From: a virus
IMG/VR virus record: IMGVR_UViG_3300043411_001314
Span: 32,001-96,000 of that record
Reading direction: 5' to 3' (one strand)
Length of the DNA stretch: 64,000 nucleotides
Part shown: positions 1 through 64,000 of the stretch, one piece after another
Layout: each line of letters opens with the position of its first letter
Numbering within the stretch: the first letter of the stretch is position 1
The notes under the pieces: generated by a model
The model's input: only the letters and a program-made list of their open reading frames with translations
Told to the model about the DNA's origin: nothing
The model's database searches: none
Translations under genes and position numbers: made by a program

Positions 1-364
1 TCATCAAGCTGTGGCGGAACTCGACTGTTTCGTATTCCTCTACTCCGTACCGCTCGTCCATTTCAGACGAGGATGAGCCCCTCAGTTGGTAAGGGGCGTC
101 GATCGTGGCGGCGTCCACGGAGTTGTCATCCAGTGGCATCTTTGTTGCATTGAGACTCAGACCGGAGGGTGACTTGCTCGCGTTCAGGTCGGACGCCAGG
201 AGTGTTGCCGGCTTCCACTGGGTCCAGAAGGCGCCCTCACCGTAGGTTGGGTCGACCACGGTCCACTGCTCATGGAGCCAGCCGACCTTGGCGATCGCAG
301 CGATCAGTGCGCCGTTCGTCTTCCATCGGCTCGCCGACAAGACCGGCGGTTCCAGGACACCCAT
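1..364 (-). CDS. DNA methyltransferase (partial; runs off window start)
   Basis: Manual translation from ATG 364: MGVLEPP...VVDPTYGEGAFW (SAM-binding motif I-like)...IDAPY (DPPY-like motif IV); open to window edge. Confidence 0.7.
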   Translation of the reverse strand, partial: MGVLEPPVLSASRWKTNGALIAAIAKVGWLHEQWTVVDPTYGEGAFWTQWKPATLLASDLNASKSPSGLSLNATKMPLDDNSVDAATIDAPYQLRGSSSSEMDERYGVEEYETVEFRHSLM

Positions 365-370
365 GCGGCG

Positions 371-399
371 AGCTTATCGACTCGGCGGTCCCGTATCAA
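371..399 (-). promoter_or_regulatory. sigma70-type promoter, probably leaderless
   Basis: Minus strand TTGATA-N17-TAAGCT-N6-ATG(364). Confidence 0.6.
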
Positions 400-416
400 G
401 GGATCCGATCAGATCG

Positions 417-557
417 TCAGCGATGCCGGTCCACGGTGCGTCCGAGATGGCGCACGACGGCGTCCACGATCATCACGCAGCACAACGCTCCAGCGGCGCC
501 GGCGGTGAACCCGGAGGCGACCAGCACGATGGCTCGAGCGGGGGTGATGTGGGCCAT
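417..557 (-). CDS. small membrane protein (46 aa)
   Basis: MAHITPARAIVLVASGFTAGAAGALCCVMIV..., one hydrophobic segment; start overlaps upstream stop. Confidence 0.5.
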   Translation of the reverse strand: MAHITPARAIVLVASGFTAGAAGALCCVMIVDAVVRHLGRTVDRHR

Positions 558-880
558 CACGCCCCGATGGCTTCCTTGGCCCGCTCACGCAGAACGTCGG
601 CGAGTGCTTCGCCGTGCTCGGCTGGCGCCCCGAGCGCGTCGACGAGCTGCGGCACCAGTACCGCCAGGATCCACCGGTCGACGTCGTCGACGGTCCCGAG
701 GATCGCGTTGCGCTGCTGGACGAGCCGGCCGACCTGGTCGCGCAGCTGGGTGTTCTCGGCGAGGAGCCTGCAGATCGTGGTCTTGGACTGCTCAGCCTCG
801 GCCTCGAGTTGGCGGAGCTCTGCGGCCGCCTCGACGGTCAGTGCCGGCCAGCGAGGGCCGTCCGCCCCCGGCTCAGACAT
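557..880 (-). CDS. hypothetical coiled-coil protein
   Basis: ORF 557..1024 with likely start MSEPG at 880, overlapping upstream gene. Confidence 0.55.
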   Translation of the reverse strand: MSEPGADGPRWPALTVEAAAELRQLEAEAEQSKTTICRLLAENTQLRDQVGRLVQQRNAILGTVDDVDRWILAVLVPQLVDALGAPAEHGEALADVLRERAKEAIGA

Positions 881-1085
881 CCTGGGCTCCAGGCATGCCG
901 GAGGCCGCCAGGGCGAGCTCCTGCTGGCGCTCCCGGCGTTGCGTGGCGTAGCGGGCCCACTCCTCGTCCGAGCCGGCGAACACGATCGAGCAGGCGTGGC
1001 AGTAGAAGTTCCCAGCCCGCTCACGCGGCAGGGTTTCCACGGTGTCGTCGGCCCCGCACGTCGGGCACATCTTGGGTGGGATCAT
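873..1085 (-). CDS. small Zn-ribbon protein
   Basis: CPTC...CHAC motifs; coupled to rep stop. Confidence 0.6.
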   Translation of the reverse strand: MIPPKMCPTCGADDTVETLPRERAGNFYCHACSIVFAGSDEEWARYATQRRERQQELALAASGMPGAQDV

Positions 1086-2179
1086 CAGCTGGCCTTTCGG
1101 GTGTCAGGTTCTTCGGCAGAATCGCTCTCGGCGTTCACCGCTGAGCGTCGAAGTGTTGGTTTTGCTGGGGTTTCCGATCGCATGGCCTCGAGTCGGGCCT
1201 GGGTTTCTTCTTCGAGCTGGCGGGCCTGAGCCCGGGCCGCGGCGACGGCCGCGGGGTCGCCTGCCGAGCCGGGCGGCGGGGGCGGCGGGTCCCACCAGCG
1301 GGCCACGATCTCGTCATCGCTGAGGCCCGTGGCCAGGCTGGCAGCGATCCGCTGCCGGTCTGCGTGGCGGTCGGCGTCCTGGAGAATCCTCCGGGTGACC
1401 CCGGCTGCGTAGGAGCCGTGGTCGTCGGGTGCGTCCCGGTCCGCTGCGGCCAGCCCGATGCGTCGGGCGACCCGCCGAAGATTCTGATCAGGATTTCCCA
1501 TGCCACCCGGTTGAGGATCCGGGCCGGCGGGTTGTAGGTAGTCCTGAGACTTGGTGGGAGTGTTAGAGGGTGGAGGGTGGAGGGTGGAGGTACGCGTTAG
1601 CAACCCTTCCCCAAGGGGTTCCGTAAACCCTTCCTGGAAGGGTTCCGTAAGGGGTTCTGGGAACCCTTCCCCAAGGGGTTCCGTCGATCCGGCAAAGCCC
1701 TGGTCAGGGGCAACTTCCGGCATCCCGGCGAGAAGTGTCTTGATGGCTGTCGGGTGCATGGACACGATTTTGTCCGGGAAATACCCCCGAAGCTGTGCCG
1801 GCAGCTCCCTCAGGATGGCTTCCTTGACCGTTTCGGAGTGGATCGCGCCGAACTGACGGGCGGCTGACTTCAAGATGTTGGGCGATTTCAGGATCCCGTC
1901 GTGGCGCATGAAGGTGCGGATCAGCACCTCGTCGGTGTCCTCATCGAAGACCAGGAACCCGCGGTCGTGGAGCCCGATCACCAAGTCCTCGACCTGGGTC
2001 CGGGAGATGCCCTCGGCGAAGCGGGCCCACATCTTGGGGCGGTGCGCGATCACGCCACAGGAGTTCAGGTCCTGCTGGGAGAGTAGGAGCAGGTACATCC
2101 ACTGAGCCTTCGGGTTCAGCGCGTTGAAGTCAGGGTCCTGCCAGATGGCCGAGAGGATCGTGGCGTGGTTCCGTGCCAC
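1085..2179 (-). CDS. phage replication initiator (RepA/lambda-O-like)
   Basis: N-terminus IWQDPDF..L..AQWMYLLLLSQ.DLN.CGV typical of actinophage replication initiators; internal iteron-like repeats. Confidence 0.8.
   Translation of the reverse strand: MARNHATILSAIWQDPDFNALNPKAQWMYLLLLSQQDLNSCGVIAHRPKMWARFAEGISRTQVEDLVIGLHDRGFLVFDEDTDEVLIRTFMRHDGILKSPNILKSAARQFGAIHSETVKEAILRELPAQLRGYFPDKIVSMHPTAIKTLLAGMPEVAPDQGFAGSTEPLGEGFPEPLTEPFQEGFTEPLGEGLLTRTSTLHPPPSNTPTKSQDYLQPAGPDPQPGGMGNPDQNLRRVARRIGLAAADRDAPDDHGSYAAGVTRRILQDADRHADRQRIAASLATGLSDDEIVARWWDPPPPPPGSAGDPAAVAAARAQARQLEEETQARLEAMRSETPAKPTLRRSAVNAESDSAEEPDTRKAS
1602..1684. repeat. iteron-like repeats, putative replication origin inside rep
   Basis: AACCCTTCCCCAAGGGGTTCCGT at 1602 and 1662, variant AACCCTTCCTGGAAGGGTTCCGT at 1626; each partly palindromic. 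Confidence 0.75.
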
Positions 2180-2309
2180 GTCAGCAGGCGGCCGGGGTCG
2201 GGCGGTCCATGCGGGGCTCCTTCATGTTGGGCCCCTATCTCTACCGCGTCCGCATCGGTTCTGGCAATACCTATGAGGGGAGTTCATCGCGCCGGCCGAG
2301 TGAACCGGA

Positions 2310-4250
2310 GTGAATCACTACCCCTTCACCTGCCGAAGTAAGAGCGTGGCATCCATCAGCACCATCGAGTTTGGGCCCAACGGTGTTCCGATCGTGAACG
2401 CCTCCGGCCTGGACCTGTCCACCATCGCGGGCGCCCTCGGCGGACTCCCGATGAACGACCCGACCACTCGTCGGATCGTGGACACGCTCGGCGGCTGGTC
2501 CGGTGCGCAGCGGCAGCGTAAGCCGCGGCTCGGTGGGATCCTGGACCGAGATCGCTACCTGACGCCGGTCACCCACTTCGAGAAGATCCGCACCGCCCGA
2601 GACGCCCTCCGTGACGACGTGATCGGTGGGGCGGCCGACACCACCGAGGCCCTGGCCCTCTCTTCCTGCAGCCTCTTCTCGGACGACGTCGACCACCAGG
2701 ACGTGTGGAACCAGTGGGCGGCGAAGATCGACCTCGACTCCAAGCTCCGTGAGTTCTGGCGGATCCTCTACACCGACTCCCAGGCCGTGGTCGCCCTGTG
2801 GTGGGAGCAGCAGACCTTCAAGGTCCGGGGCGTCGGCGACGAGGGCCGCCAGCGGCGCAAGCGGATCTCCATCCTGGCTCCGTCGGCCTGGTCCTTCATC
2901 GACTCGACGAAGGTGGTGCCGGTCGGCAGTCAGATGTTCAACCGTGGCGCCCTGGCCTACATCGCCGACGCCGACGAGGCCGAGATGCTCGATCGGGTCA
3001 TCGAGGCGCGCGAGGGGATGGCTCCCCCGAAGAACTCCCGCGGCATGCCGGTCCGCTTCAGCGAGCGGTCTGGTGGTCCGACGGCGCCGGCGGCGTTCGA
3101 CCCCGAGGACGACGCCGTGGCCGCCCGCCTGATCCGCCGGCGGTACAACCCACCCGAGCATGAGCGGACGAGACTCACCCAGCACGGCATCGCGTGGGAC
3201 AACCTGTTCCTCCTCGACAGCCGGATGGTGTTCCGCCACACCCTCACGAAGCCCGACTACGACCTGTTCCCAGACATCCGCCTGGAGGGCGCCTTCCCGC
3301 TCCTCGACCTGAAGGCCCAGCTCCGCCAGATGGACCGGGCCTTCCTCGTGGGTGGCGCCGCCTACATCCTGGTACTGACCCAGGGCTCGGACGCCCACCC
3401 CGGCCAACAGCCCGAGATCGACGCGCTGAAGGCCGGCGCCGCCATGCTCGGGTCGCTCCCACTCCTGGTTGGTGATCACCGACTGAACCTCGAGATCGTC
3501 ACCCCACCCATCGAAGCCACGATCAACAAGGCCAAGTGGGACACGATCGACGCCCGGCTCACCAGCCTGGCGTTCCGCACCTTCGCCGCCGGCGGCAGCG
3601 ACATGGACGACCCGATGAAGACGGGCCGCATCGTGGCCCGGGGGCTTGAGGGCCGCCGGCGCATGATGCGGCGTTCGATCGAGCAGAACGTGCTCAGCCC
3701 GATCTTCGAGTCCTCGCCGGAGCTCCTCACGCCGGCCAAGCTCCGGTTCCACCCGGCGCAGATCCACCTGGCGTTCGACCAGGGGTGGGCGAACCTCCTC
3801 CTCGACCTCCGTGAGGCCAACGAGCTCTCCCGTGAGACCATGCTCTCTCAGCTCGAGTTTGACCAGGCCGACGAGGCCATCGAGCGCGAGCGTGAGCGCA
3901 AGCTCTACGACGACATCTTCCAGACGTTCGTCCCTCACGGTGCCAACCCCAACGGTGGCGACCCAGAGGGCGATCCTGGCTCCACAAGGCTCGCTCAACG
4001 TATGGGTGGTCGCCGGCGAGGCGGGAACCGCGCCGGCGGCGGTGCAGCGCCCGGCTCAGGCCAAGGGCAGGAGTCGAGGGATCCCCGTCGGTCCCGTGAG
4101 CGGCCGGCCAACGACCTGCTGATGGACATGACGCGCGACGAGCTCATCGCCGAAGCGGCCCAGTGGGGGGTCCAGGGCCGGCACCAGATGAAGAAGCAGG
4201 ACCTGGTCGACGCCATCAGTGATGCACAGAACGGAACCGAAGATGACTGA
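2310..4250 (+). CDS. portal protein with C-terminal Rho-N/HeH-like domain
   Basis: 646 aa, first head gene, portal-like C-terminal LSRETML.QLEFD...E.ER; tail MTRDELIAEAAQWGVQGRHQMKKQDLVDAI. Confidence 0.7.
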   Translation: MNHYPFTCRSKSVASISTIEFGPNGVPIVNASGLDLSTIAGALGGLPMNDPTTRRIVDTLGGWSGAQRQRKPRLGGILDRDRYLTPVTHFEKIRTARDALRDDVIGGAADTTEALALSSCSLFSDDVDHQDVWNQWAAKIDLDSKLREFWRILYTDSQAVVALWWEQQTFKVRGVGDEGRQRRKRISILAPSAWSFIDSTKVVPVGSQMFNRGALAYIADADEAEMLDRVIEAREGMAPPKNSRGMPVRFSERSGGPTAPAAFDPEDDAVAARLIRRRYNPPEHERTRLTQHGIAWDNLFLLDSRMVFRHTLTKPDYDLFPDIRLEGAFPLLDLKAQLRQMDRAFLVGGAAYILVLTQGSDAHPGQQPEIDALKAGAAMLGSLPLLVGDHRLNLEIVTPPIEATINKAKWDTIDARLTSLAFRTFAAGGSDMDDPMKTGRIVARGLEGRRRMMRRSIEQNVLSPIFESSPELLTPAKLRFHPAQIHLAFDQGWANLLLDLREANELSRETMLSQLEFDQADEAIERERERKLYDDIFQTFVPHGANPNGGDPEGDPGSTRLAQRMGGRRRGGNRAGGGAAPGSGQGQESRDPRRSRERPANDLLMDMTRDELIAEAAQWGVQGRHQMKKQDLVDAISDAQNGTEDD

Positions 4251-5892
4251 CTCAAGCATCATCCAGCCAGGCTCCGATGGCCGGCTTCACATCCTGAGCC
4301 CGCTGGTGGTCTGCGACCAACTCCCAGACTGGGACCAACTCGACGACGTCCAACCGTCTGCCGACAAGGTGTACCTGCGGGCCCGCTACGTCCACGGTGG
4401 CCTGCCGGCGAACCAGAACGGCCACATCTTCCGCACGGAGCAGCTGGTCGACGCCCATCGCAACCTCCCGCACACCTACCTCAACTGGCTCCACCGGACC
4501 AAGCACACCATCGGCTGCTTCGTGGCGTCCCGGCTGGTGGACGAGGCCACCGGCGCGGTCATCGCCGACGCCAAGGCGGTCGACGCCTACGACTCAACCC
4601 CCTACGTCGACACCGTGGCCGCCTTGTGGCGGTTCGCGTACCCCGACGAGTACAAGGCGGTGCGCCGGGCCTATGACGCCGGCATGGGTTTCGTGTCGTG
4701 TGAAGCCTTCCCTCAGCAGAACACCTGCCCGACCTGCGACGCCACCTACGACTGGAAGGGCTACGTCTCTGACTCGTACTGCGAGCACCTCAACCGTCGG
4801 CGGGCGCCCCGCTGGCTGGAGGGCCCCACCTTCGTCGGCGGAGCCGTCGTGGTTCCTCCGGCCCGCCCGGGCTGGAAGGAGGCGTCCATCACCCGGATCG
4901 CCGACTGGATGCACAAGGATCCTTCCGCCGCCAGGGACCTGTTCACCCAGGTGGCTGCTGTCGCCCCCCACCTGTCCCAACTCGAGCTCGAGGCCATGAT
5001 GGGCGTGATCGTGGAGAACACGTCCCCAGACCTGCTGTCGGACCCCACCTCGGTCATCGCCCCACTGTGGGACAACCTCGCCGGCCGCTACGCCGGTCGG
5101 GTGGATCTGGTTCCCCCGGTTCCTGTTGCCGCCGCCGCTGCCGCCGGCGTGCTAGCCGCCGAGAACCTGGCGCCAGTGGAGCTCCACCGCTCCATGAACC
5201 TCGCTCATCGCCGGCCGCAGTCCCCGCCAACCGTTCGCCGGATGGCCATGGAGCTCGCGTCCCACCGGGTCGGAGACTCCGCCAAGTTCGACTCACTCGG
5301 TGGTGAAGTGGTGGCCGAGTGGGTCGAGCTCACAGCGGATGCCATGGCCGCCATCGACGCCGAGGGGGTGCACCCATCCAAGCCGTCCAAGCCGTCGGCT
5401 GTCATCGTGGTCCGTCCCTCCGTTGACGTGGCCGCCGACCTAGCGGCTGTGGCCGGCCTCCCGGTCGACGAGATCCATGTGACCATGGCGTTTCTGGGCC
5501 CGGTCGTCGACGGGGTGCTGGAGGGGTCGAGCTTCGGGCCCGACGAGATCGCCTCTGTCATCCGGTCTGTGGTCTCCAATAAGGCTCCACTGTCGGCGAC
5601 CGTGAACGGTCAAGGGGTATTCAACACCGGTGGCGGTGAGGTCGCCGTGTGGGCGGCCGTCGACTGCCCCGGGCTGGCCGAGCTCCACGTCGAGTTGATC
5701 GACGCCCTCCACCGGGTTGAGGCCCCCCACTCCCGCCAGCACGGGTTCACGGCCCACTCCACCGTCGCCGTTCAGCCGGCCGATGCACCAGTCCCCACTG
5801 TTCCCTCCGGCATGGCCTGGGCGGTGGACAGCGTGGAGTTGTGGTGGGAGGAGCTCGAGCCCCTGGTGATCCCATTCGATCAAGGGTCTTGA
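4243..5892 (+). CDS. capsid maturation protease-like protein fused to 2H phosphoesterase domain
   Basis: Follows portal; N.NGH.F, NW.H, SCEA..CPTC..YCEHL; C-terminal HVTMAF and HSTVAV (two HxT motifs). Confidence 0.65.
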   Translation: MTDSSIIQPGSDGRLHILSPLVVCDQLPDWDQLDDVQPSADKVYLRARYVHGGLPANQNGHIFRTEQLVDAHRNLPHTYLNWLHRTKHTIGCFVASRLVDEATGAVIADAKAVDAYDSTPYVDTVAALWRFAYPDEYKAVRRAYDAGMGFVSCEAFPQQNTCPTCDATYDWKGYVSDSYCEHLNRRRAPRWLEGPTFVGGAVVVPPARPGWKEASITRIADWMHKDPSAARDLFTQVAAVAPHLSQLELEAMMGVIVENTSPDLLSDPTSVIAPLWDNLAGRYAGRVDLVPPVPVAAAAAAGVLAAENLAPVELHRSMNLAHRRPQSPPTVRRMAMELASHRVGDSAKFDSLGGEVVAEWVELTADAMAAIDAEGVHPSKPSKPSAVIVVRPSVDVAADLAAVAGLPVDEIHVTMAFLGPVVDGVLEGSSFGPDEIASVIRSVVSNKAPLSATVNGQGVFNTGGGEVAVWAAVDCPGLAELHVELIDALHRVEAPHSRQHGFTAHSTVAVQPADAPVPTVPSGMAWAVDSVELWWEELEPLVIPFDQGS

Positions 5893-5925
5893 CCGGGCAT
5901 GTCGTAATCTGATAGTCCTTCATCC

Positions 5926-6141
5926 GTGATCGAACCCGGCGACAAGATCAGATTCAGGCCGCGGCCCAACTCCAACCACTCCGATGGGGTGGTCATCGCC
6001 GTGGACGGAACGATCGTGCACATCGCTGATGAGTCCAAGCGGAACCGGTTCATCCCAGTCGACCGGGTGTTGGTCCGATCCGTCGGGCCGCGTGGTGGTC
6101 TGTCGTGGGTGCCCGCCGTCGTTGTCACACCCGGTTCGTAA
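5926..6141 (+). CDS. hypothetical SH3/KOW-like protein
   Basis: IEPGDKIRF...GVVIAVDGTIVHI. Confidence 0.5.
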   Translation: MIEPGDKIRFRPRPNSNHSDGVVIAVDGTIVHIADESKRNRFIPVDRVLVRSVGPRGGLSWVPAVVVTPGS

Positions 6142-6150
6142 TCTGCCGGC

Positions 6151-7182
6151 ATGGATAAGCAGACCCAGACGATGATCCTCGACGCAATCGCCCCTCACGC
6201 CATCTCCCTGCCCGTTGCCCAGGAGGTCGATGAGAAGGTCTGGCTCGAACAGCGCCGGAAGGGCATCGGTGGATCCGACGCCGGCACTGTGCTCGGGATC
6301 AACCCCTACCAGGGCCCGTTCGAGCTCTGGCTGTTGAAGACCAACCAGATCCCCGACCCAGACCTGTCCGACCGTGAGGCTGTCTACTGGGGGCACACCC
6401 TGGAGTCGATCGTCTGCGACGAGTTCGGACTCCGCAATGGCGTCCCGGTGATGAAGCCGAAGGTGATGTTCCAGAGCATCGAACGCCCCTGGCAACAGGT
6501 CAGCCTCGATGCCCTCACCCTGGATCCTGAAACCGGCGAGCCGGCCATCTTCGAGGCGAAGACGGCCTCGGAGTACTTGGCTTCCGAGTGGGCTGACGAC
6601 AGTGTGCCCCAGCACTACGAGGCCCAGTGCTACCACGCAGCGGCGGTGACCGGGATCCGCAACGTCTGGATCGGCTGCCTCATCGGCGGCCAGCGGTTCA
6701 GTGGTGAACGTGGGGCCGGCACGCGGGTCACTATCGACGAAGAGGTGCTGGCCGACGTGTGCGCCGCTGAGGAGCGGTTCTGGCATCAACACGTCCTGGG
6801 TGGTACCCAGCCACCACCCGACGCCTCGACGTCGTGCACCGACCTCCTTCGGGCTATGTGGGAGGCCAAGGAAGGCGAGGTCGAGCTTCCACCCAGGGGG
6901 CTCGACGTCGCCATCGGCTACCTGGACGCCCATCGTCGGCTGAATGCAGCGAAGGACGAGAAGGCCGAGCTCGGCAACTGGCTACGCCAGGAGATGGCGG
7001 CCAACACCATCGGCATGGTCCAGGGCGTCCAGGTGGCCACATTCAACAAGCAGCCCGACAACAGATTCGACCTCGAGACGTTCAAGGGTGATCACCCCGA
7101 CCTCTACGAGAAGTACTTCAAGAAGGGCAGCACCCGCGCCCTTCGAGTGAACCCCAAGCTCGCAAACATGAAGGAGAGTTGA
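6151..7182 (+). CDS. YqaJ/RecE-like exonuclease
   Basis: WLEQRRKGIGGSDAG..LG.NPY, WGH.LE, SLD, FEAKT, YEAQ motifs. Confidence 0.92.
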   Translation: MDKQTQTMILDAIAPHAISLPVAQEVDEKVWLEQRRKGIGGSDAGTVLGINPYQGPFELWLLKTNQIPDPDLSDREAVYWGHTLESIVCDEFGLRNGVPVMKPKVMFQSIERPWQQVSLDALTLDPETGEPAIFEAKTASEYLASEWADDSVPQHYEAQCYHAAAVTGIRNVWIGCLIGGQRFSGERGAGTRVTIDEEVLADVCAAEERFWHQHVLGGTQPPPDASTSCTDLLRAMWEAKEGEVELPPRGLDVAIGYLDAHRRLNAAKDEKAELGNWLRQEMAANTIGMVQGVQVATFNKQPDNRFDLETFKGDHPDLYEKYFKKGSTRALRVNPKLANMKES

Positions 7183-7183
7183 C

Positions 7184-8059
7184 ATGGCAGCCCCCAAGCA
7201 GTCCCTGGCCGACGCAGCGAAGGGTGCCGCCAGCGGCGAACCCACGAGCGCCGTCGTACCCAAGGCACCCGAACCGCCCAGCATCGTCAAGATGTTGGAG
7301 TCGCCCGCGCAGCTGGAAGAGCTCCGCAAGGCCCTCCCCCCCGGCCTGAGCGTCGAGCGGTTCGCTCGCATGGCGCTCACGCTGGTGAAGTCCGATCCGG
7401 AAATGCTGGAGCTCGGCTCCACGCCCGAGGGGACCAAGTCGCTGATCACGGCGTTCCACCGCTGCGCCCAACTCGGGCTCGAGGTCGGCCCGGACCTGGG
7501 GCAGGCGTACCTGCTCCCCTTCCGCATGCGCGACACCCTTACCCTGCAGTTCATCCTGGGCTACAAGGGCATCCTAACCATGGCTCGTCGCAGCGGCGCC
7601 CTCCGCCGGCTCGACGTCCACGAGGTCTACCAGAACGACGAGTTCGAGTACTCCTACGGCCTCAACGGAACCCTGCATCACCGTCCCACCCTGGAGAAGG
7701 ATCGTGGGCCCATCATCTGCTACTACGGCTTCGCCGAGTTCACAGATGGCGGCTACTACTACACGGTGCTGACCCTCGACGACATCGACTCTCGCAAGCA
7801 ACGGTCGGCCTCAGTCAAGGCCGGGCGGAAGTCGCCCTGGGACACCGATCCGATCGCCATGTCCAAGAAGACGGTCGTCCGCGCCATGGCCCCGTATCTC
7901 CCCCTCTCCGTCGAGGCCCAGGACGCCATCGCTGACGACGAGAAGATGGTGGTCGGCGACCAGCTGTCCTACATCGACGTGGGCACCGTGGACCACACGC
8001 CCATGCGGGACACCCAGGAGCCGGTCCAGGAGGTCATCGAGGTGGACGCCGGTGGCTGA
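7184..8059 (+). CDS. recT: RecT recombinase
   Basis: AQLGLE...LGQAYLLPF...QFILGYKG, PWDTD..AMSKKTV; adjacent to YqaJ. Confidence 0.92.
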   Translation: MAAPKQSLADAAKGAASGEPTSAVVPKAPEPPSIVKMLESPAQLEELRKALPPGLSVERFARMALTLVKSDPEMLELGSTPEGTKSLITAFHRCAQLGLEVGPDLGQAYLLPFRMRDTLTLQFILGYKGILTMARRSGALRRLDVHEVYQNDEFEYSYGLNGTLHHRPTLEKDRGPIICYYGFAEFTDGGYYYTVLTLDDIDSRKQRSASVKAGRKSPWDTDPIAMSKKTVVRAMAPYLPLSVEAQDAIADDEKMVVGDQLSYIDVGTVDHTPMRDTQEPVQEVIEVDAGG

Positions 8060-8342
8060 GGACACGTTGTTCGGGCCGGCTGAAACCCCAGTGCGGATCT
8101 CGGCCGATCGGAAACGCACCCTTCGCAACACCTCAGCGCTGACGGCTGGCAAACACCCGGTGACAGGACTGCGCTTATCTTGGGTGGATGGTCAAACATG
8201 CGGCAACTGCGACCACCACTTCAGCCACACCCGCAACAAGACCTGGCACAAGTGCGACCTCAACGCCACCCGTGGCGCTGGTACCGACATCCGGGTGTCC
8301 TGGCCGGCCTGCACCGCATGGGTAGCTGAACAGGACTCGTGA
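8052..8342 (+). CDS. hypothetical Cys-rich protein
   Basis: TCGNCDH...KCDL...TDIRVSWPAC. Confidence 0.65.
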   Translation: MAEDTLFGPAETPVRISADRKRTLRNTSALTAGKHPVTGLRLSWVDGQTCGNCDHHFSHTRNKTWHKCDLNATRGAGTDIRVSWPACTAWVAEQDS

Positions 8343-8387
8343 TCCATCTCCCGCTCACCGAGTGGGATCAACAGAAAGGAAGCGGCT

Positions 8388-8516
8388 ATGCCGACGGAAG
8401 AGGAAATCAGAGAGCAGTTCGACTACCGGTCCCACCCTCCGGTGACCAGCGTCGACCTCGATGAAACCGAGGAGTCCGACGAGGAGTCCGACGACGTGGA
8501 CGACAAGACCGAGTGA
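8388..8516 (+). CDS. small highly acidic protein (42 aa)
   Basis: RBS GAAAGGAAG; MPTEEEIREQFDYRSHPPVTSVDLDETEESDEESDDVDDKTE; stop overlaps dnaB GTG. Confidence 0.6.
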   Translation: MPTEEEIREQFDYRSHPPVTSVDLDETEESDEESDDVDDKTE

Positions 8517-9841
8517 GCGGCGGGGCCCGAGAGACCCCGTGCAACCTTGACGCCGAAGAGTCGCTGCTCGGGGCAATGATGCTGTCCCGAGCAGCGATCG
8601 ACGTCGCCTCGGAGCGGCTCTCTCCAGATGACTTCTACAAGCCCGCGCACGGCCACATCTACGACGCGATCACGTCCCTCGCCGGCCGGGCCGATGCCGT
8701 CGACCCCATCACGGTGGCCGACCACCTGGAGCGGGCCGACCTCCTTGAAGCCGTCGGCGGGGCGTCCCGACTCCTGGAGCTCCAGGCCGGCACGCCGGCC
8801 ACGTCGAGCGCCGGCCGCTACGCCAAGATCATCGAGGACCACTCGATCCTCCGCCGTCTGGCCGGGGTGGCGGGTGAGATCTCCGAGATCGCCTACAGCT
8901 CCCCCGACGACGTGCCGAAGGCGATCGACCAGGCCGAGACACTGGTGTTCGAGATTGCCCAGCACCGCGACACCGACACCACCAGCGCCCTCCCCGAGCT
9001 TCTCGACGCCACACTCGACTCCCTGGAGGCGCTCGCTGAGCGGGGGGATGAGATCACCGGCACCCCAACCGGCTACACCGACTTCGACGAGCTCACCGCT
9101 GGGCTCCAACCGAACGCCCTCATCGTACTCGGGGCCCGCCCCGGCATGGGCAAGACCAGCTTCGCCCTCGGCATGGCCTCCCACGCCGCCCTCGACCACC
9201 AGCTACCGGTCCTGTTCTTCTCCCTGGAGATGTCCAGAGTCGAGCTCACCCAGCGACTGCTGTGTGCGCACGCCGGCGTCGACTCCGTGAAGCTCCGCAA
9301 CGGTCGCCTCAATGAGTCCGACTGGAAGCGGATCGGGACGTCGGTCGGCAAGCTCGGGGACTCCCGCCTGTGGATCGACGACAACGCTCACGCCAGTGTC
9401 ATGGAGATCCGGGCCAAGGCCCGCCGCCTGCAGTCCAAGGTGGGCCAGCTGGGCATGATCGTGGTCGACTACATCCAGCTGATGAGCGGCACCGGTAGGT
9501 TCGAGAACCGCCAGACCGAGGTGGCCGAGATCAGCCGTGGCCTCAAGATCCTGGCCCGCGAGCTGCAGTGTCCGGTGGTCGCCCTGGCCCAGCTGAACCG
9601 GGCCCTTGAGCAGCGAGCAGACAAGCGCCCCATGCTCGCCGACCTTCGCGAGTCGGGCAGCCTTGAGGCCGACGCCGACATCGTGGTGTTCCTCTACCGG
9701 GACGAGCTCTACGACAACCAGTCACCAGACCGAGGTACCGCCGAGGTGTTGGTGATGAAGCATCGGGCCGGCCCCACCGGTATGGTGCGTCTGGCGTTCC
9801 TGGAGCACTACACCAAGTTCGCCAACATGGCTAGACCCTGA
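8513..9841 (+). CDS. dnaB: replicative DNA helicase
   Basis: GARPGMGKT Walker A, FSLEM, IVVDYIQLM, LADLRESGSLEADAD. Confidence 0.97.
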   Translation: MSGGARETPCNLDAEESLLGAMMLSRAAIDVASERLSPDDFYKPAHGHIYDAITSLAGRADAVDPITVADHLERADLLEAVGGASRLLELQAGTPATSSAGRYAKIIEDHSILRRLAGVAGEISEIAYSSPDDVPKAIDQAETLVFEIAQHRDTDTTSALPELLDATLDSLEALAERGDEITGTPTGYTDFDELTAGLQPNALIVLGARPGMGKTSFALGMASHAALDHQLPVLFFSLEMSRVELTQRLLCAHAGVDSVKLRNGRLNESDWKRIGTSVGKLGDSRLWIDDNAHASVMEIRAKARRLQSKVGQLGMIVVDYIQLMSGTGRFENRQTEVAEISRGLKILARELQCPVVALAQLNRALEQRADKRPMLADLRESGSLEADADIVVFLYRDELYDNQSPDRGTAEVLVMKHRAGPTGMVRLAFLEHYTKFANMARP

Positions 9842-9843
9842 GG

Positions 9844-10761
9844 TCAGGTCACTCGGAAGAACCCGAAGGTCGCTTCTGTGTTGATGGAGTTCGTCGTATC
9901 CTGGCTGCACGCCAGGCCCATGTGGGTCGGCGTGAACCCGGGGTTGAAGGTGACGAGCTCAACCCACACGTAGCCATCGTCCGAGTAGTAGGCCGTGGCG
10001 CTCGACGCCGACGCGACGGTGACTCGGCCGTACTTGGCATCGCCGCGCCCAGCATGAGAACCGGGGCTGGTGTAGAACGCCCCAGCGTAGGACTGGTTGC
10101 CCACCCACCACTTCTGTAGGCCGTCCCATACTTGGCCGACATACCAGACGGACGACCCGGAGGTGAGGCCGTTGGACAGGATGATCCCGCCGTTCCGGTG
10201 GTAGTTCACGGGGGCTCCGCGGGAGGCGAGCTGGAAGGTGATGGTGTACGGGAAAGAGCCGGGCGGGGCCTGGACTACCCCGATGAGGTTGTTGTTCGTG
10301 CCGACGCCCTTCAGGTGTAGGCACCCGGAAACGAACGAGTTGGTGTCCTTCGTGGTGGCAGCTGTTGGGGTGTCAGACCAGGTGACCGTCGACCACCCGT
10401 CGAACTCGTCGTCGTAGGCGGACGGCGAAGACGGTGGAGCCGGCTCGTGGAGGTGGGAGACCTCGAAGTCGGCGGCAGTGGGAGCATGGACCCAGGCGAC
10501 CGCCGAGGCGTGAGCCGCAGCGGTGGTTCCCTCCCTGCCCCGCACTACCGTCGCGGTGGTCGCTGCCGTGGAGTGGGCGGTGATGTGCACGATCTCTCGT
10601 GCCCCGCCGGCGCCTGGGTCGAGGGTGATGGCGATCACCTTCCCAGACCCACCAACGACCTCCGGGAACCCAGCGAACTCGGCGGAGGTCAGTGAGGTGG
10701 TCGAGTCGGACGCCGAGGAACTCAGCGTGCCCTGCATGAAATCAAATCGGAGCCGAGGCAT
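9844..10761 (-). CDS. tail fibre / receptor-binding protein
   Basis: EIVHITAH...TVVRGREGT..AAH N-terminal fibre motif; DDEFDG then lectin-like beta domain. Confidence 0.65.
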   Translation of the reverse strand: MPRLRFDFMQGTLSSSASDSTTSLTSAEFAGFPEVVGGSGKVIAITLDPGAGGAREIVHITAHSTAATTATVVRGREGTTAAAHASAVAWVHAPTAADFEVSHLHEPAPPSSPSAYDDEFDGWSTVTWSDTPTAATTKDTNSFVSGCLHLKGVGTNNNLIGVVQAPPGSFPYTITFQLASRGAPVNYHRNGGIILSNGLTSGSSVWYVGQVWDGLQKWWVGNQSYAGAFYTSPGSHAGRGDAKYGRVTVASASSATAYYSDDGYVWVELVTFNPGFTPTHMGLACSQDTTNSINTEATFGFFRVT

Positions 10762-10774
10762 GGTGTTCCTTTGG

Positions 10775-10984
10775 TCAGGCGAGGCGGACGTAGCCGGTGG
10801 CGACGGTGTACACGTCGAAGAGTGCTGGGCAGTCGGTGCGGCGGATGGCGGCGGTGAGTGAGGCGATCACGTCGAGCAGCCGGGCGATCAGATCCCGCGA
10901 CTCGGGGTGCGTGCGGGCGTGCGCCCGGGCGTGGGTGTCGAGCACGGCGAGCGGTGCGTGAGCGTCGAGCGGGTGGACCATCAC
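10775..10984 (-). CDS. hypothetical protein
   Basis: 69 aa; shares HPESRDLI motif with 15169..16599. Confidence 0.5.
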   Translation of the reverse strand: MMVHPLDAHAPLAVLDTHARAHARTHPESRDLIARLLDVIASLTAAIRRTDCPALFDVYTVATGYVRLA

Positions 10985-10989
10985 GCCCC

Positions 10990-11328
10990 CTAGGTGTCGC
11001 TGGTGTCGGTGAGGTCGCGGAGTAGGCGGCGGATCAGCGCCGTGGTCTGGCGGGTGAGCCGTGCGACCTGGGCGCGTTGCTGCGCCGCGGTCGGCGTGTC
11101 GATCGCCAGGTACGTGCGGTTGGCGTCGAGCGCCCGACGGAGCCGGTCCTCGATGGTGCGCTGGTTGCGGTCGGCGGGTGACTCGACGGGCAACCCGGTG
11201 ACCTGCTCGGTGGACGTGACGTTGCCGTCGGCGTCGTAGACGGTGCGGGTGCCGGTGCCGTCGCCGTTGTCGGTCACCTGCTCGATGATGTTCCCATTGC
11301 CGTCCTCGTGGGTGAAGTAGACGGACAT
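10990..11328 (-). CDS. putative tail-fibre accessory/chaperone
   Basis: Directly after fibre gene; C-terminal ALDANRTYLAI.TPT.AQ..AQV..LTRQ motif. Confidence 0.55.
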   Translation of the reverse strand: MSVYFTHEDGNGNIIEQVTDNGDGTGTRTVYDADGNVTSTEQVTGLPVESPADRNQRTIEDRLRRALDANRTYLAIDTPTAAQQRAQVARLTRQTTALIRRLLRDLTDTSDT

Positions 11329-11333
11329 TGCGG

Positions 11334-12737
11334 TCACGCTCCTCTCAGGGCCAGCCAGGGGCCGAAGTCCGACCACGACGTCGCCGGGCACGTGGCGGGC
11401 ATCGCCCCAGTAGTGACACCCGTCGCGGTGCGGGTGATGTTGTTGCGGGTGATGTTCGATCCCATCGTGTTGGGGGTCCATGGCGGATCGACCACGAAGC
11501 TCCCGCCGCCGCCGCCGACGCAGTGGACGGTCGGCGCCGTCGTGAGCGCATCGAGCAGGACCCCCGCCCAGTACAGGGTGGGGACCGTCGGCGACACCGA
11601 CGCAGCGACAGTGCGGTACCCGGTCGTCGTCGACATATTGAGGGTGCCGAGATCGGCGATCAGTGCCAGCCCGTCAGGGAGCAGGGTGGTTGGGTCCGAC
11701 GGGTACAGCCCGAACCGCCACGTCGAAGTCCCCACCACCGTCTGGTTCAGGGCGAGGGCGTCGTAGCTGCCAGGCTCGACGAACACCGGGACGAGAGCCA
11801 TCCGCCCGGTGACAATCATGAAGTGGTAGGTGGCGTTCGCCGCGCGGGTCTGGAGCCCGTGGTACTGGCCGGACTGTGCGGGCAGGATCAAGCCGGGCCT
11901 GCCCCACGTCTGATCGCCTCGCAGGAACGTGGCCGACGACGCCGTACCCGACCCGAGGCGTGCGGTGGCGACGGTGCCCGACGAGATATCTGCGGCCCCG
12001 TGAACGTGGCTCGTCGGGGTGCGGGCATCGGACAGCCGCGAGTCGTTGCCCTGCGCTGCGGTGCCCGCCGTGGTGCCGTAGGAGACGGCCAGGGTGCGGT
12101 TGGCCGACAGGTCCCCACCACCGGTGAGCCCGGTCCCGGCAGAGATCGTGCGAGAGGTTGGGGCGGCGCCCACGTCGGCGGCGTCGAGCACCACCGCGCC
12201 CGTCTCGCCGTTCACCGAATCGACCGCACCACCACCGGCGCCGATCGGCCCCACTTCCGCGCCAGCCTCGTCGCGGACATACAGCCCGTCGGTGCGGGCG
12301 ACGAGGCGCTGCGACCCCGCTGCGGGGTTGGTCACGTCCGCGGTCTCGGGGAGGTCCACGAACCCGTTGGCGGTGAGTGTCACGATCGTCCCGGTCGACC
12401 CGACCCCCACGACATCAGACAGGTCGACCGCCCCGCCGGCGGGAGCCTCGATGTCATACACCGGGTACTCCACCCCGCCGATCACCTCGAGCACCTGGTA
12501 CGTCCAGTTGACCGGGACCACGTCGGGGTCGTCCGTGGCGGGAAGGCTGATGCTGATCGCGCCGTCCTCAAGCCACACCCGTCGAGCGGTGGGGAGTACG
12601 ATGGCATCGGACGTCGTGGTGATGCGAGTGGCGCGCGGTGTAAACACCACATACCCACTACCCGGGTCTCCGGTGGCGATGTCCACCCAAGTCCCAGTGA
12701 CGGTGCAGGTTTGGTAATCAACGGGGAGAGGCATCAA
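11334..12737 (-). CDS. tail fibre protein
   Basis: VDSVNGETGAVVL.AADVGA, AGTGLTGGGDLSANRT, GNDSRLSDAR, ARLGSGTASSATFLRGDQTW fibre motifs. Confidence 0.8.
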   Translation of the reverse strand: MMPLPVDYQTCTVTGTWVDIATGDPGSGYVVFTPRATRITTTSDAIVLPTARRVWLEDGAISISLPATDDPDVVPVNWTYQVLEVIGGVEYPVYDIEAPAGGAVDLSDVVGVGSTGTIVTLTANGFVDLPETADVTNPAAGSQRLVARTDGLYVRDEAGAEVGPIGAGGGAVDSVNGETGAVVLDAADVGAAPTSRTISAGTGLTGGGDLSANRTLAVSYGTTAGTAAQGNDSRLSDARTPTSHVHGAADISSGTVATARLGSGTASSATFLRGDQTWGRPGLILPAQSGQYHGLQTRAANATYHFMIVTGRMALVPVFVEPGSYDALALNQTVVGTSTWRFGLYPSDPTTLLPDGLALIADLGTLNMSTTTGYRTVAASVSPTVPTLYWAGVLLDALTTAPTVHCVGGGGGSFVVDPPWTPNTMGSNITRNNITRTATGVTTGAMPATCPATSWSDFGPWLALRGA

Positions 12738-13060
12738 ACAATCACGATCGTCTTGTCGGCTTTCAGGCTGATGTCTTGGAACTCCCAGGAGTCCAATCCA
12801 CCCGGGCCCAGGAACGTAGCCTTCACTCTGTAGGACCCAGCTTCACACCCGGTTGTGTCCCAGTTGTATCGCCAGACCTCATGGTTGTCGTCCCATGTCA
12901 ACGGTTCATCCTCCACGGTGTAGACGGTCCCGGTTTTGAGCCATACAGAGATGGTCGCGTCCGTCACATCAGCGGGGACCAACGGGGACGACAAGGTTGG
13001 GGATCTGTCGTAGCTGGCCGCCACGGCGATCCGAGCGATCTCACCCACGTATACGGTCAT
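12734..13060 (-). CDS. BppU/Ig-like virion accessory protein
   Basis: MTVYVGE...WRYNWDTTG..AGSYRV; start overlaps upstream stop. Confidence 0.5.
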   Translation of the reverse strand: MTVYVGEIARIAVAASYDRSPTLSSPLVPADVTDATISVWLKTGTVYTVEDEPLTWDDNHEVWRYNWDTTGCEAGSYRVKATFLGPGGLDSWEFQDISLKADKTIVIV

Positions 13061-13647
13061 CAGGAGGTCCTTGTCGCTACAGAGTCTTGGAGGGTGATGG
13101 TTGCGGTCATGTCTAGGGTGGAGATGGACACTGCCATGTCGAGGAGGGAGAAGGAGACGGCGTCGTCCATGACGGAGATGGTGATCGTGACCGGCCTGAT
13201 GGTGGCGGCGATTGCCTCCCAAACCCCGCTCCCTTGGCCGACGAACGCAAAGCCGCCCGTCCCGGCGCCAACCCGCGACGCGGCCGAGGTTGCCCAGCCT
13301 GGGAGCAGGAACCCGCCGTAGCCAGAACCGGACCTACTGGTGGCCGAGAAGCCGACGCCAACAAGCAGGGCCCCGCCGACACCGGCGCCAGTCCTAGTGG
13401 TGGCCGAGGTTGCCCAGCCTGGGAGCAGGAACCCGCCGACACCGGCGCCAGTCCTAGTGGTGGTGCCGGTGGCCGACCCGACGACATGGATGAGCGAGCT
13501 CGAGGAGCCGCCGGCGGACTTGGTCCCCCCGGTGGTCCCGATCGCGACGATGAACCCGGCAGCGGATGCCCCATACGACGGAGGCGTGGAGCCGGAGTGA
13601 GTTTCGCCGTAGACCTGTTCGCCGTAGATTTCCTGCCCATAGGCCAC
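13060..13647 (-). CDS. Gly/Thr-rich repeat virion protein
   Basis: About 20-aa repeats RTGAGVGGFLLPGWATSATT. Confidence 0.55.
   Translation of the reverse strand: MAYGQEIYGEQVYGETHSGSTPPSYGASAAGFIVAIGTTGGTKSAGGSSSSLIHVVGSATGTTTRTGAGVGGFLLPGWATSATTRTGAGVGGALLVGVGFSATSRSGSGYGGFLLPGWATSAASRVGAGTGGFAFVGQGSGVWEAIAATIRPVTITISVMDDAVSFSLLDMAVSISTLDMTATITLQDSVATRTS
13282..13463. repeat. intragenic direct repeats (60-bp period)
   Basis: GGCCGAGGTTGCCCAGCCTGGGAGCAGGAACCCGCCG at 13282 and 13402; CCGCCGACACCGGCGCCAGTCCTAGTGGT at 13373 and 13433. Confidence 0.85.
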
Positions 13648-13655
13648 GGTTCACC

Positions 13656-14261
13656 TCAAGGAATCGCGACACTGATGGACGAAATCGTGTAGGTGCCCTG
13701 GCCGCCATAGGTCTCAAACGTGGCCTCCTGGACGGCCGCTCGCCCGGCAGCGGAGATGGTGATGGCCGCCCCACCAGAGGAGGCCGCCAGCTTGAAGGTG
13801 TCGCCAGAGACATCCCGCACCCAATACGTGGATCCCTCGGTTGTGCCTGTCGGCAGGGCCCCGTAGGTCTTCAACACCACGACGCTGTCGCCGTCGGAGA
13901 ACGTGTGCCCCGGGGCGGTGAAGGCGCCGCTCGTGGCGGCGGTCGCCAGTTGCGGGTCGCCAACGGGGCCCAGTGGGATGGAGCCCAGGAACGTGCCGGC
14001 CGTGATGGCGGACCAGAACCCGGCGAAGCCGACCGTCGCCCCGGCCGGCACGTCGAAGGCTGCGGGGGCGACGCTGGTGGTGAGGACGCCTGATGCGGCG
14101 GCGCCCCAGGTTACGGCCTTGCGGGCGTAGGCGGGGCTCCCACCAGTGAGTTCGCTGGTCCCACCCGTCCCGGGGAAGGCGGAGTGCAGGCTGATGTGGG
14201 TGATGTTGGATGCGAGCTCGTTGAGCGTCAGGTTCCTCGCGGCATCAACAAGATCGGTCAC
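13656..14261 (-). CDS. virion structural protein (tail-fibre associated)
   Basis: ISLHSA.PGT.G.SELTGGS..YARKAVTW...GFWSA.TAGTFLG motif. Confidence 0.7.
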   Translation of the reverse strand: MTDLVDAARNLTLNELASNITHISLHSAFPGTGGTSELTGGSPAYARKAVTWGAAASGVLTTSVAPAAFDVPAGATVGFAGFWSAITAGTFLGSIPLGPVGDPQLATAATSGAFTAPGHTFSDGDSVVVLKTYGALPTGTTEGSTYWVRDVSGDTFKLAASSGGAAITISAAGRAAVQEATFETYGGQGTYTISSISVAIP

Positions 14262-14295
14262 GGTGGTCCCCTGGGTGGTCGTCGCGTCTTAGGTG

Positions 14296-14323
14296 TTATC
14301 GGCCCTCGGCCAGGATGGATTCA
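14296..14323 (-). promoter_or_regulatory. putative late promoter (sigma28/WhiG-like)
   Basis: Minus strand TGAA-N16-GCCGATAA upstream of fibre operon. Confidence 0.6.
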
Positions 14324-14544
14324 CCTGGGTCGGCGATGGTGTAGGAGTTGGACCTGGCGTTCCGCGTGAGCCGGCCGGCGTCCTCGAGTTGCTGGAAGAG
14401 CTGGGTGATCCGTTGCCGCGACAGCAGGAGGTCGGCGGCGATGTCGGCCTGCTTCATGCGGAGGATCCCCCCGGTGGAGTAGACCCAGAGAAGCTCGTGG
14501 AGGTCCTCGAGGCTGATCGCCCCGCCGGTATGTTGATTGGGCAT
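14296..14544 (-). CDS. winged-HTH DNA-binding protein
   Basis: QADIAADLLLSRQRITQLFQQLEDAGRL. Confidence 0.65.
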   Translation of the reverse strand: MPNQHTGGAISLEDLHELLWVYSTGGILRMKQADIAADLLLSRQRITQLFQQLEDAGRLTRNARSNSYTIADPGESILAEGR

Positions 14545-14553
14545 GCCCGCCCC

Positions 14554-14582
14554 TTGATTGGAATCAGGGAATCAGATACGGT
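14554..14582 (+). promoter_or_regulatory. sigma70-type promoter, leaderless
   Basis: TTGATT-N17-TACGGT-N6-ATG(14589). Confidence 0.55.
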
Positions 14583-14588
14583 GGGGGC

Positions 14589-14858
14589 ATGCGCTCAGCA
14601 ACCCTCATCACCGAACGGTACACCCAGACGAGGCCGGCCATGAGATGCCCCCTCTGCTCTCGGGCCATCCGCGTCGGCCAGTACACCCTCCGCCTGAAGA
14701 CCGGCGCCCGATGGGACACCAACGTCCACGCTTCCTGCCTGAAGGAGTGGGTGGTCGGTGTCCCGGAGGACGAGACACCACCCTTGGCGGTGGAGGCCGA
14801 GTTCCAGCGGATCAGGCGCGAGCTCGTCGGGTTCTGCTCAGGAGGGGATGGCCGATGA
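14589..14858 (+). CDS. small Zn-finger protein
   Basis: CPLC...HASC. Confidence 0.6.
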   Translation: MRSATLITERYTQTRPAMRCPLCSRAIRVGQYTLRLKTGARWDTNVHASCLKEWVVGVPEDETPPLAVEAEFQRIRRELVGFCSGGDGR

Positions 14859-15172
14859 ACGAGGTACCGACCTACACACCCCCCGAGGGTGTGCACGGCC
14901 CGACACTGGGCCGCGACCTGCCCGACGGGTGCGAGCGGAAGCCTGCCGGGTCCCCCACGGCGAGGTGGCTGTGTGGTGCGGCTCCCGCGGCGTACAGGGA
15001 CACCCTCTTCTGGTGGCGCTTCCCGCCGTTCGAGCCGGGCGACCGGGTGCAGCTCACCGGGACGGTGGGGGAGACGGACGACGGATGGCACGTCGTCGTC
15101 CTCGACGGCGACAACGACGATTCCACGCGGTGGTTCCCCACCGCCGCCCTCACCCGTGTGGTGACCCCGTGA
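14855..15172 (+). CDS. hypothetical protein with SH3-like C-terminus
   Basis: FEPGDRVQLTGTV...WFPTAALTRV; ATGA/GTGA coupling. Confidence 0.55.
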   Translation: MNEVPTYTPPEGVHGPTLGRDLPDGCERKPAGSPTARWLCGAAPAAYRDTLFWWRFPPFEPGDRVQLTGTVGETDDGWHVVVLDGDNDDSTRWFPTAALTRVVTP

Positions 15173-16599
15173 CCGCCCCGGAGTGGCGTGACTGCGCCGA
15201 CCCCGACGAGTTGGCCGCAGCGGTCGCCGCAGGGGTTGAGGTGTTGTTGGTCGTCCAGTCCTTCGATCCCCGGCCGACCAACTGTGTGACGGATACGGAG
15301 TTCGCTGACAACATGAATGTGGGCGCCGCCTATCGCGTCCCCACCGCGTGGACGTACCTCGGGACGTTCCCGAGGCGCCCGGAGCCCCCCGCCCCCGACG
15401 ACACCACGGAGCCACCGTGCCAGAAGTGCGGTCACTACGAGCCAGACGTCGTGGTCCCGTCGCCGCTGTGGAACTACGTCATGCGGGGCAACGACATCGA
15501 CGGCCCGGCGCTCTATGGCGATCTGGTGTGTGCTCGGTGCTTCATCGGGCTTGCGGTCGAGGCCGGGGTGGAGCACGGCTGGCGGCTCACAACCACCGCC
15601 ATGCCTGAGGGTCTGGTCTACGAAACGCCGTCGGGCCGCGTGTGGGACCACTCCGCATGGATGTGGGTGGAACCCCCCGCCACCGACAACCTCGCGGCCC
15701 GTGCCCGCCGACACGCCGACACGCACCCCGAGAGCCGGGACCTGATCGAGGAGTTGCTGGGGGCGTGGGACCAGCTTGCCGACCGTGCGGCCGAGGCCCA
15801 GGCGGCGGCATGGGACCAGCGGCTCAACTGGACGGGTAAATGGCCCACACCCCCGGACGGATGCGAGGCGGTGTTCCTGCCGACCGACGTGGTGGACCAC
15901 TACGTCAGCGCCGAGCCACCCTCCGGGCGGTGGGAGCGACAAGCGTCCTTCGTGGTCGACGCCTGCCGCGAGGCGCAGGCCCGCCGTGGCACCACCCCCA
16001 CCACCCCAGGCGGCGACCCGCGGGACGCCGTGCGCTTGCTCGACCTGGCGTGGGGTGTGATCGCCAACGCCGACGGGTGGGACGACGACACCTCATGGCG
16101 GCAGGCGGCTGAGCGGTGGCGCGACGGGTACCACCGGTTCCTCGACGCACTGCGCGAGGAACCCACCGCGCCCCCGGCCCCCACCCCGCCCCCCGCCCCG
16201 CCGTGGCCGGGTGTGGTGCTGTCCGGTCTCTGCGACGAGGACGGGCAGCCGACGTGGCTCGCCCTGGCTGGGGACGTGCGCGGCGAGCAGGCTCGGCAGT
16301 ACCGGGATGATGAGTGGTGCGGGTCCTACAACGAGACGGACGAGTGGTCCGAAACCGCGTGGGTGGAGGTGCGTGCTCCCCGGGCCGTGCCGGAGCCCGA
16401 GACGGAGCGGGTGCCGGTGCTCGACGCCATCCGCGACCGGATCGAGCTGACGCACCCCGAAGGCGAGTTCCTGGCGGTCGGGGTGGAGTTGCGCGAGGAC
16501 GGCGACCTCGTGGCCATCGAGCAACAGGAACCGTGGGGCAAGGCCCAGCCCGTCGCCCCCGATGGCACCGTTGAGGTGCTGAGGGACGGCGGGCGGTGA
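15169..16599 (+). CDS. multi-module (polyvalent) hypothetical protein
   Basis: 476 aa of short modules joined by Pro-rich linkers, including CQKC...CARC. Confidence 0.6.
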   Translation: MTAPEWRDCADPDELAAAVAAGVEVLLVVQSFDPRPTNCVTDTEFADNMNVGAAYRVPTAWTYLGTFPRRPEPPAPDDTTEPPCQKCGHYEPDVVVPSPLWNYVMRGNDIDGPALYGDLVCARCFIGLAVEAGVEHGWRLTTTAMPEGLVYETPSGRVWDHSAWMWVEPPATDNLAARARRHADTHPESRDLIEELLGAWDQLADRAAEAQAAAWDQRLNWTGKWPTPPDGCEAVFLPTDVVDHYVSAEPPSGRWERQASFVVDACREAQARRGTTPTTPGGDPRDAVRLLDLAWGVIANADGWDDDTSWRQAAERWRDGYHRFLDALREEPTAPPAPTPPPAPPWPGVVLSGLCDEDGQPTWLALAGDVRGEQARQYRDDEWCGSYNETDEWSETAWVEVRAPRAVPEPETERVPVLDAIRDRIELTHPEGEFLAVGVELREDGDLVAIEQQEPWGKAQPVAPDGTVEVLRDGGR

Positions 16600-16604
16600 G
16601 CGGC
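16553..16604 (+). repeat. 52-bp imperfect direct repeat (second copy 17446..17497)
   Basis: TCGCCCCCGATGGCAC.GT.GAGGTGCTGA.GGACGGCGGGC.GTGAGCGGC, 4 mismatches. Confidence 0.9.
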
Positions 16605-16826
16605 CCGCTTGACCTTGTGGTGCTTCTAGACCCCTGCGCCCCCCGCCCCGTGTACCACGCCATCGGCAACTACCGGGACCAGCACCCGGAGGGCCTGACC
16701 GTGGCGTGTGGCGCCATGTGGGCGCCGCGGAACCGGTGGGGCTTCATGGACTACGGCCTCTCGGCACGGCTGCGCCGGGAACACGCTCGGCTGTTCGCCC
16801 GGCCGTGCAAGCGGTGCTTCGGATGA
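16596..16826 (+). CDS. hypothetical protein
   Basis: YH...ACG...PCKRCF; coupled starts and stops. Confidence 0.6.
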   Translation: MSGPLDLVVLLDPCAPRPVYHAIGNYRDQHPEGLTVACGAMWAPRNRWGFMDYGLSARLRREHARLFARPCKRCFG

Positions 16827-16993
16827 CCCGTCAGACGTGGTGCCTCGCAGCACTCGCAGCGATGGCGGCGGCCGGGTGCTGGCACGCCGGCCGCACCGGT
16901 GAGGCCGTGTGGTCGGCGCTGTTCGGCCTGCTCGGCGGCGGGTTCCTGTTTCTGATCGGTTGGACATGGCATGACGAAGGAGTGAGCGAGTGA
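16823..16993 (+). CDS. small membrane protein
   Basis: MTRQTWCLAALAAMAAAG...two hydrophobic segments. Confidence 0.55.
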   Translation: MTRQTWCLAALAAMAAAGCWHAGRTGEAVWSALFGLLGGGFLFLIGWTWHDEGVSE

Positions 16994-17256
16994 AGGCAAC
17001 AACGACCTACCGAAAGGTGGGCACGCTGCGGTACGAGTGCGCCGGATGCGACAACACGGCCGAGGTCCCCGTGCGAGTGGAGATCTTCACCGAACCCATC
17101 GGCCCTACGTGGGTCAAGACGACCACGCGACTGCCGAAGCTCCCGGATCTCACGCCCGACGGGTGGATGGTGTCCGACCCATACACGCACCTGACGTACT
17201 GCCCAACGTGTTGGGCGCAGATCGACGCGGATGTGGCCGAGAAGGCGCAGGGATGA
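16990..17256 (+). CDS. Zn-binding hypothetical protein
   Basis: YECAGC...PDGW...YCPTC. Confidence 0.6.
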   Translation: MKATTTYRKVGTLRYECAGCDNTAEVPVRVEIFTEPIGPTWVKTTTRLPKLPDLTPDGWMVSDPYTHLTYCPTCWAQIDADVAEKAQG

Positions 17257-17492
17257 CCGCCGCCAGTCAGGGCGCAACGAATCGCCGCAAGGGCCACGAG
17301 ACGGAGCGGGTGCCCGCGTGGGAGGCGGTCAAGGATGGGCGTCGAGTCGTGGGAGCATCCGAGCCTTTCGAGGCGCACTACATCTGGCGAAGCGGTCCGG
17401 ACCGGGCGTTCATCGGGGAGCGGACGATGGATAGGGCGGTCCTGATCGCCCCCGATGGCACGGTCGAGGTGCTGAAGGACGGCGGGCAGTGA
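17253..17492 (+). CDS. chimeric hypothetical protein
   Basis: MTAASQGATNRRKGHETER fused to ETERVP...PDGTVEVL module paralogous to the end of 15169..16599. Confidence 0.55.
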   Translation: MTAASQGATNRRKGHETERVPAWEAVKDGRRVVGASEPFEAHYIWRSGPDRAFIGERTMDRAVLIAPDGTVEVLKDGGQ

Positions 17493-17689
17493 GCGGCGAC
17501 CTGAGCGTGCGGCTCACCCACCACGACCCCGGCGCCAACGTGCGCGTGGAGGTGGGCGAGGAGGGCACCGTCTGGCTGTGGCTCGTCACGGACGAGGACC
17601 AGCCCGCAGAGGACGCCACGTTGACCCCGGCCGAGGCGCGATCCCTGGCCGCTGCGCTGAACCACATCGCCACCGAGGCCACCCCGTGA
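17489..17689 (+). CDS. hypothetical protein
   Basis: LTPAEARSLAAAL motif common in small actinophage proteins. Confidence 0.6.
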   Translation: MSGDLSVRLTHHDPGANVRVEVGEEGTVWLWLVTDEDQPAEDATLTPAEARSLAAALNHIATEATP

Positions 17690-17772
17690 CCCGCCAGGCG
17701 TGGTGTCTGGCGGTGCTCGCGGTCGCGGCAGCGGCCTTGACCCGATCGGGTGGGGTGATACTGTATCAGTAG
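17686..17772 (+). pseudogene. truncated paralogue of 16823..16993
   Basis: VTRQAWCLAVLAVAAAA, then runs into a promoter-like TTGACC-N16-TACTGT. Confidence 0.5.
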
Positions 17773-17795
17773 CCCCGATCTCGACAGGAGACAGA

Positions 17796-18398
17796 GTGAC
17801 CGTCTACAGCCCCGCCTCAGAGGTCGAGCGCATCGCCCGCAGCCTCATCCCGTTTCACCACTCCCATCTCGCCGGCGTGCGGATCGAGTACGTGTTTCGG
17901 GAGAAACCAGCGGTGTCGGGCGGCGTCACCACCTGGGGCTCGGCTCGTAAGATGTCCGGCCTCGCGGCGCTGCTCGGTACGCCAGGCGCCCTGGACTCCT
18001 CACACCTGGACTTCTTCGTGATCGAGATCGCTCGGCCGGTGTGGGACGAGATCGGTTCAGCCCAACGCAAGGCGCTGGTCGACCACGAGCTCTCCCACTG
18101 TGGCCTGAAGATCGACGACGAGACAGGCAACGTGAAGCTGGTGATGCTCACCCACGACCTCGAGGAGTTCTCCGGGGTGCTGCGCCGGCACGGCATGTGG
18201 AAGCAGGACATCGCCAGGTTCCTCGGCGATGTGGGCCCGGCCCAGTTGGCCATGTTCAGCGACACGCTCGAGTTGGTGGACGCAGACTCCTTCGACCCGT
18301 CGAACCCGGCCCACTCTGGCGCCCCTTCGAACCCGGTGGAGAGCACGCCGGATTCGACCCCCTTCCCAACCACCCCAGACATCCAAGGAACAACATGA
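17796..18398 (+). CDS. putative phage metallopeptidase
   Basis: ALVDHELSHC...HDLEEF..V.RRHG.W; RBS AGGAG. Confidence 0.8.
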   Translation: MTVYSPASEVERIARSLIPFHHSHLAGVRIEYVFREKPAVSGGVTTWGSARKMSGLAALLGTPGALDSSHLDFFVIEIARPVWDEIGSAQRKALVDHELSHCGLKIDDETGNVKLVMLTHDLEEFSGVLRRHGMWKQDIARFLGDVGPAQLAMFSDTLELVDADSFDPSNPAHSGAPSNPVESTPDSTPFPTTPDIQGTT

Positions 18399-18799
18399 AG
18401 AAGCTCGTCCTCATCCTCGCGGCCCTGGCGCTGTCCGTTCTGGCCTGCACGCCGTCCGCCGAGGTGATCGAACGCGACGCCGTCGACCGCATCGCTGACG
18501 CCCTCGACATCACCGACCTGAAGTGCGAGGAGGTCCGCGCTCACCCCAACCAGGAGAACGTGTGGATCCTCTACTGCGACAAGTCCGGGCCCGGCGCCCC
18601 GAGCTCCGACTGGGCCCTCGTCGACGCAGCGGTGCGCTACTCCGGCTCCAACGCCACGGCAACCTCCTCCGCCACGTTCGAGTCCGCCGGCTACGTGGTG
18701 ACCTACAAGCAGACCTGCAAGTGGGTCAGCCGCAACAACAACTGGACCGTCTCGTCCTGCACCGCCCCGCTCCGCACGTCGTCCTTCCCGCTCGGATGA
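18395..18799 (+). CDS. lipoprotein
   Basis: MKKLVLILAALALSVLAC lipobox. Confidence 0.7.
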   Translation: MKKLVLILAALALSVLACTPSAEVIERDAVDRIADALDITDLKCEEVRAHPNQENVWILYCDKSGPGAPSSDWALVDAAVRYSGSNATATSSATFESAGYVVTYKQTCKWVSRNNNWTVSSCTAPLRTSSFPLG

Positions 18800-18836
18800 G
18801 CGACGCCCCCAACCCCAACCCTGAGAAGGAATAGCT

Positions 18837-19295
18837 ATGGACAACACCGTGACCCTCGTGGGCAACGCAACCAGGGAGCCAGAAGTTCGCTACACCCCCA
18901 GCGGACAGACCGTGGTCACCTTCGGCCTGGCGGTCAATCGCCGCTGGCAGAACAAGACCACCAACGAATGGGAGGAGCAGGTCTCCTTCTTCGACGTCAA
19001 GTGCTGGGGTCAGATGGGCGAGAACGTCGCCGAGTCGGTGCCCCGCGGTACCCGCGTCGTCGTCACCGGTCGCCTCGAGCAGCGCTCGTGGGAGTCCGAC
19101 GCTGGCGAGAAGCGCTCCAAGGTGGAGGTGGTGGCCGATGAGGTCGCCCCCAGCCTCCGCTGGGCCACCGCCCAAGTGCAGAAGATCGAGCGCCAGGGGT
19201 CCGGTGGTTCGGGTGGCGCTGGCTACCAGGCGCAGGCGGGGGGCGGGGGTCGCCAGGCCCCGGTCGACAACTACGGGGACGAGGAGCCGTTCTGA
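18837..19295 (+). CDS. ssb: single-stranded DNA-binding protein
   Basis: VTLVGNATREPEVRYT..G, GTRVVVTGRLEQRSWE, acidic DEEPF tail. Confidence 0.97.
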   Translation: MDNTVTLVGNATREPEVRYTPSGQTVVTFGLAVNRRWQNKTTNEWEEQVSFFDVKCWGQMGENVAESVPRGTRVVVTGRLEQRSWESDAGEKRSKVEVVADEVAPSLRWATAQVQKIERQGSGGSGGAGYQAQAGGGGRQAPVDNYGDEEPF

Positions 19296-19296
19296 T

Positions 19297-19524
19297 ATGT
19301 CGGACCTGATGGAGTGTCCCGACGTCCGCACGACGGACCACGAGGACAACGACGGGTGCGCCCATGTGGTGGTGCCGGCCTCGGCCGTCACCGAGGCGTA
19401 CATCACCGGCGCCCCGGTGACCGCCCTGTGCGGGAAGACGTGGGTCCCGAGCAGGGACCCCAACAGGTACCCGATGTGCCAGACCTGCAAGGAACGGCTT
19501 GAGTCCTTCAGGGCGCCCACGTAG
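19297..19524 (+). CDS. DUF3039 domain protein
   Basis: AH.V...G.PVTALCGKTWVPSRDP.RYPMC..CKE. Confidence 0.85.
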   Translation: MSDLMECPDVRTTDHEDNDGCAHVVVPASAVTEAYITGAPVTALCGKTWVPSRDPNRYPMCQTCKERLESFRAPT

Positions 19525-19554
19525 ACTGGCCGTCATTGACAGTGCGGTGCAACC

Positions 19555-19592
19555 CAAGAAGGCCCCCCCGCTCCGGCGGGGGGGCCTTCTTG
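19555..19592. terminator. intrinsic terminator (possibly bidirectional)
   Basis: CAAGAAGGCCCCCCCGC-TCCG-GCGGGGGGGCCTTCTTG. Confidence 0.85.
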
Positions 19593-19603
19593 TCGTTGGT
19601 GAG

Positions 19604-19631
19604 TGAATGAGACTTTCGGTGCCTCCGATAA
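19604..19631 (+). promoter_or_regulatory. putative late promoter (sigma28/WhiG-like)
   Basis: TGAA-N16-TCCGATAA, 7 nt before GTG 19639. Confidence 0.6.
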
Positions 19632-19638
19632 CTGAATC

Positions 19639-20343
19639 GTGGATGTTTCACCAGAAGCGAAGCGGGTCGCACACGACCTTCTGATTGACCTGACGGGTGA
19701 TCATCCAGCCGATTGCGTCATCTGCGCGACGGCCAACCACGATCTAGGAGACGCCCACGTGGCCGAGATCACCGAAGCTGACGTCACCGCCGCGGTGGCC
19801 AAGGCCGTAGCAGACAAGGAAGCCGAGTTCCAGGCGCAGATCTCCGATCTCCAAGCCAAGCTCGACTCCCGCGAGACCGAGTCCAAGGTTGCCGACCTTC
19901 AACGGCAGCTTGACGCCGAGGCGATCGCCCGCAAGGCCGCCGAGGATCAGCTCAACGACACCGTCGCCTTCCTGAGCGCCGAGCATGTCCGCCTCGAGGA
20001 TGAGGCTCGCATCGAGGCCGCCAAGGCCGAGCGTGTCCAGGCCGTCCGCGACCTGGACCTCTTCCCCGAGGATCAGCTCGAGGGTCGCATCGAGGCGAAC
20101 GCCGACCGCTGGGCGGCCATGGACGCCGACCAGTGGGGTGAGCAGCTCGCCGACTACCAGGCCGTGAAGGCCCGGATCGTCGACGCCCTGGGCGCCTCCC
20201 ACAACCCCGTCGGTGACGCCAAGGAGCCCGGGCAGTCCGCCCTCGGCGGCGCCGGCGTGAAGGACTCCAAGGACGACGGGGACTCCCGGAGCCTGGTGAC
20301 CGACATCATGTCCGACCGCTACGCCATCACCGGCAGAATCTGA
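19639..20343 (+). CDS. scaffolding protein
   Basis: Acidic coiled coil upstream of capsid genes. Confidence 0.7.
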   Translation: MDVSPEAKRVAHDLLIDLTGDHPADCVICATANHDLGDAHVAEITEADVTAAVAKAVADKEAEFQAQISDLQAKLDSRETESKVADLQRQLDAEAIARKAAEDQLNDTVAFLSAEHVRLEDEARIEAAKAERVQAVRDLDLFPEDQLEGRIEANADRWAAMDADQWGEQLADYQAVKARIVDALGASHNPVGDAKEPGQSALGGAGVKDSKDDGDSRSLVTDIMSDRYAITGRI

Positions 20344-20356
20344 AAGGCCAAGTTCG

Positions 20357-20917
20357 ATGAGCTCCCTTGGACGCAACTTCTCGTTCCTCCAGTCGCCGCT
20401 GCCCGAGCACCGTCTCGGCCGGTACAAGACTGGCGCAACCGTCTTCCCGCAGGGCGCGCCCGTGGTCGCCACCGGCGCCATGGACACCGCCGACAAGCGT
20501 CGCACCGTGGCCCTGGCTGCGGCTGACGCTGACGTCGCCACCGTCACCGGTGGCCTCGGCGGCATCCTCGTGTGGGATGAGGCATGGACCAACTTCCACG
20601 GCTACGACCCGGTGCTGACCACGGCTTCGGACATCGACACCGTTCCCACCTACACGCCCGCTCAGGTCGTGCACGGCACCGAGGTCCGGGTCCAGTTCCG
20701 CAACACCATCGACCGATCGTTCCTGGGCCTCCGGGACTACGACGGCCGGACCATCATCAACCTCACCAGCATGGTGCTCGGTGACTACCTCACGCCCGGT
20801 GCCGGCGACGACACCAACGGCTACTGGAAGCGGACCACCACCGCCGGTGATGGTTGGCTTCGTGTTACCGCAATCGACACCACCAACGGGCTCGTCGAAG
20901 CCCAGATGCTCTTCTGA
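20357..20917 (+). CDS. head decoration / minor capsid protein
   Basis: Between scaffold and major capsid; beta-rich, GDYLTPG. Confidence 0.6.
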   Translation: MSSLGRNFSFLQSPLPEHRLGRYKTGATVFPQGAPVVATGAMDTADKRRTVALAAADADVATVTGGLGGILVWDEAWTNFHGYDPVLTTASDIDTVPTYTPAQVVHGTEVRVQFRNTIDRSFLGLRDYDGRTIINLTSMVLGDYLTPGAGDDTNGYWKRTTTAGDGWLRVTAIDTTNGLVEAQMLF

Positions 20918-20931
20918 GAGGGGAGAACACA

Positions 20932-21867
20932 ATGGGCAGCATCCGACAGATCGGATACAAGGATTTCGGCGGCAAGAACGCCGAACTCGCGCAGAAGATT
21001 GCGATCCTGGACGCCGAGGCTCGCGAGAACTGGTACAACGACGAGTGGCGTGCCGAGCACATCCACGACGTCCAGACCACCATCTTCGAGGGCTTCACCC
21101 ACGAGAGCCTCCTGGGCCTCATGTCGACGGTCGAGACCGTCGACGAGGGCGAGCGCATCGTCATCGAAGAGGTCCGGGGCCTGAAGGTCTGGTTCGTGTC
21201 CGCTGGTGGTCAGATCGACGAGTCGACCATCACCAGCGAGTCGGCCGAGCTTCGCCGGGACTTCGTGGGCTACCACGTCAACGAGCGCACCGAGAAGATC
21301 CGCTCCGGGTTCTCCCGGCAGATGGCGACCATGGCGACGCTGGCGATCAGCCAGATGGACGCCGCCATCAACCAGCGTCTCCTCGGGGCCTTCCAGGCCG
21401 CGATCGACAACGCCTCGCCGTACTACATCAGCGGCGCCGGTCTCTCCCTGCCGGCACTGAACACCGCCATCACCGAGGTCGTCGATGAGACCCTCGATGG
21501 TCCGGTGACGGTCGTCGGCCGTGGCACCATGGTCGACCAGATCGTGAACGAACTCCAAGACCTGAACGGGTTCACCCCCGCCAGCAACGAGGAGATCCTT
21601 CGCACCGGCCGGCTCGGTGAGTACCGGGGCACCAACATCGTCCGCCTGAAGAACCACAAGGATGCCGACGGCAACTCCTTCTTCCCGGACAACGAGATGT
21701 TCGTGCTCGGGGCCGACGCCTCGAAGACGGGCTTCTGGGGTGGCATGCACTCCGCCGAGTGGACCACCCCCGAGGGCTTCTACACCAACATCCTCGGCGT
21801 GCGCACCTTCGGGTGTGCGGTCCACCACCCGGAGCGTGCTCGCCGGATCGTGGACACCTCGCTCTGA
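20932..21867 (+). CDS. major capsid protein
   Basis: 311 aa after scaffold/decoration, followed by strong terminator; C-terminal FGCAVHHPERARRI like HK97-fold capsids. Confidence 0.8.
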   Translation: MGSIRQIGYKDFGGKNAELAQKIAILDAEARENWYNDEWRAEHIHDVQTTIFEGFTHESLLGLMSTVETVDEGERIVIEEVRGLKVWFVSAGGQIDESTITSESAELRRDFVGYHVNERTEKIRSGFSRQMATMATLAISQMDAAINQRLLGAFQAAIDNASPYYISGAGLSLPALNTAITEVVDETLDGPVTVVGRGTMVDQIVNELQDLNGFTPASNEEILRTGRLGEYRGTNIVRLKNHKDADGNSFFPDNEMFVLGADASKTGFWGGMHSAEWTTPEGFYTNILGVRTFGCAVHHPERARRIVDTSL

Positions 21868-21890
21868 TCCCTCCCGGTCACGAGTGATGC

Positions 21891-21919
21891 AGAGGCCGGG
21901 CCTTCGGGGCCCGGCCTCT
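21891..21919 (+). terminator. intrinsic terminator
   Basis: AGAGGCCGGGCC-TTCGG-GGCCCGGCCTCT. Confidence 0.8.
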
Positions 21920-21927
21920 TCGCGTTG

Positions 21928-21955
21928 CGAATGACTGGATCGGATGGGCCGATAA
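21928..21955 (+). promoter_or_regulatory. putative late promoter (sigma28/WhiG-like)
   Basis: CGAA-N16-GCCGATAA. Confidence 0.6.
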
Positions 21956-22002
21956 CAGTTCGTAGACGCCGCGCCCCAGCGGCGTGATGGAAGGATGGAA
22001 TC

Positions 22003-22554
22003 ATGACTGTGGAACTGGAAACCTGGGTGAACGAGACCCGAGCGACGTGGCTGGTCAATCGGCTGAACCCCGATGGCACCACCCGCCAGGAGATGGTGCG
22101 TGGCAACGCCACGGTGATGCTCACCCCCCAGGAGCGTGAGCTCAACCAGTCGAACGCCAAGCCGGCGCTGGACCCGTTCCTGAACGGCACGTTCACCTGC
22201 CTCGCCGGCGACTCGGCACCGGAGAGCTCCAACCGCCTCACCGACGACGACATCGAGGAGCTCCTCTCGGGACACTGGAAGCGTGCGGCCAAGCGCCTCG
22301 AGGAGATCACCTCCGAGGCCGCCCTCACCCGTGTGCTCAACGTCGCCCTGGAGTCCGGCGCCGGCGCCAAGCGCATCGAGATGGTCCGCGACCGGATCCT
22401 GGAGATCAACCCCCGACGGGTGTTCCCCACCCAGTCCCGCTCGATCTCGCCGCAGTCTGAGCTGCAGGGCGTGGCCAAGCCGACCGACCTGATCCCCGAG
22501 CCCCCGAAGACGAACTTCCAGGAGCTCGCCGGCAACCTGATGGCGAACCTGTGA
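22003..22554 (+). CDS. hypothetical head-associated protein
   Basis: RBS GGAAGGA; position after capsid gene. Confidence 0.7.
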   Translation: MTVELETWVNETRATWLVNRLNPDGTTRQEMVRGNATVMLTPQERELNQSNAKPALDPFLNGTFTCLAGDSAPESSNRLTDDDIEELLSGHWKRAAKRLEEITSEAALTRVLNVALESGAGAKRIEMVRDRILEINPRRVFPTQSRSISPQSELQGVAKPTDLIPEPPKTNFQELAGNLMANL

Positions 22555-22587
22555 TGAGTGTCCCAGGGTTTGGAACGGAGATGTCCA

Positions 22588-23079
22588 GTGGAGATTGAGC
22601 TCCTCGTACCCAATCTGAAGAACTCCCTGAACGCCCCAGGCGAGGCGCTCTTCCAGGCGTCCGACAGTGAGTGGGTCGGGGCTCTGTCCAACGCGTTCTG
22701 GTGGGGCCGCATGAAGGGCTTCTTCACCGACTGGCGCACCGACACCGACGGCGAGAACATCGTCCCGGTGGTCGACGGCGGTGAAGAGATCCCGATGGAG
22801 CTCGCCCAGATCGTGGTGGCCATCGCCTCCCTCAACGCGCTCGAGGCCAAGCTCCTGTCCATGGAGACCAAGACCGTGGCCAAGGCCGGCCCCGTCGAGT
22901 ACGAGACCGGTCGGTCGGCCCAGGTGCTCACCGAGCTCCTCAAGCAGAAGCGCCGCGAGTTCGACGAGCTCAAGGCCGAGCTCGTCGGCTCCCGCTTCGC
23001 CATCTACGGCGGCATCATCGACATGGTGCTGAGCCGTGAAGGTGCCTACATGTCCGGCTACGCCTCCTTCGTGAACTGA
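22588..23079 (+). CDS. head-to-tail adaptor
   Basis: Position; KAGPVEYE motif. Confidence 0.55.
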   Translation: MEIELLVPNLKNSLNAPGEALFQASDSEWVGALSNAFWWGRMKGFFTDWRTDTDGENIVPVVDGGEEIPMELAQIVVAIASLNALEAKLLSMETKTVAKAGPVEYETGRSAQVLTELLKQKRREFDELKAELVGSRFAIYGGIIDMVLSREGAYMSGYASFVN

Positions 23080-23540
23080 TGGCCGGCGCCGACCCGAGGG
23101 GGTCCTTCAGCGGCGACGTGTTCAGGACGGCGATCCGTGCCGCCATGTCCATGGGGTCCCCGACGGTCGTCGAGGACCGAGCCACCTTCCACTTCGCCGA
23201 CGGCCGCACCTTCACCGTCGCCGATGACGCCGGCGACCCCTACGACTGGACTCTGGCCCCGGACGGCGGCCTGGCCGCCCGCGCCTCAGTGCAGGTGCTG
23301 TGCGCCATCGACACCAAGTCGGCCGTAGGTGCTCGAGGTCAGCCCCGTACGCCGGTCGGCGAGTTCGACGAGGACACAGCCACCCTCTACCTGTTCGAGG
23401 ACGAGTGGGCCCTAGTCTCCGACTTCACGTCAGTGGACCTGGGCGGCTCGACCTACGTCCGCATCAAGCGGCTCATCCCGCTTGGGCTCTTCGATGTTCA
23501 GGTGGAGCAGGTGCACGTCCGGGCGGTGGACGAGTCGTGA
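23079..23540 (+). CDS. head-to-tail stopper/connector
   Basis: Synteny, size, TGATG coupling. Confidence 0.5.
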   Translation: MAGADPRGSFSGDVFRTAIRAAMSMGSPTVVEDRATFHFADGRTFTVADDAGDPYDWTLAPDGGLAARASVQVLCAIDTKSAVGARGQPRTPVGEFDEDTATLYLFEDEWALVSDFTSVDLGGSTYVRIKRLIPLGLFDVQVEQVHVRAVDES

Positions 23541-24055
23541 GCACCTTCGAAGGTGGCCTCCTCGACCGGGTGGTGTTCGACTCGTTCGTGCACATGATCC
23601 GTGACTCCCTCAACCAGCTCGGCTGGTTCGACGTCGTGGACTCGGGGCGGACGCCCATCACCCTGATCACCACACCCGTGTCGCTCCATGACGAGATCCA
23701 GCCGAACACCATCGCCATCCAGTTCGAGGACCAGTTCGACGAGCCGGCCGAGATCGGCTCCAACCTGACGTTCGACAACACCATGGCCTGGGTGGAGATC
23801 TACCCGGAGTCCATGGCCATCGGGCGCCACATCGCCGGCGACGTGCGGGACATCCTGCGAGGCAAGATGCCGTCGATCGACCGGACGGACCCGAGCTTCG
23901 AGGTCCTCGACTTCCCTAGCGGCGTCGATCCGCCGGCAGTGCTCTTCCTGGCCGACATCTCCAAGGTGGAGGTCCATCGCGACCGGGAGCCCACCACCAC
24001 GGCAGGCCGGTTCTGGTTCGCTGTATCAGCGATTCTTGAGGAGGAGAGACCATGA
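23537..24055 (+). CDS. tail terminator-like protein
   Basis: Synteny; GTGA overlap; WVEIY..S.AIG..IAGDVRDIL. Confidence 0.5.
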   Translation: MSTFEGGLLDRVVFDSFVHMIRDSLNQLGWFDVVDSGRTPITLITTPVSLHDEIQPNTIAIQFEDQFDEPAEIGSNLTFDNTMAWVEIYPESMAIGRHIAGDVRDILRGKMPSIDRTDPSFEVLDFPSGVDPPAVLFLADISKVEVHRDREPTTTAGRFWFAVSAILEEERP

Positions 24056-24309
24056 CGGCGTTGGAGGATGTGACCGAGCTGGTTCGCCGACACCAGAAGC
24101 GGTGCGCCCGCACCATCCTGGAGGCCAAGGACGCCGGCGCCACCGACGACGTCCTGCGCAAGGTGGTGCTCGACGCCATCGGCGACTTCGCCGACCTCGT
24201 GGTGTCCGTGTTGCCATCAGTCACCCGCGAGGACATCATGCTGAACGGGTACGCACTGGAACTGCTCGAGCAGATCCACACCTCAGTGGGCGCGGCAGCG
24301 GAGTCCTGA
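24052..24309 (+). CDS. hypothetical protein
   Basis: Coupled ORF with RBS GAGGAG. Confidence 0.6.
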   Translation: MTALEDVTELVRRHQKRCARTILEAKDAGATDDVLRKVVLDAIGDFADLVVSVLPSVTREDIMLNGYALELLEQIHTSVGAAAES

Positions 24310-25250
24310 TGGCGAAGAAGGTGGCCCTCTCCAAGGGTCAGTTTCACGATCTCGTCCCCTTCGCGTCCGCCGCCCTCAACGACATAGCGGTACAGGGGTC
24401 CGGGTTCGCCGGATCACTCATCGCCACAGCGGTAGCGGAGACGGTCGACCAGTCGACCAGGGCGGTGGCCAAGCAGCTGGCCGAGGTGGCTCGCGTCATC
24501 AGTGAGGGCCTGGAGCCGGAGGAGTTCCGTAAGGCCCACCAACGGATCGGCGAGGCCGCCCAGAGGTCCGTGGTCGCCTCCTACAACGCCTCGAGGAACG
24601 GCCAGACGCGAGGCGCTTCCGGCTACCGCTCCGATGAGCGCTACTCCGGTGGCAAGCTGCTCGGCGCCTTGAACAGCCCGGACTTCTTCCGCGCCACAGC
24701 GGCGGGCCTGGAGTTCATCAACGTCGGCATGCTCAACGACCAGGCCGCCCAGTGGGCGCGCCTCAACTTCGGCGCCCAGCCCCGGGGCCGCGGTTCACGA
24801 CGTCAGTTCAGCGTGCAGGTCGGCCAGATGATCCTGGCGACCATCGGGTTCAACGAACCAGCGCGGCCCGGGTTCCTGCTGCCGAAGGGCTACTTCTGGA
24901 AGGACGGTCAGCCCGTCCGCCCAGGCCCCCCCACACCTGGGACGGAGTTCTACCTCGCCGGTACTGGTCCCCGGAAGGGGAAGGACCGGGTTCGGGGTGC
25001 CGCCGACGGCGAACGTGGCAGCTTCAACGCCATGGTCGGCCCGAAGCGTTCCCTCGGCATCGAGGCCCGGAACTTCCTGGATGCCGGCCTCTATACCATC
25101 GCTCATGAGATCGGCCCTGCCTACATCAAGATCGTCAACGACATGTACCGTCGCGGCGAGTCGACTGTTCGTCCGGCGCCCATCACCTTCAAGGTGCACA
25201 CGAATGCGACGTTCCGACGTTCGTCGACTTCAGGCTTGAAGTGGGACTGA
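24309..25250 (+). CDS. neck/tail completion-like protein
   Basis: WARLNFG and C-terminal GIEARNFLDAGL reminiscent of HK97 gp10-like proteins. Confidence 0.5.
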   Translation: MAKKVALSKGQFHDLVPFASAALNDIAVQGSGFAGSLIATAVAETVDQSTRAVAKQLAEVARVISEGLEPEEFRKAHQRIGEAAQRSVVASYNASRNGQTRGASGYRSDERYSGGKLLGALNSPDFFRATAAGLEFINVGMLNDQAAQWARLNFGAQPRGRGSRRQFSVQVGQMILATIGFNEPARPGFLLPKGYFWKDGQPVRPGPPTPGTEFYLAGTGPRKGKDRVRGAADGERGSFNAMVGPKRSLGIEARNFLDAGLYTIAHEIGPAYIKIVNDMYRRGESTVRPAPITFKVHTNATFRRSSTSGLKWD

Positions 25251-25253
25251 TCC

Positions 25254-25282
25254 TTGACTCACCACTGGGTGGTCTGTAGGAT
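25254..25282 (+). promoter_or_regulatory. sigma70-type promoter for leader peptide and tRNA-Pro/Trp
   Basis: TTGACT-N17-TAGGAT; spacer contains ACCAC-TGG-GTGGT palindrome. Confidence 0.75.
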
Positions 25283-25289
25283 TTCAACC

Positions 25290-25334
25290 GTGCGCACCAC
25301 CCTGCTCCCACCCGTCCCGCGATGGCGGGGCTGA
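25290..25334 (+). CDS. putative leader peptide MRTTLLPPVPRWRG (Pro/Trp sensing)
   Basis: GTG CGC ACC ACC CTG CTC CCA CCC GTC CCG CGA TGG CGG GGC TGA, 7 nt after the -10 box; shares 14 nt with the Ser leader. Confidence 0.7.
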   Translation: MRTTLLPPVPRWRG

Positions 25335-25370
25335 CGGCCTGATTGGTCGGTCACACCCCGCGCGAGTCTC

Positions 25371-25444
25371 CGGGGTGTGGTGTAGTGGTAGCACGGGTAG
25401 TTTGGGACTATCTGGTGGGGGTTCGATTCCCTCCACCCCGACCA
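25371..25444 (+). tRNA. tRNA-Pro(UGG)
   Basis: CGGGGTG...CACCCCG-A-CCA acceptor; GGTAG-TTTGGGA-CTATC anticodon arm; GGTTCGATTCC. Confidence 0.92.
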
Positions 25445-25463
25445 GCAGGCTTCATCCATTCCT

Positions 25464-25537
25464 ACGGGTGTAGCTCAGTGGTAGAGCAGCGGCTTCCAAT
25501 CCCGCCGGCGAGGGTTCGACTCCTTCCACCCGTGCCA
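25464..25537 (+). tRNA. tRNA-Trp(CCA)
   Basis: ACGGGTG...CACCCGT-G-CCA (A1-U72, G73); loop TTCCAAT; C31:C39 mismatch. Confidence 0.85.
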
Positions 25538-25546
25538 CGCAGGCGC

Positions 25547-25575
25547 TGAATGAACCCCCCTCCAGGGGCCGATGA
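25547..25575 (+). promoter_or_regulatory. putative late promoter (sigma28/WhiG-like)
   Basis: TGAA-N17-GCCGATGA before the major tail gene. Confidence 0.55.
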
Positions 25576-25616
25576 ACGTTCGTAACCAAGTTCGTTCACC
25601 AACCCTGGAGTGATCT

Positions 25617-27014
25617 GTGAGCGTCAAAGCAGGCAAGGTTCTTACTGTCGGCAACGGCTTCCTCGTGGATCGCCTCCAGTCGACCGGTGGGTCCGGCGTC
25701 AACTTCCCCGAGGAGAGAATCCTCGAAACCGGCAACGAGCTGGCGGTCGACACCGTCTCGGACACCCCGCAGGTGTCGATCGAGCTCGAGTCGCTGGACA
25801 CCACGGTCGAGACCGAGGCGATCCTGATCAACGTCGACGAGACCACGCTGTCCGACGGCGACATCATCGACCTCCGTGACGCCAAGCCGCTGGACATCGT
25901 GTCCCCGGTGAAGGGCGCCGGTACGTCGAAGGACACCGTGGCCGGCGTGATCTGGGGTCAGTGCCAGCTGGAGTCCGCCACCTGGCGGTACGGTGTTCGC
26001 CAGAACGCCACCCAGTCGTTCTCGCTGACCTCCGACTCCCAGTACATCGGCGTCTACACGCCGTACCGTCAGGAGTGGGCTGCGGCCGGCACCGGCCCGT
26101 ACGCCTTCACCAACACCGCCATCAAGACGGTGGAGAAGGGCTCGGACCTGTACGCCCTGGCCGTGTGCATCCATGAGTCGGACGGCACCTACACCCCGCT
26201 GTTCCATGGTGCGGACTACACCAACACCAACGCCGGGTTCACCCTCGTCTCCGCTGCACCCGGTGGCTCGACCGTGACCGCCTGCTACTTCTCGGCGACG
26301 GACACCACGTTCGCTCAGACCGTGCACCCGACCCCGTCGGTGAAGCCGGCGGCTGTGCGCGGCAAGGACATCGAGTTCTACCTCGGCGTTGGCCCGACCC
26401 GCGTCTTCACTGGGTCCACCACGAACGCTGACGCCACGCTGACGGCTGCTGGCGGTGCGTTCACCTCGGCTGACGTCGGGGCTCTCATCGAAGCGACTGG
26501 CGTCACCGCCGGCACCACCATCGCGTCGGTGACCAACTCGACCACCGTGGAGCTCTCAGCCAACGCCACCGCCACCGGCAGCGTCGATGTCACCCTTCGG
26601 CCACCGCTGGTGTGGTGGAGAGGCGTCCAGTCGGTGGACGTCTCCTGGCGTGTCCAGATGGAGCGTGAAGAGGAGCTCGGCAACCCACACAACGTGGCGT
26701 CGGACTACGACGTGCCTGAGGTCGGTGGCTCGATCACCATGCGCCCGTCCACCATCGACTACCTGGTGGAGAAGGCAGCGCAGATCGCCGGCGTGCCCAC
26801 CACGCAGATCTCGAACCTCCTCCAGTCTGCGCTCCTCGAGCTGCAGATCCGGATCAACCACCCGTCGACGGGCTCTCGCCTGAAGACCTTCCGCTGCCGT
26901 GACGCCCGTGTGCGTCCGCCGGCGTTCGGTGCCCGGGTGAACCAGAAGGTGGAGCCGCAGTTCCAGTGGACCTCGGCTTCCGGCGACCTGGAGATCATCA
27001 AGGGCGCCCCGTAA
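25617..27014 (+). CDS. major tail protein
   Basis: Thr-rich 465 aa upstream of chaperones and tape measure; followed by hairpin. Confidence 0.75.
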   Translation: MSVKAGKVLTVGNGFLVDRLQSTGGSGVNFPEERILETGNELAVDTVSDTPQVSIELESLDTTVETEAILINVDETTLSDGDIIDLRDAKPLDIVSPVKGAGTSKDTVAGVIWGQCQLESATWRYGVRQNATQSFSLTSDSQYIGVYTPYRQEWAAAGTGPYAFTNTAIKTVEKGSDLYALAVCIHESDGTYTPLFHGADYTNTNAGFTLVSAAPGGSTVTACYFSATDTTFAQTVHPTPSVKPAAVRGKDIEFYLGVGPTRVFTGSTTNADATLTAAGGAFTSADVGALIEATGVTAGTTIASVTNSTTVELSANATATGSVDVTLRPPLVWWRGVQSVDVSWRVQMEREEELGNPHNVASDYDVPEVGGSITMRPSTIDYLVEKAAQIAGVPTTQISNLLQSALLELQIRINHPSTGSRLKTFRCRDARVRPPAFGARVNQKVEPQFQWTSASGDLEIIKGAP

Positions 27015-27021
27015 TCGAGGC

Positions 27022-27060
27022 GGGGGCGATGCCGTAGGCAGGGGACACGGCATCGCCCCC
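27022..27060 (+). terminator. stem-loop after major tail gene
   Basis: GGGGGCGATGCCGT-N11-ACGGCATCGCCCCC, no U-tract. Confidence 0.6.
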
Positions 27061-27107
27061 GACGGTGGCCAGCATTTCGAAGGAACAACGGAAGGACAAG
27101 GATCAAC

Positions 27108-27971
27108 ATGCGCCTCAGCGACATGTACAAGACCAGTGAGGAAGTCACGTTCATGCAGGGGTCCGACGCCGAAGAGACGGTGGCGGTCGTCAAGCTGAAC
27201 GAGCCGGAGCAGGCCACCTTGGCCCGCAAAGCCGGTGCCGCCCGAGCCCGGGCCATCGCCGAGCTCCGAGACCCGGAGTCGGATCTCTCACTGGAGCTTC
27301 GGATGGTCCTCGTCGGCATGACCGAGGACGAGTTGATCTCCCAGATCATCGACGAGGATCTCGAGCAGAAGCTCCTGTCGGTCCACGAGGAGCTCGCCGC
27401 ATCGGATGAGTGGTCGACTGACGACTACCTCCACGGCCTCGAGGAGGCGTGGAACGGCTCGGCCGACGAGCCTGGCCTCAAGGTCACCGGCGCCGACACC
27501 GAAGAGGGCCAGCGGGTCCTCAACGAGTTGTCCCGCTTCCACACCAAGGTAGGGGAGCTCATCGCTGCTGAGCGGGCGGATCTCCGCGCTGGGTTCGAGG
27601 GGCTCGACATGGAGTTCCTCCTCGACAAGGCGTACGCAGCCTGCGTGAAGCGCAAGGCCGACCAGGTGTTCATGGACGAGTACGTCCGCCGGCGCACCTA
27701 CATGTCGACCCGTGTCGGATCCGCCCCCGAGGATCGCCGCAAGTACTACTTCGACTCGATCGAGGACTACGACGACTGCGATGAGCTGATGATCAAGCAG
27801 CGGTTGATGAAGGCGTACGCCGAGATGGCCGTGGAGGGTGTGGAGGGAAAAGAATCGCCGGGTCACCCCGGTTCCTCGCCCTCGTCCGAAGCTCCCGCCA
27901 CGGAGCCGGTGTCGGCTCGCTCCGCCCGTCCGGCTGCGAAGCGTTCGAAGACGTCCCGAGCGAGTGGGTAA
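27108..27971 (+). CDS. tail assembly chaperone (gpG-like)
   Basis: Between major tail and tape measure; contains G GGA AAA slippery site. Confidence 0.8.
   Translation: MRLSDMYKTSEEVTFMQGSDAEETVAVVKLNEPEQATLARKAGAARARAIAELRDPESDLSLELRMVLVGMTEDELISQIIDEDLEQKLLSVHEELAASDEWSTDDYLHGLEEAWNGSADEPGLKVTGADTEEGQRVLNELSRFHTKVGELIAAERADLRAGFEGLDMEFLLDKAYAACVKRKADQVFMDEYVRRRTYMSTRVGSAPEDRRKYYFDSIEDYDDCDELMIKQRLMKAYAEMAVEGVEGKESPGHPGSSPSSEAPATEPVSARSARPAAKRSKTSRASG
27845..27851 (+). other. programmed -1 frameshift site GGGAAAA
   Basis: -1 frame (GKRIAGSPRF...EWVMAVAH) is open and joins ORF 27971..28195. Confidence 0.85.
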
Positions 27972-28195
27972 TGGCCGTCGCCCACGCTGACCACATCCTG
28001 GAGCTCCAGGCGAACCTCGACGGCAAAGAGATGCCGCCGGAGTGGATGTGGACTCTGCCGTGGGAGATGGAGCGCCACATGAAGAAGGTGGTTGCCGCCC
28101 GCAAGGAGAAGTACGGGAAGGACGACGACGACGAGGACATGGAGGGGGAAGGCTGGACCCGCAATGAGATGATCCCTGACGCGTGGCGCGACTGA
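27971..28195 (+). CDS. C-terminal part of frameshifted chaperone (gpGT)
   Basis: MPPEWMW motif; in frame with the -1 product. Confidence 0.75.
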   Translation: MAVAHADHILELQANLDGKEMPPEWMWTLPWEMERHMKKVVAARKEKYGKDDDDEDMEGEGWTRNEMIPDAWRD

Positions 28196-28207
28196 GAGGT
28201 GTGAGCA

Positions 28208-31200
28208 GTGGAGACTTACAAGCTGAACTTCAAGGTCGGGATCGACAAGACCGACGTCACCGCGTTCATCAGGGACATGAATCGTGCCGCCGCCGAGGCG
28301 TCATCTTCCATCGCCAAGGCTGCTTCCGGCGCCCAGGCGAAGGTGGGCGCCGGAGCTCCTGGCGCTGTAGCCACCCGGGGTATTGCCGACATCGAAGGTC
28401 AGCTGCGCGGCAGGGTTGGCTTGGCCGAGCGGTCCGGCCTGTTCTCCACCGGCCAAATACGGGACCTTCAGGGTGCCGTCAACGAGATCGTCCGACTTGC
28501 CAGGTCGGGGGTCCGCAAGGACGTCACCGCCGCTGGGCGCAACCTCACGTCCGACCTCGGTGCGTCGGGCGGTAAGGCGTACCGGTCGCGTGTCGGCGGC
28601 GTCGAGCAGTCGGTCTACCGTCGCGCCGAGGCCGAGGCCCAGGCCGCCGAGGCCGCCACTCAGGCCGCCGCCGAAGAGGGGCGACTGAACGCTTGGCGTA
28701 AGAACGCCCGGGCCCGCCTTCAGGGGTCCATCTCCACCGAGAACGCCGCCCGCGCCGAGTCGGCCAAGGCCGCCGAGCTCGAGGCCGCTGCCCGACTGAA
28801 GGAGGCCAATGAGGCGGAGAAGCAGGCCGCAGCGGCCAAGGCCAGGGCTGACAAGGCCCGCCCCATCTACGGCCCCCCGAAGCCGCCGAAAAGCGGGGTC
28901 GCCCCAGGTGTCGCCGCGGCCGAACGGCAGGCCAAGGAGCTCGCCGCTGCCCAGGCCAAGCTCGACAGGGAGCAGGCCAGGGCCCAGGCCAAGGCCGCCG
29001 CCGCCGCCTCTGAGCCGGAAGATGCCGTCCTGAAGAGGTTTGGTCTCCTCCCAGAGGGGGGGCTGGACTATTACTCCAAGGTGATGGGTGGCCCTGGCCC
29101 TGGCCTTGGTTGGGCTCGCCTCAACGCCGGACCCACGTCGGCGCTCGATCGCTACCGCGACCTGAACACCGGCATCGGCCGTAACGAGTTCGCGAACAAC
29201 ACCGTCCTCGATGGGGATGACAAGACCCTCGCCGAGATGTCGGCCGAGGCCCGCGCCAACCTGACCTCGCTTGAGCGGATGCGTCAGGCCACCGAGGAGC
29301 TGGCCAAGGCCGAGCAGTACCTGGCAGACCTCATGGGCCTGTCAAGCCGCGACATGTCCGGCAAGCTCCGCGCCGCCGCCGGGCCCGGTCGTCTGGCCGA
29401 ACTCCTGGAGCTCCGTGCGAAAAGGGAGGGGACCGCCGGGCTTCAAGACCTTGAGGGGTTTGAGGCCGCCGCCGACCAACGCCGGGCCAACGAGGTCAAG
29501 GAAGCCAAGAACAGGTACATCACCGACGACGACCTCGACGCCGCCGTCGGCGTGAAGGTGGAATCGGAGAGGCACACCAACGTCATCCGCGGCCGTGCCG
29601 CCGACGAGAAGCGCAGCAACCAGCGGCTGATCGAGGCCGACGCGGAACGAATCGTCGCGACCAACTTGGCATCCTCGGCTTCGAAGCGCATGGCTGCCGA
29701 CATGATGCGTGCGGCGGGGGTGGGACGCGAACGTGAGGCGACGCCGACGCAGCGTTTCCAGGCGTGGATCGCCAACCGCGGGGGCGGCGACAACCTGCCC
29801 CGCCCAGCCACCGACTTCATGCAGGGCAAGCAGCTGGCTGCTTCCCGCATCATGACCACCGCCTCCTTCGCCGCCTCTGGTGGCCTGCTGTACGGCGCCA
29901 TGAGCCTCGGGTCCGACATCATGCGGGAGTCGACCGAGCTCCAGGTCGAGCTCGGGATCATCGAGTCCCAGATCAACTCCCTGGACGCCACCGCCAACAA
30001 GGTGTCGCTCGAGAAGCTCCGCGACGAGCTCCACAAGACGTCCGTGGCGTCGGGTGTGGAGATGAACGAGGTTGCCAACGTCACCCGCCAGCTCGCCGGG
30101 GCATTCGCCGACCCGGAGACCGGGAACGCCAACTTCGCCCTCGCCCAGAAGGAGGCGGACGTCGCCCTGCGGTACTCGAAGATCTCTGGGATCCCCCAGC
30201 AGGAGATCACCGACTCCATGTCGGCCATCTCCCTGGCCTTCCGGGATGTCGACACCGACGTACCGCTTGGGTTCGAGCGGATTCTCGACACGGTCCTGGC
30301 GCTGGAGAACCGCTTCGGCGTTCTCAGCCCGGAGATCGTCAAGTTCACCGCCGATCTTGCCCCCCTCGGCAAGGAGCTCGGCTTCACCCAGGAGCAGCTG
30401 TCCGGCCTCGGCGCCGTCGCCCAGTCGCGGTCCGGGCGCTCCGGCACGGTGCTGTCCGAGCAGCTCGGCCGGATCCTGCCGTCCCTCCAGGACCAACAGA
30501 AGAAGCTGTATGAGCTGTTCAGCTTGAACGCAAACACCGAGGGTGCCGTTGGCGATCTGATGAAGGGGTTCTCGGAGGGTGACACCCCCGAGGTCCTGCG
30601 GACCCTGGTGAAGAACTACGACAAGTTGACGAAGGAGCAGCAGAACGAGATGGCGTCTCTCGTCGGCTCCCGCCGCGAGGCCGCCACCTTCTACGCCCTG
30701 TTGGATTCGCCGAAGCTGACCGAGGATGTCCTCAACGGGGACTTCGTCGCCGGCGGTGAGTTCGAGAATCGCTGGGACAGCTACGAGCAGACCGTCACCC
30801 TGTCAACCCAGCGGATGCGTCGGGCGGTAGAGGAGTTCGGCCAGAAGCTGTTCGACGCTGGCATCGACGACCTGTTGATCAAGGGTGCTCAGTTCGGCAC
30901 CGTCATAGCCGCCGCCCTGTCTGGCGCTGTCAGCTGGATGACCAAGCTGAACGACCTGATGGGTGGTCACCTGACCACGGTACTGCTCGCCGTGGGGGCG
31001 TGGAGAACCTTCGGGCCCTACGTCGCCAAGGCGGTGGCGGCGATGAAGGGATCAGCGGCCTTCGGCGGCCTCATGGGGCGGAGCGGAGCGGTTCCCGGGG
31101 CGGCCGGCCCCATGGTCGGAGCGGGGCCGTTCGGTGGCATGCTGTACGCCGCCCCCCCCGTCCAGGGCCCCCCCGCCCCGGGCACTCCTGGCGCCCCCCG

Positions 31201-33667
31201 CCAGCCCCTTCGTTCGAGAATCGGTGGCTCGGCCGTCCTGGGTCAACTGTCGACGGCCGTCGCCGGATATGCAGTCCTCGAGCTCGGCGCCGAGATCGAC
31301 GAGGTCAAGAAGCAAATCGACGTCGCCCGGACGGATCTTCGGTCCAAGATCGCCGAGGCGCTTGACAGCGGGGTGACCGAGGAGGAGCTGCGCCGGCGCA
31401 TCGACTCGGCACCCCAGTACGACTCCGGCCTCTTCACGGAGTGGAGCGGCATCTCGGGGATCAGCTCCGGGATCCCCCTGCCAAACGTCAAGAACATCAT
31501 CGGCAAGATCTTCGGCGTGAACACGGACGCCAAGGCACCTGGACTCGAGGAGTTGGAGGGGGAGCTGACGGCTCGGGCGGCCGAGCGGCAGGTTGCGGAA
31601 GGCCAGGCCCTCATCGACGCATTCAATGAGGCATTCTCCAGTTCCGGAGAGAATGGCCTCATCGCTTCATGGGAAAACCTTGGGTTCAAGATTGACCGGG
31701 ATAAGGATCGGCTCCCCCCGGAAGTGAAAGCTGCCCTAGCTCTCCCGGGGATGGACAAGGTCGGCATCGACAGCGGTTTCTCAATGGACAACCTTGTCCA
31801 GCTGCTACTGCTCAGGCAGCAGAATCCGGACCAGAAGATCTACCAGCAGCTTCTGGACTTCATCATCAACCAGGCAAGCATGGACCCAGAGCTGTTGAAG
31901 TTGATCAACGCGGCGACGTCGGCGTTCGATGACAAGACGGCCAAGGACGCGGCCTCAGCTGAGCTCGAGACCGAGGTTAGCGAAGCTCGTACGGCGTTCG
32001 AAACCGCCATGGGATCACTGGAGGCGGCGAACGAGGCCGGACGGGTGTCCGTGAAGCCACTGATGGACAGGATCGCTGAAGAGCGGGCGTTCTACGTGGA
32101 AATGATCAACCGAGCCCGCGACGCCGGCAATGAGGATTTGGTCAAAGAGTACGAGCAGATGATCTACGAGCTCGACTCCAAGGCCACGGACATCTTCACC
32201 TCGGACACCGACACCGGGTCCGACATCCGCTCGCGCCTCCTCGAGCTCTCCGGCGTAGGAAACTCGGATCCGGGTGGTACGAGAGTCGAGCAAGCGCAAG
32301 GTGCCTATGACCGGATTGCTGAGGCCCAGGGGATCCTTGTTAGCGCCAAGGCCGAGAAGGCCATGGAGGTCCTGGAGGCCCAGCAGGAAGATCTTGACCA
32401 GCAGATCGCCGACGCCACCGACCCGGCGGAACGAGACCGACTCCTGGCTGAGAAGATTCAGGTGTCGGATGCGATGCGTACCGATCTGGTGAGGTCTCAG
32501 CTCCAGTCGGATCGGCCGGCAGAGATCCGCGACATGGTCGTGGACGCGCTCCAGATCAAGGTGGAGGAGGCGGAGGCTCTGATTGCCCAGGCCATCATCG
32601 CCACCGACGAAATCAATGAGTCAATCCTGATGGCCGGCCTCGAAGCTCAGCGTCGTCAGCTCCAGGCGGCGATCAAGGCCCTGGGTCCTGCTGGGATCAT
32701 GCCGTGGAACAAGAAGGGCAGCAAGCTGAGGGCCAGACTGGAGGAGGTGTTGGCGGCGATCGAGGCCCTCGGGGAGCTCGACAACCCCAACGTCATCAGC
32801 GATCTCTCCGAACTCGGCGCCAAGGGTGGGGGTAAGAACGGCAAGGACACCGCGTCGGACGCCAACGCCAACGCCGAAGCCTACGGGGCCCTCCTGTCCG
32901 CTCAGCTGGCCCGGGATCCCGTGGCCCAGGCCCGTCAGAACCTGGCCAACGCCAACGCTGCCGTCGGCCGCGCCGACACCGAGGCCGCACGTCTCCAGGC
33001 CCTCGCCGGCCAGGTGTCGGCCCAGCACGCGCTCGAGGACGCGATGCAGGCCATGTGGGAGGCTCAGATCGACGTGGCCAACGCCATGTCCGAGTCGGTG
33101 GGTGATGTGGTGGCCGTGGCCAACCGCAACGCAGCAGTCGCCCAGGAGCGGCTGCGCATCGCCCAGTCGAACGGGACTGGCGGCGCCGAGATCTACGCGC
33201 TCCAGGCGGCGGCGATCCGGGCCCAGACGGAAGCGGTGGAGACGGCTCGCGGCGATCGCGTCGGGGACCTCGAGTACCTCTACGAGTTCGACAAGATCAC
33301 CGCCGAGCAGTTCATCAAGTCGCTCCAGGCGGAGCTCCTCCTCATTCCCGAGGCCAACAAGAACGCCCGCCGGGAGATCGAGCGGCGGATCAAGGCTCTG
33401 CGCGACGAGATGTCGTCGAACATGAGCATGAACATCCCGTCGGAGATCACCCTGCCGACGCTGTACGAGGCGCGCCGGCTCAACTCGAACCGCGGTTCGG
33501 GTGGCCCGGCCTGGGGCACCTACAGCCAGCTGCAGTCGATCGACAACAGGATCGTCACGATCAACGTGTTCGAGTCCGGGGACACCCGCCGCACCACCAG
33601 GGCGGTGTCCGAGGCCATGGACGCCTCGCCGAGGTCCGGGTCGTTTGCTACAGGGGAGTGGGTCTGA
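28208..33667 (+). CDS. tape measure protein
   Basis: 1819 aa, Ala-rich helical, after chaperones; TP901-like core (ELGFTQEQLSGLGA...SGRSGTVL). Confidence 0.92.
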   Translation: METYKLNFKVGIDKTDVTAFIRDMNRAAAEASSSIAKAASGAQAKVGAGAPGAVATRGIADIEGQLRGRVGLAERSGLFSTGQIRDLQGAVNEIVRLARSGVRKDVTAAGRNLTSDLGASGGKAYRSRVGGVEQSVYRRAEAEAQAAEAATQAAAEEGRLNAWRKNARARLQGSISTENAARAESAKAAELEAAARLKEANEAEKQAAAAKARADKARPIYGPPKPPKSGVAPGVAAAERQAKELAAAQAKLDREQARAQAKAAAAASEPEDAVLKRFGLLPEGGLDYYSKVMGGPGPGLGWARLNAGPTSALDRYRDLNTGIGRNEFANNTVLDGDDKTLAEMSAEARANLTSLERMRQATEELAKAEQYLADLMGLSSRDMSGKLRAAAGPGRLAELLELRAKREGTAGLQDLEGFEAAADQRRANEVKEAKNRYITDDDLDAAVGVKVESERHTNVIRGRAADEKRSNQRLIEADAERIVATNLASSASKRMAADMMRAAGVGREREATPTQRFQAWIANRGGGDNLPRPATDFMQGKQLAASRIMTTASFAASGGLLYGAMSLGSDIMRESTELQVELGIIESQINSLDATANKVSLEKLRDELHKTSVASGVEMNEVANVTRQLAGAFADPETGNANFALAQKEADVALRYSKISGIPQQEITDSMSAISLAFRDVDTDVPLGFERILDTVLALENRFGVLSPEIVKFTADLAPLGKELGFTQEQLSGLGAVAQSRSGRSGTVLSEQLGRILPSLQDQQKKLYELFSLNANTEGAVGDLMKGFSEGDTPEVLRTLVKNYDKLTKEQQNEMASLVGSRREAATFYALLDSPKLTEDVLNGDFVAGGEFENRWDSYEQTVTLSTQRMRRAVEEFGQKLFDAGIDDLLIKGAQFGTVIAAALSGAVSWMTKLNDLMGGHLTTVLLAVGAWRTFGPYVAKAVAAMKGSAAFGGLMGRSGAVPGAAGPMVGAGPFGGMLYAAPPVQGPPAPGTPGAPRQPLRSRIGGSAVLGQLSTAVAGYAVLELGAEIDEVKKQIDVARTDLRSKIAEALDSGVTEEELRRRIDSAPQYDSGLFTEWSGISGISSGIPLPNVKNIIGKIFGVNTDAKAPGLEELEGELTARAAERQVAEGQALIDAFNEAFSSSGENGLIASWENLGFKIDRDKDRLPPEVKAALALPGMDKVGIDSGFSMDNLVQLLLLRQQNPDQKIYQQLLDFIINQASMDPELLKLINAATSAFDDKTAKDAASAELETEVSEARTAFETAMGSLEAANEAGRVSVKPLMDRIAEERAFYVEMINRARDAGNEDLVKEYEQMIYELDSKATDIFTSDTDTGSDIRSRLLELSGVGNSDPGGTRVEQAQGAYDRIAEAQGILVSAKAEKAMEVLEAQQEDLDQQIADATDPAERDRLLAEKIQVSDAMRTDLVRSQLQSDRPAEIRDMVVDALQIKVEEAEALIAQAIIATDEINESILMAGLEAQRRQLQAAIKALGPAGIMPWNKKGSKLRARLEEVLAAIEALGELDNPNVISDLSELGAKGGGKNGKDTASDANANAEAYGALLSAQLARDPVAQARQNLANANAAVGRADTEAARLQALAGQVSAQHALEDAMQAMWEAQIDVANAMSESVGDVVAVANRNAAVAQERLRIAQSNGTGGAEIYALQAAAIRAQTEAVETARGDRVGDLEYLYEFDKITAEQFIKSLQAELLLIPEANKNARREIERRIKALRDEMSSNMSMNIPSEITLPTLYEARRLNSNRGSGGPAWGTYSQLQSIDNRIVTINVFESGDTRRTTRAVSEAMDASPRSGSFATGEWV

Positions 33668-34038
33668 TGGTTGTCAGGTGGACGTTCAGCGGGTCGTTCG
33701 GATCGGGGCAGTTCCCGATCAACCCCAAGAGGGGCGCCCTCCCGCAGCGGGAGAAGAACGTCAACGTCTCGTCGCAGGCGACGTCGCCCTACGCGAACCC
33801 GATCATCTTCGAGGGTCGTGAGAACCCGTCGATGTTCCCGTTCGAGGGCTCGATCATCAGCGAGTACCACTACAACTTCATGGTGGCCTGGTTCGAGTCC
33901 ACGCAGACCTGCTCGGTCACCGACGACCTCGGCAACTCGTTCGACCTGTACCTGACCAGCTTCAAACCGACGCGCAAGAACAGACACAACCACGACTGGG
34001 CCATGGACTACACCGCCGAGGCGGTGATCGTCGGATGA
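33667..34038 (+). CDS. distal tail-like minor tail protein
   Basis: Directly after tape measure; VTDDLGNSF. Confidence 0.6.
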   Translation: MVVRWTFSGSFGSGQFPINPKRGALPQREKNVNVSSQATSPYANPIIFEGRENPSMFPFEGSIISEYHYNFMVAWFESTQTCSVTDDLGNSFDLYLTSFKPTRKNRHNHDWAMDYTAEAVIVG

Positions 34039-35546
34039 GGCGGTCAGGGGCACTCGAGTCGATCTGGGCGTCCGGTCTCTACCTTGGCGACAACCGGGCC
34101 AACGCCTACGTCACCGTCAACCCGACCTGGCACCTCGAGGAGGACTCGTCGTCGTCCGCCGCCGTCTACGAGCCCGAGCGCATGCCCTTCCGCCGCTGGG
34201 CCGACACGGGGGGGGACATCGAGGTCCCTCGCTCGGTGCTGAAGTCCATCCAGATCAACCGGTCCATCACTGAGGACTGCGCGCAGCTGACCCTCGTCAT
34301 CAAGAACGCTGCCCCCGGCGGCGGGCCCAACATCGACCAGCAGGGCTACTTCGCGCTACGCCAGGTGGTGGCCGACTCCAGCTGGGGAAAGGCGCCCACT
34401 AGCTGGGGCGCGCTCGCCTACCCCGGCACGTCAGCCTCCTACGGCTACCTCGCCCCGGGCAGCCTCATCAAGACCTACGAGGGGTACGGCGGTTACAACC
34501 TGTCGCGCCCGGCGGCTCTCGGTGCCGGCAACGTGGTGCCGACGGGCGTGTGGATCGTCGACGACACCAACCTCACCGCCAACGGCGACATCTCAGTGAT
34601 CGCCCGCGACCTCGCCGCCCTGCTGGTCGATCAGACCCTGTACCCGCCCTTCATGCCCGACGACTGCTACCCGCTGCAGTTCTACAGCGCATCCTGGAAC
34701 GAGGACATCAACGGCGACCCTGACGGGTTCGTGCCGACGGAGACGAACTACGAAGACCTGATCAACATCCCCGAGCTCATTGCCCTTTGGGCGGGGTTCC
34801 ACGCCCCCGATGGCTCGGGCGTTCTCGGGCACGTCGAGCAGACCGGCATCGACATGCCGGCACCCTTCAAGGCCGACTTCTTCGACAAGAAGCAGCCGAT
34901 CGACGTGATCAAGGAGATCCTCAAGATCGTTGGGTACCGCGCCTGGGTCGACCAGGAGGGCGGCCTGCGGATGACGTCGCAGAACATCTGGCAGGCCGGC
35001 AACCGCCTCTACGGCGGTGGCGAGACCGGGGCGTGTTTCACCATCCATGAGCGCCAGATGCTCACCGCGTTCACCTCGTCGTGGACCCGACGGGCCGACC
35101 GGTCGCGGGTGATCGTATCGCAAGGCAACCCGGCCATCGAGGACGGCGTGAAGCACGCCACCTGGGACTCGACGCAGGACGCTCGGAAGAACCAGCTGCG
35201 CGGCGCGAACTACCCGGCGTTCTGGCAGTTGGACAAAGACATCCCCAAGGAGGACATGACGATCCTCGCCGAGCTCACCGCCATGCGCATGTGGTTCGCC
35301 CGGCATGGTGGCCAGATCACGGCATGGGCCAACCCGCTGATCGACCCGGACGACCAGGTGAAGGTGGTCGAGGCCACTACCTGGGACACGTTCCTACACC
35401 GCGTACAGTCGATGTCGACCACCAACGACATCGAGACCGGCAAGTACGAGATGACCCTCACCACGAACTGGATGGGCCCCGACAACTCCGGCTGGTACAT
35501 CGAGATCAACGAGGATGGGCACGTGATCTACAACGGGGGCACGTGA
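34035..35546 (+). CDS. baseplate hub / minor tail protein
   Basis: SIQINRS, GVWIVDD, ANPLIDPDDQVKV hub-like motifs. Confidence 0.7.
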   Translation: MRRSGALESIWASGLYLGDNRANAYVTVNPTWHLEEDSSSSAAVYEPERMPFRRWADTGGDIEVPRSVLKSIQINRSITEDCAQLTLVIKNAAPGGGPNIDQQGYFALRQVVADSSWGKAPTSWGALAYPGTSASYGYLAPGSLIKTYEGYGGYNLSRPAALGAGNVVPTGVWIVDDTNLTANGDISVIARDLAALLVDQTLYPPFMPDDCYPLQFYSASWNEDINGDPDGFVPTETNYEDLINIPELIALWAGFHAPDGSGVLGHVEQTGIDMPAPFKADFFDKKQPIDVIKEILKIVGYRAWVDQEGGLRMTSQNIWQAGNRLYGGGETGACFTIHERQMLTAFTSSWTRRADRSRVIVSQGNPAIEDGVKHATWDSTQDARKNQLRGANYPAFWQLDKDIPKEDMTILAELTAMRMWFARHGGQITAWANPLIDPDDQVKVVEATTWDTFLHRVQSMSTTNDIETGKYEMTLTTNWMGPDNSGWYIEINEDGHVIYNGGT

Positions 35547-36055
35547 TGGGCGTAACCCAAGGTGACCTCGCCGCCGTCCAAGGCCGGGTGCTGTCCTACC
35601 AAGGGCAGCGTGAGTTCAGGTCGTCCCAGCAGGGGGCGATGCGCTGGGCCCAGTTCCGACTCCACGCCGTTGGGTACAGCGACGCCGAGTACGGGCCGTG
35701 GGATGTCGTGGCTCCCGCCGAGGCCGTTCGGGAGTGCAGGTTCCCGATTGCGTTCGCCGAGGAGCCAATGATGGACGTGATGATCGCACTCGCCGATGGC
35801 GAGACGTGGTCCGGCTCCTATCCAGCCATCACCGCATGCGCTGTCGCCTGGCGACGAGTGAAGGAGAAGCAGATCTTCATCGGGGCGAACGTCGCCCTCT
35901 CGGCGAAGGGCATCGACACCGGGCAGAAGACCGTGGTCACGATCTCGTTCTACGGGCCGGCCTTCACCACGCCCATGAACACCACCCCGGAGATCGAGTT
36001 CTCGACGTCTGGACCGACGTGGGACATGGCCGAGTGGCTGGTGCCGCCGCCATGA
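35546..36055 (+). CDS. minor tail protein
   Basis: Coupled; paralogue of next gene. Confidence 0.65.
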   Translation: MGVTQGDLAAVQGRVLSYQGQREFRSSQQGAMRWAQFRLHAVGYSDAEYGPWDVVAPAEAVRECRFPIAFAEEPMMDVMIALADGETWSGSYPAITACAVAWRRVKEKQIFIGANVALSAKGIDTGQKTVVTISFYGPAFTTPMNTTPEIEFSTSGPTWDMAEWLVPPP

Positions 36056-36591
36056 CGGTGATGGCATCTGACGATCTGTCTGCGGTCCAGGGGCGGCTCC
36101 TCGGCTGGCAGGGCGCGCGTGAAACTCGGACCGCCTCTCAAGGTGGTGAACGGTGGGAGGTGTTCTCGGTTCCCCTCACCGGCGCCTCCCTTCCCGGCGG
36201 ACCCACTCCAGTTCTGGCGGCAGTCCTGCGAGCCGAGGTCGACTGTTCGTTCGCCTATGCGTTCCACGATGAGCCCTTCCTGAAGACCAGCCTCTCCCTC
36301 ATGGATGCTGAAGAGTGGGGGATCATCGAAGCACCCACATGCATGTACGCGACGGCCTGCGTGATCAACTGGCGCCGGGTGAAGGAGCAGCAGTTGATCA
36401 TCGGGGCGAAGGTCGCTCTCGGCGTCTACGATTACCCCATTCGCGACACCGATATGGGTATGGAGATGATGGTCAGGTTCGCCTTCCATGGCCCTGCCAT
36501 CGCTACCCCACTGACGTCTGAAGCTCAGTACGAGAACTCAACAAGTGGTCCCACCTGGGACATGGCCGACTGGCTCGTGGTCGAGCCGTAG
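36052..36591 (+). CDS. minor tail protein (paralogue of 35546..36055)
   Basis: Shared DL.AVQGR.L..QG.RE, WRRVKE.Q..IGA.VAL, STSGPTWDMA.WLV. Confidence 0.65.
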   Translation: MTVMASDDLSAVQGRLLGWQGARETRTASQGGERWEVFSVPLTGASLPGGPTPVLAAVLRAEVDCSFAYAFHDEPFLKTSLSLMDAEEWGIIEAPTCMYATACVINWRRVKEQQLIIGAKVALGVYDYPIRDTDMGMEMMVRFAFHGPAIATPLTSEAQYENSTSGPTWDMADWLVVEP

Positions 36592-36608
36592 AAGGAAGAC
36601 GAAGGAAC

Positions 36609-37898
36609 ATGGCATCCACCACCCCGCTCGGGTTGACCGTCCTCGCCCATGGCGAGAACACCTCAGCCAACGGCCACGCGTTCACATCGAAGGATCCGCT
36701 CCTGGTTGACCGCCTCCTCCGCCAGCTGATGGATCACCGCCACACTGGCGGGACCCCGGCGGCTGAGGTCGCCCCGGACCCGCCGGACCTACTCGAGCTC
36801 GCCACCGAGGGATCCCTCCTACCCGGAACGACCTACTACTACCGGATCGCTGAGATGCGGGGTGGCCTCATCCCCTTCGAGTCGCCGGCTTCAGCCAGTG
36901 TGTGGGTCACCACCTCAGCCGGGTTGACTGCCCCCGAGATCACTACCGCCGACCTCACCGTGGTCACCACGGGGGGCGCCCTCGCTCCCGGGTTCTACCA
37001 GTACGCCGCGACGGTGTACGACACCTTCTACACCTACGACACGAACTGCCCTTCTCCGGTGAGCGTGATGCTCAGCCCCGGCGATGGCGACGCCCAGCAG
37101 GTGGAGATCGACCTCCCCCTCCTCCCGTCCGGCGCCGACGGTTGGAACATCTACCGTCGCGCTCCGAATGGCCTGAACTTCCACTTGATCGACACGCTGG
37201 TTGGTGATCCTGTCGGCCCGTTCGTCGATGACGGGTCCCTGGTGGAGGGCTCGAGGACCCTTCCCACGCGGAACCTCTCGGCGTGGAAGCGCACGGTTTC
37301 CGTCACCCGCCCCGTCGCCGTCACCGGGGACTGGGTCGTGTACCGCTCGAGGGATGACGCAGACTGGAACGGGACGCTCATCGCCACAGTCGACTCCGCC
37401 ACCGACTCGATCGACGACACGGGCCTGCCTGCCGACTTCCTGGCTCCACATGAGTCGTTCTCGCCCTACTGGCAACCGCAGCGCGTGCGCGGTGATGAGG
37501 TCGTGGAGACGGCGCAGGTCGTCCAGTTCTCCGATCCCGGCACGGCGGCCACGGGCCCCATGACCGGCGAGTGGGTGTGCCCGTACACCGAAGCCCGGAT
37601 GGTCAGCCTGACCGCCTCGCTGGCCGCCGGCACCTCCCCGGTAACCCAGGATCTGATCTTCGACGTGGAGAAGTGGGACGGGGTCTCCGCATGGGACGTC
37701 CTGTTCGCCGCCTCCATCGACGCTGCCGTCGACACCGAGACATCCGTGGTCTCCCCCGTCGAGGCCCTGGTGGCCGGCGACCGGCTGCGCGTCAACGTCA
37801 CCCAGGTCGGCGACGGTACCGATCAGGACCTGACCGTGCAGTTCCACCTGTGGGCCCACCCGGGGTGGACGGCTGTGACCTGGGACGAGCCTGCCTGA
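36609..37898 (+). CDS. minor tail protein (FnIII-like repeats)
   Basis: GSLLPGTTYYYRI, GGALAPGFYQY, GADGWNIYR, GDRLRVNVTQVG. Confidence 0.7.
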   Translation: MASTTPLGLTVLAHGENTSANGHAFTSKDPLLVDRLLRQLMDHRHTGGTPAAEVAPDPPDLLELATEGSLLPGTTYYYRIAEMRGGLIPFESPASASVWVTTSAGLTAPEITTADLTVVTTGGALAPGFYQYAATVYDTFYTYDTNCPSPVSVMLSPGDGDAQQVEIDLPLLPSGADGWNIYRRAPNGLNFHLIDTLVGDPVGPFVDDGSLVEGSRTLPTRNLSAWKRTVSVTRPVAVTGDWVVYRSRDDADWNGTLIATVDSATDSIDDTGLPADFLAPHESFSPYWQPQRVRGDEVVETAQVVQFSDPGTAATGPMTGEWVCPYTEARMVSLTASLAAGTSPVTQDLIFDVEKWDGVSAWDVLFAASIDAAVDTETSVVSPVEALVAGDRLRVNVTQVGDGTDQDLTVQFHLWAHPGWTAVTWDEPA

Positions 37899-38830
37899 TG
37901 AAGGTCCCAGAGAAGGACTGGGGATACTCCTTCAACCACCCCAAGCTCGTCCACCGCCACACCAACAAGTTCAGGGCGACCCCCCTCCCCGGGCAGCTTG
38001 ACTCGATTCCCACAGAGGGCGGCTGGCATGAGGAGTGGTTCTGGACGAACCCGGGTGAAGCGTTCGAGTATGAGTGGGTGGTCCCGGCCACCGTGGAATG
38101 GGTCTATGTGTTCGGCGCTGGCGGCGGATCCAACGACACACAATCGGTGGCCGGTGCAACGTTCGGGATGTTTGTGAAGCCTGTTACCCCCGGGTCGACT
38201 ATATCTGTCGTCGTCGGATGCTCTGGCAACCTCGACGATGCCGGTCTACCCGACGGCGGCCCCCCTGGTTTCGGTGGGGATGCGCTCGCCTACGGGGGAG
38301 GGGGTTCGACGACTATGTCGGATGGTGGTGGAATCCTCTATGTGGCGCCTGGCGCTGGAGGTAACACCATCATCCCTGGTGGTGGCGGCTCCGTCAACTT
38401 GTCTTGGACCTGGTGGGATCCATCGCCTTTGTCATGGATTGGGTCCTCAATGGTGAACCCGAACCCGATAACCCCTTCCGTCCCGATCGAACAAACTTTG
38501 GATTCCTACTCGAACGGTGCCCCCGGTTCGGGGGCGGTCGGCGGTGCCGGCGCCGACTGGGTTCTCAGCGGGGACGGCAACCACCTCGCCGGCGGCGGCG
38601 GAGGGGGAGGGTACGGCGGCGGCCCTGGCGGCCCAGTCTACAAGGGCCGACAGGGAGGCTTGTACTGGCATTATGCCAACGGCGGTCGGGCCGGCCGCCC
38701 CCACGTGGGTGGCGACGCCACATATGCGGGCGCCCCATTCACTGAACTGGTCAACGGGACCCCCCTATACTTGCCGTACACGTCCTACAACGCTGGGTGC
38801 GGGTACCTTTACCTTCGATGGCTTGAGTGA
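37898..38830 (+). CDS. glycine-rich tail/receptor-binding protein
   Basis: WVVPATVEWVYV.GAGGG, GGGGGGYGGG. Confidence 0.65.
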   Translation: MKVPEKDWGYSFNHPKLVHRHTNKFRATPLPGQLDSIPTEGGWHEEWFWTNPGEAFEYEWVVPATVEWVYVFGAGGGSNDTQSVAGATFGMFVKPVTPGSTISVVVGCSGNLDDAGLPDGGPPGFGGDALAYGGGGSTTMSDGGGILYVAPGAGGNTIIPGGGGSVNLSWTWWDPSPLSWIGSSMVNPNPITPSVPIEQTLDSYSNGAPGSGAVGGAGADWVLSGDGNHLAGGGGGGGYGGGPGGPVYKGRQGGLYWHYANGGRAGRPHVGGDATYAGAPFTELVNGTPLYLPYTSYNAGCGYLYLRWLE

Positions 38831-38840
38831 GGAACGTCTG

Positions 38841-39338
38841 ATGGCCAATGATCCCGAAGCCGAGTTCCGCGAGTCCATGTACGGCCACGCCACGAACACG
38901 CCGACAGCAATCCACGAGTCCACCACCAAGTGGCTGGACACCGTGCACGCAGGTGGCATCGGCTTTCAGGCCCGGCCCCAGCAGCCCGTCGGCGTGGTGG
39001 ACCTGGAGCATCGAGCCAAGGATCTGGCCGCCGAGTTTGGCATCCCCACCCCGGGCCTCTCCGGCGTCCGGTGGGCGCGCCTACCGCGATCCTGGGGCCG
39101 GTGCGAAGAGGACAACACCATCCTGATCGCCGACCACGCCGCCAAGGTCCCGGCATGGGTGCTCGACTCGGTCATCATCCACGAGCTCGCCCACCTGTCC
39201 CACCGCGACCACGGCCCCGAGTTCGAGGCCATCACCGCCCTGTACCCCTACACCGATCAAGCCCATGGCTACATCCTCTCCGTCCAGGACAGGGAGTGGT
39301 CGATCAAGCGCCCGCCCAAAGGACCCCGCCATGTATGA
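38841..39338 (+). CDS. YgjP/M48-like zinc metallopeptidase
   Basis: WGRC...VP.WVLDSVIIHELAHL.H.DHGPEF. Confidence 0.85.
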   Translation: MANDPEAEFRESMYGHATNTPTAIHESTTKWLDTVHAGGIGFQARPQQPVGVVDLEHRAKDLAAEFGIPTPGLSGVRWARLPRSWGRCEEDNTILIADHAAKVPAWVLDSVIIHELAHLSHRDHGPEFEAITALYPYTDQAHGYILSVQDREWSIKRPPKGPRHV

Positions 39339-39603
39339 CCCCATGATCAGCCTCCCCTACCACGTCGACGGCGTGCAGTTCGACGCGAACATGACCGGCA
39401 TCACCGTCCAGTACTCCATCCCCGAGGAGGTGTCGTCGAAGGGGTCCGAGTACCGCCAACGCAGCATCCCCCTGGGCGTGTCCGAGGAGATCGACCAGAT
39501 CGTGGCCGACATGATGGACTCGCTCTGCCAGGTGCTCGACCTCCACACCGTCGTGCTCCGTGCGCCGGCGGACCGGGTGGCGTCTCGGCCGTTCACCAAG
39601 TGA
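39331..39603 (+). CDS. hypothetical protein
   Basis: RBS AAAGGA; coupled ORF. Confidence 0.55.
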   Translation: MYDPMISLPYHVDGVQFDANMTGITVQYSIPEEVSSKGSEYRQRSIPLGVSEEIDQIVADMMDSLCQVLDLHTVVLRAPADRVASRPFTK

Positions 39604-39619
39604 GGTGTCCGCGGTCTGG

Positions 39620-40087
39620 GTGATACTGCTCAGCTTGTGGATCCTGGTGGCCCTGGCCGCCGCCGCCTTCGTCCTCGCCAGACGAGCTCGAGTGTTCAGC
39701 TCTATGCCGCGGACCGGGGACGTCACCTCAGACCGAGACCCCTTCACCCAGGGCCCCTGGGCCGGGACTGAGGGGGCCGTGCTGGTGGACCGGCGCATCC
39801 TTGTCGCCGTGGCCGAGCCCGAGGAGCTCCGCCTGGCCACCTCACACCGGGACCGGGTCAGACTGCTCGAGCGGCAGATCAAGGCCGAGGGCCTCCGGGT
39901 CCCGGTGCGCATCAACCTCGACCAGCGCGGCCAGCTGTGCGTAGCTGATGGGCACCACCGGCTGGCCGTGGCCACCCGCATGGGGGCCGAGCGGGTCCCG
40001 GTGGTTCTCGTTGGCGTGGAGCAGATCCGGGGGTGGTCCAGGCCCGCCGCCTCCTTCTTCATCAGCGCCCTTGTCACCTGTTCGTAA
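39620..40087 (+). CDS. ParB/sulfiredoxin-like domain protein, possible N-terminal TM
   Basis: I.AEGL.VPV...VADGHHRLAVA..MG.ERVPV. Confidence 0.7.
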   Translation: MILLSLWILVALAAAAFVLARRARVFSSMPRTGDVTSDRDPFTQGPWAGTEGAVLVDRRILVAVAEPEELRLATSHRDRVRLLERQIKAEGLRVPVRINLDQRGQLCVADGHHRLAVATRMGAERVPVVLVGVEQIRGWSRPAASFFISALVTCS

Positions 40088-40100
40088 TCTTTGATACGAT
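40071..40100 (+). promoter_or_regulatory. sigma70-type promoter, leaderless
   Basis: TTGTCA-N18-TACGAT-N6-ATG(40107). Confidence 0.6.
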
Positions 40101-40106
40101 GTTCCG

Positions 40107-40637
40107 ATGAGAAAACTCATCATTGCATCCATCCTTCTACTCTCCGTCGTGGCCTGTCAGCCGGCGCCGGCGCTAGGAGCGCAGTACCACCACTGGTCTG
40201 AGACACCAGCGGAAGTCAGGGCCGAACACGAGCCCGAAGTGATCCAAGCCTGGATCGACACCTACTGGGCCAACGAGTGGGTGCGTATCTACTGGGAGCG
40301 CATCGCCGCCTTCGCCGCCGCCTACGAGCACGCCCAGCGGGTGGCTGCCGAACAGGCCGCCTACCCGTCCGGCCAGTGTGGTGGCGACCTGCCCCCGTGC
40401 TGGGTGATGCGCAAGGAGTCCAAGGGGGACATCCGGATCTGGAACGGTGGCTGTTACAACGGTCCGTGTGGTGGGCGCTCCTCGACTGCGTCCGGTAAGT
40501 GGCAGTTCATCCGGCGCACCTGGGCCGGCTTCGGCGGGTACGCCAATGCGGCCGACGCCCCCGAGCGCGTGCAGGACGACAAGGCTCGTCAGGTCTGGGC
40601 CGGCGGCGGTGGCTGTTCCCACTGGAGCGCCTGCTGA
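40107..40637 (+). CDS. lipoprotein with Rpf-like transglycosylase domain
   Basis: Lipobox VVAC; ES.G...ASGKWQFI..TW..FGG...AADAP..VQD..A..VW...G.SHW.C. Confidence 0.85.
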   Translation: MRKLIIASILLLSVVACQPAPALGAQYHHWSETPAEVRAEHEPEVIQAWIDTYWANEWVRIYWERIAAFAAAYEHAQRVAAEQAAYPSGQCGGDLPPCWVMRKESKGDIRIWNGGCYNGPCGGRSSTASGKWQFIRRTWAGFGGYANAADAPERVQDDKARQVWAGGGGCSHWSAC

Positions 40638-40873
40638 TGCCGACTATCGACGACGTCTTCCCGCCCGAGCAGTGCTCGCCAGAGCCCGAACGGGCAGCCG
40701 ACCCTGAGGTCCTCGGCACCCGCCTGGCGATGGAGCGGGCAATCCACCTCTGCCCCCTCGGGGACGACTCGAAGACCCGCTGCTGCGGCGTCCTGATGTT
40801 CGAGCTGCCGCTCGACGACCGCATCACCATGGACCCCCACCGGGTCCGGTGCATGGTAAGGTCGTTCCCGTGA
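40637..40873 (+). CDS. hypothetical protein
   Basis: HLCP....T.CCG...ELP..DRIT.DP..V.C. Confidence 0.6.
   Translation: MPTIDDVFPPEQCSPEPERAADPEVLGTRLAMERAIHLCPLGDDSKTRCCGVLMFELPLDDRITMDPHRVRCMVRSFP
40854..40862 (+). promoter_or_regulatory. extended -10 promoter candidate for Ser leader
   Basis: TG-G-TAAGGT, 7 nt before GTG 40870 (same spacing as the Pro/Trp leader). Confidence 0.45.
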
Positions 40874-40911
40874 CCACCACCCTGCTCCGATCTTCATCGA
40901 GTAGCAGCTAG
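40870..40911 (+). CDS. putative leader peptide MTTTLLRSSSSSS (Ser sensing)
   Basis: GTG ACC ACC ACC CTG CTC CGA TCT TCA TCG AGT AGC AGC TAG. Confidence 0.75.
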   Translation: MTTTLLRSSSSSS

Positions 40912-40937
40912 CACCGCGGACCATTCCGCGGTGCCTT

Positions 40938-41020
40938 GGAGGGTGCCGCGGAATGGTCCGCAACCGGTCTCGAAAACCGGGGTGGTCGAAAGGCCAGGGG
41001 TTCGATCCCTCCACCTTCCG
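40938..41020 (+). tRNA. tRNA-Ser(CGA)
   Basis: GGAGGGT...ACCTTCC-G; CCGGT-CTCGAAA-ACCGG; long variable arm. Confidence 0.9.
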
Positions 41021-41024
41021 CCCT

Positions 41025-41113
41025 GGAGCGTTGACCGAGTAGGTAAGGTGCCGGGTTGCTAACCCGAGGTCAGCCGTCAGGCTGGGCAGGTTCGAACCCT
41101 GCACGCTCCGCCA
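41025..41113 (+). tRNA. tRNA-Ser(GCU)
   Basis: GGAGCGT...ACGCTCC-G-CCA; anticodon loop TTGCTAA; long variable arm. Confidence 0.9.
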
Positions 41114-41267
41114 TACAGAACGAGCAGTTCCCGGCGAAGATGTCGTTGCTTCCCACGTACTGGCCGTGGACGCAGTAGTTCCTGGAGTGCAGCGGATCCC
41201 GCTCGTCCATGAGCTTCTTCCACTGCCGGCCGACGGTCTCGCTCGGGCCTCGGGCGGGCCCTGTCAT
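41070..41267 (-). CDS. small Cys-containing protein; stop lies antisense inside tRNA-Ser
   Basis: YCVHGQYVG......NCSFC; RBS GAGAGG. Confidence 0.5.
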   Translation of the reverse strand: MTGPARGPSETVGRQWKKLMDERDPLHSRNYCVHGQYVGSNDIFAGNCSFCMAERAGFEPAQPDG

Positions 41268-41298
41268 GACCCTGCCTCTCGCCGCCATTCGCGCCAGC

Positions 41299-41838
41299 TC
41301 ATGGGTCTACCTGTCCGGTGTTGGCCACGAGGTCTTCGAGGCTGGGGTGGTGGGAGTACCAGTCGTCGGGTGAGTCCTCGCGGGCGTTGAGGCGGATCTC
41401 CATCCACCCGAAGGCGAGGTGGAGGATGTCGGTCTCATCGGTCGGGTCGAGGGTGATCTCGGACTCGATCTGAAGCTCCTCGGCTAGCTCGGCCAGCCAG
41501 GCTGCCTCCCGGGAGTCCGGACATTCCGGGTCAGGGGCCCAGGCCCGGAGTGTCACTCTGACACGGTGGCGGTGGGCGGCCAGCACGAGGCGGGTCAGGT
41601 TCGCCGAGTCGTAGGTGCTCAGCTCGGAGCGGCACAAGAAGGCGAGCCCGGTCGGGGTGACCCATGGACGGGTGCCGGCATCGTGCAGGTTGTAGATCCG
41701 TGTCATGTCCCACATCGCCTGGGCGCAGCGCTGCTGGGGCTCGGAGAGCTCGAGGTTCAGCCGGCGGGCGAGCCAGTCGGCCCCGGGGTAGGTCGTGGTC
41801 GCGGTCATGGGGAACCATGCATCCTCAGGGGTGGCCAT
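41299..41838 (-). CDS. hypothetical protein
   Basis: LSTYDSANLTRLVLAAH..RVRV...HHPSLE phage motif; coupled to PNK stop. Confidence 0.65.
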   Translation of the reverse strand: MATPEDAWFPMTATTTYPGADWLARRLNLELSEPQQRCAQAMWDMTRIYNLHDAGTRPWVTPTGLAFLCRSELSTYDSANLTRLVLAAHRHRVRVTLRAWAPDPECPDSREAAWLAELAEELQIESEITLDPTDETDILHLAFGWMEIRLNAREDSPDDWYSHHPSLEDLVANTGQVDP

Positions 41839-42830
41839 CAGAAGTCCCCTTCCGCTACCTGCCAGCAGGGCAGGCCGAGTAGGCGCCACATGCGCACCAC
41901 GCTGTTGCGGTCGTCGAACACGGCGGTCACGTGGAAGTGCGGCCGGATCCGCTCGGTGTAGATCTCGAGTTTGACCACCGAGTCCGGGCGCTGGTCGTCG
42001 CCGGCCCGCATCATCAGCTTGGCCCCCAGGAGCCGCTCCTCCTGGTCCCGGGTGAGGAGGCCGTCTTCCCGGGCCTTGGTCGTGGACTTCACGAACCAGT
42101 CGACCGTCTGGCTCTCGTGCTTGTCGCTCCGACCGGAGCAGAGGATGACGTGCGGCTGGCCGGCCGCGGCTCGGGCCACCTGGACGTTGAACTTGTCCGT
42201 GTGGCAGTTGGCGGCGTCGTAGGGGTTGCGGCCCTGGTGGATGGCCAGGGTGCCGTCGAGGTCGACCAGGCAGGTCTCGGGGAGGGTCTCGTCCTGCCAC
42301 ACCTGCAGCTTGGGCTTCGCCGGAGCGTCGGAGAGCAGGAGCTCGCAGGCTTCACGGGGGCTCAGCGTCTGCCAGCGGCGGAATCTCCCCCGGTTCTCAG
42401 CGGCCTCCTGGTAGATACGCCCGACGACATCGGGCCCGACGCTCTTGGGCCGGACCTTGTCTCGGTACAGGCAGTCCTGTAGGGGTACGTCGGTGAAGTC
42501 CACGATGGCCACGTCCGCTTCGACGGCGATCATCCGTGAGATCCTCGCCGGCGTGGAGGGGTTGGCGTGCGTGTTGTGCACGATGACGTCACGGCCACGC
42601 GCCACGGCCTCGTACACGACCTGGTCGTGGACGCGCTTCACCAGCGTCTCGTCGATCTTGCCCATGCCGTCGACGAACGCCCTGCCGCGGTCGACCATCG
42701 AGCGGAGGTCGTCGAGCGACACCAGCTTCACCCGGCCGGCCGGCAGACCATCAGCGACTCCCTTGGCCCACGTCGACTTCCCGGACCCCGGCGCACCGCG
42801 GGTGAACAACACCACTGGGCGCCGACTCAT
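41838..42830 (-). CDS. pnk: polynucleotide 5'-kinase/3'-phosphatase
   Basis: GAPGSGKSTWA P-loop; DLDGTLA HAD motif; SGR; FDDR..VV.MWR.LGL.C.QV. Confidence 0.95.
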   Translation of the reverse strand: MSRRPVVLFTRGAPGSGKSTWAKGVADGLPAGRVKLVSLDDLRSMVDRGRAFVDGMGKIDETLVKRVHDQVVYEAVARGRDVIVHNTHANPSTPARISRMIAVEADVAIVDFTDVPLQDCLYRDKVRPKSVGPDVVGRIYQEAAENRGRFRRWQTLSPREACELLLSDAPAKPKLQVWQDETLPETCLVDLDGTLAIHQGRNPYDAANCHTDKFNVQVARAAAGQPHVILCSGRSDKHESQTVDWFVKSTTKAREDGLLTRDQEERLLGAKLMMRAGDDQRPDSVVKLEIYTERIRPHFHVTAVFDDRNSVVRMWRLLGLPCWQVAEGDF

Positions 42831-43294
42831 GACATCCCCATGTGCCGCGCCTGGAGGCTGCCAGAGTAGGCGGACCGATAGAGGGAGGCCAGGAACATCA
42901 GCATGTCCCCGAAGGCCATGCCCTCCTCGACCGCCTCGTCGACGATGTCTAGGGCGGCGTCGATGTTGCCACCGGACAGCAACGTCAGGAGTCGGAGAAC
43001 CCGCGCTTCGGCTGCCCGGGTGTGGTCGTCGAGCTCGATGATCTGCCCAGTGGTGGGGTGCTGGACCATCATGCCCTCCACCTCGATGGCTCCCCCTTCC
43101 GGGGAGCCGAGGGCGATCCGGATGTGGGGGAGGAGCAGCCGGGCCAGGGTGTCGATGGCGGCGATGCCGGTGATCACGTTCCCCAGGTTGGAGGCGGCTG
43201 CCACGACTTCGTGCTCGTGGGGGCTGTCCTTGATGGTGGTGACGAGGGTGTGGACGGCCTTCATGTCCGGTTCGGGTTGGTCAGGGGGCATCAT
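42827..43294 (-). CDS. hypothetical protein
   Basis: Coupled between PNK and RNA ligase. Confidence 0.6.
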   Translation of the reverse strand: MMPPDQPEPDMKAVHTLVTTIKDSPHEHEVVAAASNLGNVITGIAAIDTLARLLLPHIRIALGSPEGGAIEVEGMMVQHPTTGQIIELDDHTRAAEARVLRLLTLLSGGNIDAALDIVDEAVEEGMAFGDMLMFLASLYRSAYSGSLQARHMGMS

Positions 43295-44427
43295 CAGGAT
43301 CTCCAGTGAAAGGAAAGCTCGAGCTCGGGCCGGGCGGCTGCCCAGCATGCGGCTTTGAACTTGGTGGTGTTGCCGTCGAGCAACATGAACAGGAACGGTC
43401 GGTGCGGGCTGGCGGTTGCCAGCATGGCGAACTGCTTGCGCATGGCGCTGTCGTCTCGGATCTCGGGCGCTGGGGCGCCCATCTCCTGGAGGATGGCCCG
43501 GTACGCCTTGAAGGCGCCACGCATCACCTCCCACTTCTTGTTGCGGATGGAACGGATCTGGTCGTTCAGCCAGCGCCGGAACTCGTCGGGGACCGTGTCG
43601 TAGAGCCGGTCCATGCCGGTGTCGGTCCGCAGGTAGTCCCAGACGGTCCGACTGGTGCAGCCGGTGAGGAGGGCGTAGAGGCGGACGTACTCGGCTTCCT
43701 TGGCTTTGGCCCGGGTCACGCCGTCGGCGGACACCAGCACGTACCCCTCGCTGTTCGGCCGTGACGGCAGGGACGGAAGGTCATGCGGTCCACCGAGGAT
43801 GCCGAGCACCTCGACGCGGGCCCACGGCCACCAGTCGAACACCGGGTCGTGAGGGGAGGTGAAGTTCCCGGTGGCGATCTCGATCGCACCGAGCAGCCGG
43901 AGCTCGGCCAGCCGGCCGTAGTCCACCACGATCCGGTTCTCCGGGTAGATGATCTCGGCCAGGATGGTGTGCTCGGCCGGGTCGAGGTCGAACGGGAGCT
44001 GGTCACACAGTGGAACCCGCTCACTGAAGAGGTCGTTGGCGAACGCAGCCTGCTTGCCGGCGAAGGATCCCTTCGTGGCCCACCGGAAGCTCCCCTCAGC
44101 GTCGAGGTGGCCGACCCCAAGCGTTCCATCGGCTTTGTCGTAGGCGGTGACAGGTGGGGCCAGGTCGATCGGCCCGGCCGGCCCGTCGTCACCGTGCTCG
44201 CCCAGGTTGAAGAACTTGGGGAAGGGGCGAGCCACCACGGTCCCGTCGTCGGCCAGGATCAGCCCGCGACAGGTCCGCGTCACGTCGTCCCAGGCCCGGG
44301 TGAACTGGACCCGCTGGGTGTAGCAGTAGATGCTGAGCGGCTGCGTCGGGTGACGTTGGGCCCGGACCAGGCCCTGTTCGATGTGGCGCTCCAGCAGCTT
44401 GGGGTTGAAGAGCTCGTCGACCTTCAC
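43294..44427 (-). CDS. T4 Rnl1-like RNA ligase
   Basis: CRGLI...VARPFPKFFN, KADGTLG, ATKGSF, EIIYPENRIVVDY, EGYV. Confidence 0.93.
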   Translation of the reverse strand: MKVDELFNPKLLERHIEQGLVRAQRHPTQPLSIYCYTQRVQFTRAWDDVTRTCRGLILADDGTVVARPFPKFFNLGEHGDDGPAGPIDLAPPVTAYDKADGTLGVGHLDAEGSFRWATKGSFAGKQAAFANDLFSERVPLCDQLPFDLDPAEHTILAEIIYPENRIVVDYGRLAELRLLGAIEIATGNFTSPHDPVFDWWPWARVEVLGILGGPHDLPSLPSRPNSEGYVLVSADGVTRAKAKEAEYVRLYALLTGCTSRTVWDYLRTDTGMDRLYDTVPDEFRRWLNDQIRSIRNKKWEVMRGAFKAYRAILQEMGAPAPEIRDDSAMRKQFAMLATASPHRPFLFMLLDGNTTKFKAACWAAARPELELSFHWRS

Positions 44428-44449
44428 ACTTCCACCATCTTCGCTTCGG

Positions 44450-44587
44450 TCACTTCTTCGCCTTGCCCTTCTTCTTGGGCTCGACGGCCCGTGGGTGTGC
44501 TTTGTGGAACTCGTCGGCCAGCGTCACGAGATGATCGGCCATCGGTAGGTCGCACCCGGCTTGCGGGCACTTCCACTCCTCCTTCAT
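44450..44587 (-). CDS. small protein with Lys-rich C-terminus (45 aa)
   Basis: MKEEWKCPQAGCDLPMADH...EPKKKGKAKK; ATGA overlap with upstream gene. Confidence 0.55.
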   Translation of the reverse strand: MKEEWKCPQAGCDLPMADHLVTLADEFHKAHPRAVEPKKKGKAKK

Positions 44588-44841
44588 GCGGTCCTCGCGA
44601 ACGGTGGCGGCCGGCGCCGGCGTGGTGGCTCGGCCAGGTTCTCCACGACGGCTGTTCTGGTGGCCGGGGTGAAGGTCCGCTGCTCGAGGTACTCCTTGAT
44701 CCCGTCCTCGGGGATGAGGATCCTGGTGGACACTCGGTGGGCTTGGAGCTCGCCGGTGCGGATCAGCTTGTCGATCGTCCTGATGTGGACGTTCAGCAGG
44801 GAAGCGGCCTCACGTCGGCTCAGCATGGGGCTGATGGTCAT
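44584..44841 (-). CDS. excisionase-like HTH protein
   Basis: MLSRREAASLLNVHIRTIDKLIRTGEL. Confidence 0.8.
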   Translation of the reverse strand: MTISPMLSRREAASLLNVHIRTIDKLIRTGELQAHRVSTRILIPEDGIKEYLEQRTFTPATRTAVVENLAEPPRRRRPPPFARTA

Positions 44842-44847
44842 CCTGCA

Positions 44848-44877
44848 ACCATACCGATCGCATATCAGCGGAGTCAA
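44848..44877 (-). promoter_or_regulatory. sigma70-type promoter, leaderless; heads the RNA-repair operon
   Basis: TTGACT-N18-TATGGT-N6-ATG(44841). Confidence 0.65.
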
Positions 44878-46094
44878 TACCCTGAGCGTCGCCTGCCTAG
44901 GCGGTGATCGACCAAGATCTGGTGAATGAGGTCGATGTTGGGCGTCGCCGGCAGCACCGACTCGACGGCGTTGAAGCGAGCAAAGGCGTCCTCGGCCTCC
45001 GTCACCATGGCCTCCAGCGGGAGCTCCCCGAACTCGAACAGTTCCTCACGGTTCGGGACCATCACTCGCAGCTCGCCCGTCTCCAGGAGGTGGGCTCCCT
45101 GCTGCAGTAGCCGGAGCATGTGGCGGGCGTGCTTGGCCGTCCGCTTCCTGGTGTCGGCGCTGAAGGATCCGTCACCGCGGTTCTTCAGCCGATTGAACTG
45201 CGCCATGGCGTAGCCGCCGAAGGTCGCTCGGCATCGGTCCGAGAGGAAGGCGTCGAGGTTCGCTCGCAGGTCGTCGGCCAGGGGAGATGAGACCTCCGGG
45301 TCGATGGCCAGCACCTCGAGAACCGTCGGGTTGGCGGCAAGCGCCAGGCTCACGAACTTGCCCACCTCGTGCAAGGTGATGTCTGGGTCGGTGCGCGTCC
45401 AGGAGTCCTTCGGGCGCTTGTCGTTCACGCCGACCAAGAGGTGCGCCGGCGCCTCGAAGAACCCTCGGTAGTCGGTGTCGCTGTCCGGCGTGTCGAGCCC
45501 GTAAGCCTTCGAGCCGGCCACCACGACGAGCCCGACATCCATGCCCTCAGGCGGCGACCAGGGGAGGGGCCATGTCCGCACCGTCCGCACCCGTGGTCGC
45601 CCAGGCCGCCCCCCGAGGCCAGCGGCGAATGCCTCCCCGCACTCGCGGTAGTACTGCTCGATGTCGGTGGGTCGATAGCGCCGTCGGATGGCAGCGAGCG
45701 GTAGGGGCGGCGGGAAGCATGGCCTGAGCGCGTGCTGTCGGACCCGCTCTCTGGTGATGCCGAGGACCTTGGAGATCTGCCGAAGAGTCACCCCGGGGAG
45801 CGGCGGCGGGGGAGGCTGGCGCCTACTCGGCTGGGGCTGATGCCACCGCCAGGTCTTCTGTGCCTTCACCTCACCAGGTTTCAACCAGTACCGCCCGCGG
45901 TACCCGTCCGCTTGGGCATCTTGGGTGACGTTGATGTTGCCGCCACGTGCTCGGTTCCACGAATCCTGCAGCTCCCTCTGGTCGAACATCGCCGACTCGA
46001 TCAGGAACCGCATTGTCCGCTGCCTCTGTTGCGTCGCGGCCCGTTGCTCCGGGGACCACCGCGAGATGCGCTCGGGTACTCCGACCTGACTCAA
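44874..46094 (-). CDS. Pol-beta superfamily nucleotidyltransferase with N-terminal HTH
   Basis: GSKAYGL.TPDSDTDYRG, ANPTVLE.L, KHARH.LRLL; N-terminal TLRQISKVLGITRERVRQ. Confidence 0.85.
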   Translation of the reverse strand: MSQVGVPERISRWSPEQRAATQQRQRTMRFLIESAMFDQRELQDSWNRARGGNINVTQDAQADGYRGRYWLKPGEVKAQKTWRWHQPQPSRRQPPPPPLPGVTLRQISKVLGITRERVRQHALRPCFPPPLPLAAIRRRYRPTDIEQYYRECGEAFAAGLGGRPGRPRVRTVRTWPLPWSPPEGMDVGLVVVAGSKAYGLDTPDSDTDYRGFFEAPAHLLVGVNDKRPKDSWTRTDPDITLHEVGKFVSLALAANPTVLEVLAIDPEVSSPLADDLRANLDAFLSDRCRATFGGYAMAQFNRLKNRGDGSFSADTRKRTAKHARHMLRLLQQGAHLLETGELRVMVPNREELFEFGELPLEAMVTEAEDAFARFNAVESVLPATPNIDLIHQILVDHRLGRRRSGY

Positions 46095-46113
46095 GACGTG
46101 ACCTCCTGCGGGC

Positions 46114-46527
46114 TCACTTCTTCTTCGCCTTGCCCTTCTTGGTCGCCTTGCGCCGGGCCCGGTCCTTGGCCTTGCGGGCCGCGGCCGGCGTCTTGGTGGC
46201 CCCGGGTGGATGCTTCTCCCACCGGCCGGCCGGGGGAGCCCAGGTGGGGGTGAGTATCTCCAGGAAGAAGAACAACGAGTCGCCGAGCCCGTCGAGTCCG
46301 TCGAGTCCGTCGAGCTCGTCGAACACGTCGTGCATGGCGTCGTTGCCGAACTCGTCCTCGAGCGCTTCGCACGCCGCGTCGTACTCGAACTCAGACAGGT
46401 GTTCCAGGGCGGCGGTGACCGCCCCGCACAGGTCGGTCCGGTGGGCGAACTCGACGATCCGCCTCCCGATGACCTCCCGGCAGGTGTCGTCGTCGAGGTC
46501 GTCCAGGCCGTCCCGCAGGGCGATCAT
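46114..46527 (-). CDS. hypothetical protein, acidic body with Lys-rich tail
   Basis: Ends RRKATKKGKAKKK. Confidence 0.6.
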   Translation of the reverse strand: MIALRDGLDDLDDDTCREVIGRRIVEFAHRTDLCGAVTAALEHLSEFEYDAACEALEDEFGNDAMHDVFDELDGLDGLDGLGDSLFFFLEILTPTWAPPAGRWEKHPPGATKTPAAARKAKDRARRKATKKGKAKKK

Positions 46528-46964
46528 TCGGTCACCGCTCGGCCGGCCTCGAGGATCGGCAGCCCAGCCTCGGTCGGCACGTAGATGATCTGGCCGTTGC
46601 CGCCGGCGAGGGCGTCGATGTAGAGGTACCGCAGGTACTCCTCGGTGAGCGTCGAAGCGATGATGTCCTGCGACTCAGCCAGGCCCCGGGCCCGGATCAC
46701 CTCGGCGTCGGCCTTGGCCTGGGCCTGGGTGACCTGGGAGCGGGCCGCGTACTCGGCGGCCTCGGACTTGGCCTTCTGCTCGGCGATGACCGCCTGCTTC
46801 TCCGTGTTCGCCCGGTAGAGGTTCAGTCGTGGGCTGATGATGCCCCATGCCGCGCTGATCAGGAAGATGCCGACGACGAACCCGCCGGTCACCTTGCAGC
46901 CGAACACCACCCACTGCCGGGCCTCGGCGTTCTGCGCGGCCTTCTGCTCTTCGTAGCTTGCCAT
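46524..46964 (-). CDS. band-7/SPFH-like membrane protein
   Basis: TM, then AKADAEVIRA.GLAE....I..TLTEEYLRY...QIIYVPTEAGLPILEAGR. Confidence 0.8.
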   Translation of the reverse strand: MASYEEQKAAQNAEARQWVVFGCKVTGGFVVGIFLISAAWGIISPRLNLYRANTEKQAVIAEQKAKSEAAEYAARSQVTQAQAKADAEVIRARGLAESQDIIASTLTEEYLRYLYIDALAGGNGQIIYVPTEAGLPILEAGRAVTE

Positions 46965-47004
46965 GACTTGCTCCTTCTTGTTGTTGTCCGCGCTGGTGCG
47001 CGAG

Positions 47005-47077
47005 CGCCTTGGGCTGGGTTCGAACCAGCGACCGACCGTTTAGAAGACGGGTGCTCTATCCACTGAGCTACCAAGGC
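47005..47077 (-). tRNA. tRNA-Arg(UCU)
   Basis: Reverse complement GCCTTGG TAGCTCAGTGGATAGAGC...CTTCTAA...GGTTCGAACCC...CCAAGGC-G. Confidence 0.9.
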
Positions 47078-47082
47078 TGAGG

Positions 47083-47155
47083 ATCCCGGGGACCGGATCG
47101 AACGGTCAACCGCTGCATCCAAAGTGCAGTGTTCTGCCAGTTGAACTACCCGGGA
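47083..47155 (-). tRNA. tRNA-Gln(UUG)
   Basis: Reverse complement TCCCGGG...CTGCA-CTTTGGA-TGCAG...GACCG-TTCGATC-CGGTC-CCCGGGA. Confidence 0.88.
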
Positions 47156-47231
47156 AGGGTGGGGGTGGGCGGGCCAGTCCCAGTCCAGCGCGAGATCAAC
47201 ATCGCGCGTGACTGGGCGCCCACCCCCAGAC

Positions 47232-47537
47232 CTAGAGCGAGGTCAAGCTGGAGAGTTGTCGATCGAGCTCGTTGGCGGTCATCGACGAAACGTCGAGAGT
47301 GACCGCCCCGGTCCTGCTCATGTGGTGCCAGGCAACCGTGAGGAGGGAGCCGGTCAGGTAGGCGACGTGGCGTCGGCCGTACCGACGTCCGCGCCGCCAC
47401 ACCTGCGGCTGCACCTGCTTGAAGGAGTGCCGTGCGAGCACCGACTCGAGGGTCACGGCCTCCAGAGGAAAGCCCCCAAGGAGGGGCCCATCGCCACGTT
47501 CCGACGGGGTCGGCAGGGGTGGCGATGTATCGGTCAC
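47232..47537 (-). CDS. hypothetical protein
   Basis: GTGA overlap with XRE gene. Confidence 0.5.
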   Translation of the reverse strand: MTDTSPPLPTPSERGDGPLLGGFPLEAVTLESVLARHSFKQVQPQVWRRGRRYGRRHVAYLTGSLLTVAWHHMSRTGAVTLDVSSMTANELDRQLSSLTSL

Positions 47538-47770
47538 TGTGCCGTTTCGGCGTCGACCGCGGCGAGGAGCGCCGTGGGGTCGATGCCGAGGACCTTGGCG
47601 ACCGGGATCACCTGATGGATGCGCAGCCGCTGCTTGCCCGACTCCCACATGGAGACGGTCGACTGCTTCACGCTCACCTTGTCGGCGAGCTCGGTCTGGG
47701 TCAGGCCGGCGTCGATGCGAGCCGATCTGATCACGGAGCCTAGGACGGGGGCAACAACGGTGGCGCTCAT
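47534..47770 (-). CDS. XRE-family HTH regulator
   Basis: IRSAR..AGLTQTELADKV.VKQSTVSMWESG. Confidence 0.88.
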   Translation of the reverse strand: MSATVVAPVLGSVIRSARIDAGLTQTELADKVSVKQSTVSMWESGKQRLRIHQVIPVAKVLGIDPTALLAAVDAETAQ

Positions 47771-47778
47771 TGACCCCG

Positions 47779-47814
47779 ATGATACTTGATGCGTTCGCCT
47801 GATACAAGCATCAG
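47779..47814 (-). promoter_or_regulatory. promoter with overlapping palindromic operator
   Basis: TTGTAT-N17-TATCAT; CTGAT-N6-ATCAG palindrome over the -35. Confidence 0.55.
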
Positions 47815-47829
47815 ACATACATCTTCCTC

Positions 47830-48378
47830 CTATCGACCGCTGGGGCCGAGAGCTCGAAGCTGAATCTCGGATACCAGGGCCAGCGCTGCAGGGCACTGAT
47901 CGTAGAGGTAGCCCTCTGCCCGGGCCCGGGCCGACAAACCGTCGGCTTCGAACAGCGCGAGCTCCTCAGTCAGGATCCGCCCGATCGCCTTGACGTAGTT
48001 GTCGGCGAACCACAGGGACGATATGGCCGCCGTCCGCTCGGCGTCGGCGTCGCTCCGGTCGACCTCCTGTTCCGACTTGGAGCGCCTGAACCGGGTCCGG
48101 TTGTCAGGCTGGAAGGGCATGGTGAGGGTCGCCTCGGCGATGATCTTCGGGCAGAAGCGGACGATCACGTCGCCGGCGTGGGCCCCGTCACGCGGGGCGA
48201 TCGGAGAGGTCCACCCGTACCGCTTGTCCGGCTCAGGGATGTCCGCCGTCTGCCAGTTCGTCGGGTGGAACGGCAGCCAGTTGATCCCCCTCTCCGGCCT
48301 GAGCCCTGACAGGTACTCGTAGACCCACTTGGCCCGCTTTCGCACGTCCTCTGGTGTGATCGACGGATGAGCCGCCAT
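47830..48378 (-). CDS. hypothetical protein
   Basis: Coupled ORF, 182 aa. Confidence 0.6.
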   Translation of the reverse strand: MAAHPSITPEDVRKRAKWVYEYLSGLRPERGINWLPFHPTNWQTADIPEPDKRYGWTSPIAPRDGAHAGDVIVRFCPKIIAEATLTMPFQPDNRTRFRRSKSEQEVDRSDADAERTAAISSLWFADNYVKAIGRILTEELALFEADGLSARARAEGYLYDQCPAALALVSEIQLRALGPSGR

Positions 48379-48722
48379 CAGAAGGTGCGCACCCAGATCC
48401 GCCCGACCAGGTCACACCAGTCGTAGAACTCGTCCCAGACGGCGTCGAACTCGTCCGTCGCTTCGGTGAGATCCCCCTCAGCCTCGACCGACAAGGCGTC
48501 AAGCTGGAAGAGGATGTCCTCGAGGTCGGGGTCGTGCTCGTCGAACCACGCGGCCTTCCTGATGCGGTCGGTGATCACCCCAGCCTTCGCCCATACCTCA
48601 GTGCTGTCGTCGTGGAAGACGTCGGACACGTCGAGTTTGCCGGCCCACGTCGGCAGCCCAGCTGCTCGTCGTTCCCCCGCTCGTGCGTGGGCGGCGATCT
48701 TCGATTCGATGGATCGTCCCAT
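48378..48722 (-). CDS. hypothetical acidic protein
   Basis: EFDAVWDEFYDWCD...RIWV phage motif. Confidence 0.7.
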   Translation of the reverse strand: MGRSIESKIAAHARAGERRAAGLPTWAGKLDVSDVFHDDSTEVWAKAGVITDRIRKAAWFDEHDPDLEDILFQLDALSVEAEGDLTEATDEFDAVWDEFYDWCDLVGRIWVRTF

Positions 48723-49546
48723 CAGTCAGTCCACCCTTCTGCCCAGGTGAGGGCGAGCGTCTTGTTGGTGCGGCACGCATCGAGCTGGTCGATGGTGCAC
48801 TCGTCGGGTCGCTTGTCGGTGCGGATCTTCTTGACCACGGGCTGGTACAGCCGGTTGTCGTCGGTGGCGTAGAGGCACTGGACCTCGATCACGTCGCCGG
48901 GTTGGGCGATGGGCCCATCACCGACGGTGCGGCCGACCTCGAACTCGGTCAGCGACGGACCGTCGAACACGCCGACGATCATGTTCTGCTTCTCGACACC
49001 GAGCGAGATCACCACGCAGTCCACGGTGTGTTGGCGCTTCAGCTTGACCCAGTCTCGGGATCGCTTGCCCTCCTGGTACAGGGAGTCGCGACGCTTGGCC
49101 ACGATCCCTTCACCACCGAGTCGACGAACCCGCTCAGCCATGGCCAGCTTGTCGTCGGTGGTGCCGGCGGCGGCCACCAGGAGGATGTTGGGGCGGAGCT
49201 CGGGCGACCAGCGGTCGAACAGGCCGTCCAGGAACTTGCGTCGGTGGTCGTAGTCCATCTCGGGCAGGTCGGCGATCTGGATGATGTCGAACACCACCAG
49301 CGTCTCGCCGATCAGCTCGCCGTCGATGGTACAGGCCATGAGGCAGCAGGACAGCTGCTCGAGCACGGGCTTGGGGAGGTACGTCGGGTTGCCGTCTCGG
49401 CCGTAGGGCTTGATGGTGGGTGGGTCGCCGGCGGCGATGTCGATGATGACACGCCGGCCATCCATCTTCAGCTCGGTGACCCAGTTGTCGTCGTTGAACA
49501 CGTCGGTTCGTGGTGTTGCCGGTGTGGCAAGCATCGGGGTAGTCAA
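48722..49546 (-). CDS. ATP-dependent DNA ligase (minimal)
   Basis: PMLA, ELKMDGRR, IDGEL, VFDI, EGIVAK..S.Y..GKRS.DWVKLK, IRTDK. Confidence 0.92.
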   Translation of the reverse strand: MTTPMLATPATPRTDVFNDDNWVTELKMDGRRVIIDIAAGDPPTIKPYGRDGNPTYLPKPVLEQLSCCLMACTIDGELIGETLVVFDIIQIADLPEMDYDHRRKFLDGLFDRWSPELRPNILLVAAAGTTDDKLAMAERVRRLGGEGIVAKRRDSLYQEGKRSRDWVKLKRQHTVDCVVISLGVEKQNMIVGVFDGPSLTEFEVGRTVGDGPIAQPGDVIEVQCLYATDDNRLYQPVVKKIRTDKRPDECTIDQLDACRTNKTLALTWAEGWTD

Positions 49547-49875
49547 GGGATCCTCCTTGGGGTCACTTGTGGATCATCCATGGGGCTCGTCACGTCATCC
49601 CACAGCATCATCGCCAGCTCGGCCACCGCTTCGGAATCATCGTCGGAGTGGACGTGCTTCTTGCACCACTCGAACGCGTCGGGGCCCCCTTGTGGCACGA
49701 AGTCGACGGTGACACCCCGGGCCTCGGCCGCGGCAGTCAGCCGGGCCTCCCATTTGGCGACGATCGCCCACTTGGTGGTGTCGTCGTCGATCTCGCAGGC
49801 ATCCATCCACTCGGGGTCTTGCACCTCGTGTAGGTCGAATGCGACGTCGATGGTTGTGGTGTCCAGGTGGTTCAT
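49543..49875 (-). CDS. hypothetical acidic protein
   Basis: Coupled ORF. Confidence 0.6.
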   Translation of the reverse strand: MNHLDTTTIDVAFDLHEVQDPEWMDACEIDDDTTKWAIVAKWEARLTAAAEARGVTVDFVPQGGPDAFEWCKKHVHSDDDSEAVAELAMMLWDDVTSPMDDPQVTPRRIP

Positions 49876-50381
49876 CAGAACTGCCGAGGATCGAGTGGTT
49901 CGCCGGCCAGGAAGGTGAGCGCCGAGTAGCCCTCGATCGCTTCACCCTCCGGGTCATCAGGCAGAGCCACCACGCTGATGTTGCGGTACCAGCCGTCGCA
50001 GTCGTCGAAGGCGACGTGGACGTCGTCGTTGATGCCCTCCATCAGCGAGCGCAGCACGCCCACCGTGAGGATGGGTCGGCCGTACTTGTCGTGGACCGCG
50101 ACCTCGTTGAGGTCCGGGTTGACGGCCCGGCTGGCTGTCTTCAGGGGGGAGGGTGCGGGGTTCATGGTTTCTCCTCGTTCCGGCTCCGGTTCGAAGTGGG
50201 GGTTGACTTTCAGGAAGTGGGGGTTGGGTTCGCCGTTCCACAGCGGCCGCCCGTCAGACTCGGGGCACCGTGGGTTTTGTTGCGACCCGGGGCACACCAC
50301 CCGACAGGGCCGTGGGTAGTCGTGGGTGGGGATCAGCCCTGTCGTCGGCGTGAGCCATCCGCAATGCGGGCACATGTTCAT
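49875..50381 (-). CDS. hypothetical protein (possibly two fused modules; internal RBS and ATG at 50165)
   Basis: CPHC..H..CPGS module, then LTVGVLRSLMEG module. Confidence 0.55.
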   Translation of the reverse strand: MNMCPHCGWLTPTTGLIPTHDYPRPCRVVCPGSQQNPRCPESDGRPLWNGEPNPHFLKVNPHFEPEPERGETMNPAPSPLKTASRAVNPDLNEVAVHDKYGRPILTVGVLRSLMEGINDDVHVAFDDCDGWYRNISVVALPDDPEGEAIEGYSALTFLAGEPLDPRQF

Positions 50382-50824
50382 CAGCTGAACTCTCTTGCAG
50401 TGAACGAGAATCCTTCGTCGGGGTCAGCCCAGGTGCACCCACGCGCCGGGCCACTGGAAACGTCATCCCGGTACCTGTTGTCGGATCGTCGCAGCATCCA
50501 TTCGTGCATTCGCTCGACGCCCATCTCCCGGTCCTTGACGGCCTGGGCTTCGACGGCAGCGATGAAGTCCTCGACCTCCATCCACTTGCCGTACTCGTCG
50601 ACGACGGCGTGCCCCTCGGGCTGGGCCCGGAGATGTCTCTTCCACTCAGCCCACGAGGACGGGAAGACGGACCACCCAACGTGGCGCCAGGTGTTGCCAT
50701 CGCGGACCGTGAGGGCCTTGGACGGGGCATGGAAGGACCGCAGCGACTTGCAGATGTGATCCCCCTGGTCGTAGCGGTTGCAGCAGTCGCACTGATTCGA
50801 ACCCATGTAGTAGTTGGTTCCCAT
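50381..50824 (-). CDS. hypothetical phage protein
   Basis: MGTNYY...C..C...HI.KS...DEYG...D.EGFSF...EFS family motif. Confidence 0.75.
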   Translation of the reverse strand: MGTNYYMGSNQCDCCNRYDQGDHICKSLRSFHAPSKALTVRDGNTWRHVGWSVFPSSWAEWKRHLRAQPEGHAVVDEYGKWMEVEDFIAAVEAQAVKDREMGVERMHEWMLRRSDNRYRDDVSSGPARGCTWADPDEGFSFTAREFS

Positions 50825-51042
50825 CAGGCCCCCCGGTGGATGGCCACGAGGCCGAGGATCGAGTTGGCGAAACTCTCCAGGGAGTCGGTGGAGAGCGTCA
50901 CGATGCTGGTGATGCCGCGATCGGTGATGTAGACCTCCCAGTCCTCCTCGTCGGCGAGGGGACCGTTGACCACGATGGCGTCGGTTGGGACGATCTCGCA
51001 GTGCCTCACGAGGAGGGCGTTGCGTTCGGTCGGCTTAGGCAT
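50824..51042 (-). CDS. hypothetical protein
   Basis: RBS AAGGAGG. Confidence 0.6.
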   Translation of the reverse strand: MPKPTERNALLVRHCEIVPTDAIVVNGPLADEEDWEVYITDRGITSIVTLSTDSLESFANSILGLVAIHRGA

Positions 51043-51055
51043 TATGCCTCCTTGG

Positions 51056-52204
51056 TTATGCGGCGTGTCCGGCTACCCGGTTGCGCCCTTCCGGTGTGAT
51101 CTGTCGACCCGTGCCGGTGAGGGCGATGAGCCGTCGTTCAACGAGCAGTCGTTCCGTCACCCGCACCTGGGCCGGAGCCATGTCGAGGATGGTGGCCAGT
51201 GCCTCCTTGCCGGCGGTGCCGCCCCGCTGAGAGGCGAGCAGGTCGAGGTAGCGGATGTGGTCGTCGGTGAGCCCGTCGGGCTGGATGTGACACAGTGACA
51301 GCACCGCGGCACCGGTCACCTCTTCGCCGGCGTAGGCCAGGTCCCGGGCGGCCATCACGAGGGCCCGGGCTTGTCGGGGCACACCGGCGGATGCCTCAGC
51401 CAGGGTGACGGTGAGTTCGGCGGTCACATCCCCTTCCCGAAGGTCGGCCCGCTCGGCCATACCCCGGACGATCTGCACCATCTCGTGGCGGGTATAGGGC
51501 TGCCAGGCGGGTTTGCATTCGAACCTGGACAGCAACGGTCCGGTCAGTGCCGCCGGTTCGGTCGTGGCGGCGATGACAGTCAGGTTGGGGAAGTCGAGGG
51601 TCCAACGCCCCTGCAGCACGTGGGGCGGCTCGGTGAGGGACATCAGGTCGTGTTGGGCCCGCTTCGTGAAGAGGTGGACCTCGTCAAAAAAGACGACCCC
51701 CTCCCGGGCCATCCAAAGCTCGTCGATGAGGTCGTTCGTGTTGGCCGGCGGCTTCGTGAAGGTCACCAGCGGGCGGTCGAGCTCCTGGGCCACCAGGTTG
51801 GCCAGCGTCGTCTTGCCGGTACCGCCGGGCCCAACCAGGAGCACCGGGGGGACCGGGGCCCCGCGCTTGGCGGCGGAGATCGTGCGCACCCGGAGCTCCC
51901 GGAGAGCCGCCTGCTGCCCGATGAACCCGTCCCAGGTGAGGGAAGCGAGCCCGTGGGGGGTGGATGTGGCGGTGGGGGCCGGCCGGCTGTAGCGGTATGG
52001 CTCGGGGTCGGGGCCAGCCAACTCGTCGTGCCGGGCCATCATCTCTTCGGCGAGCTCGAAGGCCCCGCTCTTCAGCGCCCAAGTGATGAGCATGCTGTCC
52101 ATCGGGTCACCAGTGATGCGCTCGAGCTCAGTGAGGCGCACGTATGGGGTGTCTACCACGTAGTTGGTAGGTGTGTAGGGCGCTGGGGGGGCGTGATTGT
52201 TCAT
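51056..52204 (-). CDS. ruvB: RuvB-like Holliday junction branch migration ATPase
   Basis: WDGFIGQ, LLVGPGGTGKTTLA, FFDEVH, AATT..L..PL.SRF, GVPR, E..L....I..T..GR. Confidence 0.85.
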   Translation of the reverse strand: MNNHAPPAPYTPTNYVVDTPYVRLTELERITGDPMDSMLITWALKSGAFELAEEMMARHDELAGPDPEPYRYSRPAPTATSTPHGLASLTWDGFIGQQAALRELRVRTISAAKRGAPVPPVLLVGPGGTGKTTLANLVAQELDRPLVTFTKPPANTNDLIDELWMAREGVVFFDEVHLFTKRAQHDLMSLTEPPHVLQGRWTLDFPNLTVIAATTEPAALTGPLLSRFECKPAWQPYTRHEMVQIVRGMAERADLREGDVTAELTVTLAEASAGVPRQARALVMAARDLAYAGEEVTGAAVLSLCHIQPDGLTDDHIRYLDLLASQRGGTAGKEALATILDMAPAQVRVTERLLVERRLIALTGTGRQITPEGRNRVAGHAA

Positions 52205-52252
52205 GGGCCGCTTTCCGGTATCTAGCAAGTTCAAGTCGTTACTGCGGTCCGC

Positions 52253-52621
52253 ATGGCCGCCAGCATGCGCGGCCTAGCCCGGCCTGCGGACAGATCGGAC
52301 CAGAGGCGGGCCCCGATCGGCGAGCCCCGCCTCGTGTTCGGCACGGCGCTCCCCGGCGACAAGGCCGGTGCGGTCGACGTGGTGACCGCGGCGCTCGACG
52401 CCGGCGCCATCTCGACGCTCACGGCGGTGCAACTGCTGATCGCGGCGGGGTTCCCGATCGTGGACGCCGCCGAGGAGGTGGCCCGGATCCGCTCGGAGCA
52501 GACGGCGAAGGCCCGGGAGTTGGCCGACGCCACCGGGAGCGAAGCGCTCGCCGCCCAGTGGTTGGGGGTGGATCTGCCCGAGGTGGCCGCCACGCCGCCG
52601 ACCATCAACCTGGCGCCGTAG
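52253..52621 (+). pseudogene. C-terminal fragment of a foreign portal-like protein
   Basis: LVFGTALP.D...V......GAIS..TAV.LL..AGFPI.DAAEEV.RI resembles actinophage portal C-termini; opposite strand to the operon. Confidence 0.55.
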
Positions 52622-52699
52622 TCGCCGATTGCATCCCCGGGCGGGCGCCAGTCGTCGGGTACGGTCGGGGCATGGGAACACCCCGAAGGGAGGCCCGCC

Positions 52700-53005
52700 G
52701 TGGCCGTCCGCGTGCACATCAGCCCCGACGACATCCAGCGCATGTGGCGCACAGACCCCGACAAGGCGCGGGCGATGCGTGAGTGGATCGACGCCGCCGG
52801 GTGGGACGCCACCACCGTGCGGTCGTTGACGATCAGCCCCAACGGCGTCCTCGTTGAGCACATCTGCACGACGTGCGAGCACGCCAACGGCCAGCGCCAC
52901 GGCGACCCCGAGCGCCCGAACATGGTGCACACCTACAAGGTGGTGCGCCAGGCGCCCCCCACGCCGCCGCCGTGGCTGCCTGACGCTGTGCTCACCCCGG
53001 CATGA
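52700..53005 (+). CDS. hypothetical protein in the inserted segment
   Basis: RBS GGGAGG; 101 aa. Confidence 0.55.
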   Translation: MAVRVHISPDDIQRMWRTDPDKARAMREWIDAAGWDATTVRSLTISPNGVLVEHICTTCEHANGQRHGDPERPNMVHTYKVVRQAPPTPPPWLPDAVLTPA

Positions 53006-53258
53006 ACCCGGGCGCCGTGATCGTCGGCGTCGGCCGCTCCGGCACCGGCTACATAGCCGCAAGTACGACGCGATCGGCGTCGGCTGGGGCCTGGGGGCGG
53101 GCCTGCGGCGCACGTTCCCCGACGTCGACTTCGTGCCCGTGGTGGTGTCCGAGGCCGCACCGGGCGAGGACTCGGCGCGGTTCGCGAACCTGCGGTCGTG
53201 GATCTGGTGGAAGGTCGGCCGCGAGCTCTCACAGGACCGGGCGTGGAACCTGGCCGGG
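53002..53258 (+). pseudogene. fused fragments: sulfotransferase-like N-terminus and terminase nuclease-domain piece
   Basis: VIVGVGRSGTGYIA, then in another frame YDAIGVGWG...FANLRSWIWW.VGRE. Confidence 0.55.
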
Positions 53259-53322
53259 CCCCCTCGGCCTCGGCGATTGGTTGGTGTCGACCAGGACGTA
53301 GCGGGTGATCTGCATGGTTCTC

Positions 53323-53568
53323 CTAACTGACCGGGAGATCGAGAGCCTCGACCCCGGCCTGGGTGATGGTGTACCTGTACTCAAGTCGTTGCCGGTCCCA
53401 GGCCGGCTCAAGGAGCCGGAGCTTGGCGAGGCGCTTGGCCACCCACCTGGACACCGATGGCGGCGATGCCAAGGTGACGTCACCGCCGTAGACCCCGACC
53501 CTGCCGACGTCTTCAGCGGCGACCAGGAGCACGGCCCGTTGGTAGGGGGTGAGGTGGGTCAGACCCAT
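53323..53568 (-). CDS. winged-helix-like hypothetical protein
   Basis: LTPYQRAVL...RLAKLRLLE...YTITQAGVEAL. Confidence 0.55.
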   Translation of the reverse strand: MGLTHLTPYQRAVLLVAAEDVGRVGVYGGDVTLASPPSVSRWVAKRLAKLRLLEPAWDRQRLEYRYTITQAGVEALDLPVS

Positions 53569-55055
53569 ACCCCCTCCTTCTGCTTCATCACTTCGCCGAA
53601 CACGTCCTTCACGTCGGATCCGTCGGTGAGCTTGGACACGTCGGTCACGCTGTCGCACACCGAGGCAAGCGCCGGGGTGACGCCGTAGCCGATCGAGATG
53701 CCCCAGCACCGGAACCCGAGCCGCTGGCGGGCCTCAGCCCATGATGCGGCGAACTCGGAGGAGACCGGGGCGTCGCCGTCGGTGACGAACACGATGTCCC
53801 CAGTTGTCCGGCCGGTGGCCGCATGCTCTTCCTCCAGGGACTGCAGGCCAGTGGCGAGCGGCCCCTCGAACCAGGTGCCGCCATGGAAGACGAACTCGGC
53901 GAACTCCAGCCGCTCCAACACCGTCGGCTCCGGGCCGAAGTCGAACACCCGCTCCTCACCCTTGGAGCCGAAGATGATGGCGGTGAAGCCCCGGTTTTGT
54001 CGGACCGCGACGTCGAGGAGCACCAGGCCGACGGCCCGGGCCCAGATCTCGGGATCCCCCATCATCGAGCCTGAGGAGTCTTCGATGTGGATGATCCGCC
54101 CCTTGGCCTCTCGGGCCCGGGACTGCATCTCGAAGGTGAGAAGCTGCTTGCGGGACCAGCGATCCAGGAAGTCGCCCTCGAGTTCAGGCACGGTGAGCGA
54201 CAGCAGTTCGCTGCCGGTGAGGCGGTTGAGGTCGTCGGACAGGGTGATGTCGGCGATCTCGTCGGGCCCGTTGTCCCACCGGTTGGACTGGGCGGCCCAC
54301 ATCTCGGAGCGGAGCCGGCCGAACATCTCGGTGATCTTCTTCATCCGGTCGGTGGACAGTCGCTGAGCCAGGGCGAGTCGCTCGCCGGCGGACATGCGAG
54401 ATGCCTCACCGGGCTCCAGACCCCACGCTGCAGCTGCAGCGGCAAGCTCCTCGATTTCGTCGGCGGCCTGGCCGGCGGCGGCTCGGGCAGCCTTGGCGAT
54501 GGTGGGGCCGACCCGATCCAGTTCGTCGTCGGCGTTGCGGGCCGATCGCTGTGCCTCGGAGCGAAGATCCCGGAGCCCGGGCCGCTGATCCACGGCACCC
54601 TGGTCGGCGGGGTCGACGCCGGCCGCGGCGCAGGCGTCGGCGTACTCCTGAGCCTTCTCCTCGGCCTCGTCCTGCTTCTTCTGGGCCTCGGCGGATCGCT
54701 CCAGGATCTCCTTGAGGTGGTCGGCGATCTTGGTCACGGCGAGGCCGGCCAGGAACTGGTCGCCCACGGTGTACTGGCGGACGTCGGCCCAGGGTTGGGT
54801 GTCCATCAGCTCGCCCATGACCCTCCGGTTGACCCGGAACGGACGGTCGACGTCCTCGGCCTCGAGCACCTTCGGCGCCGCCTTGTGGAGCGATGTGAAG
54901 GTGTCGGACAGCAGGCGCCCCGCCGTCCACGACAGTTCCTTCAGGGACTCTTCGAGGTCGGGGATCTTGGACACGTCGGTCCGGGCCTTGTCGTAGTCCT
55001 GGACGTCCCAGCGGTCTCGGACCACCACATGCTTCGACTGTTCGATGTCGTCCAT
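53559..55055 (-). CDS. VWA domain protein
   Basis: DSSGSM MIDAS, GGT.F..PL, DIVFVTDG. Confidence 0.9.
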   Translation of the reverse strand: MDDIEQSKHVVVRDRWDVQDYDKARTDVSKIPDLEESLKELSWTAGRLLSDTFTSLHKAAPKVLEAEDVDRPFRVNRRVMGELMDTQPWADVRQYTVGDQFLAGLAVTKIADHLKEILERSAEAQKKQDEAEEKAQEYADACAAAGVDPADQGAVDQRPGLRDLRSEAQRSARNADDELDRVGPTIAKAARAAAGQAADEIEELAAAAAAWGLEPGEASRMSAGERLALAQRLSTDRMKKITEMFGRLRSEMWAAQSNRWDNGPDEIADITLSDDLNRLTGSELLSLTVPELEGDFLDRWSRKQLLTFEMQSRAREAKGRIIHIEDSSGSMMGDPEIWARAVGLVLLDVAVRQNRGFTAIIFGSKGEERVFDFGPEPTVLERLEFAEFVFHGGTWFEGPLATGLQSLEEEHAATGRTTGDIVFVTDGDAPVSSEFAASWAEARQRLGFRCWGISIGYGVTPALASVCDSVTDVSKLTDGSDVKDVFGEVMKQKEGVWV

Positions 55056-55088
55056 CAAGCCTCCATTCCGTAGTAGTATCGCCAAACC

Positions 55089-55259
55089 TTATGAGGCAAC
55101 GCAAGCCTCCATGGCGCCGGCGGCGAGGTTGCGGATGTCGAGGAGCATGTCCACGTGCTCGTTGATGTCGACCAGGCTGCGGCCCGGGGGGATGGCGGCA
55201 AGGTGGACGTCCACCCGGTCCACCACGGCCAGGCAGGTCGTGCAGTCGTCATCAGGCAT
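55089..55259 (-). CDS. small hypothetical protein
   Basis: MPDDDCTTC...VDMLLDIRN; RBS AAGGAG. Confidence 0.55.
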   Translation of the reverse strand: MPDDDCTTCLAVVDRVDVHLAAIPPGRSLVDINEHVDMLLDIRNLAAGAMEACVAS

Positions 55260-56148
55260 GGATGAGCTCCTTGGAATGTTGCGTCTGGGTGATACCAACC
55301 AAGTCCTCGGTCGGTTCGAAGAAGTCGAACGGGCGGACGAAGCCGCCGCGCTTGAGGGACTGGGCCCGGCCTTTCGGGTAGAGATGGACGATGACCCCCT
55401 CACCGTCGTTGGGTCGGTTGTCGTCGAGGTCGCCGTCGACCACGGGATAGCCCTGCCAGGTCGTGGCGCACTCACCCTTGCGGCCGCCCTCGGAGCGGTC
55501 AGCGACCACAGCCACGTTGCGCCCCAGGTCGAGCCGGTCCGAGATGGCGACCGCTGTCGTGCGATGGGTGGCCGAGTAGGTGAGATGGTAGTTGGCCGGC
55601 AGGTCGAGCCGCCCCCAGTCCTTGGTGTAGTCGTAGACCTGGACGCCGGGGAACTCCTCGAACAGCCAGGGTAGTCCCTTCTCCCAGGGGATGTCGGAGA
55701 AGGTGTTCATCCGCACGGCGACAGGCCGGTCGTGGGCGATGCCGTAGCGCACGGCGTTGCGGAACTCGTTGCGAAGCAGGGCGGCGAACACCTCGGCGTA
55801 CTCGGCGAGCAGCTTGGTGCGCACGACCCGGCCCAGGGTGACGCCGGGGTAGGCGCCCTTGCCGTTCTTGGCCACGCAGACCTTGATGCACTCCTTGGTG
55901 GCGTAGGTGCAGGCGTTCATCACGCCGCTGGTCCGATGCTGGGCGAGCGACAGCGTGTAGGTGATCGGTTCGTTCTTGGCCACCTTGGAGTTGTTCTCCT
56001 TGGCCATGAGGTTCGGCGTGGTGGGCGCGAACCCCTCTCGCTCCCGCAGGGCGGCCCAGGTCTCACGGGCGGCGTTCACGGGCGGCAGATCTTCGGGGTC
56101 CAGCCTCGAAAGGCGGGATACCACAGCGCTGGTCGTCAGCATGCTCAT
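55252..56148 (-). CDS. GP88-like protein (radical-SAM-fold related)
   Basis: N.KV.K, NAC.YA...C...C..GKG, VRMN.FSDI.W, YDYTK, NYHLTYS, VVDGD.DD.R. Confidence 0.8.
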   Translation of the reverse strand: MSMLTTSAVVSRLSRLDPEDLPPVNAARETWAALREREGFAPTTPNLMAKENNSKVAKNEPITYTLSLAQHRTSGVMNACTYATKECIKVCVAKNGKGAYPGVTLGRVVRTKLLAEYAEVFAALLRNEFRNAVRYGIAHDRPVAVRMNTFSDIPWEKGLPWLFEEFPGVQVYDYTKDWGRLDLPANYHLTYSATHRTTAVAISDRLDLGRNVAVVADRSEGGRKGECATTWQGYPVVDGDLDDNRPNDGEGVIVHLYPKGRAQSLKRGGFVRPFDFFEPTEDLVGITQTQHSKELIHA

Positions 56149-56167
56149 CCCTTTCTTGGTGCGTGCG

Positions 56168-56204
56168 CGACACCGCCCGCCCCGGGTGAGGGCGGGCGGT
56201 GTCG
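56168..56204. terminator. 15-bp GC stem-loop
   Basis: CGACACCGCCCGCCC-N7-GGGCGGGCGGTGTCG. Confidence 0.55.
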
Positions 56205-56225
56205 AGGTGGTCGTTTGATCGGTGG

Positions 56226-56666
56226 CTAGTAGTCATCCACCCCGTGCATGCCCCCAGTCTCCGACTTCCAATCCTCAGGCACGAGGCGCTCTTGGGTGGT
56301 CCGGGCGACCGCCTGTCGCGCCATCTCCTGGCGCACCCACTCCCGTCGGGCGTCGAACACCACCCGCCGGGCGTCGTTGCCGCGTCCCGACCAGGTGTCG
56401 TCCGGGCCCGAGGCGAGCAGGGCGTTGAGGGTCCCATCACCCACCACTCGCCGGGCCACGTCAGGCTCGAGCCCGGACTCCGTTGCCACGGCGACGGATG
56501 CCTCGATGGCCAGCACCGCCTCGGCGGCGAGTACTCCGTGCGTGGCGTCGGTTAGCTTGTGGGCCTCCCGGCCGGCGACGATGGCCCCCAGCGCCGCCCA
56601 TGCGTCCTGCTTCGCCCGTGCTGCCGAGTCGTGGTAGGCGCTGTTGTTCACGGGGAGCCTGCTCAC
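56226..56666 (-). CDS. hypothetical protein
   Basis: GPDDTWSGRGNDARR..FDA motif; GTGA overlap. Confidence 0.6.
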   Translation of the reverse strand: MSRLPVNNSAYHDSAARAKQDAWAALGAIVAGREAHKLTDATHGVLAAEAVLAIEASVAVATESGLEPDVARRVVGDGTLNALLASGPDDTWSGRGNDARRVVFDARREWVRQEMARQAVARTTQERLVPEDWKSETGGMHGVDDY

Positions 56667-56974
56667 TTCGCGACCTTCCGGCCGTTCCGGACCTTGGTGG
56701 TCTTGGGGCCGGTGATCTTGAGGTAGAGCGCCTTGTCGTCGGTGCGGGTGGCCATGTTGTACTCCGGGAGGTAGGACCGCCGGAGGGTTGTGGCCAACGA
56801 GTCGTTCTGCGTCTTCCGGCCAGCGTTCGGCACGATCACCCACTCGTCGGGGCCGGCGTTGCGGATGGCCTCGGCCAACTGGAGCCACTTCGTGGGCCCT
56901 CCAGTGCGGCCTCGGTGCCGCGTCTCCGGCGGGGTGGTGGTGGTCTTGTAGGTGATGGTCTTGCTCATGTCCAC
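56663..56974 (-). CDS. hypothetical basic protein
   Basis: Coupled ORF, 103 aa. Confidence 0.55.
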   Translation of the reverse strand: MDMSKTITYKTTTTPPETRHRGRTGGPTKWLQLAEAIRNAGPDEWVIVPNAGRKTQNDSLATTLRRSYLPEYNMATRTDDKALYLKITGPKTTKVRNGRKVAK

Positions 56975-57279
56975 TCTCCTTCACGGATGTGCTTGGTGAT
57001 TGCTTCGAACTCGGGGGGGTTGTGGGCCGCGACGTACCGCAGGGCCCGCAGGTGGGTTTCGGATCCGGCGTAGGCACGCCTCACGACATGCAGCCAGACG
57101 TCGGTGTCGTCGTCCCAGTAGTGGACCTCGTCCACCTTCTGGATCTGCCAAGGCCCGTTCTCAGAGCCGGCCGAGTCGAACACGTTCCAGTGTTCTGACT
57201 CGGCGATGTCGGAGTCGACCAGCCGCCAGGCGGCGAACTCGGGGGTGGGCTCGGTCCCCCACACCAGCTCGCTCACCAT
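56965..57279 (-). CDS. hypothetical protein
   Basis: WNVFDS.GS..GPWQIQKVD motif. Confidence 0.6.
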   Translation of the reverse strand: MVSELVWGTEPTPEFAAWRLVDSDIAESEHWNVFDSAGSENGPWQIQKVDEVHYWDDDTDVWLHVVRRAYAGSETHLRALRYVAAHNPPEFEAITKHIREGEWT

Positions 57280-57458
57280 GGCCCGGCCGACAGTCGCTGG
57301 ACGAGCTCGCAGTAGGAGTCGATGCGATCGAGGGCCTCCACCCGCTCCGCCCTGGACACGTCGTCGTTGACCTGCACGAGGGCGGCGTGATCTCGGTAGG
57401 CGCAAGCGTCGGTGAACATCTGGTCGAGGACCTTGCGGTCCAGCACTGAGAGGATCAT
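57273..57458 (-). CDS. hypothetical protein
   Basis: Coupled 61-aa ORF. Confidence 0.5.
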   Translation of the reverse strand: MILSVLDRKVLDQMFTDACAYRDHAALVQVNDDVSRAERVEALDRIDSYCELVQRLSAGPW

Positions 57459-57694
57459 GGGGGTCCTTCCTGGTAGTGGAGGTCCGTGGGTTCGTCGGAG
57501 CGGGCGTGCTCGGCGGCGAAGTGGGTGGAGTCGATGCCGTGGAGGTTGAGTAGTTCGACAACGGCGTCCGCCTCCTGGCAGGTAAAGCGGCCGGCCTCAC
57601 ATGCCAGGGCGTCGGTGATCTCGGCGAGCAGGTGGCGGGTCGCGACCACCGTGGCATGCCACACGGCGCCGGCGACCTCGTCGCACACCCTCAC
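57455..57694 (-). CDS. hypothetical protein
   Basis: FTCQEADAVVEL...H..SDE..DLH motif. Confidence 0.55.
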   Translation of the reverse strand: MRVCDEVAGAVWHATVVATRHLLAEITDALACEAGRFTCQEADAVVELLNLHGIDSTHFAAEHARSDEPTDLHYQEGPP

Positions 57695-58644
57695 GCCGAC
57701 CCCTCGGTACGCATCTTGAGCAGGCACGCCTGCACCTGCTGATCCAGGACGCTGAGCCGGTCGCCGGCGCCGGAGAGCTCCTCGCCGAGCAGGTCCTTGT
57801 AGGACGAGAGCCGGTCCCGGATCTGCTTGGACTGGGTGACGATGCGAGCCAGCTTCGACTCGGACACCGCCTCACCAGCCTTCAACATGGCGGCCAGGTC
57901 CTTCATCATCTCGTCGGCGGCCCGGGTCGATGCCGAGGACACGCCCTCGGACACCATCTGCACCTGGTCAGGGGTGTCGACCAAGGGCAGGGTGTGGAGC
58001 GACACCTGCTCGAGGACCGAAGCGAACGCCGATGCCTTGTGCAGGGCGTCGTCGTTGGTGCGGGGCATGAAGTAGACGCCGCCGGTGGGGCGGACCAGCA
58101 CGCCGTGGTTCTCCTCCAGGGCCCGCTTCAGCACGGTGCGCAGCGACTCGGAGCCGTGCATCCCGACAGCGATCCAGTGGGAGAACTTGCGCTGCATCTC
58201 GGCCACGGCGTCATCGGCCGGCGTGTCCGCCCAGGTGAGGCGGGTGGTGACGAACCGCTTCTCCTTGCGCCGGTACTCGAGGTCGAACACCTCGGCGTAG
58301 TCGAGGCGAGCGTCGTTCTCGTCGACGGTCTCGACCACCACCCGGCGCAGGATCCGCTCCTTGTCGGAGGCGACGTCACGGACCATGATCTTGGCCACAG
58401 TCCCGTCAGGCTGAGGGATGTTGGCCTCACCAGCCTTGGTGACCCGCCGGAAGATGTCGGTGTCGCCGGGCCGGCGGGGCGTGAACTCGGCCAGGCCGGC
58501 AGCGTCGAGCTCGTTCTTGATGGTGTCGTGGGGTACGGGGACGTCCCGCACCGAGTACCAGGCGATGCGCCCCAGGAAGGGGGTGTCGGCGTGGTCGGTG
58601 TTGTAGTCGTCGATGATCGACGTGTCGATGGTTGCAGCAGTCAT
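57691..58644 (-). CDS. DUF6744-like protein
   Basis: LGRIAWYSV, D.FRR.T, VRPTGGVYF.P; neighbour of AAA/VWA genes. Confidence 0.7.
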   Translation of the reverse strand: MTAATIDTSIIDDYNTDHADTPFLGRIAWYSVRDVPVPHDTIKNELDAAGLAEFTPRRPGDTDIFRRVTKAGEANIPQPDGTVAKIMVRDVASDKERILRRVVVETVDENDARLDYAEVFDLEYRRKEKRFVTTRLTWADTPADDAVAEMQRKFSHWIAVGMHGSESLRTVLKRALEENHGVLVRPTGGVYFMPRTNDDALHKASAFASVLEQVSLHTLPLVDTPDQVQMVSEGVSSASTRAADEMMKDLAAMLKAGEAVSESKLARIVTQSKQIRDRLSSYKDLLGEELSGAGDRLSVLDQQVQACLLKMRTEGSA

Positions 58645-58860
58645 GGGGTGACCTTTCCTTCGAGTTCAGTGATGGTGTTCTCGAGTTCGACGATGGTCTT
58701 CAGGAGAGCGTCGATGTGCTCCTCGCGATGGAACACGCGCTGCTCGGAGTCTCGGAGTCGAGCTTCGACCCGGGTGAGGTCGTTCATCAGGGTGTCGATG
58801 TGGTCTCGCAGCAGCCACACCTCACTGGATACCCGGTCGGATGGTCCATCTTCGTGGTCA

Positions 58861-59040
58861 TCAGTCCTCCTTGCCGGTGTAGTAGCGGGGTTCCTGAGCC
58901 TCGTCGTAGATCGCCTGCAGGTCGTAGCTGGCGGTGACGAGGTCCTGCAGCATCTTCGGGTCATCGACCAGATGTCTGGCCACGGACTGAAGATCGGCGA
59001 TCACGTCCTGGATTCGTTGGATGATCTCGTCGGTGTCCAT
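58861..59040 (-). CDS. small hypothetical protein (59 aa)
   Basis: MDTDEIIQRIQDVIADL...; coupled to AAA stop. Confidence 0.55.
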   Translation of the reverse strand: MDTDEIIQRIQDVIADLQSVARHLVDDPKMLQDLVTASYDLQAIYDEAQEPRYYTGKED

Positions 59041-60233
59041 CAGAGCTTCCCACTCCTTGCGAGATCGACGAGCGACGCGGGCCGGGGCAGCCCGTACGCC
59101 TCTCGCTGTACCTGGTCGTTCAGTTCGTCGATGCGCCGGAGGGTGTCCTCGACGGCACGCAGGTCCCGACCCGAGGCCCGCTTCTCCAAGTCGACGGCGC
59201 TGAGGGCCGCCTTCTTGAGCTTGCCCATGATGGCCACGGCCATCTGGTTGCGCTTCGGGTCAGCGTCGTCGAGAGCCAGGGCATCGGTCAGGTCGGTGAG
59301 CAGGCCGGCGGTGGCGTCGGCGAGCTCGTTTGCTTCCTTGCGGAGCGGGGCGCACGCCTCGTACACGATCCCGTTGACAGTGGACCGCTCCTCAGGGTTG
59401 TGCCACAGCATGTGGACCATGAAGTCCAGGTGACCCACCTCGACCTTGTCGTCGCCGGCGAGGAAGGCAGCGGCCTGGGCGATCCGCAGGGTCTTGACGA
59501 GCCGTCGTTCCGACACGTTGATCCCAGCCCGGGTGACACCGGTGACGATCCCGACGATCGCCTCCTCGGCGGCCGGGGTGATCGGGATGTCCCGCACCAC
59601 GGCCTGCGCAGCCTTCACGTCGGCCCAGTCCAGGACCGGGGTGATGTTCGCCGGCGGCTTGGGGAGCCGCAGGAGCCGCAGCCGATCGGCCGGGTCGGTG
59701 ATCGGGGAGACCACCATCCGCAACTCGATGCGGTCGTAGATGGCCTCGAGCTCGGAGTGATCCTGCTGGGGGAGCTCGTTGGATGCGAGGATCGCCGTGC
59801 AGAGCGGGATCTTCTTGGTGAGGCCGTCGTCGGTGAAGGTCCGCTCGTTCGTCGCCTCCAGCAAGGCGTTGAGCAGCGACGATGTGCCTTTCCAAGCCTC
59901 GTCGAAGAAGGCGAAGTCAGCGTCCTGCAGGTACCGCCCCGAGACGGCCCGGATCCGCTGGTCGTTCTTCAGGCCGGCCAGCGACCAGGGCCCGAAGATG
60001 AGGGTGTCGTCGGCGAACTTGGTGAACAGTGCCCGGAACTGCTTGCTCCCGCCGATGAGGGCGTGGGCCAGGTTGGCCAGCATCGACTTGCCCGTACCGG
60101 GCTGGCCGAGCAGGAAGATGTGGGACTCCGACAGGAGCGCCAGGAACAGGGCGTCGATCTCGTCGTCGCGGTTGATGATGTACTTGTTGAGCTCCGTGCG
60201 CAGCGGCACGAAGATGGACGCGTCAACGGACAC
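59040..60233 (-). CDS. MoxR/RavA-type AAA+ ATPase
   Basis: LLGQPGTGKSMLA, FFDEAWK.TS.LLNALL...NER.F, ASNELP, A.YDR, SERR. Confidence 0.92.
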   Translation of the reverse strand: MSVDASIFVPLRTELNKYIINRDDEIDALFLALLSESHIFLLGQPGTGKSMLANLAHALIGGSKQFRALFTKFADDTLIFGPWSLAGLKNDQRIRAVSGRYLQDADFAFFDEAWKGTSSLLNALLEATNERTFTDDGLTKKIPLCTAILASNELPQQDHSELEAIYDRIELRMVVSPITDPADRLRLLRLPKPPANITPVLDWADVKAAQAVVRDIPITPAAEEAIVGIVTGVTRAGINVSERRLVKTLRIAQAAAFLAGDDKVEVGHLDFMVHMLWHNPEERSTVNGIVYEACAPLRKEANELADATAGLLTDLTDALALDDADPKRNQMAVAIMGKLKKAALSAVDLEKRASGRDLRAVEDTLRRIDELNDQVQREAYGLPRPASLVDLARSGKL

Positions 60234-60261
60234 GGTTCCTCCAGTTGGGTTGGGGCAGGGC

Positions 60262-60293
60262 GCAGCGCCCGGTGGTCACCCACCGGGCGCTGC
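60262..60293. terminator. 14-bp stem-loop after ku
   Basis: GCAGCGCCCGGTGG-TCAC-CCACCGGGCGCTGC. Confidence 0.55.
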
Positions 60294-60298
60294 AGGTC

Positions 60299-61132
60299 TC
60301 AGGCAGCCGTGGCGGCCAGGGCCCTGTCGAGCAGGGCGTCGAGGTCGAGGCCGGCGCTGGCAGTAGCAGCGGGGGCGTCGGCCGGGGCGTCACCGGTGGC
60401 TTCGGCGGCCACCTGGTCGATGGCGGCAGCCACGTCGAACGACAGCACCCCGGGATCCCAGTCCTCGAGGTGGCCATCCACGAACTGCGCCAGCTTGCCG
60501 ACGGTGGACTCGGCCACGTCGACCTCGATGACGTCACGATCAGCCAGGTCGTCGGGGTGGGCAAGCTCCTCCAGCACGAGCTGGCCGCCCCACACGCCGA
60601 GCCGGTACAGGCTGGGCGTGCCACGCAGTAGCAGCCGGCCCATCAGGACGACGTCGTTGCGCTTCGAGATGAGCTCACGCCAGACGGCGTACATCTCGAC
60701 GTCGCGATCGGACACCTTCGAGCGGGTCTTGGAGGGGCGGAGGCGGTACGTCTTACCGGACGGCAGGACCTCGTTGTCCACCTGGTCGGCGGGGTACACG
60801 CTCAGTTCGAGCCGGCCCGTCTCCTTGCCGCCGGCCTTGGCGGTGGCGACCTTCTCGGCGTCGACCTTCACCAGCGTGCCGTCGGGCATCTCGCGGGCCC
60901 GGGCCACGTCGGCCGGCAGGTACGGGCCGTGCTTCTCGTCGTCGGGGCAGATGTAGCGCTGCTCCACCCGGACCGGGGTGGCGTGATCCTCGGGGCACAC
61001 CATGCGGGTGGCCGAGTCCTCGACCTTCTTGGGGCGACCTGTGGGCACCAGGTCGAACTTCATCTCGATGATGCCGATCGAAATCGACACCCCGGAGCCA
61101 CCGGACCGTTGGGCTGTTGGTTCGTAACGCAT
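60299..61132 (-). CDS. ku: Ku-like DNA end-binding protein
   Basis: ISIGII...LVP, RVEQRYIC......DVARARE..DGTLV.V, K.Y.L.P, Y......I, LLRG...L..L. Confidence 0.75.
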   Translation of the reverse strand: MRYEPTAQRSGGSGVSISIGIIEMKFDLVPTGRPKKVEDSATRMVCPEDHATPVRVEQRYICPDDEKHGPYLPADVARAREMPDGTLVKVDAEKVATAKAGGKETGRLELSVYPADQVDNEVLPSGKTYRLRPSKTRSKVSDRDVEMYAVWRELISKRNDVVLMGRLLLRGTPSLYRLGVWGGQLVLEELAHPDDLADRDVIEVDVAESTVGKLAQFVDGHLEDWDPGVLSFDVAAAIDQVAAEATGDAPADAPAATASAGLDLDALLDRALAATAA

Positions 61133-61147
61133 GCTTTCTCCTTGGGG

Positions 61148-61432
61148 TCAGGAGTCCTGGTCGAACTCGATCCATGGAAGCGGGATCCTCGTGTAGACGG
61201 CTCCGATGACCAGCCGCTGCTGGTTCTCGTCGATCAGGTACTTGATGGTGAACGAGTCGACGTTGAGCGGTTCCAGGGCGTGGGAGCCCAGGTATTCAGC
61301 GACGGACTGGAACAACACCGCTTCGGGTCGCTCGAACCCATCACACGGCACAGTGAACTCGATCATCGTCGGTCGATCCGAGATGATGGACACCATCACC
61401 TCGGGGTTGCTGAGATCAAACATGATCCTCAT
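61148..61432 (-). CDS. hypothetical protein
   Basis: Overlaps upstream ORF; plausible composition. Confidence 0.5.
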   Translation of the reverse strand: MRIMFDLSNPEVMVSIISDRPTMIEFTVPCDGFERPEAVLFQSVAEYLGSHALEPLNVDSFTIKYLIDENQQRLVIGAVYTRIPLPWIEFDQDS

Positions 61433-61691
61433 CTTCCTGCGGCCAGCGGACCCAGAGCCCGTGGACGCCCTTGATTGTGCGGTTCTCGATATCGACGTTG
61501 CTGTCGGCGTACGCCTTTCGGGTGGAGTCGGCGGCGTACTTGGCTGCTCCGGAGCTCTTGTAGGAGAACACCAGACACCAGCTACCCGAGTGGCCCCGGG
61601 CTTCTTCGATGTTGCCCAGGACTGCTTCCGCCTCCTCCGTCTTCTTGCCCCACTTCGGTGGGAGTGTTTCACGCACTTCAAGGATGGCCAT
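61416..61691 (-). CDS. hypothetical protein
   Basis: RBS GAAAGGAAA. Confidence 0.6.
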   Translation of the reverse strand: MAILEVRETLPPKWGKKTEEAEAVLGNIEEARGHSGSWCLVFSYKSSGAAKYAADSTRKAYADSNVDIENRTIKGVHGLWVRWPQEDEDHV

Positions 61692-61736
61692 GAAGTTTCC
61701 TTTCGTTCGTCGAGGACTGGGACCGTAGCACGGGAG

Positions 61737-62945
61737 TCACGCCGTCCGCACGGGCATCAGGAGCCGGCGGGACCGTTCCTGGTTGGCACCCTCGGTGCAG
61801 CCCAGGTGACGGTCGCTGACCACCGGCCTCAAGGCGTCGATGCCGTCGATGGCGACGATGCCGTTCGGGTCGGGGAGCGCCCCGTCGAGGACGTCCAGCA
61901 GGAAGTCGGGGTTGAACCCGATGACCACGCTGTCGTCGCGGAACTTCACACCGGGCAGCGGCACCCTCCCGCTGAGGCCGTTGATCCCGCCTCGGAGCTC
62001 GACGGTCTTGTCGTCGAGCTCGCACACCACCACCGGGGTGTTCGCCTCGAGCCCGCCGGCCAGGGCCTTGACGCCGGCGACGAACGCATCACGAGGGCCC
62101 TCCAACCGCCACCGCATGTCCTCGGCGGGGGGCATCAGCTTCTCGAAGTTGGGGAACTCACCTTCGACGAGCCGGCAAGTCACATCCCAGCGGCCGTCGC
62201 TGGCGTCGGTCCACCGGAAGGAGCAGTGGTTGTCGCTCCGGTCGACCCACACCGACGGGGTCTTGCCGGCCAGCTTCACCATCACGGTGATGCCACCCAC
62301 CGGCACCAGCATCCCGTCCTCGTCGGCGACCGGGCTGGTGAGCACGTTCTCGACGAGGTGGTACGAGTCGGTGGCCACCAGGCTGGTTCCCTTGAACAGG
62401 ACACAGTTCAGGATGGGCCGGGCCGTGTCCGCCGAAGCGAACTTGGCCGTGTCGCAGAGCACGTCGACCGAGAGCGAGCCCTGGCCGGCGATCGGGGAGA
62501 CGGGCAGGGCCGGGTACTCCTCGGCGGGGTGACGGTGGATCGGGATGGATGCCAGCCCGACGGTGACGGTGACGGCGTCCTCGTTCCACGACGTTTTGCC
62601 GCCGAGCTCGAAGGTGACCGGCCCGAACTTGGCTCCCCGCACCTGCTTCAGCGCGTCGGCGAGAGGCTTGCGGGCGATCACCACCGGGCCGGTTAGGTCG
62701 AGGAGGTCGGGGTCCGCCGCAGGCACCTCGACCCGGACCGTGGTCTCGAGGTCGGTGATGGTGAACAGCACCCGGCCCGGGTCGTCGGCGGGCTCGACCT
62801 TGATCGAGTTAAGCACCGGCATGTAGGTGTTCCGGCTCAGCTTCGTGGTGGACGACAGCAGCTTCTTCAGCCAGGGCCCGTCCACGGCGAAGGTCTCACC
62901 GGTCCGGGGGTCGACGTCCGTGGGGTTGTCTTCGACGATGGTCAT
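61737..62945 (-). CDS. dnaN: DNA polymerase III beta sliding clamp
   Basis: PVLNSI...TDLE, AEEYPALP, FASAD.ARPILN.V, VATDSY.L, RLVEGEFPNF, IGFNP.FLLD.L, LLMPVR. Confidence 0.92.
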   Translation of the reverse strand: MTIVEDNPTDVDPRTGETFAVDGPWLKKLLSSTTKLSRNTYMPVLNSIKVEPADDPGRVLFTITDLETTVRVEVPAADPDLLDLTGPVVIARKPLADALKQVRGAKFGPVTFELGGKTSWNEDAVTVTVGLASIPIHRHPAEEYPALPVSPIAGQGSLSVDVLCDTAKFASADTARPILNCVLFKGTSLVATDSYHLVENVLTSPVADEDGMLVPVGGITVMVKLAGKTPSVWVDRSDNHCSFRWTDASDGRWDVTCRLVEGEFPNFEKLMPPAEDMRWRLEGPRDAFVAGVKALAGGLEANTPVVVCELDDKTVELRGGINGLSGRVPLPGVKFRDDSVVIGFNPDFLLDVLDGALPDPNGIVAIDGIDALRPVVSDRHLGCTEGANQERSRRLLMPVRTA

Positions 62946-62954
62946 GTGTTCCTC

Positions 62955-63443
62955 CTAGATGTCCCCGCCCATTTGGGCGTAGTGCTCGGTTGCTTCGTTG
63001 ATGTTCATCAGTCGGGCGAAGCCCGGGTTCCTCAACCGCCGGCCGTCGAAGAAGTCCCAGTGGGCTACCTCGTAGAACGGCGGCTCGTCCATCAGCCGCA
63101 TGATGAGGTACTCGTCGCGGGCAGTGTCGTCGCAGTACACGCAGGAGGCGATGACGATGCCATCGTCCAGCGTCGCCCCCGGCCGGGTGAGCCTGCGGAC
63201 CTCAGCCCACTCCTGTCGGTCAGCCAGGGCGGTCAGGCGCCCACTCTCGTAGGCGAAGCTGCGAGCTTGGGCCCGGAGCAGCTCCTTGGGCGCGGGCCCA
63301 CTGCTGAGGCTGTCAGCGATCACTCGAGCGTTGTCGATGCAGTCCGTCAGCTCCTGATCGAAGTTGGACTGGTCTGCGTTGCAGGCGGCGTGTACGTCCT
63401 TGATCGCCTTGGCCATCACGTCGGCGGGTGTGCTGTATCCCAT
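62955..63443 (-). CDS. hypothetical protein
   Basis: RBS GAAAGGAA before MGYST. Confidence 0.55.
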   Translation of the reverse strand: MGYSTPADVMAKAIKDVHAACNADQSNFDQELTDCIDNARVIADSLSSGPAPKELLRAQARSFAYESGRLTALADRQEWAEVRRLTRPGATLDDGIVIASCVYCDDTARDEYLIMRLMDEPPFYEVAHWDFFDGRRLRNPGFARLMNINEATEHYAQMGGDI

Positions 63444-63480
63444 TGTCCCGTTCCTTTCATTGGTCATGGGTGGTCTTCGA

Positions 63481-63657
63481 TCACGTCGGGTACCCGACCC
63501 ACTCGATGAGCATCGCTGCGAACTCCATGAAGTCGTTGGGGTTCCCCCACTGTGTGCCGAAGGAGGGATCCTCGTAGGAGTTCTCGATGATGAACTCCGA
63601 CATGAGCTTGATCGCCGCCTCGGGGTCCATCCGAACGTCACCCTCACCCACGGACAT
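63481..63657 (-). CDS. small hypothetical protein (58 aa)
   Basis: MSVGEGDVRMDPEAAIKLMSEF...; TGATG coupling. Confidence 0.5.
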   Translation of the reverse strand: MSVGEGDVRMDPEAAIKLMSEFIIENSYEDPSFGTQWGNPNDFMEFAAMLIEWVGYPT

Positions 63658-64000
63658 CACACGCCCCCCACGGCCAGGAGGGCATCGGTGGCCAGGTTGA
63701 TCTGCTCGGTGCCGTCCATCAGGTACTCGGCGGCGGTGTTGATCAGGTCAGCATCCATCATGGCCGTCCCGTCGATACAGAAGGCCGCGCCGGTGCTGTA
63801 CAGGCGCAGCGCTTCCTGCCAGTGACCGTTGACGGTGTCCTCGGGGATGGGGGGCAGGGCCTTGGCCTCGTCGATCACGTTCCGGAAGTCTCGGCACGCC
63901 TCACCCAGCAGCGTGGGTGACCCGATGCCGGCGGCAGTGGACACGTCCTCCATGCCACTGATGAGCTGATCGAAGATGACGCCGTTCTCGGCATGCCACA
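63657..64000 (-). CDS. hypothetical protein (start probably beyond the window)
   Basis: LPPIPE..VN.HWQ.AL..Y..GA..C; frame open to window end. Confidence 0.55.
   Translation of the reverse strand, partial: WHAENGVIFDQLISGMEDVSTAAGIGSPTLLGEACRDFRNVIDEAKALPPIPEDTVNGHWQEALRLYSTGAAFCIDGTAMMDADLINTAAEYLMDGTEQINLATDALLAVGGV

What the first reader, a model, noticed from the sequence alone, without database searches (positions are those of the whole stretch)
25254..41113. Candidate new system: cognate-codon leader peptides that gate phage tRNA production (tRNA-depletion-sensing attenuators)
Seen: two tRNA pairs 15 kb apart are each preceded by a 13-14 aa ORF that starts with GTG exactly 7 nt after a -10-like box. 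They share CACCACCCTGCTCC (25295-25308 and 40875-40888; xTTLL), then diverge into codons cognate to their own tRNAs: CCA CCC CCG and TGG before tRNA-Pro(UGG)/Trp(CCA); TCT TCA TCG AGT AGC AGC before tRNA-Ser(CGA)/Ser(GCU). In both, a hairpin whose 5' arm overlaps the leader stop hides a segment complementary to the first tRNA. Established: ribosome-stalling attenuation in amino-acid operons, leaderless sORF sensors in actinobacteria, and host toxins that cut or modify specific tRNAs (VapC, MazF, PrrC, MenT). Inference: a ribosome reaching the stop melts the protector hairpin, so the anti-tRNA strand misfolds the pre-tRNA (OFF); stalling on the sensor codons when that tRNA is destroyed lets it fold (ON). 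I know of no description of translational control of tRNA maturation in phages, but I could not search the literature.
Basis: partly seen in the sequence, partly recalled or inferred. Interest (0 to 1): 0.95.

Follow-up and report, generated by a model that had tools for sequence, protein, structure and literature searches.

The report
Codon-matched leader ORFs before phage tRNAs
This actinobacterial phage, like several cultured mycobacteriophages, starts its tRNA transcripts with a tiny gene spelled in the codons that the downstream tRNAs read, which probably lets ribosomes tune how much of each phage tRNA is made.

Summary
Two predicted promoters are each followed 7 nt later by a GTG-started 13-14-codon ORF: MRTTLLPPVPRWRG before tRNA-Pro(UGG)/Trp(CCA), and MTTTLLRSSSSSS before tRNA-Ser(CGA)/Ser(GCU). 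A 16-nt perfect complement of the tRNA-Ser D-arm follows the second ORF.

The design recurs. I found it in cultured mycobacteriophages Sparky, Bxz1-like phages (Rizal, I3, Tonenili, Specks, Burrough, Phabba) and StAugustine, and in one IMG/VR contig. The leader changes with the tRNA set:
- PWPWRY or PRWRY before Pro/Trp/Tyr
- LSLSSSLRLS before Ser/Ser/Leu/Leu/Leu
- RWQLPQQRN before Trp/Asn/Gln/Lys/Lys

Twenty of 22 tRNAs have a cognate codon in their leader (6.6 expected). Two stop-to-stop substitutions and frame-keeping 5' replacements argue that the ORFs are translated. In the 8 leaders counted, all 14 CGA codons directly precede a cognate-amino-acid codon.

The design is not universal. It is absent from 10 other actinophages, and 457 tRNA blocks from 119 IMG/VR loci show no enrichment.

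The best reading is a leaderless sensor ORF that gates tRNA output. The switch itself is inferred: there is no terminator, and folding models are equivocal for this window. Eight literature searches found no description. Unchecked notes of this scan report similar leaders in other phages.

The parts
25254..25282 (+). Predicted sigma-A-type promoter, TTGACT-17-TAGGAT, of the Pro/Trp cassette
   Evidence: the only promoter-like site in 25100-25700, with 0.1 expected. It lies in the intergenic space after the gene that ends at 25250.
25290..25334 (+). Leaderless sORF 1, MRTTLLPPVPRWRG*. Sensor codons are CCA 25308, CCC 25311, CCG 25317 and the pair CGA-TGG 25320-25325.
   Evidence: The GTG lies 7 nt after the -10 box. 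The core PxPRWR(Y) is shared with the Rizal and Tonenili leaders.
25295..25308 (+). 14-mer shared by the two leaders (CACCACCCTGCTCC)
   Evidence: exact copies occur only here and at 40875-40888 in the whole record.
25332..25353 (+). Hairpin whose 5' arm starts with the TGA stop (TGACGGCC / GGTCGGTCA)
   Evidence: MFE folds.
25352..25360 (+). Anti-acceptor segment CACACCCCG, complementary to tRNA-Pro nt 1-9 (25371-25379)
   Evidence: An analogous anti-acceptor segment lies upstream of tRNA-Pro in Sparky, and the Rizal fold shows pairing with the tRNA-Pro 5' end and D-arm.
25371..25444 (+). tRNA-Pro(UGG)
   Evidence: (62.3 bits).
25464..25537 (+). tRNA-Trp(CCA)
   Evidence: (61.3 bits).
40637..40873 (+). 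Upstream protein gene (78 aa). Its TGA overlaps the GTG of sORF 2 (GTGA).
   Evidence: GC3 is 0.90 in this frame.
40854..40862 (+). Extended -10-like box TGG-TAAGGT, inside the 3' end of the upstream gene
   Evidence: No -35 was found.
40870..40911 (+). sORF 2, MTTTLLRSSSSSS*: CGA 40888, then TCT TCA TCG AGT AGC AGC (40891-40908), then TAG
   Evidence: (6 Ser in 12 codons, P = 5.7e-4). TCT, TCA and AGT are each 0.25-0.40% of codons in this phage's confident genes.
40911..40934 (+). 10-bp 'protector' hairpin starting with the G of TAG
   Evidence: Leader-alone MFE.
40916..40931 (+). Anti-D-arm 16-mer GCGGACCATTCCGCGG, a perfect complement of 40946-40961 in tRNA-Ser(CGA)
   Evidence: 21-pair helix in the MFE of leader plus tRNA, z = -3.5, 1 of 100 shuffles.
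40938..41023 (+). tRNA-Ser(CGA), atypical
   Evidence: ARAGORN 40937-41023; below the Rfam tRNA gathering score; the best hit is the tRNA-Sec model at 39.9 bits against a cut-off of 47. It is 82.5% identical to the Sparky homologue.
41025..41113 (+). tRNA-Ser(GCU)
   Evidence: (51.4 bits).

Best explanation
Each cassette is a self-contained, promoter-driven tRNA mini-operon. Its transcript begins directly with the start codon of a 13-14-codon leaderless ORF.

The ORF is a decoding-speed sensor. It contains codons for the amino acids of the tRNAs encoded just downstream. These codons usually sit right after a CGA codon, which is decoded by an I:A wobble pair that disturbs the next A-site decoding event. 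They are often the rare, wobble-read synonym (TAT, AGT, AAT, CTT; TCT and TCA).

If the cognate charged tRNAs are plentiful, the ribosome runs to the stop and leaves. RNA of the ORF end or 3' leader is then free to pair with the 5' acceptor strand or D-arm of the first tRNA. The precursor misfolds and yields less mature tRNA.

If those tRNAs are scarce (rare in the host, uncharged or destroyed), the ribosome dwells on the sensor codons. It keeps the competing leader segments occupied or paired with each other. The tRNA then folds and is processed. The net effect is negative feedback on phage tRNA supply.

Shown here:
- the anatomy
- recurrence of the design, with leader content tracking tRNA content
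- signatures of ORF conservation
- the CGA-X and wobble-codon regularities

Inferred:
- the transcription start
- translation of the ORF
- stalling
- the polarity of the switch
- that misfolding, rather than Rho or an RNase, is the output step
For: 1. Codon/tRNA match across phages. 20 of 22 tRNAs behind 7 leaders have at least one codon they read in the 12-18-codon leader (6.6 expected, P = 7e-10). With one leader per sequence family it is 12 of 14 (3.8 expected, P = 4e-6).

2. The leader tracks the tRNA set:
- window Pro/Trp: PPVPRW
- Sparky and Rizal Pro/Trp/Tyr: PWPWRY and PPEPRWRY
- window and Sparky Ser/Ser: SSSSSS and SSSTS
- I3 Ser/Ser/Leu/Leu/Leu: LSLSSSLRLS, with at least one codon read by each of the 5 tRNAs
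- StAugustine Trp/Asn/Gln/Lys/Lys: RWQLPQQRN

3. Promoter and leaderless geometry. In 10 of 10 leaders a TANNNT box ends 6-7 nt before ATG or GTG. 7 of 10 have an extended -10 TGn (1/16 expected each). The window's locus 1 has TTGACT-17-TAGGAT.

4. ORF conservation.
- Two stop-to-stop changes: TAG to TAA in Specks against Burrough, and TGA to TAA in L119 against Sparky.
- L119 against Sparky, and Rizal against Tonenili, have unrelated promoters and first codons but keep a start in frame.
- The C1-cluster leaders are at least 99% identical in 187 of 202 and 193 of 197 records.

5. CGA. CGA is 14 of 122 leader codons, against about 3% in six-frame background and 1.0% in this phage's genes. All 14 are followed directly by a codon for an amino acid of the downstream tRNAs.

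6. Mechanistic precedents.
- Passages of 10.1101/755652: in yeast, P-site CGA perturbs A-site decoding, and the rate becomes tRNA-concentration dependent.
- 10.1101/834739: mycobacterial leaderless Cys sORFs act by ribosome occupancy blocking an RNA duplex, without a terminator.

7. Leader:tRNA pairing. There is a 16-nt perfect anti-D-arm at the window's Ser locus (z = -3.5). Rizal, Tonenili and StAugustine give z of about -2.4.

8. Footprint model. With a footprint inside the sORF, the predicted native-tRNA probability rises in 5 of 7 leaders (0.11-0.38 up to about 0.6-0.9). With the ribosome at the stop it returns to 0.09-0.44.

9. The cassette behaves as one unit. Syntenic relative L031 lacks the whole promoter-leader-tRNA block. 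Two strain variants show 1 listed change in the cassette (25254-25547), against 4 in the 20 nt from 25217 to 25236 just upstream. The difference table was cut to its 40 best-supported rows.
Against: - There is no intrinsic terminator at either locus (0 sites), so the classical attenuation output is missing and the output step is a guess.
- For the two loci of this window the footprint model shows no useful ON/OFF contrast. Pro/Trp gives 0.44 on the sensor codons and 0.42 at the stop. Ser gives 0.23 and 0.14, with the tRNA predicted misfolded throughout.
- Own leader:tRNA interaction is the strongest in its row for only 3 of 10 leaders, and four leaders are not above shuffles.
- Misfolding of the first tRNA would not obviously control the second.
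- The match is partly at amino-acid level only. TCT, TCA, TCC, CTA and CCC are not read by the encoded tRNAs under standard wobble. StAugustine's two tRNA-Lys have no codon in the leader.
- Per-leader binomial P values are modest, from 0.15 to 5e-5. The window's Pro/Trp leader alone gives 0.077.
- Pro codons could be a by-product of complementarity to the G-rich tRNA-Pro acceptor.
- In L119 one of two CGA codons is followed by a non-cognate TTC.
- The CGA and wobble-codon rules were found post hoc.
- The design is absent from 10 other actinophage records and 7 high-GC IMG/VR loci. It is not enriched in 457 tRNA blocks against permuted pairings: score >= 3 in 2 real blocks, against a null mean of 2.0.
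- There are no expression data for the leader. RNA contigs were shown only over the neighbouring tail gene.
Confidence: 0.55

Rival explanations
1. The sensor ORF is the same, but the output or the polarity differs. Ribosome position could control Rho-dependent termination, RNase access, or transcription-translation coupling rather than tRNA folding. Alternatively, translation through the leader is needed to unwind a leader:tRNA duplex, so tRNA output rises with successful decoding (feed-forward licensing).
For: - No terminator is present.
- The 5' halves of the window's leaders are C-rich and G-poor.
- The StAugustine sORF runs 21 nt into tRNA-Trp, and the Sparky Ser sORF stops 6 nt before the tRNA. 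A terminating ribosome must therefore sit on the tRNA 5' strand.
- The equilibrium model does not fix the polarity for the window's loci.
Against: - The leaders are only 45-120 nt long, which is short for Rho loading.
- The experimentally studied mycobacterial precedent works by occupancy blocking a duplex.
- In 5 of 7 leaders modelled, occupancy inside the ORF favours the native tRNA.
Confidence: 0.2
2. The elements are strong promoters with a structured 5' leader that is simply removed by RNase P. The short ORFs and their codon content are incidental, or follow from antisense similarity to the tRNA (for example CCC/CCG opposite the G-rich tRNA-Pro acceptor).
For: - The window's Pro/Trp leader alone is not significant (P = 0.077).
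- Much of sORF 1 can pair with the tRNA-Pro 5' half in the MFE fold.
- GC-rich DNA gives many short ORFs.
- The generic survey shows no enrichment.
Against: - 20 of 22 tRNAs are represented, including rare codons such as TGG, TAT, AAT and TTG, which no complementarity explains.
- The Ser run uses five different synonyms.
- RTG sits at the predicted start in 10 of 10 leaders.
- There are two stop-to-stop substitutions, and the frame is kept behind unrelated 5' ends.
- 14 of 14 CGA codons precede a cognate-amino-acid codon.
Confidence: 0.1
3. The ORFs sense amino-acid charging (for example serine starvation) or general translation stress, rather than the amount of the specific tRNA. The phage would use them to time tRNA expression with host physiology, not to answer tRNA destruction.
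For: - Two of the six Ser codons, and CCC, TCC and CTA elsewhere, are read by host tRNAs rather than phage tRNAs. The sensor therefore samples whole amino-acid families.
- Classical attenuators sense charging (introductory passage).
Against: Exact cognate codons are present for 20 of 22 encoded tRNAs, and for each of the five in I3. Making more tRNA does not relieve a lack of amino acid.
Confidence: 0.1

Closest known systems
Mycobacterial leaderless polycysteine sORF attenuators (Ms5788A, the 'Cys ribulon'; Canestrari et al., bioRxiv 10.1101/834739; abstract and passages read)
   Same: - An actinobacterial setting, with the transcript starting at AUG or GUG.
- A very short ORF ending in a run of codons for the sensed amino acid.
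- No terminator.
- Ribosome occupancy of the tract prevents an RNA duplex with a downstream target.
   Different: - The target there is the Shine-Dalgarno region of a protein gene, and the output is translation. Here there is no downstream ORF or SD, and the downstream genes are the tRNAs that read the sensor codons.
- The sensors here are multivalent, covering up to five tRNA species.
- The elements here are phage-borne.
Classical leader-peptide transcription attenuators of amino-acid operons (trpL, hisL, thrL, ilvL, pheL; as summarised, otherwise recalled)
   Same: - A short upstream ORF enriched in codons of the regulated pathway, with multivalent versions.
- Alternative RNA pairings selected by ribosome position. 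A 1:2 / 2:3 / 3:4 layout can be drawn at locus 1, with the tRNA 5' strand as segment 4.
   Different: - There is no hairpin plus U-tract terminator.
- The ORF is leaderless rather than SD-led.
- The regulated genes are tRNAs, not biosynthetic enzymes.
- The last 'segment' is the product RNA itself.
'Leader-peptide attenuators gating phage tRNA genes', noted by this scan in other phage genomes (e1-5402871, e1-5731769, e1-5675529, e1-5410346, e1-6012028, e1-5402855, e1-6029292; AI notes, unpublished, not checked by me)
   Same: A tiny ORF spelled in the codons of the tRNA block behind it, with the same proposed logic.
   Different: - Those notes describe SD-type leaders with a switchable terminator in large phages of other hosts.
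- Here the ORF is leaderless, has no terminator, is built on CGA-X pairs and can pair with the tRNA itself.
- Here it also occurs in cultured, genetically tractable mycobacteriophages.
T-box riboswitches
   Same: A cis-acting leader that reads the status of a specific tRNA through its codon.
   Different: - T-boxes bind uncharged tRNA directly, without a ribosome.
- They control aminoacyl-tRNA synthetase and amino-acid genes.
- No Rfam family other than tRNA matched the window at gathering score.
Inhibitory CGA-X codon pairs (yeast; Tesina et al., bioRxiv 10.1101/755652; passages read)
   Same: CGA in the P site (I:A wobble) slows decoding of the next codon, and the defect is partly relieved by more tRNA. 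CGA-CCG, one of the pairs studied there, occurs in the Sparky leader.
   Different: It was shown in a eukaryote as a translation defect, not as a regulatory device. Its effect on actinobacterial ribosomes was not tested here.

Membership tests
Classical leader-peptide transcription attenuator | Short upstream ORF enriched in codons related to the regulated genes | tested here: met
Classical leader-peptide transcription attenuator | Rho-independent terminator (G+C hairpin followed by a U-tract) between the leader ORF and the regulated genes | tested here: not met
   0 terminator-like sites in 25100-25700 and in 40700-41300.
Classical leader-peptide transcription attenuator | Mutually exclusive pairings chosen by ribosome position | tested here: inconclusive
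   Alternative helices exist. The footprint model gives contrast in 5 of 7 leaders, but not in the two of this window.
Mycobacterial leaderless sORF (LL-sORF) translational attenuator | Transcript begins at the AUG/GUG of the sORF | tested here: inconclusive
   A -10 box ends 6-7 nt before RTG in 10 of 10 leaders, and 7 of 10 have TGn. No TSS data are available, and locus 2 overlaps an upstream gene.
Mycobacterial leaderless sORF (LL-sORF) translational attenuator | Tract of codons for the sensed amino acid near the 3' end of the sORF | tested here: met
Mycobacterial leaderless sORF (LL-sORF) translational attenuator | The sensor tract pairs with the Shine-Dalgarno region of a downstream protein gene | tested here: not met
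   tRNA genes follow 25-36 nt after the stop, with no ORF or SD.
T-box riboswitch | Conserved T-box fold with specifier loop and discriminator | tested here: not met
   Rfam at gathering score found only tRNAs in the window. A permissive search of 40800-41200 gave no T-box.
Phage tRNA leader-peptide attenuators (this scan's unpublished class) | sORF codons match the tRNA block behind it | tested here: met
   20 of 22.
Phage tRNA leader-peptide attenuators (this scan's unpublished class) | Switchable transcription terminator after the sORF | tested here: not met

The most novel reading that the evidence does not exclude
Some actinophages gate tRNA biogenesis with the ribosome itself.

A leaderless 'test' ORF is assembled from CGA-X codon pairs, in which X is a codon, often the wobble-read one, for each tRNA encoded downstream. 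The I:A pair in the P site makes A-site decoding rate-limiting. The ribosome's dwell time therefore measures the concentration of each individual tRNA species. Its position then decides whether the nascent pre-tRNA folds or is trapped by its own leader.

This would be the first translation-coupled control of tRNA production, and a natural use of inhibitory codon pairs as analogue sensors. It may be an answer to host nucleases that destroy particular tRNAs. It is directly testable in Sparky or Bxz1/I3 on Mycobacterium smegmatis.
Probability: 0.35. Interest if true: 0.9.

Novelty: new variant of a known kind. Interest (0 to 1): 0.8.

Why it matters
Phage tRNA genes are usually treated as constitutive codon-usage helpers or as spare parts against tRNA-targeting defences. 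How their output is controlled is essentially unknown.

A ribosome-read sensor in front of tRNA genes would mean the phage measures decoding of particular codons and tops up exactly those tRNAs. That would extend leader-peptide attenuation from amino-acid metabolism to the translation apparatus itself.

The same elements occur in cultured phages of M. smegmatis: about 200 Bxz1-like genomes, Sparky and StAugustine. The idea can therefore be tested with standard genetics. The CGA-X and wobble-codon rules give precise synonymous mutations to try. The elements would also give annotators a reason to call these 13-23-codon ORFs, which are unannotated in every record I fetched.

Tried and rejected
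- Close relatives of the window phage. Alignment-based scans gave 24 viral and 69 metagenome loci. None of these carries a tRNA next to the homologue, and only L037 has any tRNA. The 84%-identical L031 lacks the cassette.
- MxTTLL motif in IMG/VR: 3 hits, none near a tRNA. I rejected it as a family signature.
- Third copy of the 14-mer (1 mismatch, 11678-11691, minus strand): it lies in coding-looking sequence with no tRNA.
- Small annotated CDSs before tRNAs in Kahlid and Bricole are ordinary small proteins with no codon match.
- Leader x tRNA interaction matrix as a covariation test: not diagnostic, because the window's tRNA-Pro pairs with almost any leader.
- Specks seemed to keep W and Y codons without Trp and Tyr tRNAs. 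The tRNAs are in fact still downstream, behind an HNH insertion.
- Generic survey of 457 tRNA blocks in 119 IMG/VR loci, and the strict leaderless filter on the 7 high-GC loci among them: no signal.
- Reads. RNA contigs (X15, X16) were shown only over the tail gene at 25597-26130, which is no evidence about the leader. Differences at locus 2 in the strain variants were not displayed because the table was cut.
- Literature. Eight searches found no paper describing leader peptides before tRNA genes. PMC10865867 was searched by terms only. Supplementary files were not opened.
- Structure prediction, complex prediction and the protein atlas were not used, because no protein question arose.

Full report
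**What the window is.** The window is bases 32001-96000 of a 117,502-b IMG/VR virus record. CheckV puts completeness at about 80% and G+C is 66%. ARAGORN finds eight tRNAs in the record: Pro/Trp, Ser/Ser, Gln/Arg on the minus strand, and two Thr. The flanking proteins match no Pfam or PHROG family. Near-identical DNA occurs in wastewater, activated-sludge and freshwater metagenomes of 12 studies.

Locus 1:
- TTGACT (25254-25259), 17 nt, TAGGAT (25277-25282), 7 nt, then GTG at 25290. This is the only sigma-70-like site in 600 nt, with 0.1 expected.
- The ORF reads MRTTLLPPVPRWRG* and ends at 25334.
- tRNA-Pro(UGG) starts 36 nt later and tRNA-Trp(CCA) follows.

Locus 2:
- TGG-TAAGGT (40854-40862), 7 nt, then GTG at 40870.
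- The ORF reads MTTTLLRSSSSSS*, with CGA followed by TCT TCA TCG AGT AGC AGC.
- tRNA-Ser(CGA) and tRNA-Ser(GCU) follow.

The shared 14-mer is present exactly twice in the whole record. TCT, TCA and AGT are each only 0.25-0.40% of codons in 66 confident ORFs of this phage. The Ser run is therefore not what the composition would give.

Both stops are overlapped by a hairpin. Behind the Ser leader, 40916-40931 is a perfect 16-nt complement of the tRNA's D-arm region, 40946-40961. In the MFE fold of leader plus tRNA this becomes a 21-pair helix that replaces the cloverleaf (z = -3.5, 1 of 100 shuffles). At locus 1, CACACCCCG (25352-25360) complements the first nine bases of tRNA-Pro. The overall leader:tRNA interaction there is not above shuffles (z = -1.2).

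Two qualifications apply. First, the GTG of locus 2 overlaps the TGA of a real 78-codon gene (40637-40873, GC3 0.90). Translational coupling is therefore an alternative route to translating that ORF. Second, tRNA-Ser(CGA) scores below Rfam's tRNA threshold, although it is 82.5% identical to a homologue in phage Sparky.

**The cassette is a unit.** Metagenome contig L031 encodes the downstream protein at 84% identity. It is colinear with the window on both sides: 21244-25125 and 25568-28195. It has only about 120 nt where the window has 443 nt, and it has no tRNA. The promoter, leader and two tRNAs are thus gained or lost together.

Two strain variants cover locus 1. They show four differences in 25217-25236 but only one (25365) among the rows listed for 25254-25547. 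That table was cut to its 40 best-supported rows.

**Recurrence elsewhere.** BLAST of the tRNAs led to Mycobacterium phage Sparky. I then applied one fixed filter to every fetched locus:
- a TANNNT box, then 5-8 nt, then ATG, GTG or TTG
- an ORF of 5-45 codons
- a start at most 250 nt before the first tRNA of a block, where a block is a set of tRNAs at most 40 nt apart

The filter returned the following leaders.

| Phage (locus) | -10 box and spacing | Leader peptide | tRNAs behind it |
|---|---|---|---|
| Sparky | TACTCT, 7 nt, GTG | MLIPGRRSSSTSR* | Ser(GCU) and an unannotated Ser(CGA) |
| Sparky | TATCTT, 6 nt, ATG | MTSARRRPWPWRYTAEG* | Pro, Trp, Tyr |
| Rizal | -10 box at 7 nt | MFEIRPPEPRWRYQPSLGR* | Pro, Trp, Tyr |
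| Tonenili, Burrough, Specks | -10 box at 7 nt | MFKSSGIGRPESPRWRYQPSLGR* | Pro, Trp, Tyr |
| I3 | -10 box at 7 nt | MFARLSLSSSLRLS* (Phabba: MFALLSLSSSLRLS*) | Ser(GCU), Ser(CGA), Leu(CAG), Leu(GAG), Leu(CAA) |
| StAugustine | -10 box at 7 nt | MSGRRWQLPQQRNYRSP..., running into tRNA-Trp | Trp, Asn, Gln(CUG), Lys, Lys |

In I3 each of the five tRNAs has at least one codon it reads in the leader: AGT, TCG, CTG, CTT and TTG.

An IMG/VR contig, L119, carries the Sparky-type Ser cassette in a different context. It has a different promoter and first codons, but the start is in frame: TATCGT, 6 nt, then ATG, giving MRFGRRSSSTSR*.

The window's PPVPRWRG and the Bxz1-type PPEPRWRY share CCG CGA TGG CG. 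The codon after it is TAT where a tRNA-Tyr follows, and is not TAT where none does.

**Statistics.**
- At amino-acid level the per-leader binomial P values run from 0.15 to 5e-5. The window's leaders give 0.077 and 5.7e-4.
- At codon level, 20 of 22 tRNAs behind seven leaders find a codon they read in the leader (6.6 expected, P = 7e-10). With one leader per sequence family it is 12 of 14 (3.8 expected, P = 4e-6).
- The misses are StAugustine's two tRNA-Lys.
- The leaders that share sequence are not independent, and the positives were recognised after looking. These P values therefore describe the pattern rather than prove it.

**Evidence that the ORFs are read.**
- In all 10 leaders the -10 box ends 6 or 7 nt before ATG or GTG. 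Seven have an extended -10 TGn, expected at 1 in 16 each, and others have TTGnnn at -35 distance.
- In mycobacteria a 5' AUG or GUG is taken to suffice for leaderless initiation. [quoted passage not shown] 2015, which I did not read here.
- Two independent substitutions keep a stop as a stop: TAG to TAA in Specks against Burrough, and TGA to TAA in L119 against Sparky.
- Two pairs of leaders have unrelated 5' halves yet keep an in-frame start.
- The Bxz1-type leaders are at least 99% identical in 187 of 202 and 193 of 197 records.

**Two further regularities, both found post hoc.**

CGA codons:
- CGA makes up 14 of 122 leader codons. That compares with about 3% in six-frame background and 1.0% in this phage's genes.
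- In the eight leaders, all 14 CGA codons are followed directly by a codon for an amino acid of the downstream tRNAs: CGA-TGG, CGA-TCT, CGA-TCA, CGA-CCG, CGA-CCC, CGA-TAT, CGA-CTT and CGA-AAT.
- In L119 this holds for 1 of 2.
- Passages of Tesina et al. (10.1101/755652) show that in yeast a P-site CGA, read by an I:A wobble pair, puts the next codon in a decoding-incompatible position. They also show that the slow step is partly rescued by more tRNA. That is the property a concentration sensor needs. That bacteria also read CGA with an inosine tRNA is recalled.

Wobble-read codons:
- For tRNAs with G34, the leaders mostly use the U-ending, wobble-read codon. These are TAT, AAT, CTT and AGT, which I count by eye as 8 U-ending against 2 C-ending.
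- TAT is 0.8 per 1000 codons against 19.7 for TAC in this phage's genes.

**Mechanism.** There is no hairpin plus U-tract terminator at either locus, so this is not a classical attenuator.

The nearest tested mechanism is the mycobacterial leaderless polycysteine sORF. There, a ribosome stalled on the tract prevents it from pairing with a downstream site, and fast transit lets the duplex form.

I modelled this by forcing a 28-nt footprint unpaired at each A-site position and asking how probable the tRNA's own fold is.

| Leader | No ribosome | Ribosome inside the sORF | Ribosome at the stop |
|---|---|---|---|
| Sparky-Ser | 0.37 | 0.92 | 0.36 |
| Sparky-Pro/Trp/Tyr | 0.23 | 0.79 | 0.21 |
| I3 | 0.38 | 0.73 | 0.44 |
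| Rizal | 0.11 | 0.85 | 0.12 |
| StAugustine | 0.11 | about 0.6 | 0.09 |
| Window Pro/Trp | 0.22 | 0.44 | 0.42 |
| Window Ser | 0.23 | 0.23 | 0.14 |

The first five fit 'stalled means tRNA folds, vacated means tRNA trapped'. The window's two loci do not. At the window's Ser locus the anti-D-arm lies beyond the footprint. If a switch exists there it must be kinetic, with the protector hairpin 40911-40934 forming first unless a terminating ribosome covers its 5' arm.

A leader-by-tRNA interaction matrix is not specific: the own pair is best in 3 of 10 rows. The pairing part of the mechanism therefore remains an inference, and Rho or RNase routes, or the opposite polarity, are not excluded.

**Limits of the phenomenon.**
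- No such leader precedes the window's Gln/Arg pair or its Thr genes.
- None precedes most internal blocks of the Bxz1-type arrays.
- None was found in Kahlid, Bricole, Racecar, NootNoot, Dorothea, Phillis, Jace, OneUp or JSwag. Stella has a GTG-ACC-ACC-started sORF abutting tRNA-Pro, but it contains no Pro codon.
- An unbiased sample was 119 IMG/VR loci sharing a 22-nt tRNA 5' half, with 457 tRNA blocks, mostly from moderate-GC phages. Best-sORF cognate scores were no higher than with permuted tRNA sets: score >= 3 in 2 real blocks against a null mean of 2.0.
- The seven high-GC loci among them have no convincing leader.
- The design therefore belongs to a set of related cassettes in four actinophage lineages, not to phages in general.

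**Comparison and novelty.** The principle, a ribosome reading a short ORF rich in diagnostic codons, is that of leader-peptide attenuation. It comes here in its mycobacterial leaderless form. Four things differ:
- the regulated genes are the tRNAs themselves
- there is no terminator or SD target
- the product RNA may be the last element of the switch
- the sensor is built on CGA-X pairs and wobble codons

Eight full-text searches found no description. The mBio paper on tRNA-dependent lysogeny reports a promoter before a phage tRNA, and the words 'leader' and 'leaderless' do not occur in its text (term search only).

Earlier unchecked notes of this scan describe codon-matched leaders with terminators before tRNA blocks of other, unrelated phages. 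I did not test those.

That mycobacterial toxins cleave tRNA-Trp, -Ser, -Leu, -Gln, -Lys and -Pro is my recollection. The abstract of PMC13096801 (search listing only) states that VapC4 cleavage of tRNA-Cys stalls ribosomes at Cys codons.

**Verdict.** I rate it a new variant of a known kind, with interest 0.8.

Noticed in passing
window 25568-25575: GCCGATGA lies about 40 nt before the tail-region gene (25617) and is kept in relative L031, just downstream of where the tRNA cassette is inserted. If so, the sigma-A-type tRNA cassette sits between a late gene and its own late promoter.
   Followed up: partly
window 47160-47226 (minus strand): The tRNA-Gln(UUG)/Arg(UCU) pair has no leader ORF. 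It is preceded by a long imperfect hairpin, GGGGGTGGGCG...CGCCCACCCCC, enclosing a second stem, directly after the stop of a 191-codon ORF. The same Gln/Arg pairing of tRNAs occurs in Bxz1-like phages.
   Followed up: no
window 60325-60420: ARAGORN calls a 96-nt tRNA-Thr(AGT), but Rfam does not report it at gathering score. It is probably not a standard tRNA.
   Followed up: no
L100 1501-1585 (KM083128 about 28342-28426): Sparky carries an unannotated tRNA-Ser(CGA)-like gene 3 nt after tRNA-Ser(GCU). ARAGORN misses it, apparently because of a C-C mismatch closing the anticodon stem. tRNA-like fragments and a Ro-like protein gene follow the array.
   Followed up: partly
L105 4917-5291; L118 1631-2005; L117 from 1262: In Bxz1-like and Myrna-like phages a peptidyl-tRNA hydrolase gene lies just behind a leader-equipped tRNA block. 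It follows Pro/Trp/Tyr in Tonenili and Specks, and Ser/Leu in Phabba. This fits a phage that expects stalled ribosomes.
   Followed up: no
window 25308-25319; L102 5729-5740: The Pro leaders contain Pro-Pro-X-Pro (PPVP, PPEP). By recollection, diprolyl motifs are intrinsically slow and depend on EF-P, which could add to stalling.
   Followed up: no
L101 1013-1048 (Streptomyces phage Stella): A TAACCT, 7 nt, GTG ACC ACC... sORF (MTTRTLVRVTR*) ends exactly at tRNA-Pro and begins like the window's Ser leader, but it has no Pro codon. Its CTA and GTA codons match Leu(UAG) and Val(UAC) of the 19-tRNA and single-tRNA blocks further downstream.
   Followed up: partly
window 24800-26200: Near-identical DNA is held by runs from wastewater, activated sludge and freshwater in 12 studies, and partly by six metatranscriptome runs. 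The phage is widespread in engineered and fresh waters.
   Followed up: partly
window 25296-25301 with 25383-25388; 40871-40878 with about 40982-40989: The shared 5' part of the two leaders is predicted to pair with different parts of the respective first tRNA: ACCAC with the tRNA-Pro D-arm, and GACCACC with the tRNA-Ser variable arm. Why the same 14-mer is kept at both loci is unexplained.
   Followed up: no

Follow-up and report, generated by a model that had tools for sequence, protein, structure and literature searches.

The window analyzed here is a 64,000-nucleotide stretch of a viral genome (positions 32,001 to 96,000 of IMG/VR record IMGVR_UViG_3300043411_001314). It contains an insertion of ~290 nt between two conserved virion genes, and this cassette carries a promoter-like sequence, a short open reading frame (ORF) and genes for tRNA-Pro and tRNA-Trp. 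The features of the cassette and of the sequence downstream of it are:

25254 to 25282, + strand: sigma-A/sigma-70-like promoter (TTGACT at 25254-25259, 17-nt spacer, TAGGAT at 25277-25282)
25290 to 25334, + strand: probable leaderless leader ORF MRTTLLPPVPRWRG, 14 codons from GTG to TGA (stop at 25332-25334), putatively translated
25371 to 25444, + strand: tRNA-Pro(UGG), CCA encoded (ARAGORN, tgg; Rfam, 62.3 bits)
25464 to 25537, + strand: tRNA-Trp(CCA), CCA encoded (ARAGORN, cca; Rfam, 61.3 bits)
25568 to 25616, + strand: conserved spacer with GCCGATGA, ahead of a gene for a 465-aa protein; outside the inserted cassette, with the same block in the relative L026

Results

The Pro/Trp cassette appears to be self-contained

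The promoter, the GTG and the stop codon are all where the first-pass annotation had placed them, as judged by direct reading of the sequence. The promoter matches the consensus at 9 of 12 positions, and TTCAACC (7 nt) separates TAGGAT from the GTG at 25290. The leader frame reads GTG CGC ACC ACC CTG CTC CCA CCC GTC CCG CGA TGG CGG GGC TGA and has four codons cognate to the downstream tRNAs among its 14: three for Pro (CCA at 25308, CCC at 25311 and CCG at 25317) and one for Trp (TGG at 25323). A scan of 12 kb for sigma-70-like promoters found 2 sites (0.6 +/- 0.6 expected), and the strict pattern TTGACN-N16-18-TANNNT occurred at 3 sites on the two strands of the 117.5-kb genome; the Pro/Trp promoter was among the sites in both searches. 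Genome-wide, TANNNT ended 6-7 nt before 14 of 7,680 ATG or GTG triplets. An Rfam search of 25150-25650 (E <= 1) returned only tRNA families above threshold, with no known RNA family and no T-box in the leader. Together, these findings support a self-contained cassette of promoter, leaderless ORF and tRNAs.

The cassette is absent from the nearest relative. That relative, L026 (downstream protein 84% identical), has a 77-nt spacer and no tRNA at the same place, and retains the GCCGATGA motif directly before the downstream gene. Searches of seven neighbouring proteins against Pfam and PHROGs gave no match, and the sole match in a PDB profile search of the neighbouring proteins was a decoration-protein-like domain of ~68 residues. 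Coverage by RNA contigs from two metatranscriptomes (X15 and X16) was confined to 25597-25900, apart from foreign tRNA-Trp fragments, and did not extend to the leader or its two tRNAs. When the window module, and likewise the modules of G003 and G004 described below, were compared with phage records by blastn, only the tRNA bodies matched.

The GC content of the window phage is 66.6%, and the runs in which it occurs are of wastewater, sludge and freshwater. No relative emerged when viral contigs were scanned with a single protein; a genome-contig scan found one phage-like contig in a MAG and no clue to the host. Two proteins, P0001 and P0002, matched at 97% and 85% identity, respectively.

The leader has predicted overlapping helices, and its last segment can pair with the tRNA-Pro acceptor strand

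Four elements of the transcript could pair with one another or with the tRNAs:

25314 to 25331, + strand: helix 1:2, GUCCCGC with GCGGGGC, loop GAUG, at the 3' end of the ORF; in the centroid structure and in constrained folds
25325 to 25361, + strand: helix 2:3, GCGGGG (25325-30) with CCCCGC (25356-61), enclosing a hairpin at 25332-25353 and occupying part of the anti-acceptor segment
25351 to 25380, + strand: helix 3:4, leader UCACACCCCG (25351-60) with tRNA-Pro nt 1-10 CGGGGUGUGG (25371-80), loop 25361-70
25309 to 25315, + strand: CACCCGT within the Pro codons, fully complementary to tRNA-Trp nt 1-7 (ACGGGTG), equaled in 145 of 3,000 shuffles

Direct reading confirmed the three helices of the first-pass annotation and its assignment of tRNA-Pro nt 1-10 as segment 4. 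The core of helix 1:2 is CCCGC (25316-20) with GCGGG (25325-29), the extended strands of helix 2:3 are GCGGGGCTGAC (25325-35) and GTCACACCCCGC (25350-61), and the strands of helix 3:4 are, as DNA, TCACACCCCG (25351-60) and tRNA nt 1-10 CGGGGTGTGG. Helix 2:3 formed in a fold in which the acceptor stem was enforced and nt 1-31/34 were masked.

Pairing between the leader and the tRNA was stronger than for control tRNAs. The duplex of helix 3:4 (-18.7 kcal/mol) was the strongest of the 86 tRNAs compared. In a test of the 30 nt upstream of a tRNA against its nt 1-10, the median was -12.2 for 11 tRNAs that are first in a module and -7.0 for 75 control tRNAs, and the module-first leaders paired more strongly (Mann-Whitney p 1.8e-5). 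Of 2,000 dinucleotide shuffles of the leader, 21 equaled the 9-bp Watson-Crick part of helix 3:4; the run of 11 bp that results when G-U pairs are permitted was equaled in 248 of 2,000 and is not unusual. The folding energy of the leader was ordinary (z -1.35; 18 of 200 shuffles folded as well). The evidence that CACCCGT is a second anti-acceptor, for tRNA-Trp, is weak.

Two strain variants from other studies both kept the cassette. Their cognate codons and helix 3:4 stems were unchanged, and there were changes in the loop at 25364 and 25365. In variant X9, 25350 G>C merely moves a bulge in helix 2:3, and the leader peptide has the substitution T4I.

Leaders with cognate codons recur before other phage tRNA runs

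The same design occurs in ten modules that we identified among six phages, each with a short ORF directly before a run of tRNA genes. The phages are the window phage (two modules), the mycobacteriophages Sparky, StAugustine and LinStu, and two uncultured relatives. The modules other than Pro/Trp of the window are:

Window, 40857 to 41113, + strand: paralogous Ser/Ser module, TAAGGT, 7 nt, GTG at 40870, leader MTTTLLRSSSSSS, stop at 40909-11
Window, 40937 to 41023 and 41025 to 41113, + strand: tRNA-Ser(cga) and tRNA-Ser(gct) of that module
Sparky: MLIPGRRSSSTSR before Ser-Ser; MTSARRRPWPWRYTAEG before Pro-Trp-Tyr
G003: MRFLCERQQRPEPLAAPLLRAWRYTWR before Pro-Gln-(HNH)-Tyr-Trp
G004: MRFGRHWRNSA before Arg-Trp
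StAugustine: MSGRRWQLPQQRNY... before Trp-Asn-Gln-Lys-Lys; MRTRIIARPLVAPRRRYSRR before Thr-Ile-Arg-Tyr
LinStu (phage chosen blind): MFARLSLSSSLRLS before Ser-Ser-Leu; MFEIRPPEPRWRYQPSLGR before Pro-Trp-Tyr

In nine of the ten modules a -10-like box lies 6-7 nt before the start codon (TANNNT in eight, AAGGAT in G003). In the Ser/Ser module of the window, a hairpin follows the ORF, and 16 nt of it complement the 5' region of tRNA-Ser (0 of 2,000 shuffles). The two leaders of the window share ACCACCCTGCTCC, and CCGCGATGGCG is common to the window and LinStu. In G003 the 5' strand of tRNA-Pro is another one, CAGGCU, and AGCCUG in the leader matches it. The homologous Pro-Trp(-Tyr) cassettes covary: W-R-Y is present in the four phages with a tRNA-Tyr (Sparky, L176, G003 and LinStu), and the Pro/Trp module of the window has no tRNA-Tyr and has W-R-G instead. 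Between Sparky and L176, 1 of 54 positions in the leader ORF differs, compared to 16 of 72 in the flanks (Fisher p 0.001), which points to purifying selection on the ORF.

The amino acids encoded by the leaders match the downstream tRNAs. Of the 21 cognate amino acids of the first eight modules, 20 were found in the module's own leader. LinStu added five of five (counted by eye). For the ten modules overall, the count was 24 of 25. When module labels were permuted, 2 of 40,320 permutations (eight modules) and 1 of 1,000,000 (ten modules) scored as well as the true pairing. Six density p-values combined by Fisher's method gave 1e-6, and the score of the blind LinStu Ser-Ser-Leu leader was reached by 0 of 2,239 null ORFs. 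These tests are not fully independent, because several modules are homologous and the modules were partly picked by eye. The Pro/Trp codon content of the window leader alone, compared with short ORFs of the same genome, gave p 0.097 or 0.039, depending on the test. This excess is weak on its own, and Pro codons are cheap in a C-rich leader that has to pair with a G-rich acceptor strand; the case for a codon-matched leader depends on the relatives. The recurrence of cognate-codon leaders and of pairing to the tRNA 5' strand in ten modules and six phages is supported by strong statistics.

Not all phage tRNA genes have such a leader. By the criteria used, there was no leader ORF at the Gln-Arg and Thr(tgt) clusters of the window phage (two of its four credible clusters), four tRNAs of G002, Arg(cct) and sup(cta) of G003, Ile of L241, Leu of L242, the tRNAs of Ichabod, Angelica, Girr and ResDef, or 14 other gaps in LinStu. 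Two ambiguous cases were left uncounted: VieEnRose, with a Trp-rich frame that lacks a start codon, and Stella, with MTTRTLVRVTR. In pattern searches, TANNNT-N7-GTG-NNN-ACCACCCTGCTC had 0 matches; CCCCG-N5-11-CGGGGTGTRG matched at least 119 stretches, and among the matches listed only one (L176) was a tRNA-Pro; and TGGCGNTATACC-N30-60-TGTAGCNCAG matched 3 stretches, all from lineages already in hand. A MAFFT alignment of four Pro-type modules was uninformative.

An ordinary promoter followed by a long 5' leader might also account for these modules. The ORF would then be no sensor, and its codons and pairing would come from C-rich composition, from the shared ancestry of mobile tRNA cassettes, or from processing needs. 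Single-module statistics are weak (p 0.04-0.10), the complement is not unusual once G-U pairs are allowed, and several modules are homologous, sharing WRY and CGATCATCGAGT blocks, all points in favor of this explanation. We nonetheless consider it quite improbable. Against it are both permutation tests and the blind LinStu leader, Tyr and Leu codons that track the presence of tRNA-Tyr and tRNA-Leu, the 6-7 nt between start codon and -10-like box in nine of ten modules, the better conservation of the leader ORF than of its flanks, and the comparison with the 75 control tRNAs.

In most folding models, a ribosome at early cognate codons shifts the balance toward the tRNA

We modeled the effect of ribosome position on the tRNA-Pro acceptor stem of the window module. 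Forming the stem cost 14.3 kcal/mol when the RNA was free and 5.4 when a ribosome stood at Pro codons 7-8; for a ribosome at codon 10, the Trp codon or the stop codon, the values were 13-19 (19.4 at the stop). None of 400 shuffles attained the switch amplitude of 8.9 kcal/mol (null mean -2.4, sd 4.0, maximum 8.5). The first-pass annotation had proposed that stalling at the first Pro codons frees tRNA-Pro. The models bear out the direction, in that the cost falls by 8.9 kcal/mol; they do not give a full switch. Helix 3:4 remained preferred in every modeled state, and even with the ribosome at Pro7/8 it was favored at equilibrium by 4.9-5.4 kcal/mol. Freeing the tRNA would thus need kinetic (co-transcriptional) trapping or stabilization by tRNA tertiary structure.

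The default state did not set the window module apart from shuffled sequence. The probability of the acceptor stem, P(acceptor), was also <= 0.05 for 98 of 100 shuffled leaders of the window module, so that "default off" is largely an effect of composition in the model. That shuffled leaders misfold the tRNA equally often in silico counts in favor of the ordinary leader considered above.

The first-pass annotation considered Trp sensing less certain. The simple model does not support it for tRNA-Pro: a ribosome stalled at the late, single TGG gives an off state. For tRNA-Trp, a long-range model gave a P(acceptor) of 0.00 in free RNA. The value rose to 0.70-0.86 for a ribosome at codon 10 or 12 and was 0.09 for one at the stop codon. 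This model alone is suggestive of Trp sensing for tRNA-Trp.

In four Pro-type modules of relatives (Sparky Pro, L176, G003 and LinStu Pro), P(acceptor) rose from 0.00-0.01 in free RNA to 0.84-0.99 with a ribosome stalled at early cognate codons, and was 0.00-0.15 at the stop codon. Sparky Ser started at 0.01, rose similarly, and fell only to 0.30 at the stop. LinStu Ser went from 0.16 to ~0.9 when stalled and was still 0.70 at the stop. Five relatives were therefore off-on-off in silico, and the sixth (LinStu Ser) turned on and mostly stayed on. The Thr-Ile-Arg-Tyr module of StAugustine showed no switch in the simple model. G004 showed only a drop at the stop codon and had zero amplitude in the cost test.

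A model for control of tRNA maturation by leader translation

Based on these results, we think it somewhat probable that the leader lets ribosomes gauge the supply of tRNA and on that basis gates tRNA-Pro and tRNA-Trp of the phage itself. From the spacing of the -10 box, host RNA polymerase with a sigma-A-type factor would initiate at or beside the GTG, and a 70S ribosome would translate the 14-codon leaderless ORF. When the ribosome reads through to the stop codon, or when there is no translation, segment 2 would be covered or paired with segment 1. The anti-acceptor segment (25351-60) could then pair with nt 1-10 of tRNA-Pro as they are transcribed, forming a local hairpin of 10 bp. Because this hairpin would form before the 3' strand of the tRNA is made, the pre-tRNA should misfold and be poorly processed by RNase P or degraded. 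When charged tRNA-Pro is short, the ribosome would linger at the first Pro codons (25308-13) and cover segment 1; segments 2 and 3 would then pair, the anti-acceptor would be tied up, and the tRNA could fold and mature. The outcome would be negative feedback on tRNA supply. We speculate that such feedback would help when host tRNAs run low or defence nucleases cut them.

The same sensor could instead have a classical output, with helix 3:4 acting as a terminator or strong pause at the very start of tRNA-Pro whenever helix 2:3 fails to form, and misfolding as a side effect. The 1:2 / 2:3 / 3:4 geometry is that of trp-type attenuators, and hairpins without a U-tract have been proposed as actinobacterial terminators. 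On the other hand, mycobacterial RNA polymerase reportedly requires a U-tract, and no U-run follows helix 3:4: the sequence past 25380 is GUGUAGUGGUAG. A terminator scan of 20000-32000 reported none at helix 3:4, and the equivalents in Sparky, G003 and LinStu also run directly into the tRNA D-arm. We regard this output as unlikely. Without a U-tract, the readout is more likely to be RNA folding and processing.

Translation of the leader might matter for another reason: ribosomes could shield a C-rich leader from Rho or RNases, or unwind it, and so keep the level of tRNA constitutive. The leader is C-rich and G-poor over 25295-25320, and a stretch of this kind resembles, by analogy, a Rho loading site. 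In Sparky Ser, window Ser and G004, moreover, the stop codon directly adjoins the tRNA or a hairpin, or extends into it. Shielding leaves unexplained why the leader codons track the identities of the downstream tRNAs, and we consider it very improbable.

Discussion

The module resembles the leader-peptide transcription attenuators of enterobacterial amino-acid operons (trpL, hisL, pheL, thrL and ilvL). Like trpL and hisL, it has a short ORF in the 5' leader whose codons include cognates of the regulated product; helices 1:2, 2:3 and 3:4 that overlap, with stalling at early codons predicted to favor 2:3; and a multivalent leader (Pro and Trp in the window, up to four amino acids in relatives). 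It differs in that the product is a tRNA rather than an mRNA and segment 4 is the product's own 5' acceptor strand. Helix 3:4 has no U-tract and is not an intrinsic terminator, the predicted start is leaderless rather than led by a Shine-Dalgarno sequence, and the unit is phage-borne, on a mobile cassette. T-box riboswitches also adjust translation components to the charging state of a specific tRNA; they bind uncharged tRNA directly, without translation. The Pro/Trp leader of the window has no match to the T-box or to another Rfam family.

Another parallel in design is the polycysteine leaderless sORFs of mycobacteria, the "Cys ribulon" (Canestrari et al., bioRxiv 10.1101/834739). These too are leaderless sORFs at the 5' end of a transcript (as predicted for the window, with the 6-7 nt spacing in 9 of 10 modules), in which a stalled ribosome blocks a duplex that sequesters a downstream element (for the window, the direction is seen in silico), and control is structure-based and does not involve a terminator. 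In mycobacteria the duplex hides a ribosome-binding site, and the signal, which acts on metabolic genes, is the supply of cysteine; in the window the element would be a tRNA acceptor strand and the signal the decoding of the downstream tRNAs' codons.

A possible motive for demand-driven supply of phage tRNAs comes from work on the tRNAs of cluster C1 mycobacteriophages, including LinStu's group, and on how they offset the depletion of tRNAs in the host (van den Berg et al., eLife 2023, PMC10264068). The relevant passages of that paper concern anticodon-loop mutations and describe neither a leader ORF nor regulation, and the word "promoter" does not occur in the main text. Our literature search found no paper on leader-peptide control of tRNA genes. 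Genes for tRNAs are usually regarded as constitutive or regulated by growth rate. So far as that search shows, there is no earlier description of a translated leader that controls individual tRNAs by sensing demand.

We suggest, tentatively, that the module represents a general, previously unpublished class of switch in phages of high-GC bacteria. A leaderless mini-gene would gauge the speed of codon decoding, and the last segment of the switch would be the acceptor strand of the nascent tRNA, so that translation would control tRNA folding and RNase P maturation rather than termination. Such switches may let the phage replenish precisely the tRNAs withheld by the host or lost to defence tRNases.

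Four of the ten modules are in phages of Mycobacterium smegmatis, the host of Sparky, Farewell, StAugustine and LinStu. The design is directly testable because it is present in these cultured phages and in the Bxz1 group. If the model is correct, phage tRNAs would gain a regulatory logic, being made only when decoding of their codons lags. This would bear on the long-standing question of what tRNAs do for phages and on the arms race over tRNA depletion that they wage with nucleases of the host. It would also be a case in which translation directs how a non-coding RNA folds and is processed.

The Pro/Trp tRNAs lie in an inserted cassette

The tRNA-Pro and tRNA-Trp genes of the window, which spans bases 32001-96000 of a viral contig of 117.5 kb with a GC content of 66.6%, are preceded by a promoter and a short leader ORF. 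The first-pass annotation had described the promoter, the GTG ORF, its stop and three alternative leader pairings (helices 1:2, 2:3 and 3:4), and by sequence reading and folding we found all of them where it had placed them. The codons of the leader ORF are GTG CGC ACC ACC CTG CTC CCA CCC GTC CCG CGA TGG CGG GGC TGA.

Elements of the Pro/Trp module (window positions)
25254-25282, +: sigma-70-like promoter, TTGACT-N17-TAGGAT (read in sequence)
25290 (GTG) to 25332-34 (stop), +: leader ORF MRTTLLPPVPRWRG, GTG 7 nt past TAGGAT (read in sequence)
25351-60, +: leader strand of helix 3:4, paired with tRNA-Pro nt 1-10 by 9 Watson-Crick pairs and one G-U pair, 10-nt loop (sequence and folding)
from 25371, +: tRNA-Pro(UGG), 36 nt after the leader stop (tRNA calling)
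from 25464, +: tRNA-Trp(CCA) (tRNA calling)

The promoter, ORF and two tRNAs constitute an inserted cassette of ~290 nt, because related loci have no tRNA at this place. In locus L026, the nearest relative among the loci compared (downstream 465-aa protein 84% identical), the spacer between the same two genes is 77 nt, versus 366 nt in the window; it contains no tRNA and still keeps the GCCGATGA-bearing block immediately before the downstream gene. In 60 related loci scanned, no tRNA preceded the homologous gene; one locus had a tRNA downstream on the opposite strand. The cassette was retained in two strain variants from other studies. The cognate codons and helix 3:4 stems were unchanged in both, the helix 3:4 loop was altered in both, and one variant (X9) had the leader peptide change T4I.

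The 465-aa downstream protein (25617-27014, +) had no Pfam or PHROG matches; a hit to a phage decoration protein (PDB 8eci, E 8e-9) covers its residues ~262-329, a part apparently absent from shorter homologues (~400 aa). In two metatranscriptome runs, contigs had 0 differences to the start of this gene (25597-25900), with DNA carry-over possible, and one of them starts at 25597, 20 nt ahead of the gene's GTG. The RNA contigs did not extend over the leader or its two tRNAs.

Codon-matched leaders precede tRNAs in other phages

Taken alone, the Pro/Trp leader ORF is barely meaningful. Its Pro/Trp content compared with short ORFs of the same genome gave p values of 0.097 and 0.039 in two tests, and Pro codons arise cheaply in a C-rich leader. 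The evidence that decides its significance is comparative, from leader sequences in the same genome and in other phages, including LinStu, which was chosen blind.

Further leader-tRNA modules
Window, Ser/Ser: TAAGGT, 7 nt, GTG ACC ACC ACC CTG CTC CGA, six Ser codons, TAG; two tRNA-Ser
Sparky: MLIPGRRSSSTSR; Ser-Ser
Sparky: MTSARRRPWPWRYTAEG; Pro-Trp-Tyr
L176 (Sparky relative): Sparky Pro-Trp-Tyr leader with T2S; Pro-Trp-Tyr
G003 (137.5-kb uncultured relative): MRFLCERQQRPEPLAAPLLRAWRYTWR; Pro-Gln-(HNH)-Tyr-Trp
G004 (uncultured relative): MRFGRHWRNSA; Arg(CCU)-Trp
StAugustine: MSGRRWQLPQQRNY...; Trp-Asn-Gln-Lys-Lys
StAugustine: MRTRIIARPLVAPRRRYSRR, Shine-Dalgarno-led; Thr-Ile-Arg-Tyr
LinStu (Bxz1 group): MFARLSLSSSLRLS; Ser-Ser-Leu
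LinStu: MFEIRPPEPRWRYQPSLGR; Pro-Trp-Tyr

The leaders matched the tRNAs that follow them. Of the 21 cognate amino acids of the first eight modules, 20 were present in the module's own leader, and LinStu added five of five. When labels were permuted among eight modules, 2 of 40,320 assignments equalled the true one, the lowest possible number with two identical Ser sets; with ten modules, one of 1,000,000 random permutations did so. Of the phages with homologous Pro-Trp(-Tyr) cassettes, the four that carry a tRNA-Tyr have W-R-Y in the leader; the window, without tRNA-Tyr, has W-R-G in an otherwise common CCGCGATGGCG block. Leu codons pile up solely in the Ser leader that precedes a tRNA-Leu. 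Between Sparky and L176 there is one difference in the 54 positions of the leader ORF versus 16 in 72 flank positions (p 0.001), and the Pro-Trp-Tyr leaders of Farewell and Sparky are identical.

A -10-like box ends 6-7 nt ahead of the start codon in nine of ten modules (eight TANNNT; AAGGAT in G003), a count in which only the non-filtered modules are independent, because a filter demanding the box had flagged three. The genome-wide rate of this spacing was 14 of 7,680 ATG/GTG triplets.

The two window leaders share ACCACCCTGCTCC. A third exact copy (11678-11690, -) lies, without a promoter or start codon, in an apparent coding frame (…PTTLLPDG…), and codon preference together with chance may account for it. 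In Streptomyces phage VieEnRose (L249 238-290), the frame AWRYLAPWGAGAIWRSW before a lone tRNA-Trp has 4 Trp in 16 codons and a W-R-Y motif; no in-frame start codon was found for it. In Streptomyces phage Stella (L095 102-148), TAACCT, 7 nt and a GTG lead into MTTRTLVRVTR ahead of an array of at least 14 tRNAs; it starts GTG ACC ACC like the window Ser leader, and a cognate bias is not obvious.

The leaders are predicted to pair with the 5' strand of the first tRNA

We calculated duplex energies between the 30 nt upstream of each tRNA and its nt 1-10, with 75 other tRNAs from the same high-GC loci as controls. The median was -12.2 kcal/mol for 11 module-first tRNAs versus -7.0 kcal/mol for the controls (p 1.8e-5), and the window Pro/Trp module had the strongest duplex among the 86 (-18.7 kcal/mol). 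With G-U pairs allowed, complementarity of the window leader was unremarkable. The tRNA-Pro of G003 has a different 5' strand, CAGGCU, matched by AGCCUG in its leader, which in sequence is a compensatory pattern.

The internal tRNA-Tyr of Sparky (L096 970-985), L176 (8020-8039) and G003 (L222, -) is in each case preceded by a complement of its own 5' strand (ACCCGC/GCGGGT and CCGACC/GGTCGG). It may thus be that later tRNAs within a module have their own gates.

Ribosome position changes tRNA-Pro folding in a masking model

To model ribosome positions, the RNA was masked as far as 10 nt beyond the A-site codon. The cost of forming the window acceptor stem fell from 14.3 kcal/mol in free RNA to 5.4 kcal/mol when the ribosome occupied Pro codons 7-8, and was 13-19 kcal/mol with it at codon 10, the Trp codon or the stop. 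None of 400 shuffled leaders reached this amplitude of 8.9 kcal/mol (mean -2.4, SD 4.0, maximum 8.5). The attenuator proposed in the first-pass annotation was partly supported, in concept and direction; the model fell short of a complete switch, and with the ribosome stalled the helix 3:4 fold was still ~5 kcal/mol better. The acceptor stem was also destroyed in silico by 98 of 100 shuffled leaders, and the overall fold of the window leader was not unusually stable.

Six relatives turned on in the model, the probability of the acceptor stem rising from 0.00-0.16 in free RNA to 0.84-0.99 with stalling at early cognate codons. The value at the stop was 0.00-0.15 in the four Pro-type modules (Sparky Pro, L176, G003 and LinStu Pro), 0.30 in Sparky Ser and 0.70 in LinStu Ser. 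The StAugustine Thr-Ile-Arg-Tyr module showed no switch in the model, and the G004 module showed a fall at the stop only, with zero amplitude in the cost test.

Sensing of Trp through the single late TGG, which the first-pass annotation had called less certain, was not supported for tRNA-Pro: the model predicts OFF there. A long-range model alone gives a hint for tRNA-Trp, which ribosomes at codons 10-12 might free.

Other tRNA loci

No leader ORF was found ahead of the Gln-Arg tRNA pair of the window. A long, almost perfect hairpin (GGGGGTGGGCG…CGCCCACCCCC; ~47160-47230, -) ends a few bases short of the tRNA-Gln (47081-47155). A 96-nt 'tRNA-Thr(agt)' called by ARAGORN (60325-60420, +) falls within GC-rich sequence that looks coding, and the call is probably false.

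HNH endonuclease genes occur inside tRNA runs, as an HNH-like ORF between tRNA-Gln and tRNA-Tyr in G003 (L222, -) and as annotated gp169 in LinStu (L255 10980-11354), which fits the idea of mobile tRNA cassettes. In the large LinStu array (L255, gaps 8683-8933 and 10274-10391) several spacers have T-arm-like fragments (GGTTCGAATCC, GGTTCGATTCC) that look like decayed tRNAs.

Relation to known attenuation systems

Neither sequence reading nor a terminator scan found a U-tract after helix 3:4, and classical intrinsic termination is therefore unlikely; control of tRNA folding or processing would be the better guess for the output. The logic is like that of trp/his-type leader-peptide attenuation, but the defining terminator feature is absent and the regulated product would be a tRNA, not an mRNA. 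Leaderless polycysteine sORFs of mycobacteria (10.1101/834739) offer a resemblance in an actinobacterial setting. In the literature searched, we came across no account of tRNA genes controlled by a leader peptide, and the main text of an eLife paper on C1 mycobacteriophage tRNAs (PMC10264068) does not contain the word 'promoter'.

The window module is a variant whose fourth segment is the 5' strand of the tRNA itself, and codon-matched leaders ahead of phage tRNAs are now tied to cultured mycobacteriophages.
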